Source: an archaeon
Lineage (GTDB): Archaea; Nanobdellota; Nanobdellia; Pacearchaeales; UBA284
Assembly: GCA_020343435.1 (NCBI GenBank)
Contig: CP070794.1
Location: 583,712 to 647,711, forward strand
Direction of reading: 5' to 3'
DNA: 64,000 bases
Shown: positions 1 to 64,000 of the stretch, in pieces
Layout of the letters: the number at the start of each line of letters is the position of its first letter
How positions within the stretch are numbered: the first letter of the stretch is position 1
Made by a program: the position numbers and the translations under genes
The notes under the pieces: model-generated
Databases searched by the model: none
What the model saw: only the letters and a program-made list of their open reading frames with translations
What the model was told of the DNA's origin: nothing

Positions 1-13
1 TCTGGATTTTGTA

Positions 14-1429
14 GTGGAAAACCAAACAATAACAGATGTTTATGGAAATGCGCAAGAAGTAGGATTAGAATTAGATATGGAAGTAACTACAATTAATAGT
101 TATTCTTTAGAAGATAACTCTTTTATAGAAATTAAATTAGAAGTTGAACCTTCTTTAAGGGTAGAAATAAAAACCAACAAACAAGAGTACATTTTCTTAA
201 CTTCAGAGGATTTAGGATTAACATTAAAAGAGATTTCAGGAACAAGAATTGCAACAGGTTTAGATCTTCAAGGAGGGGCAAGAGCAATAGTAAAACCTGT
301 AGAACCAATCTCAGAACAAGAATTTGAAAAATTACTCTCAACAGTGAGATACAGACTTAATGTTTATGGTATAACTGATGTTAATGTAAGAAAAGCAAAA
401 GATATCTCAGGAGAATCTTATTTAGTAGTAGAATTAGCAGGAGCAACTCCCAAAGAATTGAAAGATTTAGTTTCAAAACAAGGAAAATTTGAAGCTAAGA
501 TAGCAAACCAAACTGTTTTTGTAGGAGGAAATAATGATATTACTTTTGTTTGTAGAGATGATGCAAGTTGTGCTTATATCAAAGAGTGTTTTGATACAGA
601 ACAAGGAGCAGCATGTACTTTTAATTTCGGAGTTCATCTGAGCAGTGAAGCAGCAAAAAGACATGCAGAGATGACAAAAGATTTAGAAGAGAATATTACA
701 GAAGGAAGCTCTTATCTTAACGAATCTCTAGAATTATATTTAGATGATGTCCTAGTTAGTACTTTACGTATTTCTTCAGATTTGAAAGGTAAAGAAACAA
801 CAGAAGTAGCTATTTCTGGATCAGGAGTTGGAAAAACAAAACAAGAAGCTTATGATGCTGCAGAAGCAGATATGAAAGAACTTCAAACAGTTCTTATTAC
901 AGGAAGTTTACCAGTAAAACTTGAAGTAGATAAACTAGATTTCATTTCTCCAGCTTTAGGAAAAGAATTCTTAAGAAATATTATTATAGCAGCACTGGCA
1001 GTTTTCTTAGCAGTTTTGGTTATTATCTATATAAGATATAGAAAAATCAAGTTCTTTATTCCAGTTATCATAACTTTAGTTTCAGAATTATTCTTAATTT
1101 TAGGAATTGCAGCATTAATTAGATGGAATATTGATCTCCCAAGTATTGCAGGAATTATAGCAGCAATCGGTACGGGTGTTGATGATCAGATTGTTATGTT
1201 AGATGAATCAAAATCTCGCCAGTATAGCATCAAAGAGCGTATTAAGAGAGCATTCTTTATTATTTTAGCAGCTTATGCAACCACATTTGTAGCAATGATT
1301 CCTTTGATGTGGGCAGGTGCAGGATTATTAAGAGGATTTGCAGTAACAACCTTAATTGGAATCACAATCGGAGTTCTTATAACACGACCAGCATTTGGAG
1401 AGATCTTAAAACTAGTTGTGAAGAAATAG
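14..1429 (+). CDS. secD: Protein-export membrane protein SecD (probably 5'-partial)
   Basis: A large extracytoplasmic region is followed by 5-6 hydrophobic helices and the SecD/F-type motif 'GTGVDDQIVMLDE'. The frame stays open back to position 2, so the true start and first TM helix probably lie upstream of the window. Confidence 0.7.
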   Translation: MENQTITDVYGNAQEVGLELDMEVTTINSYSLEDNSFIEIKLEVEPSLRVEIKTNKQEYIFLTSEDLGLTLKEISGTRIATGLDLQGGARAIVKPVEPISEQEFEKLLSTVRYRLNVYGITDVNVRKAKDISGESYLVVELAGATPKELKDLVSKQGKFEAKIANQTVFVGGNNDITFVCRDDASCAYIKECFDTEQGAACTFNFGVHLSSEAAKRHAEMTKDLEENITEGSSYLNESLELYLDDVLVSTLRISSDLKGKETTEVAISGSGVGKTKQEAYDAAEADMKELQTVLITGSLPVKLEVDKLDFISPALGKEFLRNIIIAALAVFLAVLVIIYIRYRKIKFFIPVIITLVSELFLILGIAALIRWNIDLPSIAGIIAAIGTGVDDQIVMLDESKSRQYSIKERIKRAFFIILAAYATTFVAMIPLMWAGAGLLRGFAVTTLIGITIGVLITRPAFGEILKLVVKK

Positions 1430-2845
1430 CTATTTAACTAATCGTTTTATAGCATTATTTATATGAAACATATCCCTATTCTTGAGAAAGTGGGCCACTT
1501 CTCTGAAAACTGTTGCTAAAAACCCTTGTTTTTTTAGATTATAAAAAACCATTGTTGTATCTATCCAATTTCTAGAATATCTTATATATCCCTCTTTTTC
1601 AAATCTTTTCATGATTTTTTTCTTAACTTGTTCAGGATAAGTTTCATCCCAATTTTCTGTTCTATAACCATGAAAATCATAATTATAGATATCTAAACCA
1701 GGATTATGTTTTTCAAAATTAAAATGAAATCTTGTATGCGGAACAGAATTAGCTATATTCATAAACACTTTTTCAGAATTAAGAGATAATGCAAAATTAA
1801 TTGTATCATCAATCTCTTCTTTTTTCTCTCCAGGAATACAAATCATAAATGAACAACAGGTTCTTATTCCAAGTTTTTGAGCTTCATTAACAGTATCTCT
1901 TGCTTTTTGTAATGTAAAATTCTTTCCTATTACTTCATTAAGAACTCTCTGTGATCCACTCTCTATACCAAAAAATATGAGATCACAACCAGATTCTCTC
2001 ATTTTTTTAAGAATTTCAGAATCCATAGTATTTATCCTACATCCTCCTGTCCAGGTTATATTTAATTCTTTCATAACATCACAAACTTTACTTAACCATT
2101 CTCTATCAGTTGAAACTTCATTATCTGAGAAATCAAATTTTCTTATTCCATATCTTTTTATCAATTCTTTTAATTCTTCTTTTAAGTTTTCAGGAGATCT
2201 TTGTCTATAAGTACCAGCAATTTTTCTTAAAGCAGGCATACAATTAGCACAGTTATAAGGACAAGATCTAGAACCTAGAATTGGAATACTTAATTTACCA
2301 AACATTTTTTGATAAATCCCCTGATTATATTTTTCTATATCTACAATATCTCTATCTGGAAAAGGTAGAGAATCTAAATCTTGAATCCAGGGCCTTGATT
2401 TAGTAACTTTCATCTTACCTTTTTCAAGATAAGCTATTCCTTTAACATCTTTTAAATTCATTTTTCCTTCAAAAACTTGAATTAATTCAAACATTGTTTC
2501 TTCACCTTCTCCAATAACCACAATCTCTGCTAATTGATTTTTGAAAAAATCATCTGGCATCAAAGTTGCATGGGGCCCGCCAGCAACAATCTTTATTTCA
2601 GGATTTATCTCTTTAATCCTCTTAACAATTCTTTTCAAACCTAAGAAAGATTTACTCATAACACTAAAACCTATAACATCAGTATTAGAGATTTCTTTAT
2701 ACAACTTCTCTTCTGGTTCTACCCCCAAATCAACCCCAACAACATTTTTGTAACCTTTATCTTTCAAATAAGAAGAAATATATGCTATTGATAATGGAAA
2801 CCCTGAGAAATATCCTGTTTTTAAATTAACAAGTAAGATTTTCAT
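1430..2845 (-). CDS. B12-binding-domain radical SAM enzyme (class B)
   Basis: The N-terminus looks like a Rossmann-type cobalamin-binding region (MKILLVNL..., VVIGEGEET). It is followed by the radical SAM cluster motif 'SCPYNCANC' (CxxxCxxC). Confidence 0.8.
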   Translation of the reverse strand: MKILLVNLKTGYFSGFPLSIAYISSYLKDKGYKNVVGVDLGVEPEEKLYKEISNTDVIGFSVMSKSFLGLKRIVKRIKEINPEIKIVAGGPHATLMPDDFFKNQLAEIVVIGEGEETMFELIQVFEGKMNLKDVKGIAYLEKGKMKVTKSRPWIQDLDSLPFPDRDIVDIEKYNQGIYQKMFGKLSIPILGSRSCPYNCANCMPALRKIAGTYRQRSPENLKEELKELIKRYGIRKFDFSDNEVSTDREWLSKVCDVMKELNITWTGGCRINTMDSEILKKMRESGCDLIFFGIESGSQRVLNEVIGKNFTLQKARDTVNEAQKLGIRTCCSFMICIPGEKKEEIDDTINFALSLNSEKVFMNIANSVPHTRFHFNFEKHNPGLDIYNYDFHGYRTENWDETYPEQVKKKIMKRFEKEGYIRYSRNWIDTTMVFYNLKKQGFLATVFREVAHFLKNRDMFHINNAIKRLVK

Positions 2846-2852
2846 TCTAGAA

Positions 2853-3587
2853 TTAACTAAAAGCTTCTTTCATAATACTTCTTGCATAAAGTAAATCAGT
2901 TTCTGTGTTAATATTAGTATACTTGTCAGCAACAAAAAAAGCCCTAACATGTTTATTATCATCTATAGCTGCTTGAATCAAATCAACCATTTCTTTTTCT
3001 CCTCTTATTGGATTGGTAGGAGTCCTATCAAGATAATTAAATAAATCAAAACTAAACACACAAAAACCAGTTCCTTGTAAATTTCCAGTAGGATTTTTTG
3101 GTTTTTCAACTAATCTATGAATTTTCCATTCAGGATCACACATCAAAGAATAAGTTCTTCCAATCTTACTGTGATCTTCTTCTTTGATAACTCCGCAAGA
3201 AGAAAACAATTTTTTCTCATTGAAATCTTTTATCATTTCATGAATTTTTGGTCCAGTTATAACTTGGTCCCCCATTCCCAAAACAAAATCTTGTCCCTCT
3301 AAGGCTTCTCTTGCAACTTCCATTGCATTAACAACCCCCCTTTGTTCTGGTTGTATTACATATTTTATTTTTTTACCTTTATATTCAATTCCAAACCTAT
3401 TTATCAAATCTTCAGCTCTATGACCAACAACCATGACTATTTCACTAATTTCAGGAATATTAACAAACATATCTAAATTATGTTCAATTAATCTTTTACC
3501 ATTTATCTCTATTAAACACTTATTTCCCCCATCTGTAAGTGGATCTATCCTTTTACCTCTCCCACCTGCAAGAATTAATGCTTTCAT
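2853..3587 (-). CDS. Sugar-1-phosphate nucleotidylyltransferase
   Basis: The N-terminal 'MKALILAGGRGKRIDPLT' loop is the signature of the NDP-sugar pyrophosphorylase family. The gene sits in a sugar-nucleotide context. Confidence 0.8.
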   Translation of the reverse strand: MKALILAGGRGKRIDPLTDGGNKCLIEINGKRLIEHNLDMFVNIPEISEIVMVVGHRAEDLINRFGIEYKGKKIKYVIQPEQRGVVNAMEVAREALEGQDFVLGMGDQVITGPKIHEMIKDFNEKKLFSSCGVIKEEDHSKIGRTYSLMCDPEWKIHRLVEKPKNPTGNLQGTGFCVFSFDLFNYLDRTPTNPIRGEKEMVDLIQAAIDDNKHVRAFFVADKYTNINTETDLLYARSIMKEAFS

Positions 3588-3590
3588 TTT

Positions 3591-4631
3591 TTAATGAAAA
3601 AGATTTCTATTTGCTTTTATCCATTCAACAATTTTAGTTACACCCTCTTTTGGAAGCACTTCTGGCTCCCATTTCAATTCCCTCTTAGCCTTATTGGTAT
3701 CAGAAACCCAGTATCTTAAATCTCCAAATCTATCTTTATCAAACTTTACTTCAGATTTCTTTCCAGATATTTCATCTATCATTTTAATACATTCAATCAG
3801 TGAAATCATTGTTTTCTCTCCACCACCAATGTTATAGATCCCAGGTTTTTGATTATTAAAGAAAGCATCAAATGCCTTTGCAACATCTGTGGCATATAAA
3901 ACATCTCTTAATTGTTTTCCTGTCCCAAAAATTGTTAAAGGCATCCCTAAAACATTCCTAATAGCGAAATTAGCAACCCAACCATGGTCTTCTCCACCAA
4001 ACTGATTAGGACCATAAATACCAGTTAATCTGAAACTTGCAGCCTTTAATTTGTAAGTATCAATAAAACATTGGACATAATGTTCAGCAGAAGATTTTGA
4101 AGCATGTAATGGGGTCACAACCCCCTGCAAAAGAGCTTCGCTTTCATCGATTGCTGCAGGATCTCTTACATACCTTGTTTCTTCTTCTTTTAATTCAGAG
4201 TTAATCTTATCAGGTCCATAACAATGTATAGAATTACATGATACAATTGGAATATCCCATTTTCTTGCAGCTTCTAGAACATTAAAAGTTCCCCTAACAT
4301 TTGTTGAAAAATCTAGTTCAGGATCTTCCCAACTCATAGTCATTGTTGGTTGTGCTGCAGTATGACAAATAAAATCACATCCCTCTGCAAATTTAATCAT
4401 AGTTTCCTTATCTCTGATATCTTCAACAGCAATCTTAACTCCAAGTTTTTCAAGAAAATCTTTATTGAAGTATCTTGCTTCAGGTTTCATATAAACGTTT
4501 CTTTTGAATTCATGCTTTGTAAGATTATCATAAGCAATAACTTCCCAACCTTTTTTTTGGTACATCTCACAGATGTGGCTTCCTAAAAAACCACACCCAC
4601 CAGTAACTAAAACCTTCATAACATAAGGCAT
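3591..4631 (-). CDS. NAD-dependent NDP-sugar epimerase/dehydratase (extended SDR)
   Basis: It carries the 'VLVTGGCGFLGSH' Rossmann motif and has extended-SDR length (346 aa). It ends 4 nt from the nucleotidyltransferase gene. Confidence 0.8.
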   Translation of the reverse strand: MPYVMKVLVTGGCGFLGSHICEMYQKKGWEVIAYDNLTKHEFKRNVYMKPEARYFNKDFLEKLGVKIAVEDIRDKETMIKFAEGCDFICHTAAQPTMTMSWEDPELDFSTNVRGTFNVLEAARKWDIPIVSCNSIHCYGPDKINSELKEEETRYVRDPAAIDESEALLQGVVTPLHASKSSAEHYVQCFIDTYKLKAASFRLTGIYGPNQFGGEDHGWVANFAIRNVLGMPLTIFGTGKQLRDVLYATDVAKAFDAFFNNQKPGIYNIGGGEKTMISLIECIKMIDEISGKKSEVKFDKDRFGDLRYWVSDTNKAKRELKWEPEVLPKEGVTKIVEWIKANRNLFH

Positions 4632-4710
4632 ATCTCATCATTTAAATAAATTTCTACAATAAAACAATATCTTTGAAGTAGTTACTAGGGAATTAATACA
4701 AAACCACAAT

Positions 4711-4718
4711 TTTTATAA
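4711..4718 (+). promoter_or_regulatory. TATA-like box for the 4742 ORF (leaderless spacing)
   Basis: 'TTTTATAA' lies exactly 23 nt before the ATG at 4742. This is the same spacer seen at four tRNA genes in this window. Confidence 0.45.
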
Positions 4719-4741
4719 ATTAGAGAAATCCCTAAAGTAAC

Positions 4742-5605
4742 ATGAGCGATGTAATAACATACCAACGTGCTAACTTCGATGAAGCTGCTATGAATGAATT
4801 ATGTGATGCAGTACACTCTCCCTCTTCACTCGATTTGACATTTACAGAAGGTGCTACAGAGGCCACAGCAATAATGGAAAGATTAAAGAAAGCTAGATTA
4901 ATCAGCGAAGGATCTCATTTACAATTGGGAACCAAGAGGATTACTTATGACCCTGATTCAAGAGTATTAAGTATTTCTTCAGTTCCTTTACAGTTTCCTT
5001 CATATGGTAAAGGAAGTTTGATGGAAGCAATTGGAGCTAGAGAAGAGAAAGAAGATTTAGTTGGTCCATTAACTAGTGTTTTTGTACATGTTCATGATGG
5101 AGAACTCTATTCAATGCAGATAAGAGGGGGTAACATTGGTGCTCCAGGAAAATTACAAATTCCAGCAGGATTCTGTGTCTATGATGTTCATCCTGCAACA
5201 ACAGCACTTAATGAAGTTGCAGAAGAAGTTTTCAAAGTAGATGATGAAGAAGCAATAGCAAGGGCTATAGAACAACATAGATTAGAATACTCCTTACCAA
5301 GAAACCAATTTTTGGATATAGCTCCATTTGTCCATGGAAGCGGGATGATAGACCCTTTATTGTCTTATGTTGTAAGAGCAGATTTAAGTGAAACTGGTTC
5401 AGTCATAACAAGTACAGATGATCTCAAAAAATTCGAAGCAGGATTGCCTTCTGAAAGAGTTGGAGAAGCATATACTTTCAGAGTTCCTTTAGAAAAAACA
5501 AGAGAACTTTTGGAAAAATTAGAACCAAAGATGTATGGTCCTGTAAGAAGAACTGGAGAAAGATTCTTAGATTGGTTTAATAAAGAAAAAGGAACTAATT
5601 ACTAA
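4742..5605 (+). CDS. Hypothetical protein with a degenerate Nudix-like box
   Basis: The coding call is clear: a 287-aa ORF with its own promoter box. The segment 'GKLQIPAGFCVYDVHPATTALNEVAEEVF' lines up position by position with the Nudix box Gx5Ex7REUxEExGU, but several catalytic positions are replaced. Composition is richer in G/A/R/E and poorer in K/I than the neighbouring genes. Confidence 0.35.
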   Translation: MSDVITYQRANFDEAAMNELCDAVHSPSSLDLTFTEGATEATAIMERLKKARLISEGSHLQLGTKRITYDPDSRVLSISSVPLQFPSYGKGSLMEAIGAREEKEDLVGPLTSVFVHVHDGELYSMQIRGGNIGAPGKLQIPAGFCVYDVHPATTALNEVAEEVFKVDDEEAIARAIEQHRLEYSLPRNQFLDIAPFVHGSGMIDPLLSYVVRADLSETGSVITSTDDLKKFEAGLPSERVGEAYTFRVPLEKTRELLEKLEPKMYGPVRRTGERFLDWFNKEKGTNY

Positions 5606-6698
5606 TAACTTTTCTACACTCTTGAACAATCCCTTCACTAAATCTATCCCAACTTAATTTTTCCCTGACAAATTTCTTCCCTTTTTCAGCTATTTTCTTA
5701 TGTTTTTTAGAATTCTTATAAACATCTAAAATTGATTTAACAAAATCTTTAGTTACAGTTCCAACACCTTCTTTTCTGATCATTGGGGAAGCAGTCATCT
5801 CATCAGAAACAATTATGGGTAAAGAAGCGCAAAGAGCTTCAAAAGGAGCCAACCATCCCCCCTGTGCCTTAACAGGATGCAAAAGAACATCACATGAATT
5901 ATATAGCCCTCTAACTTTAGATCTATCTACATGGCCTGTAAAGCTAACAAATTTTTCTAATTTATTTTTCTTAATATAATCATCTAAAACAGATTTATCT
6001 TTGTCCTCTCCCCACCCAGCAAATATAATTTTTAATTTAGGAATCTTATCTTTAATTTTATTTAAAGTTTTCAGGGTTTCTATCTGATTCTTAAAAGGAT
6101 TTAACATTCCAACATGTAGAACTGTAAAATCCTTTGATTTTTTCTTTTTAATTCTTTTAGAAAAGAAAGGATAATCTATCCCATAAGGTGCTATTCTATT
6201 AGGATTTTTATCATAAATTTTCTTAAATCTTTTATAATTATATTCATCAGCAACAACCACTCTGTTAATTTTCTCCTTGGCCAAGCATTTACCTATTTTC
6301 AACAAAATAGAGTTCTTAATCCTTGAAAAAAGAGATTTGGCTAACTTCAATCTTAAAAAAACAGCAGGTTCATTACACATCCAAACAGAAGGTTTTTTAT
6401 TAAATAATAAAGAATATTCAGCAGGATAATTATGGATATTCAAAACATCATATTTATGAGAATTTTTCCTGACTCCTTTATTCAAAGCAAGGATCTCTCC
6501 AAAATCAAAAGGTAATCTATCTTTTTTTTCAACAATAATCTCAGTGTCATCTAAATCTTTCCTCATCTGATCAGGAATCTCTGTTGTTAATATACCATTC
6601 TTAATCCCTTTTTTTGTCATATAATTAGCTAGCCTAACAATAAGATGTTCAGCACCCCCATAAACATACATGCCAGAATGAACAATTAAGATTCTCAT
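5595..6698 (-). CDS. Glycosyltransferase family 1 (GT-B, GT4-like)
   Basis: The protein shows 'MRILIVHSGMYVYGGAEH' and a C-terminal 'GGWLAPFEALCASLPIIVSD' EX7E-type region. I moved the start to the internal ATG at 6698, which abuts the stop of the upstream gene; the track start at 6767 would overlap that gene by 68 nt. Confidence 0.8.
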   Translation of the reverse strand: MRILIVHSGMYVYGGAEHLIVRLANYMTKKGIKNGILTTEIPDQMRKDLDDTEIIVEKKDRLPFDFGEILALNKGVRKNSHKYDVLNIHNYPAEYSLLFNKKPSVWMCNEPAVFLRLKLAKSLFSRIKNSILLKIGKCLAKEKINRVVVADEYNYKRFKKIYDKNPNRIAPYGIDYPFFSKRIKKKKSKDFTVLHVGMLNPFKNQIETLKTLNKIKDKIPKLKIIFAGWGEDKDKSVLDDYIKKNKLEKFVSFTGHVDRSKVRGLYNSCDVLLHPVKAQGGWLAPFEALCASLPIIVSDEMTASPMIRKEGVGTVTKDFVKSILDVYKNSKKHKKIAEKGKKFVREKLSWDRFSEGIVQECRKVISN

Positions 6699-6699
6699 T

Positions 6700-7899
6700 T
6701 TATATTTTTTCAGCAACTCCATATTTCTTTTCTCTAACTGTAGTGTTATAAGCTCTACATCCCTCACAAAGAATCGGGACCTTCTTATTTTTAAGAGTAA
6801 TCATCTCTCTAAACTTCCTATATCTTTTAGAGTTCCATATTTTTTTAAATGGAGTTTCATAAATATTACCAAAAGCATATTTTCTTAAGAAATCTCTTTT
6901 ATTACTCATCAAAACAGCACAACAAGGCATTACATATCCCCCCATCATAATATATGGTTCTGCCCAAGCTCTACATTCATGTAATGGGGGAAGTTCTTCT
7001 TTACTACTATGTGCAAAAGCAACCCTAATTCCATGTTTCTCTGCTCTTTTCAAAACCTCATTTCTGATTTCATCAGGAATTTTATCAACATAAAGATGTT
7101 CAACTTCTTTAAAACACAATAAACCAGCAAATTCTACCCTATACCCATCCCCTAAAGATTCTCTATCTCCTAATCCAGCGATAAAATCAATAAAATCAGG
7201 CATTTCATGAACATTTAATTTTGTAACAATAAATCTGAAACATAATTCTGGGATAGGGGATTTCATTTCTTTCTTTAGTTCAATCAAATCTTTAAGATTT
7301 TTTAAACTTCTATCCCATTTACATCCTCTTTTTATCTTTTCATAAGTCTTTTTATTAGAAGAATCCCAAGAGACCCAAATTCCATCCACACCCAATTTAA
7401 TAACCTTCTTAGAAGTTTCTTTATTTAGCAAATCAAAACTCTCTACAAGATATATTGGTAGTTTATGCTTCTTTTTCAAATAAGCAATCATCTTAATATA
7501 ATCTGGATTTAAGAAAGCATCACCTTCTCCTGTTAAATTAACCCATTTCAAATTAGGGAATTGATCAACCAATTCCTTAAATTCTTCAAAAGTAACATCT
7601 CTACTTGGTTCTTTCCAATAAGTATGTTCACAAATAACACATTTTTTATTACATTTGTTACTTACCTCAATTTCAAATGTAGAAGGCATAGGAACAAAAT
7701 TATTTACAGCAAATCTTGGGAATAACTTAAACCAAGGTTCTACCAGATACTTTCCCAAAAAATTAGAAGTACCCTCTCCTCCAGCCATTATAAAAGATTT
7801 AATATAAAGGAACTTAAACAAACCAACTGGCCCCTGTTTTTTCAAGAGATATCTCAAAGTTCTTCTATAGTTGTAAATTGCCTTTAAATTGCCTAACAT
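6700..7899 (-). CDS. Radical SAM protein with SPASM-like C-terminal Cys cluster
   Basis: 'CNKKCVICEH' is a CxxxCxxC motif. The Cys-rich C-terminus ('CRAWAEPYIMMGGYVMPCC', 'CEGCRAYN') resembles a SPASM/twitch auxiliary-cluster domain. Confidence 0.7.
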   Translation of the reverse strand: MLGNLKAIYNYRRTLRYLLKKQGPVGLFKFLYIKSFIMAGGEGTSNFLGKYLVEPWFKLFPRFAVNNFVPMPSTFEIEVSNKCNKKCVICEHTYWKEPSRDVTFEEFKELVDQFPNLKWVNLTGEGDAFLNPDYIKMIAYLKKKHKLPIYLVESFDLLNKETSKKVIKLGVDGIWVSWDSSNKKTYEKIKRGCKWDRSLKNLKDLIELKKEMKSPIPELCFRFIVTKLNVHEMPDFIDFIAGLGDRESLGDGYRVEFAGLLCFKEVEHLYVDKIPDEIRNEVLKRAEKHGIRVAFAHSSKEELPPLHECRAWAEPYIMMGGYVMPCCAVLMSNKRDFLRKYAFGNIYETPFKKIWNSKRYRKFREMITLKNKKVPILCEGCRAYNTTVREKKYGVAEKI

Positions 7900-8006
7900 C
7901 TTATGGTCCCCTTAACCATGCTTAATAAAACACATATTTAAAGTTTTGTTTAGTTTATTATATCCGATAGTAAAGAATATAAAAACCCATTTTGTATTAA
8001 ATTAAT

Positions 8007-9533
8007 ATGGCATATGATCTTGAAAAACATAAGCGAGATTTATTAAAACAAAAGGTTGTTAAAAATTCTGTTTACAACTCTTTTGCGATTCTTGTAAGCA
8101 AATTTGGAGGATTTATCTTCACAATCATAGTAGCAAGACTTCTATTCCCAGAATTATTTGGTATATACACTCTTGCATTAGCTTTAATATTAACTCTGGC
8201 AACAATTACAGAACTAGGAATTAATACAACAATTATCAGATTTATAGCAGATTCCTTAGGTAAGAAAAATGGAAAACAAGAAGCAAGGTCTAGGTTGAAA
8301 TTCTTATTCACAATTAGAATTCTTTTTACTTTTGCTATATCAATCCTCTTATTTATATTTTCAAAACAAATAGCTATAGGAGTATTTAGCAAACCTTTAC
8401 TACAATTACCACTCCAAATTGGAGCCATTTACTTAATTGTTAACTCAATACAACAAGTAATCCTTTCAATATTCGTAGCATTACAAAAGATAAAACATGT
8501 TGTAACATCTGAAATAATATTCCAAGTTTCAAGAATAGCATTAATCTTTATTTTCTTGTACTTCTTCAAATCAGTTAGTTCAGTATTCATAACCTTATCC
8601 ATTGCAATAGGTTTAACGATTTTAGTGATGTACCTTATTTTAGCTAAAGAGGATAAGTATCTCTTAAAAGGCAAAACTCTTCCTGTTGAAAGAAGAAGAT
8701 TACTGAGCTTCTTTAGTTGGATGACTTTATCAGCAATTTCTTTAATGATATTAACAAGAATTGATACTTTCATCTTAGGAGCATTTTTAAAATCTCAGTT
8801 TATTGGTTATTATGGAGCGATTTTTACAATAATTTCTACAGCAGCTTTAGCAATAACTTTCTCAGGAGTTCTACTTCCAGTTTTCACACAACTACAAGGA
8901 AGAAATCTAAAAACGTTATTCCAAAAAACGTTCCATTACATCTGTCTATTTTCTATACCCCTAGCTCTAGGATTGGCGATAATGATTCCTTGGATTATCA
9001 GAGTAATCTTTGGAGCAGTATATGTTCCAACAGCTTACACAACACAATTAACAATTACTGCAGCACTATTAGCATTTATTGTAATAGAAACACCAATCAC
9101 CAATTTCTTTGCAATGGTCTTTACTGCAAAAGAAAAGACAAAAACACCAGCTCTTCTAGCATTCTTTTCCTTAGTTTTAATAATTGTTCTAAGCTTCTTA
9201 ATAATCCCTCCATTTATTAGGATATCCCCACAACATGGATTAATCGGAGCAGCCTTAGCAGTGGTAATTGGAAGAGTATTCTATCTAATTATTCTTGCTG
9301 TACTCACAAAAACAAATCTAAAATTACTTTCAAAACCAATGTCAATAATAAAACCAGTTATAGCATCAATAATCATGGTTTTTGTTTTATTATGTTTTGT
9401 TAACTTTACATCTCTAAATCTATTCTGGGGGATAATTTCAATCATAGTAGCAATAGCAGTTTACTTCTTAGTAATGGTTTTAATAAAAGGAGCAACTGTT
9501 GATGATCTTAAACTAATAAAACTTATCAGATAG
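8007..9533 (+). CDS. Oligo/polysaccharide flippase (MOP/Wzx-like)
   Basis: This 508-aa polytopic membrane protein has about 12-14 helices and sits in a glycan-cluster context. Confidence 0.7.
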   Translation: MAYDLEKHKRDLLKQKVVKNSVYNSFAILVSKFGGFIFTIIVARLLFPELFGIYTLALALILTLATITELGINTTIIRFIADSLGKKNGKQEARSRLKFLFTIRILFTFAISILLFIFSKQIAIGVFSKPLLQLPLQIGAIYLIVNSIQQVILSIFVALQKIKHVVTSEIIFQVSRIALIFIFLYFFKSVSSVFITLSIAIGLTILVMYLILAKEDKYLLKGKTLPVERRRLLSFFSWMTLSAISLMILTRIDTFILGAFLKSQFIGYYGAIFTIISTAALAITFSGVLLPVFTQLQGRNLKTLFQKTFHYICLFSIPLALGLAIMIPWIIRVIFGAVYVPTAYTTQLTITAALLAFIVIETPITNFFAMVFTAKEKTKTPALLAFFSLVLIIVLSFLIIPPFIRISPQHGLIGAALAVVIGRVFYLIILAVLTKTNLKLLSKPMSIIKPVIASIIMVFVLLCFVNFTSLNLFWGIISIIVAIAVYFLVMVLIKGATVDDLKLIKLIR

Positions 9534-10644
9534 AACTATAGATTTTCAGAAGTTCTAAAGCAGATTTCTTCCAAGAGAATTTTTTAGATTGTTTTAAAGA
9601 TTTTTTAGATAATTCTTTTCTCATCTTACTACTCTTTAGAATTTTTTCTATTTTATTTGCAACATCTTTTGGATTTTTTTCATTTATCTCTAATCCAGCA
9701 TTACCAACAACTTCTTTCAAACTAGAATTCTTTCCACAAAGAACAGGTTTTCCACAAGCCATAGCTTCTAACAATGGTAAACCAAAACCCTCATAAATAG
9801 AAGTAAAGACAAAAATTTCACATAAATTAAAAATCATAGGCATATCTTTACCTTCAGCATATCCAATAATCTTAACTTTATCCCTAATTTTCAATTTTTT
9901 AATCAACTTATCAACCCTTTCTTTTTCATTTCTCCAACCATATCCACCAACAATAACTAATTTTTCATCAATTTTATCAGAAATTAAAGAATAAGCTTTA
10001 ATCAAACAAGAAAGGTTCTTTCTAGGTTCTATTGTGGATACATCTAATATAAATTTATCAGGGAGATTATATTTTTTCTTAATTTTTTCTTTAATATTTT
10101 TATTTTTTATTATTTTGAAAGATTCATCTCTTCCAGGGTAAATTACATAGACCTTTTTTCCATGAATTCTGAAGTATCTGATCAGATCTCTTTTAGTATT
10201 TTGAGAAATGGCAATAATAGCATTAGCTTTTCTTAAAACTCTTTTTAGAAAAAGTCTATAATAGATAGAACTCCTTTTTAAATGAGTGTGTGGTAAAACA
10301 ATTGGGGACAAATCATAAACAGTCATAATTCTTTTTGTATTATTTTTTACCATAAATGGCATAAATACGTTGAATTCATGTAAAATATCTAGATTTAATC
10401 TTTTTACAAATTTAGAGAGATGAAATAAATTCCTTAAACTTGTTTTCTTTCCAAAAAGAGAATAGGGAATGATAACCTCTTTAGCTTTTTTATACAATTT
10501 TTCATCATTTTTTTCAGAATGCAAAAGGAAAAATTGATTTTTCTTATTCAAATTCAGAATATTTTTTATTAAATGGTAAACATAGAAACTAATCCCAGTT
10601 TTTCTTTTCAAATCTATAGCATCACTAACTAACCCAATCTTCAT
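9526..10644 (-). CDS. Glycosyltransferase family 1
   Basis: It has GT-B architecture and the C-terminal motif 'FTSIYEGFGLPLLEAMACGKPV'. Confidence 0.8.
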   Translation of the reverse strand: MKIGLVSDAIDLKRKTGISFYVYHLIKNILNLNKKNQFFLLHSEKNDEKLYKKAKEVIIPYSLFGKKTSLRNLFHLSKFVKRLNLDILHEFNVFMPFMVKNNTKRIMTVYDLSPIVLPHTHLKRSSIYYRLFLKRVLRKANAIIAISQNTKRDLIRYFRIHGKKVYVIYPGRDESFKIIKNKNIKEKIKKKYNLPDKFILDVSTIEPRKNLSCLIKAYSLISDKIDEKLVIVGGYGWRNEKERVDKLIKKLKIRDKVKIIGYAEGKDMPMIFNLCEIFVFTSIYEGFGLPLLEAMACGKPVLCGKNSSLKEVVGNAGLEINEKNPKDVANKIEKILKSSKMRKELSKKSLKQSKKFSWKKSALELLKIYSSI

Positions 10645-11747
10645 TTTAATATCTCCTCATAAACTTTCTTAGTTTCATTTATTGTTTTATTCCAAGAAAA
10701 TTCTTTTCTAGTATTTTTTGCTATTTTTTTAGCAAAAGAATTCCTTTTCTTAGTGTTTTTTAATAAATTAATCATCTTTTTTGAAGCATCAGAGATATCT
10801 TTCGCTATGATACTAGATTTAACAACTTCTTTTGGGATGTGAGCATCTTGCATTGTGATAACAGGAATACCTAACGCTGCTGCTTCTATGATTGGCAATC
10901 CAAATCCATCAACTTCACTCGGATAAATAAACATATCAAAGCCTCCCATAACTTTGAGCCTTTCAGTTTCTTTCACAAACCCTTTGAAATAAACCTTACC
11001 ATGAGACATTTTTTTAATCTTTTCAATAAAGGCATTCCTTCGAACTTTACCATATATTTCTAATTTAGAATTTGGTAATTTTTCATTTACTTTATTAAAG
11101 ATCTTAATAGCCAAATCTGGTCTCTTACTTGGAACAATAGAAGTAAGAAAGCCAATAATAAATTCTCTCTTTTTTTTATGATTCTTGACTTTGGTTTTAA
11201 CAAATTCTTCTTTGATAGAAATAGGAATTACAGTAATCTTCCTTTCAGGAACCTTTAGATATTTAATTAAATCCTTTTTAGTTTGTTCAGATATTGAAAT
11301 AATGTGATCAACTTTCTTAACAGCTTTGCTAAAAAGCTTTTTCTGCATTCTAGCATAACCTCTACTCAGCATCCTTCTAGGACTAGTAACTGGAAAAAGA
11401 TCATAAAATGTTACAACACTTTTTTTATTCTTAATAGGAGAGAGAGGAACTAAACTTGGATTAAGATAATGAATTAAATCTGGAGAAAAACCTTTTTTTT
11501 GATAATTTTTATAACCTTTTCTTATCTTCTCAGGATTTTTGATAAGTCTTCTAATCGCATTTAAGAAAAGATACACTATTTTTTTAATAAAATCCCTATC
11601 ATAACCTTTTATTCCAACTTCAGAATATGTATCTATTACCCCAATATCAATTAACTTCTTGAATCCATCTATAAGTCCAACTTCATAATTACTTATTCCT
11701 TCTCCAATATCTCCCCTTATTTTCTCTCCTATAAACAAGACTCTCAT
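10641..11747 (-). CDS. Glycosyltransferase family 1
   Basis: It carries the 'YPSEVDGFGLPIIEAAALGIPVI' motif. It overlaps the downstream GT1 gene by 4 nt. Confidence 0.8.
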   Translation of the reverse strand: MRVLFIGEKIRGDIGEGISNYEVGLIDGFKKLIDIGVIDTYSEVGIKGYDRDFIKKIVYLFLNAIRRLIKNPEKIRKGYKNYQKKGFSPDLIHYLNPSLVPLSPIKNKKSVVTFYDLFPVTSPRRMLSRGYARMQKKLFSKAVKKVDHIISISEQTKKDLIKYLKVPERKITVIPISIKEEFVKTKVKNHKKKREFIIGFLTSIVPSKRPDLAIKIFNKVNEKLPNSKLEIYGKVRRNAFIEKIKKMSHGKVYFKGFVKETERLKVMGGFDMFIYPSEVDGFGLPIIEAAALGIPVITMQDAHIPKEVVKSSIIAKDISDASKKMINLLKNTKKRNSFAKKIAKNTRKEFSWNKTINETKKVYEEILK

Positions 11748-11827
11748 ATCTCTACTTACATCATAGAATTATTAAAGATTATGGTATAACTGGATAACTT
11801 TATAAATTTCAACCAATTTCCAGGATT

Positions 11828-12268
11828 ATGAAGATCCTTTTAGTAGCAGCATCTGGTGGACATGTAGAAGAGATACTTGGATTATGTAAACACTTGAAAG
11901 GACATGATATATCTTTCTTTACTTTTGATGATAGACATCTAAAGAGCTTAAAATATACCCAACATTTAACACAAGACCCAAGAAGAAATCCTCTAAAACT
12001 TTTGAAAATATTCTTCAAATCTCTTAAAATACTCAGTAAAGAAAAACCAGATGTAATAATCTCTACAGGAGGACAGATTTCAGCTATTATCGGAGTTTTA
12101 TCTAAACTATTCAAAACAAAGCTGATCTATATAGAGACCTCTTCAAGAATTACCTCACCATCCCAAACAGGAAAAATTCTTTATCCTTTCTCAGATCTTT
12201 TCATTGTTCAATGGAAACCTTTATTGAAAGTATACAAAAAAGCAAAGTATGGAGGTCTTTTAATATGA
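11828..12268 (+). CDS. Alg14-like (PssD/Cps14F-like) membrane-anchor subunit of a split UDP-sugar glycosyltransferase
   Basis: The 146-aa protein begins 'MKILLVAASGGHVEEILGL' and contains 'PDVIISTGGQIS', the N-terminal half of a GT28/MurG-type fold. It is coupled by an ATGA overlap to an Alg13-like ORF. Confidence 0.65.
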   Translation: MKILLVAASGGHVEEILGLCKHLKGHDISFFTFDDRHLKSLKYTQHLTQDPRRNPLKLLKIFFKSLKILSKEKPDVIISTGGQISAIIGVLSKLFKTKLIYIETSSRITSPSQTGKILYPFSDLFIVQWKPLLKVYKKAKYGGLLI

Positions 12269-12762
12269 TATTTGTAACAGTTGGAACAGATAAAACAGGA
12301 TTTAACAGATTAATAAAAAAGATAGATCAATTAGTTGGTTCTAGAAAAATAAAAGAAAAAGTAGTTATGAACATAGGTTATTCTAATTATATTCCTAAAA
12401 AAACAAAATACTTCAAAGTTATGGATAGGAATAGGTGGAATGATTATATGAAAAAAGCAGATATCATATTATGTCATGCTGGTACTGGTTCTCTTTTGTC
12501 TGCTATAAGGTTCAAAAGAAAAATAATCACAATCCCACGTTTACCAGAACATGGAGAAGTCTGTGATAATCATCAAATGGAGATAATTAAAGAATTAGAA
12601 AAAAGCAAACAAGTTTTAGCTTGTAGAGATCTAAACAAATTACCAGGATATATCAAAAAAGCAAAGAAATTCAGACCAAAGTTTCCAAATAAAAAAGCAA
12701 AGATTTTTTATTTGGTAAATCATTTTTTAAAAGATTTAGAAAATGGTAAAAAGGAACTATAA
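12265..12762 (+). CDS. Alg13-like (PssE/Cps14G-like) catalytic subunit, GT28 C-terminal domain
   Basis: The protein shows 'MIFVTVGTDKTGFNRL' and 'ADIILCHAGTGSLLSA'. I placed the start at ATG 12265, which overlaps the Alg14-like stop (ATGA), rather than at the track start 12211. Confidence 0.65.
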   Translation: MIFVTVGTDKTGFNRLIKKIDQLVGSRKIKEKVVMNIGYSNYIPKKTKYFKVMDRNRWNDYMKKADIILCHAGTGSLLSAIRFKRKIITIPRLPEHGEVCDNHQMEIIKELEKSKQVLACRDLNKLPGYIKKAKKFRPKFPNKKAKIFYLVNHFLKDLENGKKEL

Positions 12763-12773
12763 CAAAAATTTAA

Positions 12774-13478
12774 TTATTCTTTCTTGCACAAGATAATAAT
12801 CCCTTCTTTCATAGATAAAGGAACAAGATCATTAATCAACTTTCTTATTTTTTTATATCTTCCACCCTCCTCCCGAGATGTTCTTTTCACATTACCATAA
12901 TCAAAACCATCTAGGGCAACTATCTCAAATCTATTTATTTGCATCCAATGTTTTAATCCCGAATAAGTAAAAACACTTTTATGTTCTCCACCAAACCTCT
13001 CCCTCATAAATGGATTACCAATACAAGGGCCACCTGTTGAATGATAGTTGCTTGGAGAAAACCCAAGCAAAATAAAAAAACGATTGTAAATTGAAGCCAA
13101 GTTTGGAGTACTAATTAATAAATGGCCCCCTTCTTTTAAGCAGTGTCTCGCTCCCTCTATAAATTTTTCAGGAGAAAATAAATGTTCTAAAGTATCACAT
13201 AGAAAAATCAAATCAAAATAACCTTTCTTAAATTTTTTAGATAAATTTTCAACAGATCCAATAAATGGGTTGTGAACATTCGCCATTTCTTTTTTATTCA
13301 AATTCAAAGAAATAATCTTAGATTTTGGAAAAATTTTCTTAAGAAAATAATAAGAGTAATCTGTTCCTCCACCATCTAAAATCATATTTATTTTTTCTCT
13401 ATTTTTAAGATTTCTAAGAATTCTCTCTATTTTAGGATATTTTTTTATACCTGTTGGAGGAATGCATTCAATTTTCAT
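12774..13478 (-). CDS. Class I SAM-dependent methyltransferase
   Basis: 'ILDGGGTDYS' is motif I and 'DLIFLCDTLEHL' is motif II/III-like. The start is moved to ATG 13478, which lies 23 nt downstream of a TATA-like box; the first 29 codons of the track ORF look non-coding. Confidence 0.7.
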   Translation of the reverse strand: MKIECIPPTGIKKYPKIERILRNLKNREKINMILDGGGTDYSYYFLKKIFPKSKIISLNLNKKEMANVHNPFIGSVENLSKKFKKGYFDLIFLCDTLEHLFSPEKFIEGARHCLKEGGHLLISTPNLASIYNRFFILLGFSPSNYHSTGGPCIGNPFMRERFGGEHKSVFTYSGLKHWMQINRFEIVALDGFDYGNVKRTSREEGGRYKKIRKLINDLVPLSMKEGIIILCKKE

Positions 13479-13501
13479 TGTTTTTACCAAAATTAAAGAT
13501 A

Positions 13502-13509
13502 AATATAAA
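13502..13509 (-). promoter_or_regulatory. TATA-like box for the methyltransferase gene
   Basis: 'TTTATATT' on the minus strand lies 23 nt upstream of ATG 13478. Confidence 0.4.
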
Positions 13510-13598
13510 TCTTGTGGTCTCTGTATAATAATAGTTAAAAAAATCAAATATAGCCTCCAGATCAATAAATTTATAAGTTAAATTTAATAATTAGGCAT

Positions 13599-15053
13599 AT
13601 GAAAGTTTTGTTATTGAACCCCCCCTATCTACCTTATTACTCTAGGCAAAGTAGATCTCCCTGTGTAACTAAGAGTGGAACACTATACTATCCTTATTTT
13701 TTAGCTTATACTACAGGAATCTTAGATGAATTAGACTTTGATACCAAGTTACTTGATGCTGTTGTAAACAACCTTTCTCATGAAGAAACTATCAAAGAAG
13801 TAAAAAAATTCAATCCAGATCTGATAGTTATAGAAACAAGTACACCAAGTATAAAGAATGATATTTCTATAGCTAAAAAAATAAAAAGAGCACTTCCAAA
13901 ATCTCATGTTAATTTATTGGGGGTTCATGCAACAGCCTTGCCAGCAGAAACTCTAAAAGAGGCAGGCATAGTTGATTCAATATGTAGGGGAGAATATGAA
14001 TACACTGTAAGAGATCTTGCAATAGCGATAAAAGATAAAAAATCTTTAAATAAAATCTTAGGATTATCTTTTAAAAGAAAAAATAAAATAACTCATAATA
14101 AACCAAGACCTCTTTTAAGAGATATAGATAAATTACCTTTTGTTTCTAAAGTTTATAAAAAACATTTTGGAAAAGAAGGAATCAAGAAATATTTCTATTC
14201 TTCCTTAAGATGGCCACAAGTAACAATTCTAACTGCAAGAGGATGTCCCCACAACTGTACTTTCTGTAATTCCCCATTTAAGGGATCATATAGGCCAAGA
14301 AGTCCAGAGAATGTTGTTAAAGAGTTTCAATTCATAAAAAAAGAACTACCTTTTGTTAAAGAAATCATGATTGAAGATGAAACTTTTCCAGCATTAAAGA
14401 GAAGAACAATCAAAATATGTAAACTTTTAATAAAGAAAAAAGTAAAATTAAACTGGTCATGTAATGCTCGTGTAGACACAGATTTAGAAACCCTTAAAAT
14501 AATGAAAAGAGCAGGAGCAAGACTTTTATGTGTTGGTTTTGAGAGTGTTGAACAAAAATCTTTAGATGCTATTGGAAAAGGAACTAGCAAACATATACAA
14601 AACATATTTATTAAAAATATAAGAAAAGCAAAACTACTTGTTAATGGATGTTTTATTTTAGGATTACCTGGAGAAACTAAAGAAGATATCCAAAGAACAA
14701 TAGAATTTGCAAAAAAACTTAATCCGGACACTGCTCAATTCTATCCTTTAATGGTTTATCCAGGAACAGCTGCTTATGAATGGGCAAAAAAACAAAAATA
14801 TATCAAAACAGAAGATTATTCTAAATGGTTAACAAAGGAAGGACATCACAACACAGTTGTTTCAAGGTCAGGATTATCAAATAAAGAGCTTGTGGCCTTA
14901 TGCGACCTTGCTAGAAAGAATTTCTATTTAAGAGCATCTTATCTCATCCCAAAAATAGCCCAAATAATCTCAAATCCTCAAGAAGCAAAGAGAACACTTA
15001 AATCTGGAAAAACCTTTTTCCCCTATATGAAAAAAGTTTTACTTAAAAAATGA
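13599..15053 (+). CDS. B12-binding-domain radical SAM enzyme (class B), second copy
   Basis: 'MKVLLLNPP...' opens an N-terminal B12-like domain. The radical SAM motif 'GCPHNCTFC' follows. It overlaps the downstream GT2 gene through an ATGA junction. Confidence 0.8.
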   Translation: MKVLLLNPPYLPYYSRQSRSPCVTKSGTLYYPYFLAYTTGILDELDFDTKLLDAVVNNLSHEETIKEVKKFNPDLIVIETSTPSIKNDISIAKKIKRALPKSHVNLLGVHATALPAETLKEAGIVDSICRGEYEYTVRDLAIAIKDKKSLNKILGLSFKRKNKITHNKPRPLLRDIDKLPFVSKVYKKHFGKEGIKKYFYSSLRWPQVTILTARGCPHNCTFCNSPFKGSYRPRSPENVVKEFQFIKKELPFVKEIMIEDETFPALKRRTIKICKLLIKKKVKLNWSCNARVDTDLETLKIMKRAGARLLCVGFESVEQKSLDAIGKGTSKHIQNIFIKNIRKAKLLVNGCFILGLPGETKEDIQRTIEFAKKLNPDTAQFYPLMVYPGTAAYEWAKKQKYIKTEDYSKWLTKEGHHNTVVSRSGLSNKELVALCDLARKNFYLRASYLIPKIAQIISNPQEAKRTLKSGKTFFPYMKKVLLKK

Positions 15054-16045
15054 AAGTTTCAGTAATAATCCCCACATATAATTCTAAAGATACTCTAATC
15101 AAATGTCTAAATTCTTTGATTAAGCAAAATTATAGATCAAAATATGAGATTATTGTTATTGATGATGGATCTACTGATAAAACAGGAGAAGCTATCAAAA
15201 AAAATTTCAAAAAAAGTAAACTTATCAGATATTTTTCTCAAAAAAATAAAGGGCCAGCAGTTGCTAGAAACTTTGGTGCTAAAAAAGCAAAAGGGGAATT
15301 CATATTATTTACAGATGCTGATTGTGTTCCTGAGAAAAATTGGATAAAAAATATTACTTCCCCATTCAAAAATAAAAAAGTTGTGGGAGTCTCAGGATCT
15401 TATGGAAAAAACCTTAATAAAAAAAGTATAATTTCAAGATTAATTCATTTTGAGATTCTTGAAAGATATAAAAAATTAAAAAAACAAAAAGAAATTGATT
15501 TTATCTCTACATATTCTGCAGCATATAGGAGAAAAATTTTCTTAAAAACAAAAGGGTTTGATGAATCTTTCAAAAAACCAGCAGGAGAAGATACAGAACT
15601 TTCTTTTAAAATGCATAAATATGGGAAACTAATCTTTAAACCAGAAGCAAAAGTAGGGCATTTCCATAGAAGCGCCCTAACAAAATACATAAAACAAAAA
15701 TCAACAACAGGATTCTGGAGAGCAGATCTGTACATGAAACATTCTAATAAAATATTTAGACATTCCTTTACCCCCTTAAAAGATTATTTTGAATTAGCTC
15801 TTTTAGGATTAGCCTTTCTATTCTTAATCTTCTTTTTAATATCATTTAATACAGTTTTATTATACGTTTTTTTAGGATTCCTAATTGCTAGCATAGCTTG
15901 TTCTCTAAGAACTGTACTTAAAATAAAAGGAGATCCAGAATTAGCGATCTTAGCTCCTTTCATAATCCTTATAAGAAACTTCTTTTTAGGGTGGGGAGCT
16001 TTTGTGGGTTTCTTCAAAAAGAAAAGGAAATTAAATAACAAGTAG
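15050..16045 (+). CDS. Glycosyltransferase family 2 with C-terminal membrane helices
   Basis: 'VSVIIPTYNS', 'VIDDGSTD' and 'FTDADC' (DxD) are GT-A motifs. The C-terminal tail is hydrophobic. Confidence 0.8.
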   Translation: MKVSVIIPTYNSKDTLIKCLNSLIKQNYRSKYEIIVIDDGSTDKTGEAIKKNFKKSKLIRYFSQKNKGPAVARNFGAKKAKGEFILFTDADCVPEKNWIKNITSPFKNKKVVGVSGSYGKNLNKKSIISRLIHFEILERYKKLKKQKEIDFISTYSAAYRRKIFLKTKGFDESFKKPAGEDTELSFKMHKYGKLIFKPEAKVGHFHRSALTKYIKQKSTTGFWRADLYMKHSNKIFRHSFTPLKDYFELALLGLAFLFLIFFLISFNTVLLYVFLGFLIASIACSLRTVLKIKGDPELAILAPFIILIRNFFLGWGAFVGFFKKKRKLNNK

Positions 16046-17095
16046 AATTCCAATAATTACAAGGAGTATCTCTAACGTCCATAATGCCCAAACAACATCA
16101 GTTTCCCTAACCTTGTGATTTGGTTTTATCTTCTTAATAAATCTTAAAAAGAAATGTGTTAAACTATATATCTTCTTAGATTTTGGTTCTAAATATCCAT
16201 CTTTTGTTGGTCTTCCAAAGTTTTGAGCTTTAAACTTACTTCTCCATTTTAAAAATCCTTCAATTATAAATGGTATAAATAGGAATAACGCGAATTGTTC
16301 CATATTACCAAAAACAGCAAAACAAGCTACAAGCGCACCAATCCCAAACGTTAAACTATCTCCTGGGAAAACTTTCGCTGGGAATTTATTAAATATCAAA
16401 AATCCAATTAAAGCTAAAATTGCAATTGCAGCAATCAAAGCTAACCAAGGTTGTCCTGTTGCTAAAGCTAAAACACCAAAACCAGCAAACATTATTATCC
16501 CAAACCCTGTTTCTAATCCATTATATCCTGCTAAAAGATTAAATCCATTTGTTGCCCCAACAACAGCTATTGTAACAACTACTAAAGGATAAGCTAATCC
16601 AATCCAAACTTGTCCAAGAATAGGCAAACTAATAATATCAATACCAGCATTCATAACAACTAATGGGATTGCTGCTGGCAATGTGAATAACATTCTCTTC
16701 CAACCCCCAATCCCTCTTCCTTTTCTACCTAAAAATTCAGCAAATATTTCTTTATCTTTAGTAACTTTCATACTTAAAACATCATTAAAGAATCCAATTA
16801 ATGAAGCTACGATTACTGTAATTATTATAACAAAAAGTTCTGTAGATTGTGAAGAATTCTTAAAAACAAAAGTATTAAAGAATATGTAAACAAAAATAGC
16901 AGTTATGATTGCAACTATGGGCATCATCCCCCCAAAATCAGAAACCTCTCTTTTATCATACTTGTTCATATCTTTACCAAGTATTCCATTCCTTCTAGCC
17001 ATCCCAATCCAGTTTTTGGTAAAATCAAAACTAAGTAAAAAAGCAACAACTAAACAAATTACTAATATTAATCCGTTTATAAGCACATTTACCAT
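16031..17095 (-). CDS. aglH: UDP-GlcNAc:dolichyl-phosphate GlcNAc-1-phosphate transferase (AglH / Alg7 / WecA-MraY family)
   Basis: This polytopic membrane protein carries 'FNDVLSM', 'NGFNLLAGYNGLE' and 'FPGDSLTFGIG' PNPT-family motifs. Its start overlaps the aglB stop, so the two are likely co-transcribed. Confidence 0.8.
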   Translation of the reverse strand: MVNVLINGLILVICLVVAFLLSFDFTKNWIGMARRNGILGKDMNKYDKREVSDFGGMMPIVAIITAIFVYIFFNTFVFKNSSQSTELFVIIITVIVASLIGFFNDVLSMKVTKDKEIFAEFLGRKGRGIGGWKRMLFTLPAAIPLVVMNAGIDIISLPILGQVWIGLAYPLVVVTIAVVGATNGFNLLAGYNGLETGFGIIMFAGFGVLALATGQPWLALIAAIAILALIGFLIFNKFPAKVFPGDSLTFGIGALVACFAVFGNMEQFALFLFIPFIIEGFLKWRSKFKAQNFGRPTKDGYLEPKSKKIYSLTHFFLRFIKKIKPNHKVRETDVVWALWTLEILLVIIGILLVI

Positions 17096-19845
17096 AATGG
17101 GAATGGCAGATCACTTTCTCTGCTTAAGTAACGTTTAATTGTTTCTTCAGGAACTTCAAAATTAGAAGGATAATCAACCTTCCATATCTTTATTGGCCCG
17201 TTCATTTGACCACCAGCAAATATTAAATCACCAACATCAAGATTATAATTTGCTTTTAGTTCTGCAACAACAGGAGCAGGTTCTTTATACCCTAATTCAA
17301 AGTTTTCTGAATCATTAAAAAGATATAGTTTTGCCCATAAAGCATTCATTGTTTTTTCAGAGAGATACATCGAAGCCCCGAAGTTATTTAATCCTTGTTG
17401 ATCAACACTGGGCACAATATAGAAACACCCTTCAAAAACATTAGTTTTATTTCCAGTTAAATCAAATAAATCATTATTAATATAAACGTATCTTACTGGA
17501 ATCATATATTGCTGTTCATTATATATCAACACAGCTTCCACCATTTTAATATTGTTATCTTGATCTGTAGTCATTATAAATGCAGGAATCCCAGCTTTTT
17601 GTTTTGGGAATATTTGCCCCATATACTTAAAATCAGCATCCAACAGTGTTCCACCCAGATAAGCATATTTTTTCTCATCTCTTGTTTCTTGTGTTTGTTT
17701 TGGATCCATAACAAAAGTTCCTATCCATGTATACCTATCCCACCCAGTTTCATCAGAACCAATGCTACTATAAGCACTAGCTTTTCCAATATCAGTGGAA
17801 TCTATCAAAAGATAACTAGTATTGTGAGCATATAAAAATTCTAAAGCATCTTTTTCTTCAGGCGTCGTTAAAACATATCTTGCCATAAGATAATTCCAGA
17901 ATCCTCCATGGCCTGCATGGCCCCCATCAAGAATTGTTGGTCGTTCTCCTATACTCTGTACCCAGTATCCATAATCCCACCAATGTGCAAAAATAGAATC
18001 TTCAGTTGTGTTTTCTCTAACCCAAGACATTGCTCTTTGCCATTGTTGATTATAAGCACCTGGAATAGTAAATTTAGCACTGTTTGCAGTTCTTTGTTCA
18101 TAATTGATAAATGTAATTATTAATAGAATAGCAATAACTATTACTAAACACCACACAACAATCTTTCTTAATTCATCTTTTGATTTTGCAAATGTAAATA
18201 ATTTAATCGGCAGGAATGAAAATGCTAAAATCATAAAAGGACTTATTATGAAGAATAATCTTATCCCTCCCCTTATTGAAATTATTGTCCAGAAAATTGC
18301 TGAAATTAAAAGCAAGTAACCGAATTTTATATTTTTGAAATCATCAGATCCTTCTATGTAAGATTTTATGTAGGCATATAATAAATAAACAATAAAAATT
18401 ATTGGCCCCGCAAAATACAAGAACTTACTAAAACCATTTTCTCCATTAAACACACTTCCTGGAGAATGTCTTGAGAACAATAAGAACACTAAAAATATGA
18501 AGAATGTGATTAAAAGACCTGTCCTTAATTTCTTATTCTTAAAATGTTGTATTGCTGAGTAGAATAATAAGATAACTCCAATGAAGAATAGCCAGAAAAC
18601 AGTTTTTGAAAAGCTTGCTAAGAGTTCAACCAAGTAAGGAGCTCTATTTTCAGCAACAGTCAAACCAATTCTACCAGTACCAAAAGGATGAACTAATCTA
18701 GAGGTTATTTCTGAAAATAAACTTCCAATTAGTGAGGGATTAATAATAAGAGCAACTATAAAAGCGACAATAACTGATATGATTATGCTCACTATGCTTC
18801 TCGGTAGTTTTATATTCTTTAATTTCTCTTTAATCTTCGTTTCAAACAGAATTTTATCAATAATCATGAGTATTAAGATTATGAAACAGAACCCAACATC
18901 AGACATACTCTTTAAAGCAGCATTCAAACTAAACGCAGGATCTATGGCTGCAATTGTAATAAGGCTTAAAATAAACCACATAATGTAAACCATAAATTCT
19001 TTTTTCCTTATTTTCCCAAACAAGAAAGCTATGAGCATTGCCAATCCTACAATCATGAAGATATACTTGCTTCCTCCAGCCCATGAAGACATCATTAATC
19101 CTGTAGCAATTCCAGCGATTACTGAAAAGATCATTGCCTTTTTACCCTTAGAATCCCAACCTAAAACAAAGAAATAAAGTGCTAAGAATAAAAAGAATAT
19201 GCCTGAAGATTCGTGTTCTGGAATTCCCGCGATGGTTCTATGTAACATATCTGGGATAATTGCAAAAAAAGCCGTAGAAACTAAAGCAGCAATATTTGTT
19301 TTCGTTTTATCAAGGAATTTAGCAAAAACTCTTCTTGAAAATAAGAAAAAGAAAACTATCGCTAAACAAAAAAAAACTGCAGGAAATAAAATCGCAGATA
19401 ACTTAAACTGTATATTTGGACTAAATATTGATGTTATTTTGTGGAATCCCGCAATAAGATATGAATGAAGATTATACGACGCCTCTACTCCCAATGGCGC
19501 AGCTCTCATCATATCTGGATTCAAAGGAGATCCATGAGTTGATATTTCTTCAGCAATTCGCGTATACCAGAATGGATCCAAATCTGGTCCAAGCGTATAA
19601 TTTCCAGTTGTAACATCTTTTAATCCAGAAACATTAGAGATTCTTATAAAAAAAGCAAGAGCGATTATTGCCAATAATATAATCAAGATTATCAATGGCC
19701 ATTTGGGCTTAATAGCACCTTTCTTTTGAGGTTTAGATTCAACAATAACTTTCTTAGGTTCCTCTTTTTTAATTTCAACAGGTTTTTCTTGAATTTCCTC
19801 TGTTCTTGGTTCTTCAATTTTAATATTTTGAGTAGTTTCTTCCAT
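17089..19845 (-). CDS. aglB: Archaeal oligosaccharyltransferase AglB (STT3 homologue)
   Basis: The 918-aa protein has about 13 N-terminal TM helices with 'GPDLDPFWY' in the first loop. The diagnostic 'HWWDYGYW' (WWDYG) motif is followed by a soluble C-terminal domain. The N-terminal cytosolic extension is K/E-rich. Confidence 0.92.
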   Translation of the reverse strand: MEETTQNIKIEEPRTEEIQEKPVEIKKEEPKKVIVESKPQKKGAIKPKWPLIILIILLAIIALAFFIRISNVSGLKDVTTGNYTLGPDLDPFWYTRIAEEISTHGSPLNPDMMRAAPLGVEASYNLHSYLIAGFHKITSIFSPNIQFKLSAILFPAVFFCLAIVFFFLFSRRVFAKFLDKTKTNIAALVSTAFFAIIPDMLHRTIAGIPEHESSGIFFLFLALYFFVLGWDSKGKKAMIFSVIAGIATGLMMSSWAGGSKYIFMIVGLAMLIAFLFGKIRKKEFMVYIMWFILSLITIAAIDPAFSLNAALKSMSDVGFCFIILILMIIDKILFETKIKEKLKNIKLPRSIVSIIISVIVAFIVALIINPSLIGSLFSEITSRLVHPFGTGRIGLTVAENRAPYLVELLASFSKTVFWLFFIGVILLFYSAIQHFKNKKLRTGLLITFFIFLVFLLFSRHSPGSVFNGENGFSKFLYFAGPIIFIVYLLYAYIKSYIEGSDDFKNIKFGYLLLISAIFWTIISIRGGIRLFFIISPFMILAFSFLPIKLFTFAKSKDELRKIVVWCLVIVIAILLIITFINYEQRTANSAKFTIPGAYNQQWQRAMSWVRENTTEDSIFAHWWDYGYWVQSIGERPTILDGGHAGHGGFWNYLMARYVLTTPEEKDALEFLYAHNTSYLLIDSTDIGKASAYSSIGSDETGWDRYTWIGTFVMDPKQTQETRDEKKYAYLGGTLLDADFKYMGQIFPKQKAGIPAFIMTTDQDNNIKMVEAVLIYNEQQYMIPVRYVYINNDLFDLTGNKTNVFEGCFYIVPSVDQQGLNNFGASMYLSEKTMNALWAKLYLFNDSENFELGYKEPAPVVAELKANYNLDVGDLIFAGGQMNGPIKIWKVDYPSNFEVPEETIKRYLSRESDLPFPLW

Positions 19846-19891
19846 TTTTTATTTTAAGCTATACACCCTTTATATCTTTTGTTATTATAAA

Positions 19892-21124
19892 TCATTGCTT
19901 TCGTAGACTAACAATCAGCAACGTCACAAACATGAAAATATTGACTATTAAGATCATAGTGATATACTGCATTAATGTGGAGTGGAAAATTAATAAAAGA
20001 GCCACTTGCATGAATACTGCTGATGCTAGAATTCTAATACTTATTTTCTTATTTTTATTAATAGATAAATTATAAAAGACCATTAAAGTTGATAAGGAGA
20101 AGAAACTAAATGCTAGAATTATATATTTAAGTATTGGAGCAACATCAAGATATTTAGATCCTAAGAAAACACTAATCCATACTTTTGGGAAAAATATAGA
20201 GATCACTAAAAATAAAGCAAAAAGTCCACAGATCATAAGGGCAGTTTTACCCAATAATTTTCTCGATTTTTTTTGATTTTTCTCTTCCTTAACTATTGAA
20301 GGTAACATAACCCTCTTAGCATTCATAGCAATAAAGAACAGAGATTTGGCAATCATAGATAAACCAGCATACCATCCTGAAACTGTTTCAGTGAAAAAAT
20401 AACGAGCAAGTATAACATCTATAGAATGTAGAGCAGCAATTAATGAAAATAGAGCCAATGATGCCACAACGTATTTAGATACTTTTTCTCCAGGAACTTT
20501 AACTGGCTTCGTTTTTAGAATATCTTTTATAGGAATCAATCCAACTAAAAAAGATAATAGAATAGAAGCTGGAATCGCTGCTATTGCTCCAATAACCTTC
20601 CATGGTCCCGGAAGAAGTAAAACCAATAGAACAGCAATTCCTAACTTAAAGAACATCTCTGCAGAGTTATTTATCCCAAGTTGTTTAAATCTAAAAGTTC
20701 CTTGTAAAATCCCCCAAACTATTGGTAAAATAAATGCGAAAATAAGCGCAATTCCAATTAGCATTAGGGGCAGCGAAGTTGTTTTGAACAAAGTTTTGAG
20801 ATATGGAATCAATAAAAGAAAAATCACGAATACAATAACTCCTATCAAAAGCATCTGTTTCAAAAATTTCGAAAATAAGAAATGGATCTTACCTTTCTGC
20901 CCTTTTCCTAAGAACTTGGTAGAAAATCTTGATAAAACAGTTCTAATAGTCTCTTGAGGAATTGTTAGAATATAACTAAAAGCAATTAAAGAATATAATA
21001 AACTATATGATTCAACACTTAAAAAACGAGCCATTAGAATATAAAATAATGCACTAGCTAATCCAGCAAAACTTGACCAACCCCATAGTGTAAATGTGTT
21101 TTTAACTAGTTTAGATTTTGCCAT
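19892..21124 (-). CDS. Polysaccharide biosynthesis / flippase-like membrane protein (MOP superfamily)
   Basis: This 410-aa polytopic membrane protein lies directly downstream of the aglB-aglH pair. Confidence 0.55.
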   Translation of the reverse strand: MAKSKLVKNTFTLWGWSSFAGLASALFYILMARFLSVESYSLLYSLIAFSYILTIPQETIRTVLSRFSTKFLGKGQKGKIHFLFSKFLKQMLLIGVIVFVIFLLLIPYLKTLFKTTSLPLMLIGIALIFAFILPIVWGILQGTFRFKQLGINNSAEMFFKLGIAVLLVLLLPGPWKVIGAIAAIPASILLSFLVGLIPIKDILKTKPVKVPGEKVSKYVVASLALFSLIAALHSIDVILARYFFTETVSGWYAGLSMIAKSLFFIAMNAKRVMLPSIVKEEKNQKKSRKLLGKTALMICGLFALFLVISIFFPKVWISVFLGSKYLDVAPILKYIILAFSFFSLSTLMVFYNLSINKNKKISIRILASAVFMQVALLLIFHSTLMQYITMILIVNIFMFVTLLIVSLRKQ

Positions 21125-21125
21125 T

Positions 21126-22019
21126 TTATAAGAATCCAGCGAGTACTGGAGTTAAAAAGACTTCTATAAATGCCGCTAAAATCAAAATAACTATCCCAAT
21201 AATTATTAGATCCATTGAATCATGTAAAATATGTAAAAACTTTCTTTTTTCCACTTTATGTCTTATTACTGCTGCCCCGATTATGCCTCCCGCCAACGCC
21301 GCTACAAAAAATCCAGCTATTTCCGGGATTCCATGTACCATATACCTCGTGAATCCTCCAAATAATCCATAACTGCTATCCCTTGCGAAAATCCCTATCG
21401 CTGCAGAGATGACACTAGCATTCCAAGCTAAGATGAATATCGCCCCCGCTCCAAATATCAACGAAAATATGAGACAATTAACAAATACTGTTAGATTTGT
21501 TGCAAGAATAGAAGATACATAAGACATTCCTTGTTTTATACTATGCACAGTAAGATAAGATTTTCCAGTTACACTATTCACACATTCTTCTATGCTGCCC
21601 CGATTATTGACCATGCAAAACGTCCTTATCTGAGATTCAAAATTAGTATTAGCAACATCTGCTGGCAAAGCAAGATAGATAACTGAAAATGCTGCAACAA
21701 AACCTATGAAAAGAAAAACCAAAGCCATTATTGCTTTTCCATGTTCTTTCAATATTCCCCTCTCACTACTCATCTTCTCTTCTTTCTTTTCTTCTAACTT
21801 AATGATATAATACATGAAAGGTAGAGAGAACATAACAGTAAATATCAAAACAAATAAACTAGTATAGGGTTTTAAAGCAACATTATTCAAGAATAAAAAG
21901 TTAGCTAGAAGTATAGCAATAGCTGCATACACAAACCCAACAAAAAACATCTCCCAAGGTTTTCTCTCCGCTTTTTTTGGATTAATCAGCGTTTCAAGCA
22001 TTTTATTATAAGGCTTCAA
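21126..22019 (-). CDS. SpoIIM/DUF95-like integral membrane protein
   Basis: The protein is multi-helical. The C-terminal region 'HGIPEIAGFFVAALAGGIIG' is typical of the stage II sporulation protein M family. Confidence 0.45.
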   Translation of the reverse strand: MKPYNKMLETLINPKKAERKPWEMFFVGFVYAAIAILLANFLFLNNVALKPYTSLFVLIFTVMFSLPFMYYIIKLEEKKEEKMSSERGILKEHGKAIMALVFLFIGFVAAFSVIYLALPADVANTNFESQIRTFCMVNNRGSIEECVNSVTGKSYLTVHSIKQGMSYVSSILATNLTVFVNCLIFSLIFGAGAIFILAWNASVISAAIGIFARDSSYGLFGGFTRYMVHGIPEIAGFFVAALAGGIIGAAVIRHKVEKRKFLHILHDSMDLIIIGIVILILAAFIEVFLTPVLAGFL

Positions 22020-22087
22020 CCTCTTTTAAACTTTATTTTTACACTCTAAAACAACAAATTTAAAAGATCCAGTTTTTTATTAATATC

Positions 22088-22933
22088 ATGAAAAAAAGTG
22101 GTTTTGATAAAATATGTAAAGATATACAATCTCTTAAAATTCAAGGAGCAGAATCTGTTGCAAAAGCTGCTCTTAAAGCATTATTAATCAGGAGTGATCC
22201 TCAAGCCATAAGAAAACTCTCAGCCATAAGACCAACAGAACCTTGTTTAAGAAACTGTTTAAAATATACTACTTCTTTCCAAGATATTCGTGAGGGAACA
22301 GAAGACACTCTTAAAATAATGGATAATGCTAGAAAAAAAATTATTAAAATTGGAGCTAGAAAAATACAAAATGGAATGACTATCTTTACTCATTGTCATA
22401 GCACAACTGTAATATCTATTCTTAAAGAAGCAAAAAAACAAGGAAAAAAATTCAAAGTCTATAACACAGAAACTCGTCCAAATTTTCAAGGAAGAATAAC
22501 TGCTAAAGATCTTTTAAAGGTAAACATCCCTGTTACAATGTTTATAGATTCTGCTGCAACTTCAGCATTAAAAGGGGCCGATCTTTTCATATTCGGGGTA
22601 GATGCTATAACCTCCGAAGGGGCAATAATAAATAAAATCGGAAATAAAATGATGGCAGAAATAGCTCACAAATATGATATCCCACGTTATGCTTGTACTT
22701 TTTCATGGAAATTCGATCCAAAAACTGTTTTAGGAGAAATAGAAAAACTTGAATCAAGAAAAGTAACAGAAGTCTGGCCAAAGAAACCATCTAAACTTAA
22801 GATTAGTAATGTTGTATTTGAAGAAATACCTGCAGAGTTAGTAACATCAATTATATCAGAATTGGGAGTTCTAGAACCCGCAACATTTGTTAGCGAATTA
22901 GAAAAAACATACCCATTTATCTTTTCAAAATGA
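22088..22933 (+). CDS. eIF-2B alpha/beta/delta family protein (aIF-2BII or ribose-1,5-bisphosphate isomerase-like)
   Basis: 'IFTHCHSTTV' and 'FGVDAITSEGAIINKIG' are IF-2B family motifs. The conserved Cys and Asp match the isomerase-type members. Confidence 0.65.
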   Translation: MKKSGFDKICKDIQSLKIQGAESVAKAALKALLIRSDPQAIRKLSAIRPTEPCLRNCLKYTTSFQDIREGTEDTLKIMDNARKKIIKIGARKIQNGMTIFTHCHSTTVISILKEAKKQGKKFKVYNTETRPNFQGRITAKDLLKVNIPVTMFIDSAATSALKGADLFIFGVDAITSEGAIINKIGNKMMAEIAHKYDIPRYACTFSWKFDPKTVLGEIEKLESRKVTEVWPKKPSKLKISNVVFEEIPAELVTSIISELGVLEPATFVSELEKTYPFIFSK

Positions 22934-23580
22934 AGAGACTTATTTCCTTTGATTTAGATCAAACTTTGGTTGATACTATTTCAAGCCATATGGCATCTTA
23001 TCTTGAAGTTCTTAAAAAAAATAATCTCAAAGTTCCCCACAAATCAAAATTAAGAAAATTAATTGATGGAAGACACGGAAGAGATTTGATCAATGCTTTA
23101 TACCCCAATCTTTCTAAAAAATTAAGAGAAAAGATTAGAATAGAAAGAAAACCAATCCTAAAAAAGCATTCAAATTTAATGAGACCAATACCTGGAGCTA
23201 AAAAAACCCTTTTTATATTAAAAAGAAACTATAAACTAGCATTGATTACTAATGCTGCTAAAAATGAGGTAAACTTATTTCTAAAAAAATCAAAAATACC
23301 TAAAAAAATTTTTGATTTTATCCTTTTAGGAGATCAACTAAAAAAACCAAAACCTTTTCCAGATGGGATTATTAAAGTAGAACACCTTTTGCATGTTAAA
23401 TCAGACATTCATGTGGGAGATTCAACATATGATATAATCTCAGCCAAAAAAGCGAAAGCAATCTCTGTGGGTGTTTTAACAGGGCAAGTTAGTAAAAGAG
23501 GATTAAAAAGAGCTGGAGCAGATTTTATAATCAAATCTGTTGCAGATCTCTCAAAACTTTTATCTAAGAACAAGCTTTGA
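22930..23580 (+). CDS. HAD-superfamily hydrolase (phosphatase)
   Basis: 'ISFDLDQTLVDT' is the DxD motif I, and 'ITNA' and 'VGDSTYDI' are further HAD motifs. It overlaps the upstream gene through an ATGA junction. Confidence 0.75.
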   Translation: MKRLISFDLDQTLVDTISSHMASYLEVLKKNNLKVPHKSKLRKLIDGRHGRDLINALYPNLSKKLREKIRIERKPILKKHSNLMRPIPGAKKTLFILKRNYKLALITNAAKNEVNLFLKKSKIPKKIFDFILLGDQLKKPKPFPDGIIKVEHLLHVKSDIHVGDSTYDIISAKKAKAISVGVLTGQVSKRGLKRAGADFIIKSVADLSKLLSKNKL

Positions 23581-23962
23581 TTTCTTCACCAATTTTTCTT
23601 AATTTCTCAAGAATTTTTTCAGCTTTTTTATTTAATTCTTGCTGAATAAACTCTATTTTATGAAGCCTATTCTCAATACTTTTCTTAACTTCCTCTAATC
23701 CTTTATTAACAAAAATCTTAGAACCCACATTAACTAAAACTTTTTTAGTATCTTTTAACTCAGATCTTACAAAAGTATCTTGTCCAACAATACTAAACAT
23801 CTCTGTTTGTGGTTTCATCTCACCAACTTGGTCTAAAGATAATTCAAGATTTCTTAGTTCAGTCATCTGTTTTTCTACAATCTCTTTTTGTTGTGCAAGC
23901 TCATTAAGCTGCATTTCAAACATCTGAAATTCTATTATTCTCTGATTTAAATTCTCTTTCAT
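23564..23962 (-). CDS. pfdA: Prefoldin alpha subunit
   Basis: The 132-aa protein has coiled coils flanking two beta-hairpins (FSIVGQDTFVRSEL..VLVNVGSKIFVNK). Confidence 0.7.
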   Translation of the reverse strand: MKENLNQRIIEFQMFEMQLNELAQQKEIVEKQMTELRNLELSLDQVGEMKPQTEMFSIVGQDTFVRSELKDTKKVLVNVGSKIFVNKGLEEVKKSIENRLHKIEFIQQELNKKAEKILEKLRKIGEEIKACS

Positions 23963-23964
23963 TT

Positions 23965-24399
23965 TTAAGCCTTTAAAACTTTTTTTAGAACTAAACTGAA
24001 TATAACACTAAATACTACATATGTCCAGAACCAATTAAGGTTTCCTAAAATAGGCAATCTCATTACTGTTCCAACTTCCAATCCTCTGTACAATTTATCA
24101 AGCAATCCTAAAACAATTATAATTGGTACAAAACTAACTAACATTGGTTTCATTGATAATTTCATTTGTTCTGCACTTTGCTGCATCATTTCTTTTTGGA
24201 TTTCCATCATTTTTTGTGGATTACTCCTATTCTCTTTCATTTGTTTACGTAACTCTTTCTGTCTTTCATTCATTGCTTTAACTTTTTTCTGATCTGTTAA
24301 CCATTTGTAAAGTAAAGTTAAAAAGAATGTAATTATCAACGAGAAAATAACAATGCTAAGTAATGTGCTATTCTGCGCAAAAGTTGTAATAAAACCCAT
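23965..24399 (-). CDS. DUF106 / EMC3-TMCO1-like membrane insertase (archaeal YidC/Oxa1 homologue)
   Basis: TM1 is followed by a K/E/Q/M-rich coiled coil (RQKELRKQMKE...MEIQKEMMQQSAEQMK) and two further TM helices. It sits immediately downstream of secY. Confidence 0.6.
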   Translation of the reverse strand: MGFITTFAQNSTLLSIVIFSLIITFFLTLLYKWLTDQKKVKAMNERQKELRKQMKENRSNPQKMMEIQKEMMQQSAEQMKLSMKPMLVSFVPIIIVLGLLDKLYRGLEVGTVMRLPILGNLNWFWTYVVFSVIFSLVLKKVLKA

Positions 24400-24421
24400 T
24401 TTGTTATGTTATAAGTTAAAT

Positions 24422-25798
24422 TTAAGCATTAATAAACTTTCTTGCTGCAGGACTCATGTCCATTGCGTGTTGTTGTGCGATTTCTTCATACATCCTATAT
24501 AATATCATAACTGCAAGCAAGATGCCTGTACCTCTAACTAATGCTCCGAGGATATCTGCTCCAGCTGCAAGCAATCCTACTGCCGCTCCTCCCATAATTG
24601 TTAATGGCATGATATATCTTGAAAGCAAAGACTCTATAACTCTAGGATCTCTTCTAAATCCCGGAACTTGTAATCCACTTGAAACTAATTGATCTGCCTG
24701 GCTTCTTGCATCCATTCCTGATGTTTTCATCCAAAATATTGCAAATAAGATAGATCCTGCTATCATAAACAGGATATATATCCCAGACTGCGCCAGCATA
24801 ATCGGCGCAAAAGACCCTTTAATCAAATGTTCTATTAATCCTCCTGGCGGTGCTGAGAACCAGAATGCTAGTCCTGAAACTGGAACCCCGTTCGCACTAA
24901 AGCTTCCTAACCACGTCGCGTGCCCAGCCCATCTTTCAGCAAGGGTTGCGAACAACGTGACATTCGCGTGCAGAGCTGCAGTAAGTATAACTGGAATGTT
25001 ACTTGTGTAAAAGAACGGCAATGGCCAACGTATTCCCATACCCCTAATCCTCCCAAATGATAAGGGTATCTCAACTTTGATACTTTGAGTATAAACTACA
25101 ATTAAGAATATTAAGACTGTAACTGCAATCGCAACAAATGCAGCCAATGCTCCAACAGTATTTGCATTGATTAGAGATACAAAGAATACTGGAACTTTTC
25201 CAATTGGTTGAATCGTTTTTGCAGGTCCAATAAATGCAAATGCTCTCGTACATAACTGTGATGCTACCCCCCCAACAATGAATAGACCAACTCCAGATCC
25301 AAAACCCCATTTACTTACCACTTCATCCATTAAAATAATTAAGAATCCACCGATGAGCAATTGGATAAATAAGATTGTCCCCATTCCTGGTGCAGCTGTT
25401 AAACCACCCATCATAATGTAAACGAATGCTTCAAATACTGTGAAAAGAATAGCTAACAATTTCTGTAAACCTTGGAAATATCTCTTTCCTTCTTTTGTTT
25501 TAGTATCTATATTCAATAATTTTGAACCTACTAAAAGCTGTAGAATAATAGATGCTGTAACAATTGGGCCAATACCCAACGACATTAAACTTCCAAAACT
25601 TGCTCCAAGAATAATTGAGAGATATTCAAAGTTTGCCAATGCATTTGAAGCAAGACCATATAAAGGAATGGCAGAAAGTATAAAGAATGCAACAAGAATA
25701 ATCAATGTCCACTTAAGTCGTATATTGAAACTTAATTTTTTTTCTTTAGGTGCCTTTACTTCAGGCAAGAACTTCATGAGTCCTCTCAAAAAAGACAT
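24422..25798 (-). CDS. secY: Preprotein translocase subunit SecY
   Basis: This is a 458-aa, 10-TM protein with a typical SecY/Sec61alpha sequence. It occupies the conserved position after uL15. Confidence 0.95.
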   Translation of the reverse strand: MSFLRGLMKFLPEVKAPKEKKLSFNIRLKWTLIILVAFFILSAIPLYGLASNALANFEYLSIILGASFGSLMSLGIGPIVTASIILQLLVGSKLLNIDTKTKEGKRYFQGLQKLLAILFTVFEAFVYIMMGGLTAAPGMGTILFIQLLIGGFLIILMDEVVSKWGFGSGVGLFIVGGVASQLCTRAFAFIGPAKTIQPIGKVPVFFVSLINANTVGALAAFVAIAVTVLIFLIVVYTQSIKVEIPLSFGRIRGMGIRWPLPFFYTSNIPVILTAALHANVTLFATLAERWAGHATWLGSFSANGVPVSGLAFWFSAPPGGLIEHLIKGSFAPIMLAQSGIYILFMIAGSILFAIFWMKTSGMDARSQADQLVSSGLQVPGFRRDPRVIESLLSRYIMPLTIMGGAAVGLLAAGADILGALVRGTGILLAVMILYRMYEEIAQQHAMDMSPAARKFINA

Positions 25799-25799
25799 T

Positions 25800-26228
25800 T
25801 TATAGTTTTTCAGTTTTGCTTCCAGCAGATTTTATTTTTTCTTTAGCTTTTTTTGAAAATTCTGTGGCTTTTATCAAAAATCCTGATCCCAAATCACCGG
25901 AAGCTAAAATTTTATAATTTTTCAAAGTGATTTGTACTTCTTTCCCTTCTTTTTTTGCAATACCTCTTTTTAAAAAATCTTGAACTTTTTCTTTTATTCT
26001 GTTTAAATTAATAACTTTAAATTTTACTTTTTTAGACTTAAATCCATGTTTTCCTAAGTAATCTTTATGATATTTCAAAACATAAGTTCTTTTATGTCCA
26101 GCCATTTTTCCAGTACCTGCATTCCCTTTTCCACCAGTACTTCCTTTTCCTCTAGACTTGAATTTATGTCCATGATATCCTCGTCTATTTCCTCTTAATC
26201 TTGAACGTTTTGATCTTTTTCTTTTCAT
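25800..26228 (-). CDS. rpl15: Ribosomal protein uL15
   Basis: The N-terminus is basic and Gly-rich ('GKGSTGGKGNAGTGK'). The gene is in the expected operon position. Confidence 0.9.
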   Translation of the reverse strand: MKRKRSKRSRLRGNRRGYHGHKFKSRGKGSTGGKGNAGTGKMAGHKRTYVLKYHKDYLGKHGFKSKKVKFKVINLNRIKEKVQDFLKRGIAKKEGKEVQITLKNYKILASGDLGSGFLIKATEFSKKAKEKIKSAGSKTEKL

Positions 26229-26665
26229 AGCATCCTTTTAATTAATTCATTTATTTTTTCATTTTTTCCAAGAATCCCTTTTGGATATCTTAATTTTATA
26301 CTTTTCTTGAATCCTCTTAATGGAGGATGTAATCTAAAAAATGGTTTTATTCCAAAATCTTTTAATTTCTTTTTATTAGCAACAAATTCTTTTACAAATT
26401 CATCTAATTTATTCCCAGCACCTTTTAATTTCTTATCTCCGGGAAATCTACCTCGTTTTAATATCAGTTCTTTCAAAGTAGATTCATTAATCTTTTCATA
26501 AGCAACAAAATTTTCAACTTTTTGGATCATACCCATGTTTTCTGGTGTTTCTTCTAATATAATACAAACAAATTTTTTTCTTAATCTTAATTTATTTAGA
26601 GTTTCAGCTATATCTTTTCTTATTCCAACCAATCCCCTAATTCTTATTACAGCTATCTTACTCAT
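26225..26665 (-). CDS. rpl30: Ribosomal protein uL30
   Basis: The protein begins 'IAVIRIRGLVGIRKDIAETL'. The gene is in the expected operon position. Confidence 0.9.
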   Translation of the reverse strand: MSKIAVIRIRGLVGIRKDIAETLNKLRLRKKFVCIILEETPENMGMIQKVENFVAYEKINESTLKELILKRGRFPGDKKLKGAGNKLDEFVKEFVANKKKLKDFGIKPFFRLHPPLRGFKKSIKLRYPKGILGKNEKINELIKRML

Positions 26666-27351
26666 TTTTCCAATACATATTCTGAAAGTTTTTTAAGTGC
26701 AACCATGCAGGCCTTGATCATATTTATTTTAGTTTTTGTTTGTCCATAGGACTTGGTATAAACATCCTTGATTCCAGCCAATCTTAATATCTTCTTACAT
26801 TCATCATCTGCAACTAATCCTGTTCCTTTTGGAGCTGGGATTAAAATCATCTTAACACTCCCAACTTTTCCTTCAACTTTTATTGGTATACTGTGTTTTT
26901 CATTACATATACAATCAAAACTACCACAGCCAAGATTTAAACTTAATATATTTAACTTAGCTTTTCTAATTGCTTTTTGTTTTGCAGGAACTGTTTCTTT
27001 AGACCTTCCATATCCTAATCCAAGATGACCTTTTCTATCTCCAACAACAGCCATACAACCAAAAGTAGGTACATTTCCTTCAGAAGTTTTTTTCTGGGTT
27101 TGTCTCCATGGTCTTCTCTTTCCTCCTCCAAACTTACCTTTTGCTTGACCTATCCTAATAATATCTGATTCAAGATTAGGTAATAAGTAATCTACAACTT
27201 CTGATTCGAATACTTTTAAGTTATGTCCTAAAATATCCTCTATTTTCTTTATTTTTCCAGCTACAACGTCTTTTCCAAGCTTTGTTTTTGGGGACCATTC
27301 TGCTAGTGCTCTTTCTCTTTCCTTCTTTTCTCTTTCTTTTCTATCAACCAT
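26662..27351 (-). CDS. rps5: Ribosomal protein uS5
   Basis: It carries 'FGCMAVVGDRKGHLGLGYGRSKE'. The gene is in the expected operon position. Confidence 0.92.
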   Translation of the reverse strand: MVDRKEREKKERERALAEWSPKTKLGKDVVAGKIKKIEDILGHNLKVFESEVVDYLLPNLESDIIRIGQAKGKFGGGKRRPWRQTQKKTSEGNVPTFGCMAVVGDRKGHLGLGYGRSKETVPAKQKAIRKAKLNILSLNLGCGSFDCICNEKHSIPIKVEGKVGSVKMILIPAPKGTGLVADDECKKILRLAGIKDVYTKSYGQTKTKINMIKACMVALKKLSEYVLEK

Positions 27352-27826
27352 TTTTTCCTAACTCCTTCTTTATAGTCTCAATAATCTCTTTTATTTTTTT
27401 ATTCTTATATTCCATGTATACTCTTTGGTCTGTTGGAAGTATTTTTTCTTCACATAAGATACCAACACCAGCATCTTTTATTCCCTTAACCACAGCATAA
27501 ATCCTAGATCCTTTAGTTGATCTTTGTAATCCTAAATCTAAAATTACCTTCCCAGTTTTTTTGTATTTCTTTCCTAAAACAAACCCGGTTAGATACGCAG
27601 CAGCAAGATTTTTGAATGTAATTGGCCAAGAATATTTCTTCAAACCTTTTGAATTGAAATATGCGACAGTTTTATCTTGTGCTTCTTTACTTTCTACAAT
27701 GTGTGCAATGATATACTTGTTTGTTTTTCTAACCACCAATCTTGGTAAGTTAGACTTAAGAAGATTAAATCTAGCCTTATAGTCTGTTTTGTTTTCTCTT
27801 CTTCTTTTAGCTCTTCTTATTCTCAT
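27344..27826 (-). CDS. rpl18: Ribosomal protein uL18
   Basis: It carries 'RRENKTDYKARFNLLKSNLPRLVVRKTNKYIIAHI'. Confidence 0.9.
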   Translation of the reverse strand: MRIRRAKRRRENKTDYKARFNLLKSNLPRLVVRKTNKYIIAHIVESKEAQDKTVAYFNSKGLKKYSWPITFKNLAAAYLTGFVLGKKYKKTGKVILDLGLQRSTKGSRIYAVVKGIKDAGVGILCEEKILPTDQRVYMEYKNKKIKEIIETIKKELGKNG

Positions 27827-28242
27827 TTTCCTATCTTAGTTTTTATATCTTTTATCTCAGTTATATACCCTCCTTTGATTAATTTCTTAATCTTAAGAAA
27901 TTCTTCTTTAGGGATTAATGGTTTAACCTTTTGAAGATAATCTCTTATCTTTCTTATTTTTTTAACATAAGTTTGTTTTCTTTTGTTTACTCTCTTTCTA
28001 ACTTTTCCAACTCCCCGTCTACGCCCCTTCTTCTTTCTTTCCAACTTCTTTTTATGCGCTCTTTTTTTAACTCCTCTAATGGGCCTCTTTTTTATTGCCT
28101 TATCTTTGATTAGTGTTACTATATCTTGTTTAGTTACAGCTTCTTTAATGTCATCCATTCTTTCAGGATCAAAATAAACTTTGTTTACTCCAACTTTCAT
28201 TACTCTTGCTGCCATTTGCTTTTGTGCTTGGAAAGTTTTCAT
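27823..28242 (-). CDS. rpl19e: Ribosomal protein eL19
   Basis: It carries 'QKQMAARVMKVGVNKVYFDP', an archaeal/eukaryotic-only protein. Confidence 0.9.
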   Translation of the reverse strand: MKTFQAQKQMAARVMKVGVNKVYFDPERMDDIKEAVTKQDIVTLIKDKAIKKRPIRGVKKRAHKKKLERKKKGRRRGVGKVRKRVNKRKQTYVKKIRKIRDYLQKVKPLIPKEEFLKIKKLIKGGYITEIKDIKTKIGK

Positions 28243-28643
28243 TTTTTGATATATTTTTCAGTTTTTATGTTTAAAATTTTTATTTTCTTTTCAAGAGCTT
28301 TCTTGATTATTTCGATTTTTTTCTTCTTTCCGAGTTTAGCTAAAATAATTTTTTCGCCATCTTTAATTCTTTTTAGTTCTTCAATGGAAGACACTTTTTT
28401 AATTAGAGTTTCTCCAATAAATCCTTTAATCTTCTTTGGGGATCCCCAACCAATTGAAGGTTGTCTTGAATAGCCCCCTTGTTTTTCTCTTATTTTATTA
28501 TCTCTTCCTCTTGGTCTTCTCCACTTCTGCTTTTTCTTTCTTTTCTTCCCTATTTTTGAGATTTTTTTACTATCTTTTCTCAAGAACTTAGGTTTTCTCT
28601 TCTTTACCTTTCTCCTTTGTTTTAATAGCTTTTTAGTTTCCAT
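28239..28643 (-). CDS. rpl32e: Ribosomal protein eL32
   Basis: It carries 'KWRRPRGRDNKIREKQGGY...PSIGWGSPKKIKG'. Confidence 0.88.
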   Translation of the reverse strand: METKKLLKQRRKVKKRKPKFLRKDSKKISKIGKKRKKKQKWRRPRGRDNKIREKQGGYSRQPSIGWGSPKKIKGFIGETLIKKVSSIEELKRIKDGEKIILAKLGKKKKIEIIKKALEKKIKILNIKTEKYIKK

Positions 28644-29184
28644 CGTGCCTTCCTTTCTCCTTTTTTACAATCCAAATCCCATCTTGAAATACTCTCCTAT
28701 CTTTTTCAACTATCCTTGAAATTTTTTCAATAATTGAAGCTTGCAATCCTGCTTTTTCCTTATTAATTGATCTAACATAAACATGATTTCCTTTAACTTC
28801 TATTTCAATCTCTGGCATTATATCAATAGTTTTCTCTTTTCTTTCTCCAAGGAAATTTTTAATAACAAGTTTATCTTTCTCAGCTTTAACATTCATTGGG
28901 AAATGTACAGAACATATCTCTAAAACATACTCATATTTCTTTTGAACACCTTTAATTAGATTAGCAATATGAGAAGCTAAACTATTCATTAATTTTTTAT
29001 CTTTTTTATTTGCCTTTCCTTTTTTAAGAATAATCTTCTTATCTTCAAAACTGATTTTAATTCCATCTAACTTAATTTTTCTTTTATCTTCTCCAAGAGG
29101 CCCTTTCAAATTTATGAAACCTCCATCTATCCTTGCCTGTATCCCCTCAGGAATATCTATAACTTTTTCTAGATCTTTCTTCAT
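28633..29184 (-). CDS. rpl6: Ribosomal protein uL6
   Basis: It shows the duplicated uL6 fold sequence. I placed the start at the internal ATG 29184 (MKKDLEKVIDIPEG), just after the uS8 stop. Confidence 0.88.
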   Translation of the reverse strand: MKKDLEKVIDIPEGIQARIDGGFINLKGPLGEDKRKIKLDGIKISFEDKKIILKKGKANKKDKKLMNSLASHIANLIKGVQKKYEYVLEICSVHFPMNVKAEKDKLVIKNFLGERKEKTIDIMPEIEIEVKGNHVYVRSINKEKAGLQASIIEKISRIVEKDRRVFQDGIWIVKKEKGRHDGN

Positions 29185-29185
29185 T

Positions 29186-29596
29186 TTAAAAACAATAAGC
29201 AACCAAGGATCCTCCTAATCCTTTTTCTATAGCTTCATGATGAGTCATTAGACCTTTACTTGTTGAAACAATGATTATCCCAACATCTCTTGCTGGTAAG
29301 AATCTTCTAATATACTTCTCAAATTCATTTTTCTTTACAAAAAATCTTGGTTTTATTGCTTGACATTCATTTAACTTTCCAATACTAATCTTAATCCTAT
29401 CAAACTTTTCTTTTTCTGTCTTAATTTCTTTAATATACCCTTCTTTCTTCATGATTTTTAATATGTTTAACAATAGTTTAGAACTAACTGGAACAGAAGT
29501 TTCCATCTTTCCAGCCTTTTTACAATTCATTAAATCATTCAAAACACTTGAAACCCAATCTTTTACTACCATTTTAACTATATTTTTTAAAGCCAA
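29186..29596 (-). CDS. rps8: Ribosomal protein uS8
   Basis: It carries '[16 protein letters not shown]' and '[17 protein letters not shown]'. Confidence 0.9.
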
Positions 29597-29804
29597 GACT
29601 TTCAGCTATTTCTCTAAAGCAATGTCTACATAGATGTAATCCATATTTACTAATATGTGCTCCAAATCTCCCACATCTTCCACATTTTCTTGCAGCAATT
29701 CCAATTTTCCTCTCTTTTGGTTTACAAAACTTTAGGAATTTCTCTTTAACAGCTGGCTTTGCATTTAATTGTTTGAGTATTTTTTTCCAATCACTTGCAG
29801 TCAT
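29574..29804 (-). CDS. rps14: Ribosomal protein uS14 (zinc-ribbon type)
   Basis: It carries '[25 protein letters not shown]' (CxxC...CxxC). It overlaps uL5 through an ATGA junction. At 76 aa it is longer than typical archaeal uS14. Confidence 0.88.
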
Positions 29805-30304
29805 TTTAATTTAACCTCAAAATTTTGCTTGAAAAATTCAATAGTTTCTTCTTGACTTATTTTATGTTTATTTCCAATTTTACTTCTCTTTCTCTTTCTT
29901 TCATCAATCTTAAATCCTTTTCTAGCTAAAACTGCTGTGACATCAAATCCTAGAATTCCAATATCTCTCCTGAATTCTATTGCTTGAATTTCAATGTACT
30001 CTTTAATTCCGAAATTTAGATACCCTTCTCCAAAATTATCTTCTTCAAGCTCTGTGATACCAGTCAACACTGTTTTCAAAACTCTTGCAGCATCAGCTTT
30101 TCTTAATGTGACTTTACATCCTATTGGTAATCCTGGTCTGACTTTGAATGTAGGGATTCTTTTTCTTGCTTTTGTTTTGATTGGTTTTTTACCTGAGATC
30201 AACTTTAGCAAATTCATATACCTCTCTAATTTTTGCTGGTCAGCAGTAGAACAATGTAAAACTACTTTATCCAATTCTAACTGAAACATTTTATTTGAAC
30301 TCAT
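29801..30304 (-). CDS. rpl5: Ribosomal protein uL5
   Basis: It carries '[27 protein letters not shown]'. Confidence 0.9.
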
Positions 30305-30956
30305 TTTCTTCTACAACATATAGGTTTTCAGATGACATCTCTTTCTCTTCATCATCCAATTTAATTTTAACTTTTTTATCTTTAACATTTGTAACTTTTC
30401 CATACTTTCCAGCATTCTTACCTTTTATCAAAAATGCTGTTGCTCCTTTTTCTAAAGGTAAAACCTTTCCTATTTTCTTATTTTTTATGTCTAATAGTAA
30501 ACTATCTCCAACTTTGATCTTATTTTCTTTTAAAATTAAGTTATATCCTTCTTCAAAATTAAGTTGCATCTTTTTTTTCTTCAGAATTCTTTTTCCAATA
30601 ACTTTTGTTGGTCTTAATCCATATCTTTTAGTATCTATCCCCTTAACTTTTAATTTTCCTCTTTCATCCAAATGAAGAGTAAAGTGTTTCTTCAATTCTT
30701 TTATGAAAATTCTATCAAATAATGCTACCGGAAACTTTTCATCTTTCACAATTTTACCATTAACCTCCACATGTCCTGCTTTAATTGCTTTTTTTGCTTC
30801 TCTAAACGTGCTAACTTCTTTTAGTAAGTCTCTCAGGAACACAACCAGAGCAACACTTCTTTCTTTTATCTTTCCTGGCCTTTGTGCTACTATGAAATTC
30901 TTTTCTTTCCTTGCTATTGGCCAAGGTTTGGGCATTGTTATCCTTTTTATGTGCAT
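30291..30956 (-). CDS. rps4e: Ribosomal protein eS4
   Basis: It begins 'MHIKRITMPKPWPIARKE', and a KOW-like region follows. Confidence 0.9.
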   Translation of the reverse strand: MHIKRITMPKPWPIARKEKNFIVAQRPGKIKERSVALVVFLRDLLKEVSTFREAKKAIKAGHVEVNGKIVKDEKFPVALFDRIFIKELKKHFTLHLDERGKLKVKGIDTKRYGLRPTKVIGKRILKKKKMQLNFEEGYNLILKENKIKVGDSLLLDIKNKKIGKVLPLEKGATAFLIKGKNAGKYGKVTNVKDKKVKIKLDDEEKEMSSENLYVVEENEFK

Positions 30957-30957
30957 T

Positions 30958-31341
30958 TTATCCCCGTGTTTTCTTCAATCGCTTATTATCATCTAAATTT
31001 AATTCTTTTATTTGTAAATTTGAAGCATCAAAATGAACATTTACTTTAGTTCCATCTTTTTTAGATATCTGAATTCCTTCAATATTTATTCTATATTTTT
31101 TTAGATCAACTTTTGCTATTTTTCCTTCCCTCTTTCTGAATCTCCCAACCATAATCTTAACAAGATCGCCTTTTCTTGGTTCAACACTTCTTATTTTATA
31201 TTTTGATCTTAAATCTTTATCCAAATTTACTTTGACTAACTTATGTCTTGTTTTATTATCAGCTTTGTGTCTATACTTTCTTTGCTTTTTCTTGTTCTTA
31301 CTTGATTTCCATGCTTTTGAAAATAATCTCATTTTAAACAA
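30958..31341 (-). CDS. rpl24: Ribosomal protein uL24
   Basis: It carries the KOW motif 'KGDLVKIMVGRFRKREGKI'. The start could instead be ATG 31332. Confidence 0.88.
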   Translation of the reverse strand: MFKMRLFSKAWKSSKNKKKQRKYRHKADNKTRHKLVKVNLDKDLRSKYKIRSVEPRKGDLVKIMVGRFRKREGKIAKVDLKKYRINIEGIQISKKDGTKVNVHFDASNLQIKELNLDDNKRLKKTRG

Positions 31342-31735
31342 TCACTCCTGCAATTTTAGCTATAAATGGCCATCTATCTGTAACTTCTCTAGCTACAGGC
31401 CCTTTAGTTTGGGTTCCTTTAGGATTTCCTGCAGTATCTTTCAATAATACAACAGCATTACTCTCAAAACATATTCTTTCTCCTGTTAATCTCCTATATG
31501 GTTTCTTTTGTCTTACTACAACTGCCCAAAAAACCTGTTTTCTTACATCTTTATTCCCCTCTTTTACCGAAACCTTCACTAATGCACCAACACCACAAGC
31601 AATCTGTCTACCTTTTCTACTTTTTCCTTTTTTTACTGCTATGATCCTGGCTTTTTTTGCTCCGCTGTTATCAGCGACATCAACTGTTGCCCCCAGGTTC
31701 AAGCTTTTTATTATCCTTGCTTTTAACGCTTTCAT
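31334..31735 (-). CDS. rpl14: Ribosomal protein uL14
   Basis: It carries 'VDVADNSGAKKARIIAV'. Confidence 0.92.
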   Translation of the reverse strand: MKALKARIIKSLNLGATVDVADNSGAKKARIIAVKKGKSRKGRQIACGVGALVKVSVKEGNKDVRKQVFWAVVVRQKKPYRRLTGERICFESNAVVLLKDTAGNPKGTQTKGPVAREVTDRWPFIAKIAGVIV

Positions 31736-32043
31736 TTTATTTTTTCTGTTACAACAAAATGTACAATTTTGCTTAAAGGTCTACATTCTGTTATTTTTAT
31801 TATATTTCCCACTTTCAATTGCTTAAGCATACATTCTGGGATATGGGCATGTAATTTGGTTTTTGCTTTTGCATATCTATCATATTTTGGATAGTAAAGA
31901 GATCTTTCAAACCCTATTGCTGCCCTACTTCCAATAATCTTTATGATGTTTCCTTTGAATGTTCTCCCTCTTGCGCTAAGTTTGCCATGAAATGGGCAAT
32001 TTTTATCCCTACAAGGACTTTCTTTCTTTGTTTTCTTTTCCAT
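31732..32043 (-). CDS. rps17: Ribosomal protein uS17
   Basis: It carries 'CPFHGKLSARGRTFKGNIIK' and 'HIPECMLKQLKVGNIIKITECRPLSK'. Confidence 0.9.
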   Translation of the reverse strand: MEKKTKKESPCRDKNCPFHGKLSARGRTFKGNIIKIIGSRAAIGFERSLYYPKYDRYAKAKTKLHAHIPECMLKQLKVGNIIKITECRPLSKIVHFVVTEKIK

Positions 32044-32047
32044 TTTC

Positions 32048-32341
32048 TTATCTTTCTATGGTTTCCTTATTGAATCCAAGCTTTTGGAGTTTTTCTATCA
32101 CTTTCTTCACATGTTCTCCTTGTAACTCGATTCTCTTGTCTTTCACTGTTCCTCCACAGGCAAGCTCTTCTTTAAGTTGCTTTGCAACTTTTTTTGTATC
32201 CTGCGTTATTCCATCAATAATGGTTACTTTCTTTCTGTACTTTCTCTCTGCAACAGAAATTTTTATTTTCTGTTGGCTTTTTTCTAGTTCTCCACAAATG
32301 CAAGTTTCTTTCGGCAAACCACATTTAGGACATATATCCAT
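32048..32341 (-). CDS. Translation initiation factor SUI1 (aIF1)
   Basis: An N-terminal zinc knuckle 'CPKCGLPKETCIC' precedes the SUI1 fold ('KKVTIIDGI...LKEELACGGTVKD'). Confidence 0.85.
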   Translation of the reverse strand: MDICPKCGLPKETCICGELEKSQQKIKISVAERKYRKKVTIIDGITQDTKKVAKQLKEELACGGTVKDKRIELQGEHVKKVIEKLQKLGFNKETIER

Positions 32342-32342
32342 C

Positions 32343-32534
32343 TTATTTTATATCTTTAAGCTTAGCATGAATTCTGGCTATTGTTTTTTTAATTTCTTTG
32401 ATTCTTTTAGTACCAGCTGTTGCTTGACCACCCTTGGCTTTTGTTTTTAAGATTTCAAACTTTAATTGTTTTAACCTTTCTTCTAGTTCTTCTTTATTCA
32501 AATGTCTTATTTCACTTTTTCTTATTACGGCCAT
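32343..32534 (-). CDS. rpl29: Ribosomal protein uL29
   Basis: The 63-aa protein carries 'LNKEELEERLKQLKFEILK'. Confidence 0.88.
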   Translation of the reverse strand: MAVIRKSEIRHLNKEELEERLKQLKFEILKTKAKGGQATAGTKRIKEIKKTIARIHAKLKDIK

Positions 32535-33180
32535 TTTTCTTTTTTTCTTCTTTTTTTATTTCTTCTTTGATTTCTTCCTTTATTTTAGTATAATCTATAT
32601 CAATTTTATCCGGGATTTTAGTATCTCTAGGAACTATTGAAACTTTTACTCCAACAACTCCTGGTTTTGTTTTTGCTATTGCAAGTTTTTTATTTACAAT
32701 GAATCTGCTTTCCCCAGTCTTTTTCAAATAACCGAATGCAAATCTATGTGATTTTGCTCTTTCACTTGGTAATCTTCCACTTAACCTTATTTCAGCTCCC
32801 AAGGCTCCAGCTTTCATTAACCTATCTAATTCTCTATATGCAATCAACTTGAAACTTAATTGTCCGAATCTTTCTAATGCAACCGCAATCCTATCTGCGA
32901 TTGTTGCAGCATCAAATTCAGGATTTTCTACTTCAAGAACCTCTATCTGAGGATTTTCTAATTTGAATCTTCTTTTTAATATTGTTGTTAGTCCCTGGAT
33001 ATTTTCTCCAGCTCTTCCAATAACAATTCCTCTTCTTGTTGTTGTAATCACAATCTTTTCACCAACAGGAGTTCTTTCTATCCTTACTTCGCTGATTTTT
33101 CCTTTTCCAAATTTCTTCTTTATGAATTCTTTTATTTCAAATTCTTGTTTCTTGGATTCTATGAATTTTTTTTCAATCAT
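32512..33180 (-). CDS. rps3: Ribosomal protein uS3 (K/E-rich C-terminal tail)
   Basis: It has a KH domain ('VIGRAGENIQGL') and a C-terminal low-complexity tail 'KIKEEIKEEIKKEEKKKNGRNKKK'. Confidence 0.9.
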   Translation of the reverse strand: MIEKKFIESKKQEFEIKEFIKKKFGKGKISEVRIERTPVGEKIVITTTRRGIVIGRAGENIQGLTTILKRRFKLENPQIEVLEVENPEFDAATIADRIAVALERFGQLSFKLIAYRELDRLMKAGALGAEIRLSGRLPSERAKSHRFAFGYLKKTGESRFIVNKKLAIAKTKPGVVGVKVSIVPRDTKIPDKIDIDYTKIKEEIKEEIKKEEKKKNGRNKKK

Positions 33181-33794
33181 TTTTCTTTTGCTTCAATTAT
33201 GAAATGAGTTCTTTTAAATTGTTTAGGGCCATAAGCTAATCTTGTTCCTCTTCTTGGTCTATTAGCTAGATTTGCCTTTGCTAGTGTGATATACATTTTA
33301 TCAACTGCCAATAATTTAAATTTAGCATTTCCAATTAAATTCTTTAATGCTTTTATGAAATATCTTGAAGCTTTAACAGGATATCTTCCTGCTGGTTTTC
33401 CTTTAACTTTATGTTTTCTGTGTGGGATCTCCCCTTTCATTGGAATTGGCAATCTTTTTGCTATAACTTTTTCCAATAATGTTATACATTCTTGTGGATT
33501 TTTATGTTTGATGAATCTACAAATAGCAATTGAGTGTTTTGTTGAGATTGGAATATTTTTGAAGTGAACACTTGCTTTTCTTTCTCCTTTTGGGGGTATT
33601 TTCTTTGGTTCAGGTTTCTTCTCTTCTTTCTTTTCCTCTGCTGGTTTTTCTTCACTAGTTGGTTTTGGTTTCTCTTCCTTTTTTTCAACAGGTTTTGTTT
33701 CTGTTTTCTTTTCAGTTTCTGGTTTTATTTCTTTCTTCTCTTTAATTTGTTCTTTTTTCTCAACTTTTTCTGGTTTTTTCTTTTCTTCAGTCAT
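33177..33794 (-). CDS. rpl22: Ribosomal protein uL22 with about 75-aa K/E/P-rich N-terminal extension
   Basis: The uL22 core starts near 'ASVHFKNIPISTKHSIAICRFIK'. An extension 'MTEEKKKPEKVEKKEQIKEKKEIKPETEKK...' precedes it. Confidence 0.88.
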   Translation of the reverse strand: MTEEKKKPEKVEKKEQIKEKKEIKPETEKKTETKPVEKKEEKPKPTSEEKPAEEKKEEKKPEPKKIPPKGERKASVHFKNIPISTKHSIAICRFIKHKNPQECITLLEKVIAKRLPIPMKGEIPHRKHKVKGKPAGRYPVKASRYFIKALKNLIGNAKFKLLAVDKMYITLAKANLANRPRRGTRLAYGPKQFKRTHFIIEAKEK

Positions 33795-33796
33795 TT

Positions 33797-34183
33797 TTAT
33801 TTAACAGACAAGAAGGATGTACTTCTTGTAGCTCCAATACCTGGAGCACCGTGTTTAACTTGGCCTCTTGTTGGAACAAACTCTCCTAATCTATGTCCTA
33901 ACATTTGTTCAGATATTTTAACATCAACAAAACTTTTACCACTATGAACCTTGATAGTTAACCCAACCATTCTTGGGATGATTATAAGATCTCTTAAATG
34001 AGTTTTAATTGGTTTCTTCTTATCTATCTTCTTTTGAATTCTTTTTAGGAAATTCTCAAAAACATCAACATTTCTTATTAATGATCTTCTTTCTCTTGAT
34101 TTTAAGAGATTTGCAAATTCTCTTAAGTCCATTTTCTTTAATTCTTCAAGACTTTTTCCTCTGAATTTTATTTCTTTTGCCAT
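33797..34183 (-). CDS. rps19: Ribosomal protein uS19
   Basis: It carries '[31 protein letters not shown]'. Confidence 0.92.
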
Positions 34184-34184
34184 T

Positions 34185-34886
34185 TTACTTTTTCTTTCCA
34201 GTTTTTCTTGGTCTTAAATGACCAACTTTAGCTCCTGGAGGAGCATTTCTCTTTGCAATTTTACTTTTAATTCTTTTTCCTCTTCCTGAACCAAAAGGAT
34301 GATCGGTAGCATTCATCTTAACTGCAGAAGATCTTGGATAAACTCTTGCTCCAACAGACCTCATTTTATGATATCTACTTCCAGCTTTAACAAATGGTTT
34401 TTCTCTTCTTCCTGCACCAGCAATTGTTCCAACAGTTACTCTAATTTTTGGATTCATTTTCTTCTCTCTTTTTGAGGGCATTAAAACTGTTATTAAATTT
34501 TTATCTTTCTTTATGATTCTTGCAGCTATTCCACTTGTTCTTACTAACTTTCCGTTACTTCCTGGAAAAGATTCTATGTTAAAAACCATGGTTCCAATTG
34601 GAAGGTCTTTTAATTGAACAATATTCCCCCCCTCAGTTCCTTGTCCAATTATGATTTTTTGACCTTCTTGTAAATTTTGGGCAGCAATATTATAGTAAAC
34701 TTTTCCATTAAACATAATCTTAGCAATTGGGGCGCTATATCCTGTTATATTTATTAATTTTAACACTTCTGCAGAACCAGTTTTACCTAAATCAGGATAT
34801 TGTAATCCTATTCTGAATGATCTTTTCTTAGATCTATATCTTGAACTTCCTTTTCCTCGTGCTTGTTGTATGATCCTTTTTCCCAT
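34185..34886 (-). CDS. rpl2: Ribosomal protein uL2
   Basis: It carries '[16 protein letters not shown]'. Confidence 0.95.
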
Positions 34887-34888
34887 TT

Positions 34889-35134
34889 TTACATAATTCC
34901 GAGTTTAGTTGCAATCTCAATTGCTGGAGATCCTTTTTTTAGTTTGATCATTGCAATTTTTTTATTATCTTTGATGTAAGTATTCATACTTTCCACTTTT
35001 GATTTGAAAGTTTTTTCTAATTCTTCTTTAATCTCTTTCTTCTTAGCATTTCTTTTAACTACAAAAACGATTTTATTCTCCAATTCAATCATTCTCAATA
35101 CTTTTTCTGATGTTACAGGTTCTAACAATATCAT
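34889..35134 (-). CDS. rpl23: Ribosomal protein uL23
   Basis: The 81-aa protein carries 'VTSEKVLRMIELENKIVFVV'. Confidence 0.88.
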   Translation of the reverse strand: MILLEPVTSEKVLRMIELENKIVFVVKRNAKKKEIKEELEKTFKSKVESMNTYIKDNKKIAMIKLKKGSPAIEIATKLGIM

Positions 35135-35757
35135 TTTTTCAAATAGTCTGGAATTTGGAATTTATTAAACTCTTCAAATAAGTTTTTACCATACATTAAA
35201 CGAGAGAAACATTCTGCTTCAAGTTTAGCATCTTCCAATGCGTTGTGTGTTTTTCTTTTAGGATACTCAGACATCCCCACAAATTCTAATATGTGTCTTA
35301 ACCCCATATCTGTATAATCTTTATTAGTTAAAAATTTTCCATGAACTTCAAAATATTTCATTAGAGCCATTGTATCAATATCCATACATCTATGATAAAA
35401 TGGAACTTCCAAACCATATTTTTCAAATTTTGCCCAGAAGAAAGAATAATCAAACTGGGGATTTTGACAAACAAAGTTTTTTATTCTAACTGTTTTAATC
35501 CATTCCGCAAAATGTTCTAACATTTCTTTTTCAGATTGTTTTTTTGGGTCTCTCATCTCTTCTTCAGTCATCCCTAAAATTTCTGTGACTTTTCTAGGAT
35601 CAACTAAGTTGGTCTTGTTAAATATTCCGTCTTCATCGCTTAATCTCGCTTTTTCGCGAAAGATGTTTTTAGGATTCTCCAAATCAACAGCCCCTATTTC
35701 AAGGATTCCTGCTCTGTTATATCCTGTTCCACTTGTTTCAATATCTACACAAATCAT
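35131..35757 (-). CDS. DEDDh-type 3'-5' exonuclease (DnaQ/RNase T superfamily) embedded in the r-protein operon
   Basis: Exo I is 'VDIETSG...EIGAV', Exo II is 'QNPQFDYSFF' and Exo III is 'HNALEDAKLEAECF'. It has 4-nt ATGA overlaps with both uL4 (upstream) and uL23 (downstream). Confidence 0.8.
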   Translation of the reverse strand: MICVDIETSGTGYNRAGILEIGAVDLENPKNIFREKARLSDEDGIFNKTNLVDPRKVTEILGMTEEEMRDPKKQSEKEMLEHFAEWIKTVRIKNFVCQNPQFDYSFFWAKFEKYGLEVPFYHRCMDIDTMALMKYFEVHGKFLTNKDYTDMGLRHILEFVGMSEYPKRKTHNALEDAKLEAECFSRLMYGKNLFEEFNKFQIPDYLKK

Positions 35758-36542
35758 TTTTTCTCTTCCTTAATTTTATTTATTCTTTTATCTAAATCTT
35801 GAATAGCTTGTTCAGAATAAACTGTTAATCTTCCTGGAATTCCTCCTGAAGCAAGTTCTTTTACTGAAACTTTTCCAGCTTTTACAGTCTCAATTCCATA
35901 GTTATTTAGTTTATTTTTCTCATTATTTCCAGTTATTAATAATAAAGAATAACTTTTTTTGTATTTCCTTCCCCTCATCTTTCCTTTTCCAGGTCTTACT
36001 TTTCTAACTCTTTCTACTTTTATCTTAGTTAAATCTTCTAAAAATTTCTTTATCTCTTTATTCTTCTTTTTTAATTCATCAGAACTAATTACTAATGGCA
36101 AAACACAAGTTATTTTCTTCTTTTCATACTTCTTTTGAACACATTTTTTATCAGCAGTTGCAGCAATTGCGCATTTTAATGCCAATTCTTTTTCTTTTTT
36201 ATTTATCTTTAAGGATTTTCTTATTGCCTTTGGGGGGTGTGCCCTTCTTCCACCAACAACACCTGGAATAAATGTTCCAATCCAGTAATACTGTTCTCCT
36301 CTCTTAATTATGAACTTTCTAGGAATTCTTGAAACTCCTCTTCCAGCTAATGTTTTCCATTTTCCTCTTCTATGTCTTTGTTTTCCTGCAGAAGATTGTT
36401 TTCCTGCTAAGATATATGCTCCATAAGGTTGGTGTTTTAAACTTGAAACATAAGCTCTAAAGATAAGATCATCTCTAATTTTTTGTTCAAAAAACTTAGG
36501 CAATGCAATTTCTTTATTTCCTGGATTTATTTTAGCTTTCAT
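35754..36542 (-). CDS. rpl4: Ribosomal protein uL4
   Basis: It carries 'AGKQRHRRGKWKTLAGRGVSRIPR'. Confidence 0.92.
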   Translation of the reverse strand: MKAKINPGNKEIALPKFFEQKIRDDLIFRAYVSSLKHQPYGAYILAGKQSSAGKQRHRRGKWKTLAGRGVSRIPRKFIIKRGEQYYWIGTFIPGVVGGRRAHPPKAIRKSLKINKKEKELALKCAIAATADKKCVQKKYEKKKITCVLPLVISSDELKKKNKEIKKFLEDLTKIKVERVRKVRPGKGKMRGRKYKKSYSLLLITGNNEKNKLNNYGIETVKAGKVSVKELASGGIPGRLTVYSEQAIQDLDKRINKIKEEKK

Positions 36543-37522
36543 TGTAGTATTTTAACAATCTCAAAATTTTTCTTTTTAGTTTTCTTAGATTCCCTTAGTG
36601 GATAAGTAAATATAATTGGTCGTTTAACAGAGCCTTGGACAGAACCTCTAATCAAAAGATATGTTGTATTAACGTTCCCATAACCTTTGAATCCTTTAAC
36701 ATTCTTATGTAACTCTTCTCCTAATCCAAAATCTAATATTTTTTTATTATAAGATTGTCTTGTGAACATTCCTAATTGTCCTGCTTGTGGAGCTCTGAAA
36801 GTTACTCTTGAAGGATTCCATGGAGCAAGACTCCCTGGTCTTCTTCTCCCTTTTTCAGATTTGTGATCTTTTAATCCAATTCCAAATCTTTTTACTGGTC
36901 CTACAAACCCTTTTCCTTTAGTTAAAGCTTTAACATCTACCAAAGATCCTTTTTCAAAGAAGTTTCTAAATTCTAATTCTTTTCCTAGATTAGCTTTAAC
37001 AAATTCAAACTTTTCTTTTATTGATCCTCCTAATCCTATTTCTGCAAAATCAGGAGTTTTCTTCTTTTTAGTTTTCTTAGCAACAGTATGAATAATTATT
37101 CTAAGATCATCAAACTCTTCTAATCTTTTTTCAAAATCATCTAATTTTTTGCCTTCTTTTTTCTTAGGAACTTTTAATTTCTTTTTTAATTCTTTATCTA
37201 AGTTTGGGGCTAAAACTTCAGTAGAAACATTAAAACCTTTATCATCTTTTTTATAAAATCTCACAGAAATAATTTTTATTGGAGGAACTTCAACAACTGT
37301 GGTGGGGATAATAATCTGTCTATTTTTTGTTAAAGAATCAGCAGTTAAATCACGAGCAAGAACTCTTAACATACCGACACGATAACCAACAAATCCCAAA
37401 AGTTTTTTATCAGAATGTTTTTGTTCTAAGGGAATCCAGTTCACGCTAGGTAAAAGTTTAGAAGCTCTTTTTCTTGGCCAAATCTGCAAACTTCCTGCTC
37501 TTGGCTTGTGTATCTTTCCCAT
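36539..37522 (-). CDS. rpl3: Ribosomal protein uL3
   Basis: It carries 'HKPRAGSLQIWPRKRA' and 'TKGKGFVGPVKRFG'. It is the first gene of the operon. Confidence 0.95.
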   Translation of the reverse strand: MGKIHKPRAGSLQIWPRKRASKLLPSVNWIPLEQKHSDKKLLGFVGYRVGMLRVLARDLTADSLTKNRQIIIPTTVVEVPPIKIISVRFYKKDDKGFNVSTEVLAPNLDKELKKKLKVPKKKEGKKLDDFEKRLEEFDDLRIIIHTVAKKTKKKKTPDFAEIGLGGSIKEKFEFVKANLGKELEFRNFFEKGSLVDVKALTKGKGFVGPVKRFGIGLKDHKSEKGRRRPGSLAPWNPSRVTFRAPQAGQLGMFTRQSYNKKILDFGLGEELHKNVKGFKGYGNVNTTYLLIRGSVQGSVKRPIIFTYPLRESKKTKKKNFEIVKILQ

Positions 37523-37615
37523 TTCTTATCTTTGTTTTTCCTTTTAATAGCATTCTTCCACCCGTACCTTGAACCTTAGAATACCGAGTAAAAATTGATT
37601 TATAAACCTTGCTGT

Positions 37616-38194
37616 TTAACTAGAAATCTTCAGAAATTCTTCTAAAAGTACTGGTAATTCTTTAGTTCCAACTTCTTCATTAAAGTGACCTCCCCCATGT
37701 TTTATGATTACTTTGGCCCCTAATTTTTCTTTGAAAAGTTCAGAATCTGAGAGGGGAATGTAAGGATCATCATCCGAGAAAATACATATAATCTTTTGAG
37801 TATGTTTTAGGACCTTTTCAAAACCTATTGGAGTTTCCAACCATGGCCTGGCGATTTCTTCATAACCTTCTTCCTCAAAAGAAGCTTCAGTTAAATTAAA
37901 CCATGGCGCTACAAAAACACAACCACCAATCCTAATATCTTCAGAAAGTTTTTCTAGAAATCTTAAAACTGTTTGACATCCTATTGAATGCGCAATAAAA
38001 TAAGTGTTCTTATCAGGAGTTCCAACAACTTCTTCTAATTTAGATAACCAAGCTTCAATTACAGGTTCATCAGTCTCTGGCATTTCTGGCACAGTAACTT
38101 CAAATCCTTTAGATTCTAGTTCTTTTTTTATCCAAGGCAACCATTCTGTTTCTGGAGTCCCTTCCCAACCATGAATCACAATAACTTTTTTCAT
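37616..38194 (-). CDS. Alpha/beta-fold serine hydrolase (YdeN/RBBP9-like)
   Basis: It carries 'VIVIHGWEGTPE', a nucleophile elbow 'AHSIGC' and a C-terminal 'GGHFN'. Confidence 0.65.
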   Translation of the reverse strand: MKKVIVIHGWEGTPETEWLPWIKKELESKGFEVTVPEMPETDEPVIEAWLSKLEEVVGTPDKNTYFIAHSIGCQTVLRFLEKLSEDIRIGGCVFVAPWFNLTEASFEEEGYEEIARPWLETPIGFEKVLKHTQKIICIFSDDDPYIPLSDSELFKEKLGAKVIIKHGGGHFNEEVGTKELPVLLEEFLKISS

Positions 38195-38195
38195 T

Positions 38196-38855
38196 TTAAG
38201 CTACAAAATCAGATTCTTTATCTGATTTTTTACCATCAATTTCAAGTTTTCTGATAATTTTTCCTTTTCTTTTTGCTAGAATTCTTATTTTAGCAAAATC
38301 TTTTTCCCCTTTTGGCATAATAATCTCTGTTATTTCAAATGTATGTCTTGACTTTGCTTTTTTAAAATCGAGAATATCCCAAAAGAAAACCCGTTTCGCT
38401 TTATCTTTATATTTTAAGTCAAGATCTAAAACAGAGAAATTTTCTCCCAATTCATCTTTTCCTGGTTTGGGTAATCGTTGTCCAATCTTTAGTTTAATAC
38501 CCTCTGCCTCACAATTTAATAGAGGAAAATAACATTTTTCAAGAATATCTTTAATTTCTTTACTACTTAATTCTTTATCTAAAGAATATTCATAAACCCT
38601 CCCTTTTTTCTCATTTTCTAAATTAAGTTTATTCCTTGATAAAACCTTCCCTTTAACTTTAACTTTATCAACCAAATCAATAATAAATTCAATTAAATCG
38701 AAAGTCATATCAAAACTAGTGACAAGTCTAACTTTGGAAGGAGTTATTCTCATTGTAACAATTGCTCTACCATTAAAAGTCCCCTTTCCAAATTTAGTAA
38801 ACTGATTATGCACAGATTCATCAACCCTATTTTCAAATATTTTTTTGATAAACAT
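38196..38855 (-). CDS. Hypothetical protein
   Basis: The protein is 219 aa counted from ATG 38855 (MFIKKIFENR). The first 14 codons of the track ORF overlap the tRNA-Val gene and are discarded. I recognise no family motif. Confidence 0.5.
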   Translation of the reverse strand: MFIKKIFENRVDESVHNQFTKFGKGTFNGRAIVTMRITPSKVRLVTSFDMTFDLIEFIIDLVDKVKVKGKVLSRNKLNLENEKKGRVYEYSLDKELSSKEIKDILEKCYFPLLNCEAEGIKLKIGQRLPKPGKDELGENFSVLDLDLKYKDKAKRVFFWDILDFKKAKSRHTFEITEIIMPKGEKDFAKIRILAKRKGKIIRKLEIDGKKSDKESDFVA

Positions 38856-38863
38856 CTTCCTAA

Positions 38864-38936
38864 TGGGCCTGGCTGGGATTGAACCAGCGACCTCCACCTT
38901 GTAAGGGTGGCGTCATAACCACTAGACCACAGGCCC
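38864..38936 (-). tRNA. tRNA-Val (anticodon UAC)
   Basis: Hand-folded cloverleaf: GGGCCTG/CAGGCCC acceptor, anticodon arm CCACC-CTTACAA-GGTGG and T-arm GCTGG-TTCAATC-CCAGC. It is 73 nt with no encoded CCA and no intron. Confidence 0.9.
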
Positions 38937-38959
38937 TCAAACTGAAGACAGCGTAAAAC

Positions 38960-38967
38960 TTTAAAAA
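38960..38967. promoter_or_regulatory. BRE/TATA-like box shared by tRNA-Val (minus) and the 38989 ORF (plus)
   Basis: On the minus strand 'GAAAGC-TTTTTAAA' ends 23 nt before tRNA nucleotide 1. The same A/T box read on the plus strand lies 21-22 nt before ATG 38989. Confidence 0.5.
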
Positions 38968-38988
38968 GCTTTCTTGCTCTTTTCAACC

Positions 38989-40818
38989 ATGCCAAAATCA
39001 AAGAAACAGGACATTCCAAATAATGCTTATAATGGAGTTATTCCCCAAAAAGCCCCAAATTTAAAGGACTTAGAACAACAAATTCCAGAAGAAGTTAAGA
39101 AAGAAATAGAAAAAACAAGGCAAAAATTACAACAAGTTAAAAAACAACTACTCAAAAAATTCTCTTATATTGATACTGTGAGTATTCTTCCTCCATGGGC
39201 TGCTAGAGACATTGAAGAAGATGAAAACATAGTAAAAGAAAATCCTAAAGAAAATTATGTTCATTTACTAATTCTTTTACCAGATGATAAATTTAAAGAA
39301 ATTAACAATGTTAAAGCAGAAGCTATAAAACTTGTTAAAGATTTTGCCCCAAAGATATGGGTTTCTGTAAGAACTCGTGCAAGTGTTTGGGATTGTTGTT
39401 TAGATGGAAAATACCCTTTAGTTGATGGTATTGCTTTATCTTTCCCTTTACATGATAAAGAAGGATTTTTAGCATCATTGAGATTAGCAACAATTCATAA
39501 AAGAATGTGTTTAGGTAAGTTTGAGAGATATGTAACAAGTTATGTTATTGCAGGATCTCTTGTAAGAGGAAATGCTAAGAAAACATCTGATGTTGATGTC
39601 TATATTGTTATTGATGATACTGATGTTAAAAGAATGTCTCGTTATGAACTAAGAGATAAATTAAGAGCAATTATCTGGAATTATGCTATCCAAGCTGGAG
39701 AAGAAGCTGGAATTAAAAACAAACTTAATGTTCAGATCTATATTTTAACTGATTTTTGGGAAGCTGTAAAAGATGCTCACCCAGTTATATTTACATTAAT
39801 CAGAGACGGAGTTCCACTTTTTGATAAAGGAGCATTCATGCCTTGGAAATTATTATTAAAGATGGGAAAAATTAAACCATCTCCTGAAGCAATTGATCTT
39901 TTCATGAGTATGGGTGAAAAAGTTTCTGAAAATGTTAAAAGAAAATTAACAGATATAGTATTAGAAGATATTTGGTGGGGAGTAATAACCCCAAGCCAAG
40001 CTGTTTTAATGTTATATGGGCTAGCTCCACCAACACACAAGGAAACTGCAAAAGTGATGAGAGATGTTTTAGTAAAAAAAGAAAAGTTACTAGAGGAAAA
40101 ATATGTTAAAATTTTAGAAAAAATTGTTAAAACTTACTCTACATATGAACACGATTTTGCTTATAGAGTCACAGGAAAACAAATTGATGAATTCTTAGCA
40201 GATGTTACAGATTATATTGCTAGATTAAAAAAATTAATGAAACAAATTGAAGAAAAAATAGCTGATAAAAATGTTAAAGAACAATTCAAACAAGTTTTAG
40301 ATTTAATTACCCATATAACTGGAAAAGTCCCTAAAACCAAAATAGCAGAGAAATTCAAAAAAGAATTAATAGATAAGAAAAAGATTGCACCAAGAAATCT
40401 AAGATTATTGCAAGAAATCAACGAAGTTGTTAAGAAAAGTATTGCTAAAAAAGCAACCAAACATGATTTAGCAAGATTAAGAAGATCAACTTATGAATTA
40501 TCTTCAGCATTATTAGAATATATTCAAAGAAAGGAGCATCTTGCTGTTCAAAAAAGTAAAACAGATATTGTTTATATCACAAAAGTAAATGGAAAGAATG
40601 TTAAAAAACAAGGACAATTATTTATATTCGACAAAGCAGCTTTTGTAATCCCCGATATTAATCAAAGCGAAATTAAAAAAATCGTTGGAAAATCAGTCAC
40701 AAACTCTGATCAAACAGAACTTAAGAAATATCTGGCAAAACCAACTTACAAAAAGATAACTCCAGAGTTGATTTCTGCTCTCAAAAACCTTTTTAAAGAG
40801 TTCGAGATTATCTTCTAA
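38989..40818 (+). CDS. Large Pol-beta-superfamily nucleotidyltransferase-domain protein with helical (HEPN-like) C-terminal region
   Basis: 'AGSLVRGNAKKTSDVDVYIVIDD' is the GS-x10-DxD NTase signature. Long helical/coiled-coil regions follow. The start is set at ATG 38989 (MPKSKKQ), not the non-ATG track start. Confidence 0.55.
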   Translation: MPKSKKQDIPNNAYNGVIPQKAPNLKDLEQQIPEEVKKEIEKTRQKLQQVKKQLLKKFSYIDTVSILPPWAARDIEEDENIVKENPKENYVHLLILLPDDKFKEINNVKAEAIKLVKDFAPKIWVSVRTRASVWDCCLDGKYPLVDGIALSFPLHDKEGFLASLRLATIHKRMCLGKFERYVTSYVIAGSLVRGNAKKTSDVDVYIVIDDTDVKRMSRYELRDKLRAIIWNYAIQAGEEAGIKNKLNVQIYILTDFWEAVKDAHPVIFTLIRDGVPLFDKGAFMPWKLLLKMGKIKPSPEAIDLFMSMGEKVSENVKRKLTDIVLEDIWWGVITPSQAVLMLYGLAPPTHKETAKVMRDVLVKKEKLLEEKYVKILEKIVKTYSTYEHDFAYRVTGKQIDEFLADVTDYIARLKKLMKQIEEKIADKNVKEQFKQVLDLITHITGKVPKTKIAEKFKKELIDKKKIAPRNLRLLQEINEVVKKSIAKKATKHDLARLRRSTYELSSALLEYIQRKEHLAVQKSKTDIVYITKVNGKNVKKQGQLFIFDKAAFVIPDINQSEIKKIVGKSVTNSDQTELKKYLAKPTYKKITPELISALKNLFKEFEIIF

Positions 40819-40819
40819 A

Positions 40820-41074
40820 ATGAAAGGAATAGTTAGATCTTTTAGATCAGGAAAAAAAACACAAAAGCCTAGGCACTTTATTATAGAGGTAGAAAGCGTA
40901 AAAGATTTGAAAAAAGCAAAGACTTTTGTGGGCAAAGAAGTAACTTGGAAATCTCCAAAAGGAAAGGAGATCAAAGGAAAGATCACATCTACCCATGGTC
41001 AATTTAAATTAAGAGCTGTTTTTAATCCTGGATTACCAGGGCAAGCAATAAACACAACTGTTGAAATAAAATGA
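40820..41074 (+). CDS. rpl35ae: Ribosomal protein eL33 (L35Ae)
   Basis: The 84-aa protein carries 'GKEVTWKSPKGKEIKGKITSTHG...RAVFNPGLPGQA', matching the L35Ae pattern. Confidence 0.8.
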   Translation: MKGIVRSFRSGKKTQKPRHFIIEVESVKDLKKAKTFVGKEVTWKSPKGKEIKGKITSTHGQFKLRAVFNPGLPGQAINTTVEIK

Positions 41075-41724
41075 AAATAAAACTATTAGTCCAAGCAGGA
41101 GCAATGAAACCAGGTCCAGCTCTAAGTCAAAAACTGGGTCCTTTGGGAGTAAATATGGGGAAAGTAATCTCCCAAGTTAATGCTGCAACTAAAGATAACA
41201 AAGGAATGAAAGTTCCTGTAATCCTTAATATTGATGGAAAAACCAAAAGTATCTCAACAGAGGTTTTAACACCTCCAGCAGCTGAATTATTGAAAAAAGA
41301 AATTGGAATCAAAAAAGCTTCTCCATTAGCTAGAAAATTAAAAGTAGCTAATATCCCCCTAGAAATGGTGATTAAAGTAGCTAAAATCAAAGAGAAAGAT
41401 ATGTTAGTTCATGGTTTAAAATCTGCTGTTAAAACTGTTCTAGGATCATGTGTTGCTTTGGGAGCATTAGTAGAAAGCAAAGAACCTTCTGAGATCATGG
41501 GAGAAGTTGATCAAGGAAAATTTGATGATATAATCAATAAAGGGTCTGAACAAGCTTCTCCTGAAAAGCTTAAGAAATTAGCTGAAGATTTTGAAGAAGT
41601 TAAGAAAGAACAAGTAAAAATAGAGAAAGAGATAGCTGAAAAGAAAGCTAAAGCAGAAGAAGCAAAAGCAGCTGGCTCAGAACCAGCAGCTGAAAAAAAA
41701 GAGGAGCCGAAACCTTCTAAATAA
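41071..41724 (+). CDS. rpl11: Ribosomal protein uL11 with about 60-aa charged C-terminal extension
   Basis: It carries 'VQAGAMKPGPALSQKLGPLGVNMGKV'. The extension is '...KEQVKIEKEIAEKKAKAEEAKAAGSEPAAEKKEEPKPSK'. Confidence 0.88.
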   Translation: MKIKLLVQAGAMKPGPALSQKLGPLGVNMGKVISQVNAATKDNKGMKVPVILNIDGKTKSISTEVLTPPAAELLKKEIGIKKASPLARKLKVANIPLEMVIKVAKIKEKDMLVHGLKSAVKTVLGSCVALGALVESKEPSEIMGEVDQGKFDDIINKGSEQASPEKLKKLAEDFEEVKKEQVKIEKEIAEKKAKAEEAKAAGSEPAAEKKEEPKPSK

Positions 41725-41726
41725 AC

Positions 41727-41734
41727 CTTTTAAA
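41727..41734 (+). promoter_or_regulatory. TATA-like box for tRNA-Pro
   Basis: 'CTTTTAAA' ends 23 nt before tRNA nucleotide 1. Confidence 0.45.
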
Positions 41735-41757
41735 CCAATAATCCTTTAATTTTCTAC

Positions 41758-41832
41758 GGGGCTGTGGTGTAGCTTGGTCTAGCATTTAAGGTTTGGGACC
41801 TTACGACCCCGGTTCAAATCCGGGCAGCCCCA
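41758..41832 (+). tRNA. tRNA-Pro (anticodon UGG)
   Basis: Hand-folded: GGGGCTG/CAGCCCC acceptor, anticodon arm TAAGG-TTTGGGA-CCTTA and T-arm CCCGG-TTCAAAT-CCGGG. It is 75 nt with no CCA. Confidence 0.9.
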
Positions 41833-41841
41833 TGTTGAAAA

Positions 41842-42453
41842 ATGCCAGTATTAATCAATTTCAAGATTTGCGATAATGCAAAAGAATGTGGAGGAATCAC
41901 AGCTTGCAAAAGCGGAGCTATCTACTGGGACAAGGAAAAGAAAACAATTGCTATAGATAACTCAAAATGCACCGGATGTGGTGAATGTGTTAAAGAATGC
42001 CCTGTTGGAGCTATTAGATTAGCTAAAACAGATGAAGAATATGAAAGAATTAAGAAAGAAATAGAAGAAGATCCAAGAAAAACATCTGACTTATTTGTAG
42101 ATAGATATGGAGCACAACCAATTCACGATTACTACTTAACAACTAGTGAGAATTTTGATTCTGAAGTTGTACAATCAAATAAACTAACCGTGGCAGAATT
42201 ATTCAACGATGATTCTATACAATGTTTATTAGACTCAATTCCAATCAAAGATCTATTTGAAGGAATAGATATTAAGTACAAAAAAGTAGAATTAAAAGAT
42301 AATTCTTTGCTAGAAAAATATGAAATTAAAGAACTTCCATCCCTATTATTTTTCAAAGATGGCAAGCTCTTAGGCAGAATAGAAGGGTACAAAGAAACTA
42401 AAGATAAAGAGGCTGTTAAACAAGAAATCAAGGAAATTACATCTAAATCCTAA
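41842..42453 (+). CDS. 4Fe-4S ferredoxin-domain / thioredoxin-fold fusion protein
   Basis: The N-terminus has 'CTGCGECVKECPVGAI' plus additional Cys residues. The C-terminal 'ELPSLLFFKDGKLLGRIEG' is a thioredoxin-fold signature, but no CxxC is present. Confidence 0.55.
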   Translation: MPVLINFKICDNAKECGGITACKSGAIYWDKEKKTIAIDNSKCTGCGECVKECPVGAIRLAKTDEEYERIKKEIEEDPRKTSDLFVDRYGAQPIHDYYLTTSENFDSEVVQSNKLTVAELFNDDSIQCLLDSIPIKDLFEGIDIKYKKVELKDNSLLEKYEIKELPSLLFFKDGKLLGRIEGYKETKDKEAVKQEIKEITSKS

Positions 42454-42484
42454 CCTTTATAAACTATCTTTTGATCAAGACAAC

Positions 42485-42703
42485 ATGGCAAGGACAAAAA
42501 AGACAAAATCAACAGGCCGATTCGGTCCAAGATATGGTGTAAGAGTAAAAGGAAGATTAAAGGCAATAGAATCAAAACAAAGAAAAACTCAAAAATGCCC
42601 TTTCTGTAAGAAAAAAACAGTAAAAAGATTAGCAAAAGGAATATGGTCTTGTAACTCATGCAAAAGAAAATTCACAGGAGATGCTTATTTCCTAAACATT
42701 TAA
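42485..42703 (+). CDS. rpl37ae: Ribosomal protein eL43 (L37Ae)
   Basis: It carries 'GRFGPRYGVRVK' and a zinc ribbon 'CPFCKKK...CNSCKRKFTG'. Confidence 0.9.
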   Translation: MARTKKTKSTGRFGPRYGVRVKGRLKAIESKQRKTQKCPFCKKKTVKRLAKGIWSCNSCKRKFTGDAYFLNI

Positions 42704-42727
42704 AAAATTTAAACAGATAATTAAAAA

Positions 42728-42865
42728 ATGGTTGTATACAAATGCTTTTTTTGTGGAAAACAAATCTCAGATAAAGTCCTAAAAACAAGGTTTTCTTGTC
42801 CATATTGTGGTGCAAAGGTTTTCTTCAAACCAAGAAAAGCAATTAAAAAGGTAAAAGCAATTTAA
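42728..42865 (+). CDS. rpoP: DNA-directed RNA polymerase subunit P (Rpo12/RpoP)
   Basis: This 45-aa ORF is below the track cutoff: MVVYKCFFCGKQISDKVLKTRFSCPYCGAKVFFKPRKAIKKVKAI. It has a CxxC...CxxC zinc ribbon and sits in the conserved eL43-RpoP-prefoldin beta neighbourhood. Confidence 0.8.
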   Translation: MVVYKCFFCGKQISDKVLKTRFSCPYCGAKVFFKPRKAIKKVKAI

Positions 42866-42866
42866 A

Positions 42867-43199
42867 ATGACAATTCAAAATCCTATGGAACAACTACAAC
42901 TTGCTGAACAAAACATGCAAAATATCACATTGCAAAAACAAGTATTCCAAATGGAGCTAGTTGAGACAAATAATGCACTAGAAGAACTAAAAAATGTGAA
43001 AAATGAGGAAGTTTTCAAAGTTGTTGGTTCAGTTATGGTTAAAACAGATAAAAAAAAGGTTACAGAAGACTTAAAAAAGAAGTCTCAAGTCCTAGATTTG
43101 AGGATGAAGGCTCTAGAAAAGCAAGAAGAAGATCTAAAACAAAAAATTATCAAGATAAGGTCGGAAATATTGAAGAAAACAAAGGTTGAAAAAAAGTAA
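42867..43199 (+). CDS. pfdB: Prefoldin beta subunit
   Basis: The 110-aa protein has two coiled coils flanking a single hairpin (VFKVVGSVMVKTDK). Confidence 0.75.
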   Translation: MTIQNPMEQLQLAEQNMQNITLQKQVFQMELVETNNALEELKNVKNEEVFKVVGSVMVKTDKKKVTEDLKKKSQVLDLRMKALEKQEEDLKQKIIKIRSEILKKTKVEKK

Positions 43200-43239
43200 C
43201 AAAAAGTTTATAAAGTGGGAGGGATTAAGACAATTTAAG

Positions 43240-43611
43240 ATGCCATTTTTCAAAAAAATTTTCGGATCAGAAAAGACACCAGAGACAGCTGAATATATTG
43301 AAATAGAGACTGGAAGAGACACAAAAAAAGGCAAAATTATATTAAAACCATTTGTTCTTAAAACATTTGAAGACACTAGCAAAGTATTAGATATCTTAAG
43401 AGAAGGATATGCTATAGCTTTGATTGATATCAAACCTTTGAAAAACAAGGATGTTGTTGAACTTAAAAGAGCAATAGCAAAACTCAAGAAAACAGTAGAT
43501 GCTTTAGAAGGAAGCATAGCTGGTTTTGGAGATAATGTTATTGTAGCAACACCTTCTTTTGTAGAGATCTCACGTGGTGGACCAATTCCAGCACCAAAAG
43601 AAGAGAAATAA
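43240..43611 (+). CDS. sepF: Cell-division protein SepF homologue (DUF552)
   Basis: The N-terminal 'MPFFKKIFG' is an amphipathic membrane-targeting-like peptide. The core is 'LKTFEDTSKVLDILREGYAIALIDIKPL...ALEGSIAGFGDNVIVATP'. The start is set at ATG 43240. Confidence 0.7.
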   Translation: MPFFKKIFGSEKTPETAEYIEIETGRDTKKGKIILKPFVLKTFEDTSKVLDILREGYAIALIDIKPLKNKDVVELKRAIAKLKKTVDALEGSIAGFGDNVIVATPSFVEISRGGPIPAPKEEK

Positions 43612-43615
43612 GCAG

Positions 43616-44278
43616 ATGAAAGTTCTTTTTGTCCCTACACAGAGCAATGTTTCTATCTCAGATTCTATTATTCAGAAAATATCTAGAAAACTTCCTAAAA
43701 AAATAGGGATTATATCTACAATTCAATTCTCCTACTTGATTAATCAATTTAGATCTGTTTTGAGAAGAGAAGGAAAATCTGTTTTTGTAGACAAAAAAGG
43801 ATTAATTCTTGGTTGTGATGTTAAATCAGGACTAACTTTACAAAATAAAGTAGATGTTTATCTTTACATTGGTTCTGGTAGGTTTCATACTCTTGCTTTG
43901 GCATTAGAATTGAAAAATCAAAAACCAATATTCATCTTTAATCCTTCAACACTGGATTTTTATGAATTTAATTGGGATGAAGTTAAAAAAATTAAACAAA
44001 AACAAAAAGCAGCTCATGTTAAATTCTTATCAGAAGATAAAATTGGGATTATTGTATCTACAAAATCAGGACAAAATAATTTATCAGAAGCTTTTAATCT
44101 AAAAAAACAATTTGAAAAAAAGAAAAAGAAATCTTATATCTTTTTAACAGATAATTTTGACCTTAATCAACTAGAAAACTTTCCAGAAATTAAGTCATGG
44201 GTTAACACAGCTTGCCCAGGTTTATCTCGAGAAAATCCCTCTTTAATCTTAGACTTTAGAAACATTAAAAAAGGGTGA
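43616..44278 (+). CDS. dph2: Dph2-like 2-(3-amino-3-carboxypropyl)histidine synthase, N-terminally short form
   Basis: It carries 'LGCDV', 'YIGSGRFHTLALA', 'KIGIIVSTKSGQ' and 'VNTACPGLS'. It aligns to roughly the C-terminal two thirds of archaeal Dph2 (about 340 aa). The start is at ATG 43616. Confidence 0.65.
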   Translation: MKVLFVPTQSNVSISDSIIQKISRKLPKKIGIISTIQFSYLINQFRSVLRREGKSVFVDKKGLILGCDVKSGLTLQNKVDVYLYIGSGRFHTLALALELKNQKPIFIFNPSTLDFYEFNWDEVKKIKQKQKAAHVKFLSEDKIGIIVSTKSGQNNLSEAFNLKKQFEKKKKKSYIFLTDNFDLNQLENFPEIKSWVNTACPGLSRENPSLILDFRNIKKG

Positions 44279-44293
44279 TCTTTTCTTTCATAG

Positions 44294-45169
44294 ATGCCTA
44301 AGAAGTCTGATAAGAAACTTAAGGAAAAAATCAAAAAGGCTGATGTATCACGGTCTGGAGGAATCTTTTATAGAACTGAAAGAAAAATAATTGAAAACTG
44401 GGTGAAAAAATTTCCCTTATTCTTAACTCCAGATAGATTAACTGCAATCTCTATTATTTCTGCTGCATTAATTGGTCTATGTTTTTATCTAACAAATTTT
44501 AGCAAAATTTGGCTCCTATTTGTTTGTTTATTTCTATTCACCAATTGGATTGGGGATAGTTTTGACGGAGAAGTTGCAAGATACAGAAAGATTCAGAGAC
44601 CAAGATATGGTTATTATATAGATCATGTTTTAGACGCTTTTGTATTTGTATTCATGATTGTGGGATTGGGATTATCTCCTTATCTGAGTATGACTCTTGC
44701 TTTAGCTTTAGTTATATGTTTCTTACTACTCAATGTTATGACTTCTATAGCAGCATATACTCAAGCAAGTTATAGAATTGGATATGGTGGATTAGGAGGG
44801 ACAGAAGGAAGGATAGTATTCTTTGTATTTAGTTTAATTCTATTCTTTTTCATACCTGCGAGTGGAACCATCTTTTTCCTAGGAGCTACAGCATTCACTT
44901 TCCTAGATCTTATAGCTCTCATATGTCTGGGACTCTTCACTTACATGATCATCATAGGATTTGTTGTTAATATTAGACACTTTAATAAAGTCGATAAGAA
45001 AACATATAAGGAAATGACTATAGCTGAAGCTTTTGATAAATTAGAGTTCATACAAAACTTGAGGAAAAGTGATGTTGGAAAATTCCTGAGTGGAGAATAT
45101 ATAGAACAAGAAATTAAGAAATTTACAGATAGTTTCAATGGAACCCCTCCTAAAAAGAAGAAATCTTAA
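44294..45169 (+). CDS. CDP-alcohol phosphatidyltransferase family protein (copy 1)
   Basis: It carries 'DSFDGEVARY...GYYIDHVLD' (a DGxxAR...GxxxDxxxD-type motif) and is a polytopic membrane protein. Confidence 0.75.
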   Translation: MPKKSDKKLKEKIKKADVSRSGGIFYRTERKIIENWVKKFPLFLTPDRLTAISIISAALIGLCFYLTNFSKIWLLFVCLFLFTNWIGDSFDGEVARYRKIQRPRYGYYIDHVLDAFVFVFMIVGLGLSPYLSMTLALALVICFLLLNVMTSIAAYTQASYRIGYGGLGGTEGRIVFFVFSLILFFFIPASGTIFFLGATAFTFLDLIALICLGLFTYMIIIGFVVNIRHFNKVDKKTYKEMTIAEAFDKLEFIQNLRKSDVGKFLSGEYIEQEIKKFTDSFNGTPPKKKKS

Positions 45170-45180
45170 TTTTCAAGAAG

Positions 45181-45888
45181 ATGTATAAAATAGAAAACAA
45201 GATTGATGATAGTATAACAAGAAAATTAAAAGATAAACTTAAAAAAAAGTGGACTCCAAAACTAGCAAATGTCTTTTCTCCAAATTTTTTGAGTATTCTT
45301 GGATTAATTTCTTCAGTATTTGCTGGCTTATGTTTCTATTTAACTCAATTTAGTGAATATTGGCTTTTCGGTGCAGCTGCAGCAATTCTTATCAATTGTT
45401 TTGCAGATGAATTTGATGGAGAAGTGGCTAGATATAAAAAAGAAGCAACTGGCCATGGATTTTTTACAGATAGGATGTTCGATCAATTAGGATTCTTTTT
45501 GGTTATGTTAGGATTAGGATTATCCCCCCTAATGCAACTTCCTTTAGCGCTCCTATTAGTTGTTGTTTACTTCATAATATCTATGAATGTTTTTTTAATG
45601 GCTTATGCTACAGGGAAGTTTAGAATAGCTTATGGAAAATTTGGGCCAGTGGAACTTAGGTTAGGTTTTGTTATCTATTGTATATGCACTCCTTTTTCCA
45701 AATATATCTATCCATATGTTCTTTCAGAAGGAAAATTTTTAGGTATTACCCCAATAACTTCCTTTGATCTTATTGCGTTGATTGGAATAGCAATTTTCGC
45801 ATTAATTGCTATTTTTACAATTGTAGAGAACTTTACTTATTTATTTAAAGTCAGGAAAAAAATTCTTTTTAAAAGTCAGGTGAAATAG
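45181..45888 (+). CDS. CDP-alcohol phosphatidyltransferase family protein (copy 2, tandem paralogue)
   Basis: 'DEFDGEVARYKKEATGHGFFTDRMFD' is a perfect DGx2ARx8Gx3Dx3D motif. The topology is similar to copy 1. Confidence 0.78.
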   Translation: MYKIENKIDDSITRKLKDKLKKKWTPKLANVFSPNFLSILGLISSVFAGLCFYLTQFSEYWLFGAAAAILINCFADEFDGEVARYKKEATGHGFFTDRMFDQLGFFLVMLGLGLSPLMQLPLALLLVVVYFIISMNVFLMAYATGKFRIAYGKFGPVELRLGFVIYCICTPFSKYIYPYVLSEGKFLGITPITSFDLIALIGIAIFALIAIFTIVENFTYLFKVRKKILFKSQVK

Positions 45889-45891
45889 AAA

Positions 45892-45972
45892 CGCCCGGAC
45901 CAGGAATCGAACCTGGATGCCCCGGAGGGCACGGCTTTCCAGGCCGTTGCGATACCATTACGCGACCCGGGC
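45892..45972 (-). tRNA. tRNA-Ser (anticodon GGA), class II with long variable arm
   Basis: Hand-folded: GCCCGGG/TCCGGGC acceptor, anticodon arm ACGGC-CTGGAAA-GCCGT, a 14-nt variable arm and T-arm CCAGG-TTCGATT-CCTGG. It is 81 nt. Confidence 0.85.
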
Positions 45973-45995
45973 ATAAATTTTACAGTCTTATACAA

Positions 45996-46013
45996 GTTAA
46001 AAAGCTTTTTAAA
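45996..46013. promoter_or_regulatory. Palindromic bidirectional BRE/TATA element (tRNA-Ser and 46035 ORF)
   Basis: A perfect 16-bp palindrome TTAAAAAGCTTTTTAA spans 45997-46012. Minus-strand 'TTTTTAAC' ends 23 nt before the tRNA-Ser 5' end. Plus-strand 'TTTTTAAA' ends 21 nt before ATG 46035. Confidence 0.5.
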
Positions 46014-46034
46014 ATAGATTTTATTTGAATACCT

Positions 46035-46571
46035 ATGAAAAAAGAGGTCAAACAAGCAAAACCAAAAAGAAAGATTAAAGCTTGGTTGATGGTAGTGATT
46101 ATAATAATTATCTTAATCTTATCATTCTATTTTATAATTTTAAACCCAGCAGTTAGTAAACCAGAATTAGAAAAACCAGCATTATTAAATGAAATGGTTA
46201 ATGGAACGCTTGTACAATTAGATCATACTCACTTAACCTACATCTTAACAGAATTAGGGTACTATAAAATCCATAAAAATCCATTAAATGGAGAAGTTCC
46301 TTTACTAACAATAAGAATGTCTGATCTTAACAAAGAATTTAACTTTACAACAAATAGGGGAAGAGTTATTCATGTTCCTACTTCCAGTGCTCTTCAAGAT
46401 GTAATTCTAACATCTGACCAAGAAACAATGGTTGGTATATATGAATCAGAAGATGTGATTCAAGCAACTAAAAATAAGATCAATGAAGGTAAGTTTGCTG
46501 CAGCAGTTCTTAAGGAGACTACAGATTTAACAATGAAAGGTTATATGACTGTCTATAATTCTTTATCTTAA
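46035..46571 (+). CDS. Hypothetical N-terminally membrane-anchored protein
   Basis: A basic N-terminus and a single TM helix (AWLMVVIIIIILILSFYFIIL) precede an extracytoplasmic domain. I recognise no family. Confidence 0.5.
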   Translation: MKKEVKQAKPKRKIKAWLMVVIIIIILILSFYFIILNPAVSKPELEKPALLNEMVNGTLVQLDHTHLTYILTELGYYKIHKNPLNGEVPLLTIRMSDLNKEFNFTTNRGRVIHVPTSSALQDVILTSDQETMVGIYESEDVIQATKNKINEGKFAAAVLKETTDLTMKGYMTVYNSLS

Positions 46572-47071
46572 GTTCTAATACCTGGTTTGTGAAATGGCCA
46601 TCCATTTGCCCATGGGACAAAATCATTAAAACGCCTTGCTCTTGAAGTTTCTACAGGAGAGCTTTTATATTCTAATTTAAGGGTGAGATAACCTGCCTCT
46701 CTAGTTGGGCACCAACCATGTTTTTTATATGGGTCAAATGTCCTTTCTTCTCCAGGGACGAGGGCATTAAAAGAACCAGCCAAATCATCAAACTCTTTCG
46801 TATTTATGAATAAAACTCCACTCCCTTCTAAAACAGAAATTCCTCTGCTTCCATGCATCATTTTTTCAATATCTGATGGAAGAGTATAACATCTATCAAC
46901 AACCAGAGGACTAACTTTTTTTATTAAAATACCTGTTTCTGGATCTAATTCATAACCCTTAGCCAAATGCTCTTTAGTTATACTAGCAAATCTCTCAAGA
47001 TCTGTTCTTTCTGCCCACCAGTTTAAAACTCTACTATTATTAACAACCTTTAATACATCTGGAAGTGGCAT
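46568..47071 (-). CDS. Hypothetical protein (compositionally atypical)
   Basis: This 167-aa ORF is richer in G/R/P/W than its neighbours. I recognise no motif. Confidence 0.45.
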   Translation of the reverse strand: MPLPDVLKVVNNSRVLNWWAERTDLERFASITKEHLAKGYELDPETGILIKKVSPLVVDRCYTLPSDIEKMMHGSRGISVLEGSGVLFINTKEFDDLAGSFNALVPGEERTFDPYKKHGWCPTREAGYLTLKLEYKSSPVETSRARRFNDFVPWANGWPFHKPGIRT

Positions 47072-47144
47072 TTTACTCTCTTAACACCAAAGAATATTTA
47101 AAGAATATTGCAGTTTAATCCTTGTTTTACAGAATATAATTAAA

Positions 47145-48359
47145 ATGAGGCTGATATCTGATCTACATGTTCATTCTAGATTTGCAAGAGCAACTTCTAA
47201 TGAATTAAATATCCCTAATCTAGAAAAATGGGCAAAAGTAAAAGGACTAGGACTTATAGGAACAGGAGATTTCACACATCCAGAATGGAACCAAGAACTA
47301 AAAAGAGATCTAAAGGAAGATGGAACAGGAATTCTAAAAACAGAAAATAACTTTCCATTTGTTTTACAAACAGAAGTTTCATTAATGTATTCTCAAGGAA
47401 ATAAAGGAAGAAGAGTTCATTTAGTCCTATTAGCTCCTTCTTTTGAAATAGTAGATCAAATCATAGATTATTTTGCAAAAAAAGGAAGATTAGATTATGA
47501 TGGAAGACCAATATTTGGATTAAATGCAATAGAAGTTACAGAATCTTTAAAATCAATTTCAGATCAAATAGAAATCATTCCAGCACATATCTGGACACCA
47601 TGGTTTGGTTTACTCGGATCTAAATCAGGATTTAATTCTTTTGAAGAAGCATTTGAAGATCAAGTTAAACATATTTATTCCTTAGAAACAGGATTAAGCT
47701 CAGATCCCCCTATGAACTGGAGACTTTCCCAATTAGATAAATACTCTATTTTATCATTCTCAGATCTACATAGTTTCTGGCCATGGAGAATAGGAAGAGA
47801 ATCAACTATCTTTGAATTACCAGAATTAACTTATAAAAATCTAATAAATGCAATAAGAACAAAACAAGGATTAGCAGGAACAATAGAAGTAGATCCTGGC
47901 TATGGAAAGTATCATTTTGACGGACATAGATTTTGTAAATTCTCTTGTTCACCTCAAGATTCTAAAAAAAGAAATAATACATGTCCTAGGTGTAATAAAC
48001 AATTAACAATCGGAGTTTTAAACAGAGTAGAAGAATTAGCAGATAGAGAAGAAGGATTTAAACCTGAAAATCCAAAACCTTTTCATTCTTTACTTCCATT
48101 ACATGAATTAATCTCACTAGTTCTTGAGACTTCAATTTCAACGCAAAAAGTTTGGAAAGAATATAATCATTTGATAATGAAATTTGGAAATGAATTTGAT
48201 ATTCTACTTAACACTCCAGAAGAACAGTTAATAAAAGTTGTTTCAGAAAAAATTACTTCAACAATAATAAAAAATAGAGAGGGGAAAATTAAAGTTAAGC
48301 CAGGATATGATGGAGAATATGGGAAAGCAATGTTAGAAGAGCAAAAGACTTTATTCTAG
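47145..48359 (+). CDS. endoQ: Endonuclease Q (PHP-domain, deaminated-base endonuclease family)
   Basis: It has PHP-type 'DLHVHSRFARATS' and 'GTGDFTHPEW' motifs and 'PAHIWTPW'. A Zn-finger 'CPRCNKQLTIGVLNRVEEL' and a C-terminal 'KPGYDGEYG' follow. The match to Pyrococcus EndoQ architecture, as I recall it, covers the whole length. Confidence 0.8.
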   Translation: MRLISDLHVHSRFARATSNELNIPNLEKWAKVKGLGLIGTGDFTHPEWNQELKRDLKEDGTGILKTENNFPFVLQTEVSLMYSQGNKGRRVHLVLLAPSFEIVDQIIDYFAKKGRLDYDGRPIFGLNAIEVTESLKSISDQIEIIPAHIWTPWFGLLGSKSGFNSFEEAFEDQVKHIYSLETGLSSDPPMNWRLSQLDKYSILSFSDLHSFWPWRIGRESTIFELPELTYKNLINAIRTKQGLAGTIEVDPGYGKYHFDGHRFCKFSCSPQDSKKRNNTCPRCNKQLTIGVLNRVEELADREEGFKPENPKPFHSLLPLHELISLVLETSISTQKVWKEYNHLIMKFGNEFDILLNTPEEQLIKVVSEKITSTIIKNREGKIKVKPGYDGEYGKAMLEEQKTLF

Positions 48360-49894
48360 GGTAGATCTTCTGGTCTTGTACCATACATCCTGAAAAAAAT
48401 ACTTTGGGAAGAATCCCTTCTATTTTCTTCTGGAACTAACCCTCTAAACTGTCTAACTGCATGAATAGCATCATCCCCAAACCTTAATCCGACATCTGTT
48501 TCTGATACATCTCCTTTATATCCCATCACTGTTGCAGCCATTGCCATCTGTCTTATCTCAGCCACATCAGCATCATAGCATGCTCTAAACTGTTCTGAAG
48601 TAAATTCCCCTCCCCTTCTAGCACGCGCTAAACCATATGCTAAGTTAAACATTTCCTCAACTCCTGGGTGCATGTCGGTATCTCTTTGTGGTCTATTTCT
48701 TGCAGCAGAGATTATTGCATCATATATATTCTGTCTTCCTTTTTTTCTTCTCCAAACAACATCTTCAACTAGTCCTCCAATTGCACGATAATTATCTGTT
48801 GATAGAAGTGCTTGTTCTAGTGGAAGAGACATCTCTCCATCTTCAGCCATCCTCCAAACTGTTGTCCTATCTTTTCCCCGTAACCTCCTCTTTAGTAATT
48901 CATAAAAAATTCCCGCTCTTTCACTATCTCTCCCAGTTACAACCCTACTTAAAGGAGCTATTGGGACTGCCAATGGAGAAACCAAGTTTATTAGCTCTCT
49001 TTGGTGGAGTGAAGGACGATCAAAAACATCATCTAATTTTTGTTGGCTTGTTACAATAACAATACCATTTCTTGGAGTAGAACTTATCTCTTTTATTGCC
49101 TCAACAGCTTGTTCAATAGTATAACCCGGATTTCTTAATCCAAAACGTTGAACATCCTCTAAAATTAAAATATTAGCATTATAAACCCCATCTAAGAATC
49201 TTTGGGCAGCTTCTTTCTGAGTATCTGAAGTTCTTGTATCAAATCTTTGTTTAGTTCTTCTTATCAAATTACCCGCAGTTGTATAGACTAAACGTGGTCT
49301 TCTACTTTTTAATTTTCTTCTGTTTCCAGGAGTTAATGCCGCAATTTCATTATCTAAAATCCTATGTCCTATGGCCTGTACTAAATATGTCTTTCCAAGT
49401 CCAGAGTCTCCATGTAGGAATAATACCGGGAAAAGAATCTCTCTTTTAGAACAATAACTCTTTGCCATTCCGGCAGCAACGCCATTATGTCGTGAAACTA
49501 GCATATCTCTAAATGTATGTCTCGAATCTAATTGATTTCTCATTCCTTCTATCTTGGCAACTCTTTGTTCCAATTTAGAAGGACTTCTTGAATCTCCTCC
49601 TTCTCCCCAAACTCTATCAGCCTCCCATAAAAGTCTAGACATGTGGGTATTTTCAAGAACTCTTCTTCCACCATCTTCATATCTGACTGTTTTAATTCCC
49701 AAATCTTTTACAGCACCAAGCACTTTATCTATGTGGTTTTTTTCTCCATGAATCATTATTGCTTCAGGAACACAGATAGTCAAAACTTCTCCATCAACAT
49801 CTAATACAGATCTTTGATAAAATCCTGCCGCAGCAGGACCCAAAGCATCAAAAATTTTCTGATTAAGTTCTCTTTGATCAATTCCCTCAGCCAT
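48356..49894 (-). CDS. Bacterial-type DnaA-like AAA+ protein (domains I-IV recognisable)
   Basis: It carries 'HTFRDMLVSRHNGVAAGMA', Walker A 'LFLHGDSGLGKTYLVQAIGH', Walker B 'ILILEDVQRF', sensor I 'IVIVTSQQ' and sensor II-like 'DNYRAIGGLVEDV'. The C-terminal HTH-like region is 'AEIRQMAMAATV...VGLRFG'. Each element parallels E. coli DnaA motifs as recalled from memory. Confidence 0.7.
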   Translation of the reverse strand: MAEGIDQRELNQKIFDALGPAAAGFYQRSVLDVDGEVLTICVPEAIMIHGEKNHIDKVLGAVKDLGIKTVRYEDGGRRVLENTHMSRLLWEADRVWGEGGDSRSPSKLEQRVAKIEGMRNQLDSRHTFRDMLVSRHNGVAAGMAKSYCSKREILFPVLFLHGDSGLGKTYLVQAIGHRILDNEIAALTPGNRRKLKSRRPRLVYTTAGNLIRRTKQRFDTRTSDTQKEAAQRFLDGVYNANILILEDVQRFGLRNPGYTIEQAVEAIKEISSTPRNGIVIVTSQQKLDDVFDRPSLHQRELINLVSPLAVPIAPLSRVVTGRDSERAGIFYELLKRRLRGKDRTTVWRMAEDGEMSLPLEQALLSTDNYRAIGGLVEDVVWRRKKGRQNIYDAIISAARNRPQRDTDMHPGVEEMFNLAYGLARARRGGEFTSEQFRACYDADVAEIRQMAMAATVMGYKGDVSETDVGLRFGDDAIHAVRQFRGLVPEENRRDSSQSIFFRMYGTRPEDLP

Positions 49895-49916
49895 ATCTCA
49901 CCTTAGTTCTATCAAT

Positions 49917-49924
49917 TTATAAAG
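49917..49924 (-). promoter_or_regulatory. TATA-like box for the DnaA-like gene
   Basis: Minus-strand 'CTTTATAA' ends 22 nt before ATG 49894. Confidence 0.4.
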
Positions 49925-49964
49925 ATTATTATTTCTAAAGTAGTAACATTTTTCAGGATATAAG

Positions 49965-49972
49965 GTTTTAAA
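49965..49972 (+). promoter_or_regulatory. TATA-like box for tRNA-Arg
   Basis: 'GTTTTAAA' ends 21 nt before the tRNA 5' end. This is 2 nt closer than at the other tRNAs, and there is no AAAGC-type BRE. Confidence 0.35.
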
Positions 49973-49993
49973 ATCAAGATACTTATCCTTTTT

Positions 49994-50065
49994 GCCTCTG
50001 TAGTTCAACGGATAGAACACGCGGCTACGGACCGTGAGATCTGGGTTCAAATCCTAGTAGGGGCA
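49994..50065 (+). tRNA. tRNA-Arg (anticodon ACG)
   Basis: Hand-folded: GCCTCTG/TAGGGGC acceptor (with G-U pairs), D-arm GTTC-AACGGATA-GAAC, anticodon arm CGCGG-CTACGGA-CCGTG and T-arm CTGGG-TTCAAAT-CCTAG. It is 72 nt. Position 34 is A. Confidence 0.8.
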
Positions 50066-50722
50066 TTAATCACAACTAGAACATGTTTCATAACCTCTCA
50101 ATTCAGCTTCTTCCTTTGTTTCAAAACAAATCAAATTCTCTTTCTTAATTTTCTGGGCCCATTGACAACCACATTTATGATATTTATTCGAATTCTTACT
50201 TGCAGCATAGTTATCTTCTTTAGAACATGCCAAATAAACACATCCAGAACTCTTAGTTATTGGCTCTCCTATCTGTTTCCAAATACCTTTCTTAGCTTCA
50301 ATAGCTTGCTGTTCAGCTTGAGAAATCATATTTTGATATTTTTCATCTTCATTATAGAATTTTGCAATAGCTAATCCTTCTCCAACAATCTCAGCATTAA
50401 CTAAAGAACCATCTAACCAAACCCATCTCAATAACCTATCATACCTATCCTTATTTTCAATATCTCGTTCTAATTCTATTTCTTTAAACAAAACTCTAGA
50501 TTCTAAGAACTCTTTAGCTTCTAAATAAAATTGTTCATTTTTTTCAGGAGTATCTATTCCCAATAACCTAACTCTATCTCCTCCTTGTATTGTCAAAGTA
50601 TCTCCATCAATAACTTCAGTTACCAGACCTTTTTCAAAAGATTCTCTAGTTGTTTGTTGAGTTACACAACCAGAACTAATTAGAATAACCGCTAATATAA
50701 AGATCAAAACCCCTTTTTTCAT
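50066..50722 (-). CDS. Secreted/lipid-anchored thermonuclease (SNase-like) with C-terminal Cys-rich metal-binding motif
   Basis: The signal peptide has a lipobox-like 'LISSGC'. The SNase hallmark 'VIDGDTLTIQGGDRVRLLGIDTPE' is present. The C-terminal motif is 'YHKCGCQWAQKI...CFETKEEAELRGYETCSSC'. Confidence 0.8.
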   Translation of the reverse strand: MKKGVLIFILAVILISSGCVTQQTTRESFEKGLVTEVIDGDTLTIQGGDRVRLLGIDTPEKNEQFYLEAKEFLESRVLFKEIELERDIENKDRYDRLLRWVWLDGSLVNAEIVGEGLAIAKFYNEDEKYQNMISQAEQQAIEAKKGIWKQIGEPITKSSGCVYLACSKEDNYAASKNSNKYHKCGCQWAQKIKKENLICFETKEEAELRGYETCSSCD

Positions 50723-50794
50723 AAAAAATAAAGAAAAAAAGAAAATTTAAACTTTTTTAAATTTAGGGTTATCAGAAGTTTTTAGACAGATTTT

Positions 50795-50899
50795 TTAGTC
50801 CTCTTCATCATCCCAATTTTCTTCCTCTTCATCACGTTTCTTCTTCTCTTCATCTTCTTCCCCTTCTTCGTCATCCCAATCATCCCCATATTCTGCCAT
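50795..50899 (-). CDS. Putative 34-aa hyper-acidic Trp-containing micro-protein
   Basis: The ORF is not in the track: MAEYGDDWDDEEGEEDEEKKKRDEEEENWDDEED. A strong Shine-Dalgarno-like 'GGAGGTC' lies 5 nt upstream of the ATG. It contains two WDDEE motifs. Confidence 0.4.
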   Translation of the reverse strand: MAEYGDDWDDEEGEEDEEKKKRDEEEENWDDEED

Positions 50900-51050
50900 T
50901 TTTTGACCTCCAAATTTTAATTTGTTATGCCCAAATTCTTTTTAAACATTCTTTAAGAAAATTTAGTCCCTGGTTAGTTAATCCAAGAGTTTAAATACTT
51001 AAATTAAATCAAAATTCAGCAAATTTTACTGCAAAAAGGAGGTCTCTAAA

Positions 51051-51104
51051 ATGTCTTGTAAAAAAAATAAAAAAGGTGTATCTACTAAGAAAAAAAAGAA
51101 ATAA
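51051..51104 (+). CDS. Putative 17-aa poly-lysine micro-protein
   Basis: The ORF is not in the track: MSCKKNKKGVSTKKKKK. It is preceded by 'AGGAGGTC' 6 nt upstream of the ATG and is divergent from the acidic micro-ORF. Confidence 0.3.
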   Translation: MSCKKNKKGVSTKKKKK

Positions 51105-51164
51105 TCATTCTTTACTTAATTTAAATTTCAATCATTTATCTTCTTCTTTATTTCTTTCTTTAAG

Positions 51165-51237
51165 TGGCTGTGGCGGGAGTTGAACCCGCGACATCTGCCT
51201 TATGAGAGCAGCACTCTAACCACTGAGTTACACAGCC
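51165..51237 (-). tRNA. tRNA with CAU anticodon (elongator Met or Ile2)
   Basis: Hand-folded: GGCTGTG/CACAGCC acceptor, anticodon arm CTGCT-CTCATAA-GGCAG and T-arm GCGGG-TTCAACT-CCCGC. It is 73 nt. It lacks the initiator features (A1:U72 and three G:C pairs in the anticodon stem). Confidence 0.85.
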
Positions 51238-51260
51238 TTATTCAGACTAATAAGCTATAT

Positions 51261-51268
51261 TTTAAAAA
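51261..51268 (-). promoter_or_regulatory. TATA-like box for tRNA(CAU)
   Basis: Minus-strand 'TTTTTAAA' ends 23 nt before tRNA nucleotide 1. Confidence 0.45.
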
Positions 51269-51306
51269 CTTATCATTTAAAAAAAGAAAAGAAAAAGAAA
51301 TAAAAT

Positions 51307-51597
51307 TTATTTCTTCACTAAAACAATATCCATTGTACTTACGTTAACGTTCTTACCTTCTTTGTTCTTGAATTCTTCACTGTTGATTTTTATGTCCTTT
51401 ATCTCAATACCGTGTTCTTTCAAGAATCTCCTTGTAGCAACTTCAGCAACATCTACAGCTCTACTGATAAACTTTCCTCTAGCTTTTATTGTAACTTCTT
51501 TTGCTCCCTTGGTTGTAAATTGCATTACAACTCCTGTAACGTAGTTCATGAATGGTTTACCACCGATGAAGATGGTGTTTTCGTCATTGTCTGCCAT
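51307..51597 (-). CDS. albA: Chromatin/RNA-binding protein Alba
   Basis: The 96-aa protein carries 'NTIFIGGKPFMNYVTGVVMQF...VTIKARGKFISRAVDVAEV'. Confidence 0.88.
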   Translation of the reverse strand: MADNDENTIFIGGKPFMNYVTGVVMQFTTKGAKEVTIKARGKFISRAVDVAEVATRRFLKEHGIEIKDIKINSEEFKNKEGKNVNVSTMDIVLVKK

Positions 51598-51616
51598 TTT
51601 TACCTCCGTTTATAGT

Positions 51617-51799
51617 TTAGCATTTCTTCTTTAATCTTGTCACATAACCAGCAATCTTATTCCTAGTTTTTTTATCAGATCCCATAATATCTTTTAGAAT
51701 CTTCTTTGTTTTTTCAAAATCTTTGTCAAAAACTTCTGGCTTTTCTTCTACCAGTTTTCTAGCTTTTCTCTTGATTGCTGTTGACTTAATTCGTCCCAT
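51617..51799 (-). CDS. rps17e: Ribosomal protein eS17
   Basis: It carries 'MGRIKSTAIKRKARKLVEE...NKIAGYVTRL'. The start is set at ATG 51799. Confidence 0.85.
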   Translation of the reverse strand: MGRIKSTAIKRKARKLVEEKPEVFDKDFEKTKKILKDIMGSDKKTRNKIAGYVTRLKKKC

Positions 51800-52391
51800 T
51801 TTTACTCTTGTATCTCCCTCTTGTCTCAACTTTTTTCAGTTGTTTTAACACGTTTTCATTACCTTTTCTGTATGTTTTTATTACTTCTTTTAAGTAGTTT
51901 TGCCAGCTTTTAAAATGTTTCGATTTCAAAGCTTGAGCTAACAAATATAAGTCCACAGCTTTATCTTCTACCCTCGCTGAATGAAATCCTAAACCAAAAT
52001 CTATGAAATAAACTTTCCTGTTTCTCAGAATCATATTACTAGTAGTTAAGTCTCCATGAATTATGTTATTTTTATGTAAGATTGCCAGATTTTTCCCTAT
52101 TTCTTTACAAATTCTGAAAGCTTCTGTTTTAGGTAATTTATCTAACCATTCACTTAGTTTTTTTCCAGATAAAAATTCCATTTCTATCTGAAATTCTGAT
52201 GTTTTTTTGATTTTTGGGACATCAACCATCTTAGAAGTCTTCTCTAATAATCGAGATTCTCTCTTTGTTCTTCTTTTTCTTAGCATTAAATCTAGATTTT
52301 TATGTCTATAACCCTTTTTTATTCTATCCTTAATCAAAGAATTCCCTTTTCTAATCAGAATTGCTTCAGCTCCTTGTGCTATGATTTTCAT
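51786..52391 (-). CDS. bud32: KEOPS complex kinase/ATPase Bud32 (PRPK, RIO-like)
   Basis: This 201-aa mini-kinase carries 'GAEAIL', 'HGDLTTSNMIL' and 'YFIDFGLG'. Confidence 0.8.
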   Translation of the reverse strand: MKIIAQGAEAILIRKGNSLIKDRIKKGYRHKNLDLMLRKRRTKRESRLLEKTSKMVDVPKIKKTSEFQIEMEFLSGKKLSEWLDKLPKTEAFRICKEIGKNLAILHKNNIIHGDLTTSNMILRNRKVYFIDFGLGFHSARVEDKAVDLYLLAQALKSKHFKSWQNYLKEVIKTYRKGNENVLKQLKKVETRGRYKSKNGTN

Positions 52392-52441
52392 TTTAGAACG
52401 TATGCTGCAAAACTTATAAATTTTAACTTCTAATCTTAACT

Positions 52442-53266
52442 ATGAAAATTCCATGTAAGAACAGAATTTTCTTAGCTCCAATGGCTGAGATTAATGACAT
52501 AGCATTTAGATTATTATGTAAAAAAGCTGGCTGTGGATTAACTTATACTGGAATGATTACTCCATTAACAAAACAGAAATGGGAAATGGATGATAAACCA
52601 GCACTACAATTATTCTCTACATCAACAAGAGGGGTAAAAGAATTCATAAAAAAATATGAAAATAAAGTAACTTTATTTGACTATAACCTTGGATGTCCAG
52701 CACCAACAGCTAGAAAACAAAGGTTCGGATATTTTATACAATCTAAACTAAAAACTATTGAAAAAATTCTACAAATAATGAGGAAATCAACTAAAAAACC
52801 AATAACAATTAAACTAAGAAAATCAAAATATGCATTAAAAATAGCTAAAATAGCAGAAAAATACGTTGATGCAATTGGAATCCATCCAAGAAAAGCTAAT
52901 CAAGGTTATTCTGGAACTCCTGATCTAGATTTTGCTTTGAAATTAAAGAAATCTGTTAAAGTTCCTATAATCTATTCAGGAAATGTTAATGAAACAAACT
53001 ATAAATCTCTATTAAAAAAATTTGATTATATAATGATTGGAAGGAGAGCTATAGGAGATCCAAACATCTTCGCTAAATTAACTAAGAAGAAATCTAATTT
53101 GGGATTCAAAGATTATCTTAAACTAGCTAAAAAATACAAATTCTCTTTTACAAGACTAAAAAGGCAAGCAATTTCATTTACAAAAAGAAGAGCTGGAGCA
53201 AAAAAACTAAGATTAAAGTTAATAAAAACAAAAAATATCAAAGAAATAGAAAAAATTAATGTTTAA
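52442..53266 (+). CDS. tRNA-dihydrouridine synthase (Dus family TIM barrel)
   Basis: It carries 'IFLAPMAEINDIAFRLLCKKAG', 'DYNLGCPA' and 'IGRRAIGDP'. Confidence 0.75.
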   Translation: MKIPCKNRIFLAPMAEINDIAFRLLCKKAGCGLTYTGMITPLTKQKWEMDDKPALQLFSTSTRGVKEFIKKYENKVTLFDYNLGCPAPTARKQRFGYFIQSKLKTIEKILQIMRKSTKKPITIKLRKSKYALKIAKIAEKYVDAIGIHPRKANQGYSGTPDLDFALKLKKSVKVPIIYSGNVNETNYKSLLKKFDYIMIGRRAIGDPNIFAKLTKKKSNLGFKDYLKLAKKYKFSFTRLKRQAISFTKRRAGAKKLRLKLIKTKNIKEIEKINV

Positions 53267-53846
53267 ACAGAGGACAATCAACAACTTCTGTTTCAGCTTC
53301 TCCTCCCTCAAATCTTAGATCAAATCTGAACTTCTCACTTAACTTCTTTAATCCTTCCAAGTTTTCATCATCAATAATTCTTCCAACCCAGGAATTATCT
53401 AATCCATCTGCAGCAACTTTAACGATTCTTACCTTAAAATTATTAGAAATTAATTTTTTCCAATATTCTTCTGCACTTATCCTCCAAATAGGATTAAAAC
53501 ATTTTAATTTTAATTTATCACAAATCTTCTGAATTCTTAATTTTTGGTAATTGGAAGCAACAGCACCAGTTACAATTCCATCAATTTTGAATTTTTCTTT
53601 AGCATTTTGAATAGCTTTTTCTAAATCAACAAGTTCTTCTTCTTTTTCACCTTTAGTTTTCTGAAAAATAATCGGCAAACCAATTTTTTTAGCAATTTTT
53701 TCTATTTTATCTTTAGAAACTTGTTGAAACATATAACTATCAGGATTTTCAGAAAGAATTGAAATCAAACAAACTAATTCTTTTTTATATAAGAATCCAG
53801 AATAAGTAGAATCTTTCCCTCCTGAAAATAAAACTCCTAATTTCAT
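53256..53846 (-). CDS. Diphthine-ammonia ligase-like ATP pyrophosphatase (Dph6/MJ0570 family)
   Basis: 'MKLGVLFSGGKDSTYS' is a PP-loop (SGGKDS). The start is set at ATG 53846, next to the proS stop. Confidence 0.7.
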   Translation of the reverse strand: MKLGVLFSGGKDSTYSGFLYKKELVCLISILSENPDSYMFQQVSKDKIEKIAKKIGLPIIFQKTKGEKEEELVDLEKAIQNAKEKFKIDGIVTGAVASNYQKLRIQKICDKLKLKCFNPIWRISAEEYWKKLISNNFKVRIVKVAADGLDNSWVGRIIDDENLEGLKKLSEKFRFDLRFEGGEAETEVVDCPLFKH

Positions 53847-53847
53847 C

Positions 53848-55266
53848 TTAATAACTCTTAGCAATATAAACTACAGAATTAGATTTTTTACCACAATAAC
53901 AACATTTTCCTTTAGGTTTTTCATTAATCTTACAAATAATCTTTGCTCCACCAGTTTTTGTTTTTATCCAATCTTCACATTTCTGATTTCCGCACCATTC
54001 TGTTTTCACTAATTTCTTGTTTTTAATACTTTTAACAACATCAGATATATTTTTAGCAAGAACAGTGTTGTTTTTCAGATGTCTTTTAGCTTTATTATAG
54101 AGATTATTATGAATATCCTCTAAAACTTTCTCAACTTTTTTAGCAACATCTTTAATCTTAACAAATTCTTTTTTTCCAGTATCTCTTCTAACTAGAACAA
54201 CTTGTTTTAACTTAATGTCTTTAGGTCCTAATTCTAATCTTATTGGAATTCCTTTCATTTCCCAGTCATTGAATTTGAAACCAGGACTAACATCTCTATC
54301 ATCAATCTCAACTCTAACTTTACCTAACTTAATCTTTTTAGCTTCAGAAACAACTTGTTTCTTATCTTTTTTGTAAATAGGAACAATTACAACTTGAGTT
54401 TCAGCGACTTTTGGAGAAACCACTAATCCTTTGCTATCAGAATGCATCATTATTGCAATTCCAATACTTCTAGCTGATAATCCCCAAGAATTCTGCCATA
54501 CATATCTCTCTTTTCCATTTTCATCTTTAAACTTAATATCAAAAGCTTTTGCAAAGTTTTGTCCAAGATTATGAGATGTTCCAGCCTGAGCACATTTTCT
54601 AGAAGGTAAAAAAACTTCTGTAGTTAATGTCTTATCTGCACCTGCAAATTTTTCTTTATCTGTTTTAACTCCTTTAATTACAGGAATTGCAAATATATCT
54701 TTGTAAACATCAACATAATAATCCAATATTTTTTCAACTTCTTGGATAGCTTCTTTTTCAGTTGCAAAAGCAGAATGTCCCTCTTGCCATAAGAATTCTC
54801 TAAATCTAATCAAAGGAATAGGATTCTTAAATTCCCACCTAACAACATTATTCCACTGGTTTAATCTTAATGGTAAATCTCTCCATGATCTTATCCATTT
54901 AGCATAAGCAGGATACATACTACTTTCAGAAGTTGGTCTAATCGCTAACCTTTCTTTTAATTTTGTGTTCCCTGTTTGAGTGACCCAAGCAACTTCAGGA
55001 TTAAATCCTTCAACATGCTCTTTTTCTTTTGCTAAATTAGATTCTGAAACTAATAAAGGAAAATAAGCATTCTTCACACCATCTTTTTTTATCTTATCAT
55101 CAAAATACTTCATAACTTGTTCCCATATAAAATAACATCTTGGTCTAAGAATATAACATCCAGAGACATTAGAGTATTCAATTAGTTCTGCTTTTTGAAT
55201 TAACTGAACAAACCATTCTGAAAATTCATCTTTTTCAGCTGTTATTCCTATCTCCTTCTTTTTCAT
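53848..55266 (-). CDS. proS: Prolyl-tRNA synthetase (archaeal/eukaryotic type)
   Basis: It has class II motifs ('FRPRCYFIWE'-like 'ILRPRCYFIWEQ' and 'RWEFKNPIPLIRFREFLWQEGH'), the anticodon-binding domain and a C-terminal Zn-binding domain ending '...YIAKSY'. Confidence 0.92.
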   Translation of the reverse strand: MKKKEIGITAEKDEFSEWFVQLIQKAELIEYSNVSGCYILRPRCYFIWEQVMKYFDDKIKKDGVKNAYFPLLVSESNLAKEKEHVEGFNPEVAWVTQTGNTKLKERLAIRPTSESSMYPAYAKWIRSWRDLPLRLNQWNNVVRWEFKNPIPLIRFREFLWQEGHSAFATEKEAIQEVEKILDYYVDVYKDIFAIPVIKGVKTDKEKFAGADKTLTTEVFLPSRKCAQAGTSHNLGQNFAKAFDIKFKDENGKERYVWQNSWGLSARSIGIAIMMHSDSKGLVVSPKVAETQVVIVPIYKKDKKQVVSEAKKIKLGKVRVEIDDRDVSPGFKFNDWEMKGIPIRLELGPKDIKLKQVVLVRRDTGKKEFVKIKDVAKKVEKVLEDIHNNLYNKAKRHLKNNTVLAKNISDVVKSIKNKKLVKTEWCGNQKCEDWIKTKTGGAKIICKINEKPKGKCCYCGKKSNSVVYIAKSY

Positions 55267-55347
55267 AAAATACTAAAGATTAATCAATTTTTAAATTTAT
55301 TCAAGAGACACAAAAAGTCTTATAAACAAAAGAATTCTTATAAAATA

Positions 55348-55908
55348 ATGATTGAAAAAGAGCATACATTAAGAGTTCTAAAAAAGACAATCAAAACTTT
55401 GAAAGCAAGAGATATGACTATGTTAAGGACATTATCTAATCAAACAATTCACACAGCTTCTGTTTATCAAGATCCCGATGCAATTGCATTAGCTGTTACT
55501 ATTTATGCTTTAAGTAAGATTGTTGAAAGAGAAAATTACAGACATTATCCTGATTGGAAACCTTTCATAAAATCTTGTTTAAGTTATTTGGATAAAACAA
55601 TCACTTATCTGGAAAAAGGGGATATGAAAAGATTCAGGAATAATTTAATGGGCATTAGAGGAGAAATAGAAAATATTAGTTCTAAACTTAAAGAGTATAT
55701 CAAAGAAGTTTTTAGAAAAGCTGCTATTAGTAAAGCTTCTAGAATATATGAACATGGAATTTCAAGAGCAGAAACAGCAAAACTTCTAGGAATAACTCAA
55801 TGGGAATTAGCAGAATATGTTGGAAGAACTGGAATTGCAGATATTCGTCTAAGTGTCACAAGAACTGTTAGAGACAGAATTAAACTAGCACAATCTTTAT
55901 TCAAATGA
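55348..55908 (+). CDS. Hypothetical protein with C-terminal helix-turn-helix
   Basis: 'ISRAETAKLLGITQWELAEYVGR' is HTH-like. It has a 4-nt ATGA overlap with the downstream PIN-like gene. Confidence 0.45.
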   Translation: MIEKEHTLRVLKKTIKTLKARDMTMLRTLSNQTIHTASVYQDPDAIALAVTIYALSKIVERENYRHYPDWKPFIKSCLSYLDKTITYLEKGDMKRFRNNLMGIRGEIENISSKLKEYIKEVFRKAAISKASRIYEHGISRAETAKLLGITQWELAEYVGRTGIADIRLSVTRTVRDRIKLAQSLFK

Positions 55909-56555
55909 AAGCCTTATTCTTTGACTCATCTTCAATAATCTCTTTAGCATTAAATGATCTTCTATACATTTTAGAACCTTTAAAAAAAGAATTCAAGGGA
56001 GAATTTTATATTACCCCAGATATAAAAGCAGAAGTTATAGATTACTCACTGAACACTAAAAGATTCATGTTAGAAGCACTTATGGTAAAAAAATTAATTG
56101 ATAAGGGAATTCTGAAAATCTACAACAAGAAATTTAATTTCAGGAAATTTTTAGATATGGCAAATAAAACTTTTAAAGCAGATGGAAAATTTATTAATCT
56201 TTTACATAGGGGAGAAGCATCTTGTATTGCAGCATATAGAAGTTTTAATGAACAAAAGAAAGCAATTGTTATTGATGAACGAACCACTAGAATGCTATGT
56301 GAAGCACCAGATAAATTAAAAGATCTTTTAGAAAAGAAATTATCTAAAAAAATACAACCAGTTAAAGATAATTTTAAATTTTTTAAAGATATTAACATAA
56401 TACGATCAAGTGAATTGGCTTTCTTAGCTCTGAATAAGAAAATTCTTGAGTTTCAAGCAACCAAAACTAAAGTTAGAGAAGCTTTACTTTATGCATTAAA
56501 GTTCAAGGGATGTGCTATCTCCACCCAAGAGATTAACGAAGCAATAAAAATCTAA
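55905..56555 (+). CDS. PIN-like domain protein (putative nuclease)
   Basis: The acidic residues follow the PIN pattern: 'FFDSSSII' (D), 'HRGEASCIA' (E) and 'VIDERTT' (D). At 216 aa it is larger than a typical VapC. Confidence 0.45.
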   Translation: MKALFFDSSSIISLALNDLLYILEPLKKEFKGEFYITPDIKAEVIDYSLNTKRFMLEALMVKKLIDKGILKIYNKKFNFRKFLDMANKTFKADGKFINLLHRGEASCIAAYRSFNEQKKAIVIDERTTRMLCEAPDKLKDLLEKKLSKKIQPVKDNFKFFKDINIIRSSELAFLALNKKILEFQATKTKVREALLYALKFKGCAISTQEINEAIKI

Positions 56556-56589
56556 AAACATTTTTAAATTACCAATTCTTATTTTAAAC

Positions 56590-57042
56590 ATGGTAAGAAG
56601 AACCAGAAGAAAAAAGAGGAGAACTACTAGAAAACGAAGAAAGACAGTAAAACCAGCACCAGTTAAAAGAAGAGCATTTACATCAACACAGAGGCATGTA
56701 AACCCAGTTACAGAGGTTCATGTCTTAGGAATTGCAGGAGGAATAGTAACATTGCTTGCAGGGATTCTGTGGTTGCTAGGAAGTCTTTTTTCATGGAGTT
56801 TAGAAGCATTTACATGGTTTAGTTTCGGAGATCTAGGGTTGATAAATATTGCTTGCGGTTTAATCCTTTTACTTTCAGCAGCAACTTTAAAGAAAAATTT
56901 CTTAGGAGTGGGTTTGGTATTATTAATATTTTCAATAATAGCAATAATAGCACCACCAGGAGGATTTGTTGTTGGTCCAATCTTAGGATTGATTGGGGGT
57001 ATAATCGCTTTAGTAAAGTCTGCTAACCCTTCATTCAGATAA
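56590..57042 (+). CDS. Hypothetical membrane protein with poly-Arg/Lys N-terminus
   Basis: 'MVRRTRRKKRRTTRKRRKTVKPAPVKRR' is followed by 3-4 Gly-rich TM helices. Confidence 0.5.
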   Translation: MVRRTRRKKRRTTRKRRKTVKPAPVKRRAFTSTQRHVNPVTEVHVLGIAGGIVTLLAGILWLLGSLFSWSLEAFTWFSFGDLGLINIACGLILLLSAATLKKNFLGVGLVLLIFSIIAIIAPPGGFVVGPILGLIGGIIALVKSANPSFR

Positions 57043-58225
57043 GAGTTAACTGCTTTGATGTGAGAAATCTCTCTTTTCCAGTTTTCATATCCCTTAGTTT
57101 AAACTTTTTCTTTTTTATTTCTTCAGAACCAATGAAAACAACATAAGGGATCTTTTCTTTATTTGCATATTCTAAAGCTTTTGAGATTTTATCCATAATA
57201 AAACAAGAAATATTATTTTTTCTTAATTCTTTTACAATTTTAATAGATTCTTTATCCTGATTTATTGATATTACAATACATTTAACTCTATCACTATCAA
57301 CTTTAGCTATTCCAGTTATCCTATCTAAACCAAAAGACAAACCAACAGCAGGAATCTGTTTATTTAATAATCTTCCAACAGAATCATCAAATCTTCCTCC
57401 ACCAACTAATGAGAATTTGTATTGTTTTGAATTTATTTCAAAAACATTTCCAGTGTAATAACTTAAACCCCTTGCTAAAGAAGCATCAAATTCAACATTA
57501 AATCCATAATCTTTACATAATTTTATTAATTCTTTTACTTCATCTGAACCTTTGAATTCCTCTTCTGTAAAAAAACTTAAATCTTTTTTAATGAAATCTA
57601 AAATTTTCTTAGCTTTCTTATTCCCAGTTACTGAAGAAATATTTTTTTCAATTTCTTGTCTTGTTAACTTATCCAGTTTATCTAATTCTCTCAAAACTTT
57701 TTCTTTATCTGAAATCCCAAATCTTGTTAATAAATCATCTAATAATTTTTTGTTATTAATTCTAATTTTAACTTCAATTTTTAATTCTTTGAAAATATCA
57801 TTAACAACTGCCAAAACTTCAGCATCAGCTTTTATTGAAGAATCACCAATAATATCAATATCACATTGTGTAAATTCTCTATATCTTCCTTTAGCAACAG
57901 GTTCATCTCTAAAAACAGAACCAATCTGATATCTCCTAAAAGGCAATTTTAAATTAGGGTTTTGTTTCAACAATCTTGCTAATTGAAAAGTAAACTCATA
58001 TCTTAAAGCTAGGGCTCTTTTTCCTCTATCTTTTAACTTGAAAATATTACTTACAGCTTCATCTTGTAAATTATCCCCTTTTACAATCTTTTCATACTCA
58101 ATTATTGGGGTCTCAATAGGGCTAAAGCCATATAATCTAAACCATTTTTCAATGATCTCTTTAACCTTAATTCTCTTTAGTGCTTCAACACCAAGAATAT
58201 CTCTAAAACCCTTTACAGATTCCAT
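57035..58225 (-). CDS. hisS: Histidyl-tRNA synthetase
   Basis: It carries 'VKGFRDILG', 'RYEFTFQLAR', 'FRDEPVAKGRYREFTQCDIDIIG' and 'GGGRFD'. Confidence 0.92.
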   Translation of the reverse strand: MESVKGFRDILGVEALKRIKVKEIIEKWFRLYGFSPIETPIIEYEKIVKGDNLQDEAVSNIFKLKDRGKRALALRYEFTFQLARLLKQNPNLKLPFRRYQIGSVFRDEPVAKGRYREFTQCDIDIIGDSSIKADAEVLAVVNDIFKELKIEVKIRINNKKLLDDLLTRFGISDKEKVLRELDKLDKLTRQEIEKNISSVTGNKKAKKILDFIKKDLSFFTEEEFKGSDEVKELIKLCKDYGFNVEFDASLARGLSYYTGNVFEINSKQYKFSLVGGGRFDDSVGRLLNKQIPAVGLSFGLDRITGIAKVDSDRVKCIVISINQDKESIKIVKELRKNNISCFIMDKISKALEYANKEKIPYVVFIGSEEIKKKKFKLRDMKTGKERFLTSKQLTLI

Positions 58226-58239
58226 TCTCTTTTGAAAAG

Positions 58240-58311
58240 GGCGGTAACCGGGAATTGAACCCAGGCCTCACGGACCACAACCGTACGCGCTACCATTACG
58301 CTATTACCGCC
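58240..58311 (-). tRNA. tRNA-His (anticodon GUG) with genome-encoded G-1
   Basis: Hand-folded: G(-1) plus GCGGTAA/TTACCGC acceptor with C73 opposite G-1, anticodon arm TACGG-TTGTGGT-CCGTG and T-arm CTGGG-TTCAATT-CCCGG. It lies 14 nt upstream of hisS on the same strand. Confidence 0.85.
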
Positions 58312-58335
58312 ATATTTAACTTCAAATTCTTGAGA

Positions 58336-58343
58336 ATTAAAAA
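58336..58343 (-). promoter_or_regulatory. TATA-like box for tRNA-His (and possibly hisS)
   Basis: Minus-strand 'TTTTTAAT' ends 24 nt before G-1. Confidence 0.4.
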
Positions 58344-58479
58344 CCTTTGTAATATAAGCAAAGCTAGAAAATCTAATTGGAGTGATGAACACCCCCCCAC
58401 AGTTTACTTTGCTTTTCCATAGAGAAACCAATGAAATTTGGCTTTTAAAATTAACGGTTTGTTCATATAACCTATTTAT

Positions 58480-58562
58480 ACACACATATTAAGTATTAAC
58501 TAACAATATTAAGTATCTATTAGAAAGCTTTATAAGTATAAAAGTACACACAAATTAAGTAT
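58480..58562 (+). repeat. Repeated operator-like motif upstream of the giant ORF
   Basis: The 17-mer ACACACA[T/A]ATTAAGTAT occurs at 58480-58496 and at 58546-58562, with 1 mismatch; the second copy overlaps the ATG. The 11-mer ATATTAAGTAT occurs at 58486-58496 and 58506-58516, exactly 20 bp apart. Confidence 0.5.
58528..58535 (+). promoter_or_regulatory. BRE/TATA-like box for the giant surface-protein gene
   Basis: 'GAAAGC-TTTATAAG': the box ends 24-25 nt before ATG 58561. The AAAGC flank is the same as at the tRNA-Val and tRNA-Ser promoters. Confidence 0.5.
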
Positions 58563-61500
58563 GGATTTCAGGGGCAGAAAAAAGGAGTTAGTTAAACTCA
58601 GAAAGATAAGTAAAAATCATTCTAGCGAGAGAGAAATCTCTGGAGTCATTAAAAGAGAGATACTCCAAATTAAAAGACTTCCTAAAATAAAAGTAGAAAA
58701 GGAAAAAAGTTTTCAAAATACTTTAAAAATACTCATTCCCCTTGCTGTTATCCTCTTAATTCTCTTTTTATTTTTAGGTCCACAAATAGTAGATCTTACT
58801 GGATTAACTATTCGAACTTCAGTAACATATCAAGATGATCTTAATCTTAATTTCACAAATCTGACATCCTATCAATGGGTTTTAGAAAATCATGGTCAAT
58901 TAAAAAGCGCAAGAGTATCAGGAGAACTGACTCTTATTGGAGAGGGTTCTGTAAGGATTTATTTAGGAGATAAATTAATCCTTAATAGTTCTCAACTAAA
59001 TGAAACGATTAGTGAAAACCAGGGAGGATTTATTACTGGCCTCTCTGTTTTAGAAGGAGAAGCAACAGAAACACAAGGAACAGTAGAACAAACTGTAACT
59101 GAAGTTGAGGTTCCAGTTGAGAAAGAAACAGTTCCTAAAGAAGATTTTTCTGCCCCTGAAGAGGAATCCATACAAGCAGAAGAAACTCCTGAAGAGGAAC
59201 CAGTAGAGCCCTCTCCTGAAGAAATAGTAGAAACCCCTCCCCCTAAAGAAGAAGCAGAAGGAAAAAACATAACAGAAGAAATCAGCAAAGAACCAGTATT
59301 AGAAGAAGAAATCCCAGCTGAAAATATTAGTGAAGGACCAATATTAGAAGAAGAAAACATAACAGAAGAAAGCAATATTACTATTGAAGAGAACATCACT
59401 GAACAAAACATAACTTCAGAAAATGAAACCAATATAACTCTAGAAGAAAACATAACAGAAGAAATCAGCGAAGAACCAGTATTAGAAGAAGAAAACATAA
59501 CTGAAGAGATTGAAGAAATTAAAGAGACAATAAAAATAAGAACCATCAAATTTTCTGATATTTGTGTTGATACATGTAATTTAGAAGGTTTAGATCTAAA
59601 CAAAGAAGAGTATACTTTAAGATTTGAAGTAGAGAACTCAACTGGTTTTTTAAATTCAATTAGTTATGAGATCTATGAAGTAGAAGAAATTATAGAAGAA
59701 AGAGTAAATTACACTCAATATAGGAAAATACAAGATGATCCTAATTTTGATGTATTTATCAATTCTAGTTTTTTAGAAGAAAATAATTTATTTGTTATTT
59801 TTTATCATGATTCTCCTGAAGCTCAAAAAATTAGAGTTAATGGAAGTGTTGATTTTAATTTAGATAAAGAAATTTCTTTACAAAACGAATTTGTAACCCT
59901 TATTGTTTATAACTACAACAACGAATATTTTGAATTAGCTGTTGGAAACGAAACTGAAATTCTAGTTTTCGGAGAAGAACCTCCTTCCTTTGAAGAAATT
60001 TCTTTCAAAAGAAGATTAGATTGTCATAGATGTGGTCAACATAAAGTTCCTCCTTTAACTGAGGTTAATATGATAATAACAGCAGAGTTTGAAGGAACTT
60101 TACAAAATATAACTTTCTCAGATTATTATAGTAATGAATGGCAAGTAACGAATTCTAATAACGGAACAATAGAAGAATATAATGATACTTATAATAAAAT
60201 ATCATGGTTTATTGAAAGTGCAACAAACACAATAGAAAGATCATATATAATATCTAGTCCTGAGAGAACTCTTCCCCCTACTAAATATTACTTTTTCTCA
60301 GAACTAGGAAATCAAACAAGTGATATATGGGATGTTATTGTCTCAGATCCAACAAATAACAGGCAATACTATCTTCAAGGAGATTCTGGAACAGGTCCTG
60401 GAATAGCAGGATCTTTGCAATTAACCCAAGGTTCTGCAATAGCACAAAGAACCATCTTAAATGATGGTGAAGAAGCAATTTGGGTTAGATCTGCTTATAC
60501 TGTAAATACAACTCTCCCAATCCAGACTTTTGATGTAGAGGTTTGGTGTAATAGAACAGGAACAGCTGGAGGAGCAAAAGTCATATTAAAGGAGTTCAAT
60601 GTTTATGATTGTGCAGATTCTTCTTGTGCAGATAAAACAGCAGTTTGTTTTGTTACTGGTTTAACCCTTGATTGCTACTCTGCAATCCCAATAATGGTGA
60701 GCCCTTCATGTACATCTGTTGGTGAATATAATATTACCTTAGGAAGATATTTAGCAATGGGATTAACTTTAGATAAAAACAAAGCTCCTGGAGTAAACTT
60801 ATTCTTCAATGATTCTTCCAGTTATCCTTCACATATCAATTTAAAAGAAACATGGGCAGACCAGACTCCTCCCCAGATTTCAAATACAGCAGTTAATGCA
60901 ACTCTTGTAAATGTTAGTGATACTATCTGTATTAATGTTACAGTAACTGATCCTGGAACAGTAGATAAAGTATGGGCCCAAATAACTTCTCCAAAAGGAA
61001 CTGTAGGAAATTCTTCCTTCTTTTCTGATACAGGTTCTTGTGCAGGAGGAGCAGGAGATGATATCTATTCTTTAGATCTTGGTGCTGGAGAATTTGGGGG
61101 AAATTTAACAATTAATACAACTTTTGCTAATGATACTTCAACTAACGTAGGTAATGAAATACCTTGGCCAAATTTACAAGTTCAGGTTTTATCTTCAGAT
61201 CCAAATGTTACAATTAAATGGCCAACTAATGATTCTCAACATGGAAATGGAACTTTTTATGTTGTGTATAATGTTAGTGATAATGAAAATGTCTCTAATT
61301 GTTCTTTGATTAATGGGTTAACTCATACTATTCTTGAAACAGATGATACTATCTGGAAAAATGTTTCACAGATATTTAATAGAAATGTTGCTGCAGAAGG
61401 AACTTTTAGCATATATATTAATTGTACTGATGATGGTGGACATGTTGGTTCAAGCGAAAATATCACATTTCATCTAAATGCATCTAAAGCAGATATTTAT

Positions 61501-64000
61501 ACTAAAATAAAAGATTCAGAGTGGAATGATCTAAATACAACCATCGTTTTTGAACAAGAGGGATCAGAGATTTATAATAATACAGATGTAGAACATTATT
61601 TCACAGTTGATGATGGTTTTTATAATATAACAATAATGCCAGAACTAGCGCCAAATCAAAGTATTGGGTCAATTTACCTTGAGAATTTTAATTTAACAAA
61701 CAATATAGCAAGAAAACTTATAGATATTGATGGGCATACTAATTTCAGCAAATATAAGTTTCCAAGAACTTTTGCAATAGATCCAACAGCAATAAATTTT
61801 ACAAATGCAACAGTAACTTTTTACCCAATTGGGAGAAGATTATACAAATGTTCAGACTGGAACTTCACAACAAGCACTTGTCAAGGAGACTGGGTTTTAA
61901 TAGATCCTTACGTGATTCCTGGCCAAGAGTATACTTTAACTATTACTTCTGATGACCCTGCTCTTGGAGAAATTGTAATAACTAATGCTGAACATTTAAA
62001 TGAAACTCGTGATCTTATCTCAAATATTTATAATGAAACTAAAGCACAAGATGGAAACTGGTCAGAACCAATTTATCATAATGAATATGTTAGAGTAATG
62101 TTTATAACAAATCTTACTTCTGATAAAGATATTACTGTATATGTTAGAAACAATGGTTCAACTAATACAAGTATTGAAATTTATTATTTTAATTCAACAG
62201 AAAAGATAGATGAATTTCCAGTGATAAATGAAACAGGTTATTATAAAATTTTACTAACTAATATGACTGGTTCAAATGATATTTTTGATTTAAAAATAAA
62301 GGATATAGATAATAATTCTTCTGCATTTCTTGAATTTGATCATATAGTTGATCCAGTTCTTCTGCAACCAGAAGGAGATAATCAAGTAGGTTTTTTAGTT
62401 TTTCCATCAGACCCTCATTTTCAACAAGTTAGTGATGGTGATCCTAATACTTATGTTTATGAGCAAACTGCTCAAGTTTTTGACCTCTATGATATGAGTG
62501 ATACTTTCTTAACTGCAGGAACAGTTGTGATAGAGAATATAACAGTAACTGCTGTAGCTTATAGATATTCCGCTAATCAAAAAAGAATGCTGATTATGAT
62601 AAAAAGTGGAGAAACAGAAGACTTTAGTTCAGAATTTGTTCTTGGTTCTACTGCTGCTGAACAGAATTACACATGGACTACAGATCCAGGTAGTGTAGGA
62701 GGTAGTAGTGCTTGGACTGTTGATGCACTTGATCAGTTATTAGCAGGAGTAAAGCTTCCAGATTCAGCACCAGGAGCATATGTAACTGAATTTTATATTA
62801 CTGTGTATTATATCCCAGATGATATTGATCCAGTAGTCAATCTAAATTCTCCTATTGATAATTACAACACCTCAAACCAAACAATTGATTTCAATTGTAC
62901 TGTATATGATAATCTTCAATTAACAAATGTTTCATTATTTGGTAATTGGTCAGGGGGATGGCATAGGAATGAAACAAATACAAGTGGAATTAATAATACT
63001 CCTTATGTTTTCACAAAAACAATCCCAGAAGGAATCTATAAATGGAATTGTGAAGGTTGTGATTTCGCAGACAATTGTGGTTTTAATTCAACAAATAGAA
63101 CACTTACTATTGATACAACCAATGCAACTGCTTCATTTGGAGCAAATCCTGCAAATGAATCCACAGATACTGACGGAACAGTAACTTTTGATCTTAAATG
63201 TTCAGATAACTTTGTATTAAACACATTGCAGTTATGGACAAATACAACAGGAACCTGGCATGCAAATCAAACAAATTCATCTCCAATAAACGATAGCTAC
63301 TGGAATGTTACTGTTAGTGATTTAGCAGATGGAACTTATATCTGGGGAGTCTACTGTAATGATTCTGCTAATAATACCGATTGGACAGGAAATAGGACAC
63401 TTACTGTTAACACAGGTAACCCACCAACAATCGATGATATATCCCCTATCTCTGATCAAAGTATTACAGAAGGAGGAATAACTAATGTAACTTTTTTTGT
63501 TAATGTTTCAGATGAGCAAGGAACTGGAACAATAAATATAGTTAATGCAACATTTACAAAAACTGGAGATGATCAAAGGTTTAATGCAAGCTGTGAAGAT
63601 ATTGGAGATCTAAACTCAACACAAGCAAATTATTCATGTACTATTGGGGTATATTACTGGGATGGATCTGGAACATGGGATGTCAATGCTACAGCAAATG
63701 ATTCTACAGCATTAGTTTCAACAGCTTATAATGAAACTTTTGTATTACAAGAAACAACAGCACTTGAAACAACTCCTGCTACTTTAAATTTTCCAGTATT
63801 CATTCCAGGAGCAACAAATGAAACTGCAACCAATGATCCTTCTTTATTAAATAATACAGGTAATAAAAATATATCAGATGGAAGTATTGAACTTAATGCA
63901 ACTGATTTAGTAGGGATGCCCGATACTGCTTACTCCATTTATGCTTCAAACTTCACAGTTGATGTTGATACAGGAGGATCACCTCCTGCAGAATGTGATG
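58561..64000 (+). CDS. Giant membrane-anchored, heavily sequon-decorated surface protein (3'-partial, more than 1813 aa)
   Basis: I translated this frame by hand from ATG 58561 to the window end and found no stop codon. It is absent from the ORF track because it is open-ended. It has a basic N-terminus, one TM helix (ILIPLAVILLILFLFLGP), an acidic E/P-rich repeat region and then Asn/Thr/Ser-rich beta-type modules with conserved Cys/Trp. I counted about 100 N-X-S/T sequons by hand. Confidence 0.85.
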   Translation, partial: MDFRGRKKELVKLRKISKNHSSEREISGVIKREILQIKRLPKIKVEKEKSFQNTLKILIPLAVILLILFLFLGPQIVDLTGLTIRTSVTYQDDLNLNFTNLTSYQWVLENHGQLKSARVSGELTLIGEGSVRIYLGDKLILNSSQLNETISENQGGFITGLSVLEGEATETQGTVEQTVTEVEVPVEKETVPKEDFSAPEEESIQAEETPEEEPVEPSPEEIVETPPPKEEAEGKNITEEISKEPVLEEEIPAENISEGPILEEENITEESNITIEENITEQNITSENETNITLEENITEEISEEPVLEEENITEEIEEIKETIKIRTIKFSDICVDTCNLEGLDLNKEEYTLRFEVENSTGFLNSISYEIYEVEEIIEERVNYTQYRKIQDDPNFDVFINSSFLEENNLFVIFYHDSPEAQKIRVNGSVDFNLDKEISLQNEFVTLIVYNYNNEYFELAVGNETEILVFGEEPPSFEEISFKRRLDCHRCGQHKVPPLTEVNMIITAEFEGTLQNITFSDYYSNEWQVTNSNNGTIEEYNDTYNKISWFIESATNTIERSYIISSPERTLPPTKYYFFSELGNQTSDIWDVIVSDPTNNRQYYLQGDSGTGPGIAGSLQLTQGSAIAQRTILNDGEEAIWVRSAYTVNTTLPIQTFDVEVWCNRTGTAGGAKVILKEFNVYDCADSSCADKTAVCFVTGLTLDCYSAIPIMVSPSCTSVGEYNITLGRYLAMGLTLDKNKAPGVNLFFNDSSSYPSHINLKETWADQTPPQISNTAVNATLVNVSDTICINVTVTDPGTVDKVWAQITSPKGTVGNSSFFSDTGSCAGGAGDDIYSLDLGAGEFGGNLTINTTFANDTSTNVGNEIPWPNLQVQVLSSDPNVTIKWPTNDSQHGNGTFYVVYNVSDNENVSNCSLINGLTHTILETDDTIWKNVSQIFNRNVAAEGTFSIYINCTDDGGHVGSSENITFHLNASKADIYTKIKDSEWNDLNTTIVFEQEGSEIYNNTDVEHYFTVDDGFYNITIMPELAPNQSIGSIYLENFNLTNNIARKLIDIDGHTNFSKYKFPRTFAIDPTAINFTNATVTFYPIGRRLYKCSDWNFTTSTCQGDWVLIDPYVIPGQEYTLTITSDDPALGEIVITNAEHLNETRDLISNIYNETKAQDGNWSEPIYHNEYVRVMFITNLTSDKDITVYVRNNGSTNTSIEIYYFNSTEKIDEFPVINETGYYKILLTNMTGSNDIFDLKIKDIDNNSSAFLEFDHIVDPVLLQPEGDNQVGFLVFPSDPHFQQVSDGDPNTYVYEQTAQVFDLYDMSDTFLTAGTVVIENITVTAVAYRYSANQKRMLIMIKSGETEDFSSEFVLGSTAAEQNYTWTTDPGSVGGSSAWTVDALDQLLAGVKLPDSAPGAYVTEFYITVYYIPDDIDPVVNLNSPIDNYNTSNQTIDFNCTVYDNLQLTNVSLFGNWSGGWHRNETNTSGINNTPYVFTKTIPEGIYKWNCEGCDFADNCGFNSTNRTLTIDTTNATASFGANPANESTDTDGTVTFDLKCSDNFVLNTLQLWTNTTGTWHANQTNSSPINDSYWNVTVSDLADGTYIWGVYCNDSANNTDWTGNRTLTVNTGNPPTIDDISPISDQSITEGGITNVTFFVNVSDEQGTGTINIVNATFTKTGDDQRFNASCEDIGDLNSTQANYSCTIGVYYWDGSGTWDVNATANDSTALVSTAYNETFVLQETTALETTPATLNFPVFIPGATNETATNDPSLLNNTGNKNISDGSIELNATDLVGMPDTAYSIYASNFTVDVDTGGSPPAECD
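59266..59494 (+). repeat. Intragenic direct repeats encoding ENITEEIS(K/E)EPVLEEE
   Basis: Two 46-nt copies at 59266-59311 and 59449-59494 differ at 1 position. Shorter AACATAAC(A/T)GAAGA units (encoding N-I-T-E-E) recur in and next to this span at about 59356, 59405 and 59483. Confidence 0.85.

Follow-up and report, generated by a model that had tools for sequence, protein, structure and literature searches.

The block at positions 1430-21124 of the window (the whole 64,000-nucleotide stretch of DNA analysed here) is probably an agl island, anchored by AglB and devoted to protein N-glycosylation, in a DPANN archaeon of the Woese-/Pacearchaeota type. Every gene that the initial annotation had named in this ~20-kb block was recovered (table 1), and the family assignments support its view of an N-glycosylation island harbouring homologues of Alg7, Alg13/14 and STT3, to which ~3% of the 0.65-Mb (648 kb) host genome is given. 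The gene identities, their linkage and distribution, and the enrichment of sequons are the solid part of this account. Neither biochemical nor glycan data are available for any DPANN archaeon (PMC11407970; bioRxiv 10.1101/2023.10.27.564410).

We consider the block best explained, with moderate confidence, by a pathway leading from AglH through a split Alg14/Alg13-like pair, further glycosyltransferases and a flippase to AglB, of which we infer the order of reactions and every sugar identity. AglH would put HexNAc-1-phosphate (probably GlcNAc-1-P) on dolichyl phosphate, yielding Dol-PP-HexNAc, and the translationally coupled heterodimer of the Alg14/EpsE-like and Alg13/EpsF-like proteins would most likely add a second sugar to this product, with a beta-1,4 linkage being the most likely one, in line with every characterised relative. 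The glycan would then be extended by three GT4 enzymes and one membrane-anchored GT2, and a supply and tailoring set (NDP-sugar pyrophosphorylase, 4,6-dehydratase, Nudix-like protein, SAM methyltransferase, two B12-radical SAM enzymes and one SPASM enzyme) would make and modify an unusual sugar that is probably of the deoxy type, methylated or both. A Wzx-type MOP flippase, perhaps aided by the other, divergent MOP protein, would export the lipid-linked glycan, and AglB would transfer it onto N-x-S/T sites of a sequon-rich surface proteome.

Table 1. Genes of the putative agl island and its top predicted client in the window.
Position	Strand	Assignment	Evidence
1430-2845	-	B12-binding radical SAM, class B, no specific subfamily	PF02310 77.5 bits, PF04055 83.4 bits
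2853-3587	-	NDP-sugar pyrophosphorylase, nucleotidyltransferase domain alone	PF00483 102.9 bits
3591-4631	-	NAD-dependent sugar 4,6-dehydratase/epimerase	PF01370 146.6 bits, PF16363 119.5 bits
4742-5605	+	Divergent Nudix-fold protein, degenerate Nudix box	Family-level evidence
5595-6767	-	GT4-family glycosyltransferase (Pfam Glycos_transf_1)	PF00534 77.6 bits; no NCBIfam family above cut-off
6700-7899	-	Radical SAM/SPASM-domain enzyme	PF04055 53.5 bits, PF13186 54 bits
8007-9533	+	Wzx-type MOP flippase	PF01943 109.4 bits; 14 predicted TM segments
9526-10644	-	GT4-family glycosyltransferase	PF00534 130.9 bits, PF13439 61.6 bits; NCBIfam best PglJ 111 bits, below cut-off
10641-11747	-	GT4-family glycosyltransferase	PF00534 82 bits
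11828-12268	+	Alg14/EpsE (PssD/Cps14F)-type acceptor-side half of split GT-B	NF041549 PssD 141.3 bits (cut-off 110), PF08660 73.7 bits
12265-12762	+	Alg13/EpsF (PssE/Cps14G)-type donor-side half	NF041548 PssE 132.8 bits (cut-off 120), PF04101 60 bits
12774-13565	-	SAM-dependent methyltransferase	PF13489 42.5 bits, PF08241 33.3 bits
13599-15053	+	HpnJ-like B12-binding radical SAM	TIGR03471 HpnJ 391.5 bits, full length (cut-off 577.6)
15050-16045	+	Membrane-anchored GT2 glycosyltransferase	PF00535 137.7 bits; 2-3 C-terminal TM helices
16031-17095	-	AglH, PNPT-family polyprenyl-phosphate HexNAc-1-P transferase (Alg7/DPAGT1 homologue)	PF00953 94.5 bits
17089-19845	-	AglB oligosaccharyltransferase (STT3 family)	PF02516 57.4 bits (cut-off 24.5), TIGR04154 107.9 bits
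19892-21124	-	Divergent shortened MOP-family membrane protein, second putative flippase	PF01943 22 bits, below cut-off
58561-63999	+	Giant sequon-rich surface protein, open at window and contig end	Sequon count

A conserved frame around a variable cassette

Comparison of the island across related genomes, as the initial annotation had proposed, revealed a recurrent frame of the form IF2B-SpoIIM-flippase-AglB-AglH-(variable 6-12 kb glycosyltransferase cassette)-Wzx flippase-SecD. Most of the relatives' loci that were compared keep this frame, those of the same family most clearly, whereas the content of the cassette changes from genus to genus; a conserved core combined with a strain-variable glycan cassette is the likely architecture. 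Orthologues of the Wzx-type flippase (28-49% identity) occur in 10 of these loci, adjoining SecD wherever SecD falls inside the fetched region, and those of the second MOP protein in 11, adjoining AglB or AglH. Two MOP-type flippases had been annotated, of which the second, which stays below the Pfam cut-off, is a divergent MOP protein by profile-profile comparison (hhalign against the Wzx-type family: 98.5% probability, E 1.5e-15, 372 columns).

In Haloferax volcanii and Methanococcus, glycosyltransferases, a flippase, sugar-nucleotide genes and methyltransferases likewise surround aglB, and O-antigen loci are replaceable surface-glycan islands; all of these resemble the present island in combining a conserved frame with varying content. 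It differs from the two archaeal agl clusters in its DPANN host, its three radical SAM enzymes and its PNPT-type rather than GT2-type initiation.

AglB, AglH and the sequon-rich surface proteome

AglB, the sole STT3 in the genome, indeed carries the WWDYG motif attributed to it (residues 622-626), along with DPF (90-92), E210-x-E212 and TVAE (396-399), and 14 TM segments are predicted. The AglH gene, correctly described as Alg7-type and overlapping AglB (by 7 nt, at the AglB stop), encodes the genome's single PNPT and its only polyprenyl-phosphate priming enzyme; no PHPT was found in the genome by a search that detected one in 9 of 14 control genomes. The family profile of AglH scores human DPAGT1 (110.7 bits) above MraY (69.7 bits). 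AglH is carried by 54 of the 61 genomes of the order, mostly directly adjoining AglB, a pattern that favours a core role.

Some Euryarchaeota are reported to build their N-glycans on dolichyl monophosphate, starting with a GT2-type enzyme, and the GT2 AglK, not AglH, of Methanococcus voltae is said (Larkin et al. 2013) to make Dol-P-GlcNAc for N-glycans, which counts against our main reading. A comparable route here, leaving AglH with a different or minor role, seems improbable to us. It would accommodate the membrane-anchored GT2 directly adjoining AglH and two peculiarities of AglH itself, namely Asn-Asp where relatives and human DPAGT1 show Asp-Asp (a further point against the main reading) and an insertion of ~17 residues following this motif, and it would be compatible with the description of DPANN AglB as differing from the eukaryote-like TACK/Asgard type (PMC8993221). 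However, an AglJ/Dpm1-like identity of the GT2 was rejected (AglJ 37 bits; best matches MftF and EpsD), and the conservation of AglH beside AglB speaks against this route, as does the glycine-rich GGxGGH motif of MurG, Alg14 and Agl24, which has been proposed to bind the acceptor diphosphate (PMC8993221).

As for the clients of an AglH- and AglB-dependent pathway, the giant ORF at 58.5 kb had been credited with about 100 sequons, and we counted 101 N-x-S/T sites against 29.6 +/- 4.8 in composition-preserving shuffles, the highest excess genome-wide (z = 13.5). This protein, which matches no Pfam family, is the top predicted N-glycosylation client, and at least eight further large secreted-type proteins have z > 7. 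Secreted-type proteins together contain 989 sequons where 493 are expected (a twofold enrichment); proteins without TM helices contain 409, with 450 expected.

A split Alg14/Alg13-like pair of prokaryotic type

The annotated split pair is present, with the start of the Alg13-like half moved from 12211 to the ATG at 12265, where an ATGA overlap joins it to the Alg14-like stop and couples translation of the two genes. A TTTATAAA box lies ~21 nt upstream of the Alg14-like ATG. The Alg14-like half has an ASGGH motif (residues 8-12), whose catalytic histidine is essential in Agl24 (Meyer et al., PMC8993221), and no predicted TM helix, i.e. it lacks the membrane anchor of eukaryotic Alg14. The AlphaFold2 model of the Alg13-like half (pLDDT 89) resembles GT-B enzymes, MurG among them, over their C-terminal halves; the top PDB sequence match of this half, at only 21 bits, is yeast Alg13, with which it has HAGTGS and DNHQ in common.

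The eukaryote-like core envisaged in the initial annotation holds for the presence of the homologues, the AglB/AglH linkage and the DPAGT1-like AglH, but not for a specifically eukaryote-like pair: both halves pass the PssD/PssE cut-offs, the anchor is missing, the Alg13-like half carries a prokaryotic PRL..GE(H/V)xDxHQ loop, and a branch of 2.39 substitutions/site separates the pair from vertebrate ALG13. The nearest sequence matches (35-42% identity) are mostly cps/eps genes of Bacillota and Bifidobacterium. Grouping of the pair with bacterial EPS enzymes had been named as evidence against a chitobiose core, and here the trees are mixed, since the pair is not nested within the bacterial EPS clade but falls in an archaeal grade adjoining it, basal to or outside that clade.

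The closest sequence family is that of bacterial EpsE/EpsF, Cps14F/Cps14G and PssD/PssE, which share the two-gene layout and the missing TM anchor and, adding the second sugar of Wzy-dependent polysaccharides in beta-1,4 linkage, act on PP-linked glucose (PMC8993221). Might AglB and AglH alone N-glycosylate, with the pair and much of the cassette making a separate, non-protein surface glycoconjugate of EPS, capsule or glycolipid type? The bacterial relatives do so, the pair is patchily distributed, and the one island has two MOP transporters, yet we give this possibility little credence. The bacterial homologues are found in cps/eps loci alongside PHPT, Wzz/BY-kinase, CpsB and UDP-glucose dehydrogenase, whereas here the context is AglB and a PNPT, with neither a PHPT nor a second priming enzyme in the genome and no Wzy-, Wzz-, BY-kinase- or CpsB-type genes among the Pfam/NCBIfam matches in the island. 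Furthermore, an Iainarchaeum operon (AglB-AglH-Alg14L-Alg13L-GT2) and the minimal island of genome G028 (Flip-14L-13L-GT2-MT-AglH-AglB) leave the pair among only two or three glycosyltransferases beside AglB.

The pair also adjoins AglB and/or AglH in genomes G000, G018 and G009 and in archaeon L018, and another family has three genomes in which the pair, a B12-radical SAM gene and AglB lie within 6 kb, although there the pair is 44-55 kb away from AglH, which counts against the main reading. These loci support a genomic link between the pair and AglB or AglH across several lineages of DPANN archaea; split EpsE/EpsF-type pairs in DPANN have been described before (PMC8993221). The pair is found in 7 of the 61 relatives and 10 of 300 genomes phylum-wide. 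Because it is missing from ~90% of the relatives that keep AglH and AglB, most of the lineage would rely on other enzymes for the second step, and a later step or a different acceptor is conceivable for the pair itself.

Does the island encode a chitobiose core?

A eukaryote-style chitobiose core is possible, with AglH, the pair and AglB building GlcNAc-beta1,4-GlcNAc on dolichyl pyrophosphate for elaboration by the other enzymes, but we regard this reading, and GlcNAc as the donor in the second step, as tentative and rather unlikely. Besides the affinity of AglH to DPAGT1, the motifs common with yeast Alg13 and the PNPT rather than PHPT acceptor context, it is favoured by the pair and eukaryotic Alg13/14 belonging to one split clade (PMC8993221). 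Human and Xenopus ALG13 likewise reach 94-95 bits with the PssE model, and a Streptococcaceae EpsF-type protein only 118, which makes the 'PssE' label compatible with a GlcNAc donor. Against it stand the divergence of the pair described above and the UDP-GlcA donor of PssD/PssE, to which the WelK model name also points. Characterised relatives use UDP-Glc or UDP-Gal as well as UDP-GlcNAc (PMC8993221), and no residue pattern separating donors was found. The genome lacks GlmS and bifunctional GlmU, so UDP-GlcNAc would need salvage. Moreover, Alg13/14 or Agl24 are universal wherever chitobiose cores occur, unlike the rare pair, and the double sequon seen in eukaryote/TACK STT3 is missing from AglB.

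The likeness to the eukaryotic Alg7-Alg13/Alg14-STT3 system consists in three enzyme families in one locus, a second-step enzyme made of two polypeptides, the (G/A)SGGH motif and an AglH best aligned with human DPAGT1; the differences are the missing anchor, the prokaryotic loop and the long branch of the pair, the AglB without a double sequon, and the accessory status of the pair in this DPANN lineage. In Sulfolobus acidocaldarius, AglH-Agl24-AglB makes a chitobiose core (Meyer et al. 2022, PMC8993221), likewise with a GT-B enzyme of the MurG/Alg13-14 family after a PNPT and a conserved GGH histidine. Agl24, however, is a single fused polypeptide of a separate clade conserved over several crenarchaeal orders, whereas the enzyme discussed here is a rare, split one of the EpsE/EpsF type.

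Sugar supply and tailoring enzymes

The annotated count of three 'GT1' enzymes and one GT2 stands, except that the three belong to CAZy GT4 (Pfam Glycos_transf_1). The pyrophosphorylase, the epimerase/dehydratase and the SAM methyltransferase were all found as annotated. The best NCBIfam matches of the pyrophosphorylase (AglF 141, archaeal GlmU N-terminal half 126, RmlA_long 122 bits) and the dehydratase (dTDP-glucose 4,6-dehydratase, 151 bits) are below the cut-offs; the former is the genome's sole match to the archaeal GlmU model, with the acetyltransferase half missing.

The block also contains a gene absent from the initial list (4742-5605). The window copy matches no Pfam or NCBIfam family; it has 22 relatives among 1.84 billion representative proteins, and 5 of 16 family members match PF00293 (best E-value 1.2e-10). 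A Nudix box is visible in the family alignment, with its first Glu and Arg replaced in the window copy, and the protein is possibly an NDP-sugar hydrolase.

All three annotated radical SAM enzymes have the CxxxCxxC motif, two being B12-binding and one of SPASM type. The first (CPYNCANC at residue 195) matches HpnJ (177 bits), ApyD (169) and BchE (159) far under the cut-offs. The SPASM enzyme has CNKKCVIC at residue 83 and a C-terminal Cys cluster, and four relatives have homologues of it flanking an Alg14/13-like pair of a second type. The third (CPHNCTFC at residue 216; next-best model BchE, 204 bits) is coupled by an ATGA overlap to the GT2 gene, and its orthologue in G018 is 69% identical, with the GT2 neighbour conserved. 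It aligns full length with HpnJ, which like MoeK5 and GenK (PMC9204698) is a B12-radical SAM enzyme acting on sugars, and with its coupled GT2 it recalls HpnI-HpnJ and also MoeK5, which acts on a lipid-linked saccharide; it differs from the HpnJ system in its score below cut-off, the lack of hopanoids and of an HpnK-type deacetylase, and a GT2 that is not HpnI-like.

The Alg13/Alg14-like pair is a rare, swappable, prokaryotic-type accessory add-on, and the less ordinary feature of the island is its recurrent cobalamin/radical-SAM tailoring set.

Gene content of the island and its surroundings

The initial annotation described an N-glycosylation island of about 20 kb, and ORF listing together with Pfam and NCBIfam scans found every gene it had named there to be present: those for AglB, AglH, the Alg14-like and Alg13-like proteins, a GT2 enzyme, a Wzx-type flippase, a SAM methyltransferase, an NDP-sugar pyrophosphorylase, a 4,6-dehydratase/epimerase and three radical SAM (rSAM) enzymes, all three of the latter with an intact CxxxCxxC motif. 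Two of the labels need amending. The three enzymes called GT1 do match Pfam Glycos_transf_1, but this family is CAZy GT4, not GT1. The first flippase is a MOP (Wzx) protein (Polysacc_synt PF01943, 109.4 bits, 14 TM segments), whereas the second stays under the Pfam cut-offs and is recognized as a divergent MOP protein by profile-profile comparison (98.5%, E 1.5e-15). The AglH gene runs 7 nt into the AglB end. The GT2 enzyme has TM helices at its C-terminal side; a role as an AglJ/Dpm1-type Dol-P-sugar synthase was considered and rejected, the score being only 37 bits. An ORF missing from the initial list encodes a 287-aa protein rich in arginine, glycine and glutamate, a member of a rare divergent Nudix-fold family with 22 relatives among 1.84 billion proteins; PF00293 is matched by 5 of 16 members of this family, and the Nudix box is degenerate in the island copy, the first Glu and the Arg being gone. 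The window is the final 64 kb of one 647,887-bp contig, and the completeness of the genome is estimated at 85.6%. This N-glycosylation cluster is real and complete, and it is unusually large; the reaction steps of its pathway are all deduced from sequence.

Positions of the features discussed (window coordinates unless a contig is named)
Feature	Position	Remark
N-glycosylation island	1430-21124
B12 rSAM enzyme	1430-2845
Divergent Nudix-fold protein	4742-5605
SPASM rSAM enzyme	6700-7899
MOP (Wzx) flippase	8007-9533
TTTATAAA box	within 11800-11827
Alg14-like protein	11828-12268	146 aa
Alg13-like protein	12265-12762
HpnJ-like B12 rSAM enzyme	13599-15053
AglH	16031-17095
AglB	17089-19845
Divergent MOP protein	19892-21124
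SpoIIM-family protein	21126-22019	PF01944, six TM
Giant sequon-rich ORF	58561-63999	no Pfam match
Large secreted-type protein	C1:449858-452500	sequon z 7-9
Large secreted-type protein	C1:324718-328875	sequon z 7-9
Large secreted-type protein	C1:1944-4373	sequon z 7-9
Large secreted-type protein	C1:455256-460469	sequon z 7-9
Large secreted-type protein	C1:488132-491020	sequon z 7-9
Large secreted-type protein	C1:71625-74918	sequon z 7-9
Large secreted-type protein	C1:235369-238107	sequon z 7-9
Alg13-like protein of genome G312, first copy	G312:C15:7246-7689	locus L118
Alg13-like protein of genome G312, second copy	G312:C15:12615-13058	locus L118

The initial annotation had proposed comparing the island across related genomes, and this comparison, in which regions fetched from the relatives were searched with the island proteins by tblastn, revealed a conserved frame around a variable cassette, most clearly within the same family. 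The frame reads IF2B, SpoIIM, a short MOP protein, AglB, AglH, a variable cassette of 6-12 kb, a Wzx flippase and SecD, with the cassette of each genus holding a different mix of GT4, GT2, B12 rSAM, methyltransferase and epimerase genes. The island studied here is the largest among those compared, because it carries an extra 6.5 kb between SecD and the flippase, encoding a B12 rSAM enzyme, the pyrophosphorylase, the dehydratase, the Nudix-like protein, a GT4 enzyme and the SPASM rSAM enzyme. The arrangement of these loci is similar to that of replaceable surface-glycan islands. The gene for the SpoIIM-family protein adjoins the AglB/AglH block in most of the relatives' loci examined, with the short MOP gene lying between them in some loci and not in others, and a role of this protein in the glycosylation machinery is possible.

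The priming enzyme and the oligosaccharyltransferase

AglB is the sole STT3 protein of the genome. It matches PF02516, the N-terminal multi-TM domain of STT3, with 57.4 bits (cut-off 24.5), has 14 predicted TM segments and carries the motifs WWDYG (residues 622-626), DPF (90-92) and TVAE (396-399), while its E210-x-E212 aligns with the D-N-E of eukaryotic STT3. A double sequon after WWDYG is a feature of STT3 of the eukaryote/TACK/Asgard type (PMC8993221). Such a double sequon (DNNTWNNT-like) was not found in the window AglB, which has DGGHAGHGG at the site aligned to the 'DNN' of a eukaryotic-type STT3 subunit (PDB chain 8i9p_Lh).

AglH is the only polyprenyl-phosphate HexNAc-1-P transferase (PNPT) encoded in the genome and matches PF00953 (Glycos_transf_4) with 94.5 bits (cut-off 27). 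Its assignment as an Alg7-type enzyme is upheld by profile scores, since a profile of 12 DPANN AglH sequences lies nearer to DPAGT1 (110.7 bits, E 8e-31) than to MraY (69.7 bits). This alignment with DPAGT1 ends before the C-terminal sugar-recognition loop; the YSLTH motif conserved in DPANN AglH is a candidate equivalent of the human loop. The Asn and catalytic Asp motifs typical of the PNPT superfamily (Alg7/AglH/WecA/MraY) are retained: the conserved segments NGFNLLAGYNGLE and VFPGD correspond in the alignment to NAINILAGINGLE and VFVGD of the human protein. The Asp-Asp motif after TM3 is intact in 19 of the 21 other aligned DPANN orthologues and in human DPAGT1, but reads N-D in the window AglH and its closest orthologue (G004) and D-N in a further genome (G028). 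In the first two, an insertion of about 17 residues lies directly behind the Asn-Asp (residues 101-127). Because conservation is good over the remainder of the protein (65% identity), we interpret the Asn-Asp form with its insertion as a derived variant and not as decay.

Identity and phylogeny of the split Alg14/Alg13-like pair

The two halves of the pair are separate ORFs, with a stop codon between them and an ATGA overlap, in contrast to Agl24, which is a single fused Alg14-13 polypeptide; the initial annotation recognized the Alg13-like gene, but its start is the ATG at 12265. The Alg14-like protein carries ASGGH at residues 8-12, corresponding to the (G/A)SGGH motif of eukaryotic Alg14, and its PF08660 match spans model positions 73-171 only; no hydrophobic segment that could represent the N-terminal membrane anchor of eukaryotic Alg14 was found in it. 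The Alg13-like protein has the prokaryotic PRL..GExxDxHQ loop, and a PDB sequence search matched only 58 residues of yeast Alg13 to it (21 bits), fragments too short for a tree. Both halves pass NCBIfam equivalog cut-offs (PssD/Cps14F, 141.3 bits against 110; PssE/Cps14G, 132.8 against 120). On the latter model human and Xenopus ALG13 reach 94-95 bits (human 93.7) and a Streptococcaceae EpsF-type protein 118 bits, so the PssE label says little about the donor sugar; we dropped it as evidence against GlcNAc, as the cut-off fails to separate GlcNAc-using from Glc/Gal-using enzymes. A TTTATAAA box lying some 21 nt upstream of the ATG of the Alg14-like gene would fit an archaeal transcript of the pair that is leaderless or has a very short leader.

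Eukaryotes and chitobiose-making Crenarchaeota conserve the enzyme of the second step as well as that of the first (PMC8993221). Such co-conservation does not hold in the relatives compared here: AglH occurs in 54 of 61 relatives (23 of 25 among high-quality genomes), mostly in a single copy and with identity declining smoothly as taxonomic distance grows, whereas the Alg13-like protein occurs in seven of the 61, at 36-40% identity, and in 10 of 300 high-quality genomes sampled evenly across the phylum. In a search of 185,579 species genomes the best matches of the pair (35-42% identity) came mostly from Bacillota and Bifidobacterium, plus a few archaea; the search used a nine-sequence alignment and its pattern was biased to the prokaryotic loop, so that eukaryotic, Asgard and Agl24 sequences were not retrievable. 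The bacterial homologues reside in classical cps/eps loci, with a priming enzyme of the PHPT family within 4 kb in 21 loci, and with genes for Wzz/BY-kinase, CpsB and UDP-glucose dehydrogenase. Whereas the bacterial PssD/PssE, Cps14F/G and EpsE/F proteins follow a PHPT glucose-1-P transferase in a Wzy-type locus, the window pair has no such context, and Pfam scans found no Wzz, BY-kinase or CpsB gene in the island.

In the tree inferred from concatenated Alg14-like and Alg13-like sequences, the window pair groups with Aenigmatarchaeota, two of the compared genomes (G028 and G018), one Methanoperedens and one Dehalococcoidia (SH-aLRT 95). The 70 bacterial rows of the main block make up a separate clade (SH-aLRT 97), and a larger clade of 75 rows, which takes in three lactic-acid-bacterial sequences as well, has two archaeal sequences near the base (SH-aLRT 96). 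In the Alg13-only tree, six vertebrate ALG13 sequences form a clade that a branch of 2.39 substitutions/site separates from all 86 prokaryotic sequences (support 99/96), which speaks against a grouping of the pair with eukaryotic Alg13 as far as these six represent it, and the DPANN sequences form a basal grade toward the bacterial clade. The six are database entries (P0055, P0078, P0128, P0164, P0167 and P0171) found with a human ALG13 probe; the matches listed were all vertebrate, only database entries entered the tree, and both trees were built without Asgard, Agl24, MurG and non-vertebrate eukaryotic sequences. The initial annotation would have abandoned its reading had the pair grouped with bacterial exopolysaccharide enzymes, and this grouping is seen in part: the pair belongs to the prokaryotic EpsEF/PssDE type yet is not nested within the bacterial EPS clade. 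These sequence-based trees match those of Meyer et al. 2022, in which split EpsE/EpsF-type genes from Euryarchaeota and from DPANN lie scattered among those of bacteria and eukaryotes branch with Asgard lineages (PMC8993221).

Three further observations concern the spread of the pair. A second, long-branch DPANN subtype (G009, G030, G035 and G040; loci L011-L014) is always found in divergent orientation beside a SPASM rSAM gene, with B12 rSAM genes near, and its G030 copy scores 170.7 bits on the PssE model, above the window copy. In G312, an Alg13-like gene and the neighbouring B12 rSAM gene occur twice, and the identical scores of the two copies, 5.4 kb apart, suggest a recent tandem duplication of the module. 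The Methanoperedens and Dehalococcoidia pairs (L040 and L076) are sisters with full support, which points to a movement of the split enzyme between an archaeon and a bacterium, as judged from their placement.

A possible second step of glycan assembly

Several loci tie the pair to N-glycosylation. It lies beside AglB and/or AglH in the genome of this island, G018 and G009; the whole island of G028 (L009:8069-15577) reads flippase, Alg14-like, Alg13-like, GT2, methyltransferase, AglH and AglB; AglH directly adjoins the pair in an unclassified archaeon; and in an Iainarchaeum (L067:110-5362), AglB, AglH, the pair and a GT2 gene are tightly packed in a single co-directional operon, behind which lies an unrelated MscS gene. 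In three genomes of another family the pair, a B12 rSAM gene and AglB lie within 6 kb, with AglH 44-55 kb off. No PHPT gene (PF02397) was found in the genome of this island by a search that detected one in 9 of 14 control genomes. PssD/E and Cps14F/G add a second sugar, beta-1,4-linked, onto a polyprenyl-PP-monosaccharide. The same reaction is known for MurG, Alg13/14, Agl24 and EpsE/F (PMC8993221). The most economical reading, because of the genomic linkage and because all characterized family members add a second sugar, is that AglH would make Dol-PP-HexNAc and the pair would probably extend this product with a second sugar.

The identity of that sugar is another matter. GlcA is among the donors used within the pair's enzyme family. 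GlcNAc, Glc and Gal are used as well (PMC8993221). Enzymes of these donor types have the conserved HAGTGS and DxHQ motifs in common, and an AlphaFold2 model of the Alg13-like protein (pLDDT 89) matches generic GT-B C-terminal donor halves (UGTs, MurG) in Foldseek. GlmS was not found in the genome (best match 51 bits against a cut-off of 418; present in 14 of 14 controls), and neither was a bifunctional GlmU, the only match being the island's 244-aa nucleotidyltransferase, so UDP-GlcNAc would not be made by the usual route and salvage would be needed. The chitobiose core suggested by the initial annotation therefore has the presence of the Alg7, Alg13/14 and STT3 families in its favour, but the donor cannot be read from the sequence, and the missing GlmS and bifunctional GlmU, the Asn-Asp of AglH and the AglB without a double sequon weigh against it; we consider such a product doubtful. 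The notion of a eukaryote-like core stands insofar as the same three families are present and credibly linked. It falls short in that the split pair is a prokaryotic-type accessory module, of a type already known from the literature, from which a chitobiose product does not follow.

Sequon-rich surface proteins

The giant ORF, proposed initially as the likely client, contains 101 sequons, where shuffles give 29.6 +/- 4.8, and ranks top (z = 13.5) in a genome-wide count covering 583 ORFs, but it is not the sole candidate, as at least eight other large surface proteins exceed z = 7. Proteins that have a hydrophobic segment at the N-terminus and no more than two TM helices hold 989 sequons where composition predicts 493 (ratio 2.0), and those without TM helices hold 409 where it predicts 450 (ratio 0.91). 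Because of the excess in the secreted-type class and in these further proteins, N-glycosylation seems to extend across the surface proteome as a whole and not to be confined to one client.

Radical SAM enzymes as candidate tailoring enzymes

The HpnJ-like B12 rSAM enzyme aligns end to end with HpnJ (TIGR03471) at 391.5 bits, below the cut-off of 577.6, the runner-up family being BchE (204 bits). Its gene is coupled to the GT2 gene via an ATGA overlap, and both are kept in G018 (69% identity for the rSAM enzyme, 56% for GT2). The best NCBIfam matches of this GT2 are MftF and EpsD; among hopanoid-linked glycosyltransferase models only HpnB matched (45 bits), HpnI being absent among the 25 of 26 matches listed, and no deacetylase (the HpnK partner) was found in the island. 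B12 rSAM genes accompany the pair in nine genomes among those examined, and the HpnJ-like enzyme, a second B12 rSAM enzyme and a SPASM rSAM enzyme recur beside AglB and the pairs across DPANN families. Sugars are the substrates of known relatives: HpnJ contracts the ring of a glucosamine, MoeK5 takes part in the tailoring of moenomycin, and GenK methylates the sugar of an aminoglycoside (PMC9204698). It is conceivable, if tentative, that the unusual part of the island is oxygen-independent rSAM chemistry and not the pair, with these enzymes remodelling an N-glycan sugar, either on the dolichol carrier or as the NDP-sugar precursor; they might C-methylate it or, in the manner of HpnJ, contract its ring to a carbocyclic unit. 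Our literature search found no description of rSAM enzymes in archaeal N-glycosylation.

Implications

The surface of DPANN archaea is thought to mediate host attachment, and we know of no N-glycan or lipid-linked oligosaccharide characterized from any of them. Here a 0.65-Mb genome devotes about 3% of its DNA to N-glycosylation, the glycan cassette is exchanged between genera while the AglB-AglH frame is retained, and in several DPANN lineages a split Alg13/14-type enzyme is tied to AglB or AglH. The current picture of the origin of eukaryotic N-glycosylation is unchanged by the island, because it already includes DPANN homologues of the EpsE/EpsF type. The AglB/AglH-linked pairs, the minimal Iainarchaeum operon being one, are cloneable candidates for addressing a chitobiose-like core outside TACK, Asgard and eukaryotes. 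Should the reading of the rSAM enzymes prove true, the island would make an N-glycan residue of a kind that has been described from no domain of life.

Follow-up and report, generated by a model that had tools for sequence, protein, structure and literature searches.

Why should a gene for a DEDDh 3'-5' exonuclease lie inside an archaeal ribosomal protein (r-protein) operon, and what would the enzyme do there? The gene (35131..35757, minus strand) was found in the window, by which we mean the whole 64-kb stretch of DNA that was analysed. It starts with ATG and encodes a single-domain protein of 208 amino acids, identified from its open reading frame, a Pfam RNase_T match, an AF2 model, Foldseek and its homologues. 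The sequence-only reading that drew attention to this locus had placed the ORF exactly between uL4 and uL23, and the ORF calls and the Pfam matches of both neighbours, all on the same strand, bear this out: uL4 is immediately upstream (35754..36542, minus strand; Ribosomal_L4, 75.7 bits) and uL23 immediately downstream (34889..35134, minus strand; Ribosomal_L23, 44.7 bits). The first r-protein gene of the block is uL3 (36539..37522, minus strand; Ribosomal_L3, 200 bits), which has an ATGA overlap with uL4, and the operon continues past uL23 with uL2 (34185-34886, minus strand; Ribosomal_L2_C, 113 bits) and uS19 (33797-34183, minus strand), these last two together spanning 33797..34886. uS19 was recognized by visual inspection of the translated ORF; a tblastn search with it finds a match in relatives at the place following uL2, and in one of them (L164) that place has a precomputed Pfam Ribosomal_S19 match.

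The exonuclease gene is tightly joined to both neighbours. The 4-nt ATGA overlaps proposed at its two ends are directly legible in the sequence, the first (35754-35757, minus strand) combining the TGA stop of uL4 with the ATG start of the exonuclease, the second (35131-35134, minus strand) the stop of the exonuclease with the start of uL23. Such overlaps are found in 14 of the 52 same-strand neighbour pairs of the window and at 10 of the 23 junctions within the r-protein operon, and are thus the default gene packing in this genome. Because they are ordinary here, they mark the exonuclease gene as a native-like member of the operon rather than its coupling as exceptional. The gene has the orientation of the flanking r-protein genes, the overlaps leave no room for a promoter or terminator of its own, and no run of six or more T occurs inside it. 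Since there is neither intergenic space nor such a T-run, the co-transcription with uL4 and uL23 that had been suggested is supported, and to judge from the DNA the three genes are predicted to share a transcript. Base composition gives no clear sign of a recent foreign origin, as the GC content of the gene is 0.316 (0.310 for the window) and its GC3 of 0.249 equals that of uL23, somewhat higher than the value of about 0.16 for uL3, uL4 and uL2. The exact protein of the window had no match in the contig index.

The protein itself is predicted to be a catalytically intact DEDDh 3'-5' exonuclease. All three Exo motifs were found where the sequence-only reading had put them, and they hold in a proper alignment, both with the PolC exonuclease 2p1j, where they fall on the D-x-E, D and H-x4-D positions, and with 34 sequences of the family. 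Exo I (DIETSG, residues 5-10; 35728..35745, minus strand) contributes the catalytic residues D5 and E7, Exo II (QNPQFDYSFF, residues 98-107; 35437..35466, minus strand) contributes D103, and Exo III (HNALEDAKLEAE, residues 171-182; 35212..35247, minus strand) contributes H171 and D176; the latter two lie in HNALED and define the DEDDh subtype, the H-x4-D motif having a His rather than a Tyr. These five residues are invariant in the 34-sequence family alignment, as are C97 and E175. In a profile search for the RNase_T/DEDD family, Pfam RNase_T (PF00929) gave 46 bits, well over its cutoff of 24, from residue 2 to residue 183 and over positions 1-163 of the 164 of the model. The AF2 model (pLDDT 94.7, pTM 0.90) has the RNase H-like alpha/beta fold, in agreement with Foldseek, which returned 127 PDB matches with E<=1e-3, the best 50 of these 127 all being DEDDh enzymes.

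Which DEDDh enzyme it resembles most is a less simple matter. We considered membership in a characterized subfamily (RNase T, DnaQ, PolC exo or Orn) and rejected it, as the NCBIfam equivalogs all score far below cutoff and no Foldseek TM exceeds about 0.75. By sequence the protein is closest to DnaQ/PolC proofreading domains, which head the NCBIfam matches (E about 1e-10) with scores far below their cutoffs and which have identical Exo I, II and III motifs (PDB 2p1j, E=1e-5, 25-27% identity). Unlike these, the protein has neither a polymerase-binding tail nor a fused polymerase, it is 5- to 25-fold under every DnaQ/PolC equivalog cutoff (PRK05711, 39.7 vs 196; TIGR01406, 35.2 vs 222.7; PRK00448), and its gene neighbours are translation or GINS genes, not polymerase genes; to our knowledge, archaea do not use Pol III. 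Among the Foldseek matches listed, the neighbours mix RNases and DNases at TM 0.6-0.75. Highest among them are Cap18, which is CBASS-associated (7t2s), and the Cas2-fused DEDDh/DnaQ proteins (8h18, 8fyc), whose DEDDh cores are compact and about as large (22-26% identity, with E about 1e-8 and TMt 0.75), but these belong to defence systems and act on DNA, whereas no defence gene adjoins the exonuclease family in any locus inspected.

RNA-processing enzymes were compared as well. E. coli RNase T (rnt; PDB 3nh1, 2is3) is likewise a stand-alone DEDDh protein of about 200 amino acids, and Foldseek finds its fold to be the same (TMq 0.60-0.67 at an E of about 2e-7), but identity is only 16-19% and the RNase T equivalog TIGR01298 gives 22.9 bits against a cutoff of 246.2. 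RNase T carries out the final 3' trimming of 5S and 23S rRNA and of tRNA; it is bacterial, and its gene is not within an r-protein operon. As it also degrades ssDNA, likeness to RNase T fits an RNA or a DNA substrate. ERI1/3'hExo and ERI3 (PDB 1w0h, 2xri, 7k05) share the DEDDh fold (Foldseek E 1e-6 to 6e-6, TMq about 0.62) but are 15-17% identical, ERI1 has an additional SAP domain, and common descent is supported at the superfamily level only. ERI1 is a ribosome-associated enzyme that trims 5.8S rRNA at its 3' end, and by analogy it would be the closest functional counterpart in the archaeal-eukaryotic lineage. Finally, the protein passes the Pfam cutoff of the Rv2179c-like family (PF16473; 40.8 bits, gathering threshold 27), which with RNase AS comprises small dimeric 3'-5' exoribonucleases, but over the same stretch of protein it scores lower than with the generic RNase_T model, and no RNase AS structure is among the 50 Foldseek matches listed. 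From profiles and the model taken together, the protein appears equally distant from RNase T, ERI1, DnaQ/PolC-exo and Cap18. Its quaternary structure is probably that of a homodimer: the tandem-duplicated family members P0121 and P0136 have one degenerate active site each, which suggests a dimer as in RNase T (an obligate homodimer), Orn and TREX, and unlike the monomeric polymerase-bound proofreaders.

The operon position was followed through the family, which comprises 526 full-length homologues (about 141 clusters at 50% identity) and appears from its sequences to be confined to Pacearchaeota/Woesearchaeota-type DPANN archaea. We found no earlier description of it in the literature; among the papers on DPANN, Woesearchaeota and Pacearchaeota that the searches returned, one set was without the word 'DEDDh' and the other without 'exonuclease'. 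Placements were counted over the 80 species genomes that carry the family. The synteny survey showed that the insertion is not unique to one genome, since 38 of these 80 have the exonuclease at the uL4/uL23 junction. The two nearest homologues (66% and 62% identity) are placed in this way too, and dozens of species share the placement, their proteins being as little as 42% identical. The ATGA overlaps are largely kept in these 38 operon-embedded relatives, with uL4 in about 35 and with uL23 in about 31. The family also occurs at four other junctions of translation genes, namely eL32|eL19 (L076), uS17|uL14 (a second copy, in L060), S27e|aIF2alpha (L013, L028 and L037) and aIF2alpha|Nop10 (L165, one metagenomic contig). 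Translation-gene junctions thus make up 5 of about 12 distinct neighbourhood classes, for which the binomial probability would be about 0.002 on the assumed figure that about 8% of junctions in such a genome have a translation gene on either side. This repeated placement in translation operons strengthens the link of the enzyme to the translation apparatus.

The same survey shows that the position is evolutionarily labile. Of the 61 operons closest to that of the window, no more than 7-8 contain the insert (about 12%), and on the r-protein tree its distribution requires 14-19 state changes over the bootstraps, hence at least 14 gains or losses; in every one of 100 bootstraps the window is alone in its clade in having the insert. 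A single ancient insertion marking one clade is rejected, since insert-bearing and insert-free operons are interleaved both in the exonuclease tree and in the concatenated uL3+uL4+uL2 tree. Import of the insert together with r-protein flanks by homologous recombination is not supported either, since uL4 (in both halves), uL23 and uL2 are all nearest to the insert-free clade. In addition, the operons of relatives contain many unrelated small ORFs, inserted at uL3|uL4, uL23|uL2 and uL2|uS19. The uL3-uL4-uL23-uL2 string, which the sequence-only reading had counted among the most conserved in prokaryotes, is therefore not inviolable in these lineages, and because the operons tolerate so many inserts, the place of a gene in them says less about its function than it would in other organisms. 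One may then ask whether the position has any functional meaning: in compact, rearrangement-prone genomes the ribosomal operon could be a permissive landing site, which a mobile housekeeping gene drifts into and out of. The other inserts, the patchy distribution, the isolation of the window within its clade and the default ATGA packing all agree with this idea. Nevertheless, the other inserts are sporadic, in clusters of 1-3 loci, whereas the exonuclease returns to one junction across dozens of divergent species and is found at several different translation junctions, and the number of state changes on the tree (16) is below that obtained with shuffled states (20-30). We consider a meaningless position improbable.

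Translation genes are not the only recurrent company of the family. In 23 of the 80 genomes the exonuclease is directly upstream of the gene for the replisome subunit Gins51, on the same strand and often with a 4-nt overlap. A GAN/Cdc45-like DHH protein is encoded one or two genes upstream in L013, L037 and L165, and in one genome of the 80 (L004) the gene lies between those for a LigD 3'-phosphoesterase and UDG. These contexts, together with the DnaQ/PolC domains being closest by sequence and the DNA-acting Cas2-fused DnaQ and Cap18 being among the top structural matches, favour the main rival explanation, a DNA exonuclease of replication or repair. The enzyme could then proofread in trans or process 3' ends, in partnership with the CMG helicase or with polymerases, and its ribosomal location would reflect the archaeal mixing of replication and translation genes. 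The window contains no Gins51 recognizable by an HMM built from 21 Gins51 neighbours; the ORF at 55348-55908, a weak tblastn candidate (E 0.023), was rejected, as Pfam gives it only a sub-threshold match to UPF0175. Against this rival, archaeal PolB and PolD carry their own proofreading, and expression coupled to r-proteins is hard to reconcile with a replisome accessory. The shortfall in all the NCBIfam DnaQ/PolC models and the five separate placements between pairs of translation genes also argue against a DNA enzyme, and the tandem-fused pseudo-dimers speak against a monomeric, polymerase-bound epsilon-like subunit. Gins51 itself, moreover, is classically contiguous with the archaeal L44E-S27E-aIF2alpha-Nop10 translation cluster (PMC2643942), so that the Gins51 context of the exonuclease is not purely one of replication. 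On balance we regard a DNA-directed role as unlikely, though serious enough to be kept in view.

Other contexts of the family are less specific, with glycolytic genes (ApgM, His_Phos) upstream or an HTH/IscS neighbourhood, and such varied 'housekeeping' surroundings would suit an Orn- or nanoRNase-like scavenger that finishes the breakdown of RNA or DNA for nucleotide salvage in an auxotrophic symbiont, the placement being selected only for expression level and coupling to growth. DPANN archaea generally lack nucleotide synthesis, and a small, stand-alone, acidic DEDDh protein of about 200 amino acids without extra domains, probably dimeric as Orn is, has the expected appearance. However, the Orn equivalog (NF003765) gives 19.8 bits against a cutoff of 106, Orn itself (2igi) is only 50th among the structural matches listed, and salvage leaves unexplained why the gene is concentrated in translation and replication operons rather than in other highly expressed ones. 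We therefore think a scavenger role distinctly unlikely.

The best reading of the exonuclease, which we hold tentatively and at a little less than even confidence, is that of a growth-coupled enzyme trimming the 3' ends of stable RNAs. A stand-alone DEDDh enzyme of the two-metal-ion, 3'-to-5' type, probably a homodimer, would be transcribed on a uL3-uL4-exonuclease-uL23-uL2 polycistronic mRNA, and ribosomes would translate it through termination and reinitiation at both ATGA overlaps, so that its output would track that of the r-proteins. It would then carry out the last 3' trimming of rRNA precursors or other stable RNAs, or clear away their spacer fragments, a role comparable with that of RNase T in bacteria and of ERI1/Rex enzymes in eukaryotes. 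RNA-processing and housekeeping genes co-transcribed with r-proteins have precedent in archaeal Rpp29 (an RNase P subunit), SUI1, SecY and Adk and in bacterial rpmH-rnpA. SUI1 and SecY are recognizable by eye, from ORF translations, in the operon of the window itself, and tblastn searches with the two hit the corresponding operon positions of relatives (L060 for SUI1, L076 for SecY). The positions of all these precedents are old and shared by nearly all members of the domain concerned, whereas the exonuclease is confined to one DPANN radiation, occupies one of several junctions and has often disappeared or changed place. Further points in favour of the trimming role are that one member of the family is fused to a PemK/MazF-like domain, MazF toxins being endoribonucleases, and that the exonucleases trimming archaeal rRNA 3' ends have yet to be demonstrated (PMC10515664).

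Several observations count against a role in RNA trimming, and the enzyme is an unproven candidate for such a role in ribosome production. The protein is acidic (pI 5.7) and has no recognizable RNA- or ribosome-binding extension, which we count against action on RNA or at the ribosome. The same applies to the DnaQ/PolC sequence matches, the mixture of DNases and RNases among the Foldseek neighbours, the Gins51 pairing and the L004 context, and the lability of the operon position weighs against a link to the ribosome. None of the six tRNA genes of the window encodes CCA, and so they offer no sign that tRNA end repair would call for an enzyme like RNase T. The further suggestion that the enzyme compensates for RNases lost from a reduced genome found no support, as this DPANN cluster (cluster-2) is published as retaining the exosome subunits Rrp4/41/42 (PMC7414124), and a 64-kb window is unable to show that an RNase is absent. 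A stronger form of the trimming proposal makes the enzyme a nuclease dedicated to ribosome biogenesis, one that would supply these lineages with the missing 3'-5' trimming of archaeal rRNA precursors, its gene having been pulled repeatedly into translation operons (at least five junctions) by selection for stoichiometric co-production. This we regard as doubtful.

In conclusion, the uL3-uL4-uL23-uL2 string is far less rigid in Pacearchaeota and Woesearchaeota than usually assumed, and the family offers a small, easily expressed candidate for archaeal rRNA 3'-end finishing, from a large radiation of uncultivated archaea. We know of no archaeal DEDDh exonuclease with a defined role. If the enzyme is directed to DNA, the neighbourhood of the archaeal replisome would gain, through the coupling to Gins51, a new accessory nuclease. 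If the RNA role is true, ribosome maturation in genome-reduced archaea would become directly accessible to study, and the family would be an example of selection for co-expression opening up some of the most conserved gene strings known. Should the enzyme prove to be a dedicated ribosome-biogenesis nuclease, no archaeal DEDDh enzyme before it would have had a defined role in RNA maturation, and its gene would be one of few to have entered otherwise near-universal gene strings time and again.

The EXO gene, which encodes a putative DEDDh 3'-5' exonuclease of 208 aa, lies on the minus strand at 35131..35757, starts with ATG and is located between the genes for uL4 (262 aa, upstream on the same strand; Pfam Ribosomal_L4, 75.7 bits) and uL23 (81 aa, downstream; Pfam Ribosomal_L23, 44.7 bits), with uL3 (Pfam, 200 bits) before uL4 and uL2 (Pfam, 113 bits) after uL23. 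The ORF call and these Pfam matches confirm the position proposed in the sequence-only reading, and the 4-nt ATGA overlaps described at both ends can be read in the window sequence, at 35754-35757 for the uL4 stop and EXO start and at 35131-35134 for the EXO stop and uL23 start. The gene contains no run of six or more T. Its layout shows EXO integrated in a predicted uL3-uL4-EXO-uL23-uL2 transcription unit, in which separate signals would have no room. The overlaps are ordinary in this genome, where ATGA is the default packing: in the window it joins 14 of the 52 pairs of neighbouring same-strand genes, and within the r-protein operon 10 of the 23 junctions have it.

The three exonuclease motifs, DIETSG (residues 5-10), QNPQFDYSFF (residues 98-107) and HNALEDAKLEAE (residues 171-182), are present where they had been quoted and hold up in a HMMER alignment (E=1e-5) to 2p1j, the Thermotoga PolC exonuclease domain, falling on its D-x-E, D and H-x4-D. 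The proposed RNase_T/DEDD affiliation also passed the profile search, with an end-to-end match to Pfam RNase_T (PF00929; 46 bits, cutoff 24) and 40.8 bits (cutoff 27) for the related Pfam Rv2179c-like model. An alignment of 34 family members (49-67% identity) shows no variation at residues D5, E7, D103, H171 or D176, and an AlphaFold2 model made from it has a pLDDT of 94.7 and a pTM of 0.90. A Foldseek comparison with the PDB gave 127 matches at E<=1e-3, and the 50 best, which are those listed, are all DEDDh enzymes (TM 0.5-0.75, identity 15-27%), with Cap18 (7t2s), Cas2-fused DnaQ domains (8h18, 8fyc), RNase T, ERI3/ERI1 and PolC exo at the top and TREX-like enzymes, ExoI and Orn lower down. 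Because the motifs and fold match while EXO is far under the cutoff of every NCBIfam equivalog (PolC, DnaQ, RNase T, Orn and others), EXO is, judging from sequence and model, an intact DEDDh exonuclease outside all characterised DEDDh subfamilies; its predicted active site is shown to be an intact, two-metal DEDDh site. Neither sequence nor fold, as compared in NCBIfam and Foldseek, discriminates between a preference for RNA and one for DNA.

A word-indexed search returned 526 full-length homologues of about 45-66% identity, of which those with a named source come from Nanoarchaeota, Pacearchaeota or Woesearchaeota ("3'-5' exonuclease"), and one, carried on a 647,887-bp MAG contig, is identical to the window protein. 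An exhaustive profile search over 1.84 billion cluster representatives gave 141 clusters at E<=1e-30 and 453 at E<=1e-10, nearly all of them single-domain proteins of about 200 aa. Two long members (P0121 and P0136) are tandem duplications that have lost the catalytic residues in one copy, and another (P0189) has a PemK/MazF-like domain at the C-terminus of the exonuclease. RNase T, Orn and TREX are homodimers. Since pseudo-dimeric fusions such as P0121 and P0136 are expected for a homodimeric enzyme, the normal enzyme of the family is probably a homodimer. Public annotations go no further than '3'-5' exonuclease' or 'DNA polymerase III epsilon-like', and the literature that could be searched yielded no account of the family or of where it sits in operons.

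When one genome was scanned for each GTDB species, 209 genomes proved to contain relatives of EXO, and the contexts of the best 80 loci were determined by tblastn with the window r-proteins and a panel of neighbour proteins. The insertion is not unique to the window: the two closest homologues (66% and 62% identity) both have the order uL4-EXO-uL23 with 4-nt overlaps, and 38 of the 80 EXO-bearing species genomes share the uL4/uL23 position (36 clean cases, one with an extra ORF before uL23 and one, L066, cut by the contig end). The ATGA overlap is kept with uL4 in about 35 of these 38 loci and with uL23 in about 31. The extra ORF (L063, 4205-5710) encodes 501 aa with a lipoprotein-like N-terminus. 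In 23 of the 80 loci EXO lies directly upstream of Gins51 (Pfam Gins51_C, 37.8 bits, cutoff 27) on the same strand, often with a 4-nt overlap. It is found between S27e and aIF2alpha, just after a GAN/Cdc45-like DHH protein, in three loci (L013, L028, L037), and between eL32 and eL19 in one (L076). In six loci it follows a small HTH protein and precedes a cytidylyltransferase/cysteine desulfurase, in four it is next to ScpB and/or TFS, in one (L004) it is flanked by genes for a LigD 3'-phosphoesterase and for a uracil-DNA glycosylase (family-4-like UDG), and a few have singleton contexts. One ribosomal superoperon (L060) carries two copies (545-1186 and 5001-5606), one of them at uL4/uL23 and the other at uS17/uL14, and in a metagenomic locus (L165, 57% identity) aIF2alpha and Nop10 flank EXO, each overlapping it by 4 nt. 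The L004 relative (52% identity) is on an 867 kb contig labelled 'Patescibacteria group bacterium' (JAKLDG010000001.1); either the contig is mislabelled or CPR bacteria have acquired the family.

The pairing with Gins51, the nearby GAN, the repair-gene context in L004 and the DnaQ-like similarity would fit a DNA exonuclease of replication or repair, a reading that we consider rather unlikely given the r-protein-coupled expression predicted from the operon position, the pseudo-dimer fusions in the family and the fact that archaeal polymerases do their own proofreading. In archaea, L44E-S27E-aIF2alpha-Nop10 is 'almost systematically contiguous' to PCNA-PriS-Gins15 (Gins15 being Gins51), and PCNA associates with TFS (Berthon et al. 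2008, PMC2643942); the Gins51, S27e/aIF2alpha, aIF2alpha/Nop10 and TFS contexts are therefore one known replication-translation neighbourhood, and adjacency to Gins51 is thus no clean pointer to replication. Counting classes and not genomes, 5 of about 12 neighbourhood classes have translation-apparatus genes on both sides of EXO (uL4/uL23, uS17/uL14, eL32/eL19, S27e/aIF2alpha and aIF2alpha/Nop10), for which we infer a rough binomial chance of about 0.002 if some 8% of junctions are of this kind, assuming ~700 genes and ~60 clustered r-protein genes. Placements that recur and differ carry more weight than a single inherited synteny would, and it is mainly because of them that a link to the translation apparatus is favoured. 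It is unlikely that EXO is instead an Orn-like scavenger residing in strong operons for the sake of expression level only.

The 80 tallied loci had been selected for the presence of EXO, a sampling bias, and a control was anchored on uL2: among the 80 metagenomic loci whose uL2 is most similar to that of the window, 61 cover the uL4-uL23 junction, of which 50 have the two genes directly adjacent, 7 carry EXO there (plus one partial case) and 4 have another gap of 270-330 nt. In a tree of 73 operons built from concatenated uL3+uL4+uL2, operons with and without the insert are interleaved, and Fitch parsimony requires 16 changes (14-19 over 100 bootstraps) against 20-30 with shuffled states. The distribution carries phylogenetic signal, yet it takes numerous gains, losses or relocations to explain. 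The window is the sole insert-bearing member of its clade in 100/100 bootstraps. Since the genes that flank EXO there, among them uL23 and the adjoining half of uL4, are nearest to that otherwise insert-free clade and EXO itself is nearest to its counterparts in L001 and L002, which belong to another clade, this comparison of relatedness gives no sign of a recombination tract around EXO, which was either gained in the window lineage or lost in the sampled relatives. The uL3-uL4-uL23-uL2 string had been taken as a fixed block, a view that does not survive in these lineages, as in relatives the uL3-uS19 block is interrupted at uL3/uL4, uL23/uL2 and uL2/uS19 by many further ORFs on the same strand, 59-200 aa long (for example, within the L009-L078 operons, L024 5864-6142, L047 5868-6245, L075 5936-6229, L078 6135-6440 and L043 1333-1707 and 3600-4187); the window has no extra small ORF of this type. 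Several of these ORFs of relatives have an N-terminal '..EGD/E + hydrophobic..' flavour in common and may represent a single small-protein family that evolves fast. EXO might then have drifted into a permissive operon with no functional meaning, but this is very improbable, as the same gene recurs at uL4/uL23 and at other translation junctions, unlike these inserts, which are sporadic and mostly mutually unrelated, forming clusters of one to three loci in BLAST.

Other features of the window accompany the ribosomal block. The strand that carries uL3 has, directly upstream of it, genes for a Ser_hydrolase-family protein (37616-38194) and a 233-aa ORF without Pfam match (38196-38897), whose true start is probably further in because its 5' end overlaps tRNA-Val (38864-38936). 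Beyond this tRNA, just upstream of the block, a divergent gene (38974-40818) encodes a 614-aa protein with a weak nucleotidyltransferase domain (NTP_transf_2/Pol-beta-like) alone. The 217-aa uL11 ORF (41071-41724) has a C-terminal extension of ~85 aa without match, its two uL11 domains ending near residue 132. Two tRNA calls made by ARAGORN overlap in antisense at 41758-41848, Pro (plus) and Gln (minus), the latter probably spurious because Rfam backs the plus-strand tRNA only. In many archaea the Rpp29 gene lies between SUI1 and uS17; in the window a SUI1-like ORF (32048-32341) is directly followed by a uS17-like ORF (31732-32043), both named by eye, without this RNase P subunit gene between them (31732-32341), and RNase P RNA was not found within the 64 kb.

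Stable-RNA 3' ends are trimmed by RNase T in bacteria and by ERI1/Rex in eukaryotes, and by analogy with these we tentatively propose, at somewhat less than even confidence, that EXO is an r-protein-coupled enzyme that trims stable-RNA 3' ends or clears spacer debris. Ribosomes ending uL4 would reinitiate at the overlapping AUG of EXO, and again at uL23 after EXO, which would keep EXO production in step with the ribosomal proteins; the EXO homodimer would then act on 3' ends, its likeliest targets being the extensions that rRNA precursors or other stable RNAs carry at this end, or the spacer debris from these RNAs. The exonucleases for rRNA 3' trimming in archaea have not been demonstrated (PMC10515664). 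The ribosome-linked RNA exonuclease of the sequence-only reading gains from the repeated translation-operon placement and loses from the best sequence matches of EXO, which are DNA proofreaders; also counting against RNA trimming, EXO is acidic (pI 5.66; family median 5.83) and has no added RNA-binding module, and CCA is encoded in none of the six window tRNA genes. The further suggestion that EXO compensates for lost RNases is unsupported, though it may still apply to this genome, because a 64-kb window is too small to show which RNases the genome lacks and because cluster-2 DPANN, the group including these lineages, are reported to retain Rrp4, Rrp41 and Rrp42 and to be without Csl4 only (PMC7414124).

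In conclusion, the EXO family adds a new, lineage-specific subfamily to a superfamily that is well known, and what is unusual about it is its repeated embedding in translation operons. This multi-junction pattern is real, and it opens a cheap and direct experimental test.

Follow-up and report, generated by a model that had tools for sequence, protein, structure and literature searches.

The locus raises the question of whether its tRNA genes, each preceded by an A/T-rich box at an almost constant distance, are transcribed without 5' leaders, as the original prediction proposed by analogy with the RNase P-free archaeon Nanoarchaeum equitans. Should the RNase P-free reading be correct, the unique exception represented by this hyperthermophile would extend to a DPANN lineage widespread in groundwater and sediment, and a second, independent case of an organism living without canonical RNase P, this time a mesophile, would be at hand. 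The evidence presented here points instead to standard promoters with leaders of roughly 2 nt, an unremarkable arrangement. The window, i.e., the whole 64-kb stretch of DNA that was analysed, encodes L19e, L32e, S4e and AglB, and its best named homologues belong to the Pacearchaeota, Woesearchaeota or Nanoarchaeota, which marks the uncultured source as a Pacearchaeota-like DPANN archaeon.

The tRNA genes and their promoter boxes

Six tRNA genes occur in the 64-kb window, for which ARAGORN and Rfam are in agreement; a seventh ARAGORN call, a tRNA-Gln on the strand opposite to tRNA-Pro, is an artefact. The mature 5' ends were set from the 7-bp acceptor stems anchored on the T-loop. They are listed below together with the predicted starts, which derive from the mRNA calibration of the next section:

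38864 to 38936, minus strand: tRNA-Val(UAC), G1 at 38936; predicted start G 38938, 2-nt leader 'GA'
41758 to 41832, plus strand: tRNA-Pro(UGG), mature 5' end at 41758; predicted start 41757 (C), likely start A 41756 (tA step, 2-nt leader) or G1
45892 to 45972, minus strand: tRNA-Ser(GGA), G1 at 45972; predicted start A 45974, 2-nt leader 'AU'
49994 to 50065, plus strand: tRNA-Arg(ACG), mature 5' end at 49994; no purine other than G1 within 5 nt of the predicted start
51165 to 51237, minus strand: elongator-type tRNA with a CAU anticodon, mature 5' end at 51237; predicted start A 51239, 2-nt leader 'AA'
58240 to 58311, minus strand: tRNA-His(GUG), G1 at 58310 and encoded G-1 at 58311; predicted start 58314 (T), likely start A 58313 (tA step), leader 'AU' before G-1

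CCA is not encoded in these genes and tRNA-His is not split. It is correct that all six tRNAs begin with G, as had been stressed at the outset; since 103 of 108 tRNAs of the clade do likewise, the observation is uninformative, and tRNA-Tyr, the informative case, lies outside the window.

All six genes, which are the tRNA genes of the genome visible here, possess their own BRE/TATA element with the first T located 28 to 32 nt before the mature end. The 8-bp A/T boxes stand exactly at the distances announced by the original prediction: TTTTTAAA followed by a gap of 23 nt for tRNA-Val and the CAU tRNA, TTTTTAAC and 23 nt for tRNA-Ser, CTTTTAAA and 23 nt for tRNA-Pro, GTTTTAAA and 21 nt for tRNA-Arg, and TTTTTAAT and 24 nt to G-1 for tRNA-His. 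Counted from the first T, the distance amounts to 31 nt for tRNA-Val, tRNA-Ser and the CAU tRNA, 30 nt for tRNA-Pro, 32 nt (to G-1) for tRNA-His and 28 nt for tRNA-Arg. Besides the two divergent promoters treated below, the following elements were delineated:

41723 to 41735, plus strand: promoter of tRNA-Pro, BRE AAACC and TATA TTTTAAAC, first T 30 nt before G1
49961 to 49973, plus strand: promoter of tRNA-Arg, BRE TAAGG and TATA TTTTAAAA, first T 28 nt before G1
51261 to 51273, minus strand: promoter of the CAU tRNA, TATA TTTTTAAA (51261-51268) and BRE ATAAG, first T 31 nt before G1
58336 to 58348, minus strand: promoter of tRNA-His, TATA TTTTTAAT (58336-58343) and BRE AAAGG, first T 32 nt before G-1

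The AAAGC motif that was said to precede the boxes often is exact at tRNA-Val and tRNA-Ser only; the other four genes exhibit AAACC, TAAGG, ATAAG and AAAGG, and the feature common to all six is an A-rich BRE with AA located 3-4 nt before the first T. An 8-bp T/A box immediately preceded by such a BRE and located about 25-30 nt ahead of a start with a pyrimidine-purine step corresponds to the archaeal BRE/TATA core promoter, in keeping with the identification of the boxes as TATA promoters. In an AT-rich genome (31% G+C), the boxes could be taken for chance features of intergenic DNA. However, the hexamer TTTTAA, with a frequency of 0.0021 per strand position in the window, starts inside a 4-nt span (-31 to -28) at 6 of 6 tRNAs, for which the chance probability is (4 x 0.0021)^6 or about 3e-13, and both the BRE register and the profile of 198 mRNA promoters described below are matched. 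Chance is thus a negligible explanation.

Leaderless mRNAs as an internal standard

A spacing of 21-25 nt had also been noticed before several start codons, from which leaderless transcripts were held to be the rule. The spacing is real and can be stated more sharply: in 13 genes of the window, two of which carry the same T5 box as the tRNA genes, the first T of the box is located exactly at -29 from the A of the ATG. Among the start codons originally cited, 38989, 46035 and 49894 have their box at -29, 13478 at -31, and 4742 and 58561 at -32. In 160 related loci the boxes similarly peak at -29 (TTTATA 105, TTTAAA 70 and TTTTTAA 23, over backgrounds of about 5-15), and the mRNA spacing in relatives is extremely sharp, hundreds of genes throughout the clade sharing the value of exactly 29 nt.

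The TTTATA, TTTAAA and TTTTTAA boxes at -29 from all the fetched loci, window included, yielded a set of 198 leaderless promoters, the profile of which shows an A in 88% of cases three nucleotides before the box, at the place of the BRE. A pyrimidine occurs at -1 in 71% of the genes with a box at -29, versus 25% of the other genes. The -1 pyrimidine and the BRE register support initiation at this A of the start codon and fix the register, which is also that of all six tRNA boxes. The start codon therefore lies at the predicted, promoter-defined transcription start, and leaderless mRNAs are, by this sequence-based standard, the rule. The RNase P RNA gene of one relative (L117, see below) is preceded by its own box, the first T of which lies 29 nt ahead of the 5' G of the RNA, and offers an independent check on the 29-nt rule. 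When the first A following the T-run serves as the anchor, tRNA ends and ATGs alike fall at -26 and the window appears unlike its relatives. This is an artefact: T5AA and TTTATAA boxes share one register when aligned on the first T and on the BRE, and the window spacing, once aligned on the first T, matches that of the relatives. The clade-wide rule, according to which the first T of the TATA box plus 29 nt gives both the start and the A of the ATG, may help to annotate starts and small RNAs in uncultured genomes.

Predicted starts of the tRNA transcripts

A box at about -31 to -24 was originally believed to place the start at +1. Since the leaderless mRNAs hold the same box at -29 to -22, this is off by about 2 nt, and the mature tRNA ends lie beyond the predicted start, which precedes them by 2 nt in tRNA-Val, tRNA-Ser and the CAU tRNA, by 1-2 nt in tRNA-Pro and by 2-3 nt (before G-1) in tRNA-His, and coincides with the mature end in tRNA-Arg only. 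What stands of the claim that transcription begins at or within 1-2 nt of the mature end is thus the proximity, within about 2 nt; a coincidence with nucleotide 1 is supported for tRNA-Arg only. In five of the six tRNAs a T-purine step occurs exactly at -3/-2. Because the predicted position is a C at 41757, tRNA-Pro would start at A 41756 or at G1, and because it is a T at 58314, tRNA-His would likely start at A 58313, whereas tRNA-Arg, with G1 as the only purine within reach, is probably truly leaderless.

Two divergent promoters allow the comparison between both types of genes to be made on shared DNA:

38955 to 38972, both strands: bidirectional core promoter of tRNA-Val and gene 38989, TATA at 38960-38967 reading TTTAAAAA on the plus strand and TTTTTAAA on the minus strand
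45996 to 46013, both strands: back-to-back divergent promoters of tRNA-Ser and gene 46035, forming the palindrome TTAAAAAGCTTTTTAA

The element between tRNA-Val and gene 38989 is flanked by the BREs AAAAC (plus side, 38955-38959) and AAAGC (minus side, 38968-38972), and lies 29 nt from the ATG at 38989 in one direction and 29 nt from 38938 in the other. In the second pair, the TATA box TTTTTAAC (45996-46003, minus strand) serves tRNA-Ser and the TATA box TTTTTAAA (46006-46013, plus strand) serves gene 46035, the A-run of each promoter doubling as the BRE of the other. In both promoters, 29 nt thus lead to an ATG one way; the other way, the same distance ends at a T-purine step that precedes tRNA-Val or tRNA-Ser by 2 nt. 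The identical sequence AAAGCTTTTTAAA is followed by 21 nt and then the ATG at 46035, yet by 23 nt and then G1 in both tRNA-Val and tRNA-Ser.

The tRNA genes of the relatives behave similarly: a leader of 2 nt is the one predicted most often (21 of 61), and a start at +1 is predicted in only 2 of 61. At the position indicated by the box, 36 of 50 relatives' tRNAs show a pyrimidine-purine step, versus 5-15 of 50 at shifted neighbouring positions; where the leader reaches at least 3 nt, the figures are 19 of 29 versus 3-8 of 29. All these counts are not fully independent, since many of the genes are orthologues encoding tRNA-Ser or tRNA-His.

Archaeal start-site choice can move by 1-2 nt to a favoured purine. 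Since a pyrimidine precedes G1 in four of the six window tRNAs (Pro, Ser, Arg, and His at G-1), initiation at G1 has to be considered, and RNase P could be present for other substrates while the initiator context pulls the start to G1, leaving most of the six tRNAs leaderless. The pyrimidine-G1 step in these four genes, with G1 the only available purine in tRNA-Arg, speaks for such a combination, as do in vitro experiments with the Methanococcus tRNA-Val promoter, where start sites reportedly tolerate 22-27 bp from the TATA box. It is rendered rather doubtful by the extreme sharpness of the clade's mRNA spacing, which argues against flexibility, and by the initiator step of the relatives' tRNAs, which tracks the box-defined position even 3-12 nt upstream of the tRNA. 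As judged from their promoters, the tRNA precursors of the window most likely have about 2 nt of leader; tRNA-Arg, which would have none, is the exception.

RNase P in the window and in the clade

An RNase P RNA was not detected in the window, which covers about 10% of the genome, even with the E-value limit relaxed to 5, nor was an Rpp21, Rpp29, Rpp30, Pop5 or HARP domain detected among its ORFs. Archaeal Rpp29 is usually encoded between SUI1 and S17 in a ribosomal protein operon (PMC10833476), which is present here:

31732 to 32341, minus strand: SUI1 (32048-32341) followed by S17 (31732-32043), with the Rpp29 slot empty

The slot is equally empty in 64 of 65 relatives, so its emptiness does not set this genome apart. 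HARP has been reported to be missing from DPANN (PMC6380272), and a literature search covering DPANN, Pacearchaeota and Woesearchaeota found nothing specific on leaderless tRNAs or RNase P.

Components of RNase P are nevertheless found in relatives. The archaeal RNase P RNA (RF00373) was identified over its full length in L117 with 78.4 bits and an E-value of 3e-20, below the Rfam gathering threshold of 84. That threshold consequently misses the RNase P RNA of this clade, and a mere 'not annotated' would mean little; caution is required in this respect. A motif search through 1.96 Mb of loci gave one true match as judged by Rfam, that of L117; a match in L131 was judged false. No further copy was found in the related loci by nhmmer with the L117 RNA. 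Another relative, L004, encodes Rpp29 (PF01868) as a 64-aa miniature with which only three proteins share words, and tblastn with this miniature detected no homologue in the window or in 79 other loci (L001-L080). These data hint at a shrinking RNase P protein content in the clade. The present genome most likely has an RNase P, which would be encoded outside the window.

Comparison with known systems

The leaderless tRNA transcription of N. equitans (Randau et al. 2008) is summarized in two further reports (PMC3491384, PMC10100707), and the resemblance to it consists of a box A/TATA belonging to each tRNA gene at a nearly invariant short distance, an encoded G-1 of tRNA-His, a small genome in a DPANN symbiont-type lineage, and downstream genes fused to tRNAs, where 5' ends would come from RNase Z. 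Set against these accounts, the box lies here some 2 nt further upstream than the genome's own leaderless mRNAs would predict, with the initiator step at -2, CCA is not encoded, tRNA-His is unsplit, and relatives have RNase P RNA and Rpp29.

A full equivalent of N. equitans would imply that RNase P is lost, that transcription starts exactly at G1 (G-1 in tRNA-His), and that mature tRNAs are primary transcripts with 5'-triphosphates. This appears unlikely. The individual promoters at near-fixed distance, the initial G of all tRNAs, the 648-kb contig indicative of a small genome, the window devoid of RNase P RNA and proteins with its empty Rpp29 slot, the reported absence of HARP and the N. equitans box A located 26-27 nt upstream of the tRNA (PMC10100707, PMC3491384) all go in its direction. 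However, the internal calibration places the start 2 nt upstream for most window tRNAs, the spacing equals that of relatives whose clade has RNase P RNA and Rpp29, the empty slot is shared by 64 of 65 relatives, and the window covers about a tenth of the genome. The resemblance to an RNase P-free archaeon, drawn in the original prediction, is not supported. A broader version, in which this genome and perhaps much of the clade has lost or drastically reduced RNase P, the 5' ends being produced either by precise promoter placement, with a G1 start in spite of the 2-nt offset, or by some other activity that trims a uniform leader of 2 nt, draws on the slot empty in 64 of 65 genomes, the single Rpp29 copy of 64 aa and the single sub-threshold RNA; it is equally improbable.

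Such close promoter spacing is ordinary and is no demonstration of RNase P loss. Haloferax volcanii possesses RNase P, and 39 of 52 tRNA genes were found there to have start sites near the mature 5' end, while 72% of the mRNAs are leaderless (PMC4983044). The promoters described here share with this type an 8-bp TATA centred near -26 and immediately preceded by an A-rich BRE, a start marked by a pyrimidine at -1 and a purine at +1, an ATG at the start and tRNA starts near the mature ends; they differ by an unusually uniform spacing of 29 nt and a modal tRNA leader of 2 nt. Our preferred reading, with a probability of about 0.65, is that ordinary archaeal core promoters give tRNA leaders of about 2 nt which are removed by a 5'-processing enzyme, most likely RNase P. 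Initiation, positioned by the binding of TBP/TFB, would take place 29 nt past the first T of the box, at the A of the ATG for protein genes and, for tRNA genes, at a purine that precedes the mature end by about 2 nt. The resulting ultrashort leaders, as listed above, with probably AC for tRNA-Pro and none for tRNA-Arg, would be cut off by the 5'-processing enzyme.

Genes located downstream of the tRNAs

tRNA-His, tRNA-Pro and tRNA-Val are followed after 8-14 nt by protein genes on the same strand, and these gaps leave no space for separate promoters. This organization is reminiscent of tRNA co-transcripts processed by RNase Z, such as tRNA-Val-sRNA8 in N. equitans (PMC3491384) and the tRNA-Lys contained in the 5' UTR of TK0306 in Thermococcus kodakarensis (PMC4247193), with the difference that the partner here is a protein gene and, in one case, the cognate synthetase hisS. 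The Fer4-thioredoxin gene begins 9 nt past tRNA-Pro, and hisS starts 14 nt downstream of tRNA-His, a pairing kept in many relatives.

tRNA Genes and Their Upstream Boxes

Six tRNA genes, on which ARAGORN and Rfam agree, are located between 38.8 and 58.3 kb of the window; a seventh ARAGORN call, a tRNA-Gln antisense to tRNA-Pro, is spurious.

Mature 5' ends of the tRNA genes, set by the T-loop and the 7-bp acceptor stem
38936, - strand, tRNA-Val
41758, + strand, tRNA-Pro
45972, - strand, tRNA-Ser
49994, + strand, tRNA-Arg
51237, - strand, CAU tRNA
58310 (G1, the first mature nucleotide) with an encoded G-1 at 58311, - strand, tRNA-His

The motif TTTTAA, which occurs in the window with a frequency of 0.0021 per strand position, starts at -31 to -28 in 6/6 tRNAs (chance about 3e-13), and both the upstream A/T boxes and the box-to-tRNA distances of the original prediction proved exact for all six. 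None of these genes (0/6) encodes a 3' CCA and, because of this, a CCA-adding enzyme and the processing of a 3' trailer are needed, in contrast to the tRNA-His of Nanoarchaeum equitans, which is described as made with a CCA end. The sole window tRNA with a differing promoter spacing, tRNA-Arg (49994-50065, + strand), has the anticodon ACG; the tRNA-Arg anticodons found among the fetched loci of relatives are CCU and UCG only. A34 tRNAs and the inosine-making deaminase are not normally known from Archaea, where an ACG anticodon is unusual.

Calibration of Promoters from Protein Genes

A TTTATA, TTTAAA or TTTTTAA box has its first T exactly at -29 from the A of ATG in 13 protein genes of the window. 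The same position gives peaks of 105 (TTTATA), 70 (TTTAAA) and 23 (TTTTTAA), against backgrounds of roughly 5-15, in a comparison set from the same broad clade made of 80 loci around L3 (GTDB genomes) and 80 loci around hisS (metagenomes). Among the resulting 198 genes with a -29 box, A occurs 3 and 4 nt before the box in 88% and 75%, respectively, and a pyrimidine occupies -1 in 71%, versus 25% of the other genes. Judging from their base composition, these boxes are BRE/TATA/initiator promoters with a predicted start on the A of ATG. From this BRE and initiator profile, leaderless mRNAs appear to be the rule, as had been proposed. An independent check of the ruler is provided by the promoter of an RNase P RNA gene at a related locus (L117), whose own TATA box has its first T 29 nt before the 5' G. 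The ORF at 58561-64000 (+ strand), which exceeds 1,813 aa, continues past the window end and has no Pfam match, shows a box with its first T at -32 and hence a predicted 5' UTR of 3 nt.

Predicted Starts of tRNA Transcription

Depending on the tRNA, the first T of the box precedes G1 by 31 nt (Val, Ser and CAU), 30 nt (Pro) or 28 nt (Arg), and precedes G-1 of tRNA-His by 32 nt; the BRE 'AA' keeps the register of the mRNA promoters at 6/6 boxes. Val, Ser, CAU and Pro each have a T-purine step at -3/-2, as does His when counted from G-1; in tRNA-Arg, no purine other than G1 lies near the predicted start. By the mRNA ruler and these steps, the predicted 5' leaders are therefore GA (Val), AU (Ser), AA (CAU), (A)C (Pro), AU (His) and none (Arg). 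The assumption that a box at -31 to -24 implies a start at +1 is not supported by this genome, whose own leaderless mRNAs place the first T of the same box at -29. The identical 13-mer AAAGCTTTTTAAA occurs 21 nt upstream of the ATG at 46035 but 23 nt upstream of G1 of tRNA-Val and tRNA-Ser.

Divergent promoters shared by tRNA and protein genes
38955-38972, compact bidirectional promoter with a single 8-bp TATA element (38960-38967) read both ways and a BRE on either side, tRNA-Val / gene 38989
45996-46013, compact bidirectional promoter with the 16-bp palindrome TTAAAAAGCTTTTTAA (45997-46012), in which each A-run acts as BRE for the other TATA box, tRNA-Ser / gene 46035

The TATA element at 38960-38967 is 29 nt from the ATG at 38989 (+) and 29 nt from 38938 (-), which is G(-2) of tRNA-Val with a T before it. 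Similarly, the palindrome is 29 nt from the ATG at 46035 and 29 nt from 45974, A(-2) of tRNA-Ser, also with a T before it. Both promoters are natural controls and give the same outcome as the ruler, a predicted start 2 nt upstream of the tRNA.

From 102 non-redundant tRNAs of related loci, the 61 with one unambiguous box were used. By the mRNA calibration, transcription would start at -2 in 21, at -1 in 7 and at -3 to -12 in 29 of them, and at +1 in only 2/61; in this corrected (first-T) register, the window spacing is the modal spacing of the clade. A pyrimidine-purine step is found at the predicted start in 36/50 tRNAs, versus 5-15/50 at shifts of 1-5 nt, and where the predicted leader reaches at least 3 nt, in 19/29 versus 3-8/29 at shifted positions.

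RNase P in the Clade

The window, with a G+C content of 31%, contains a ribosomal protein operon of the archaeal S10-spc type (L19e, L32e, S4e), SecY and AglB, and the best named homologues of its HisRS and L3, 60-67% identical, are from Pacearchaeota, Woesearchaeota or Nanoarchaeota. Within these 64 kb (about 10% of the genome), no RNase P RNA was found at Rfam gathering scores or E<=5, nor any RNase P protein or HARP domain among the ORFs. L37ae adjoins prefoldin beta (42485-43199, + strand), a neighborhood where exosome, proteasome and Rpp30/Pop5 genes are located in many archaea; none of these occurs there in the window, and tRNA-Pro and a ferredoxin-thioredoxin gene are found upstream instead.

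In the ribosomal protein operon, S17 follows SUI1 by 4 nt, and the slot between the two is the usual archaeal place of Rpp29/RNP1 (PMC10833476). This slot is likewise empty in 64/65 relatives, so the gap is no distinguishing mark of this genome. At related locus L004 (15152-15346, + strand), the one exception, a 64-aa miniature Rpp29 (PF01868, 45.6 bits, cut-off 27) with only two further word-sharing homologues in 5.8 billion proteins lies between SUI1 and S17, which suggests that the subunit has been reduced or repeatedly lost in the clade. Locus L117 (10420-10717, + strand) encodes a full-length archaeal RNase P RNA of 298 nt (RF00373, 78.4 bits, E 3e-20), carrying GAGGAAAGUCC and ACAGAAGAUGGCUUA. 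Its score is just below the gathering score of 84, and threshold-based annotation would miss the RNase P RNA of the clade. Taken together, this RNA and the L004 protein indicate that RNase P exists in this clade, although its protein complement may be reduced. A published survey reported no HARP from DPANN, and RNP-type proteins from every archaeal genome that it covered (PMC6380272). A tRNA-like gene (10784-10890, + strand) lies downstream of the L117 RNA at a distance of about 70 nt; it matches Rfam model positions 5-66 only and appears to have an insertion after its first acceptor-stem bases.

Comparison with Known Systems

In N. equitans, each tRNA has a promoter 26-27 nt upstream and is transcribed from +1 (-1 for His, Tyr and iMet); the organism has no RNase P, and its tRNAs bear 5'-triphosphates (PMC10100707, PMC3491384). 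The likeness drawn originally to this organism stands for the layout of one promoter per tRNA and the tight spacing, but not for the key point, the coincidence of predicted start site and mature end, nor for RNase P, which the relatives possess. On both counts, a true RNase P-free state is unsupported and quite improbable. Leaderless tRNAs from organisms other than N. equitans did not turn up in the literature search. Start sites near the mature tRNA end are normal in Haloferax volcanii as well, an organism with RNase P, where 39/52 tRNA genes have them (PMC4983044). Transcription starting at G1 in a cell that retains RNase P is a somewhat better but still unlikely alternative: it would suit tRNA-Arg, with no predicted leader, but the initiator signal at the relatives' tRNAs would have no cause to follow the box if transcription always began at G1. 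The pattern is a textbook archaeal promoter before each tRNA, in a lineage with a strikingly uniform leaderless-mRNA geometry, and its likeliest product (probability about 0.65) would be a tRNA precursor bearing about 2 nt of 5' leader.

Possible tRNA-mRNA Co-Transcripts

A 219-aa ORF without Pfam match (38196-38855, - strand) follows tRNA-Val (38864-38936, - strand) by 8 nt, and a ferredoxin-thioredoxin fusion gene (41842-42453, + strand) follows tRNA-Pro (41758-41832, + strand) by 9 nt. tRNA-His (58240-58311, - strand) is located 14 nt upstream of hisS (57035-58225, - strand), with no space for a second promoter; cleavage by RNase Z would generate the 5' end of the hisS mRNA. This pairing is kept in about 13/22 relatives (loci L089-L154), with gaps of 6-34 nt. 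From their arrangement, tRNA-Pro and tRNA-Val with their downstream genes look like further tRNA-mRNA co-transcripts.
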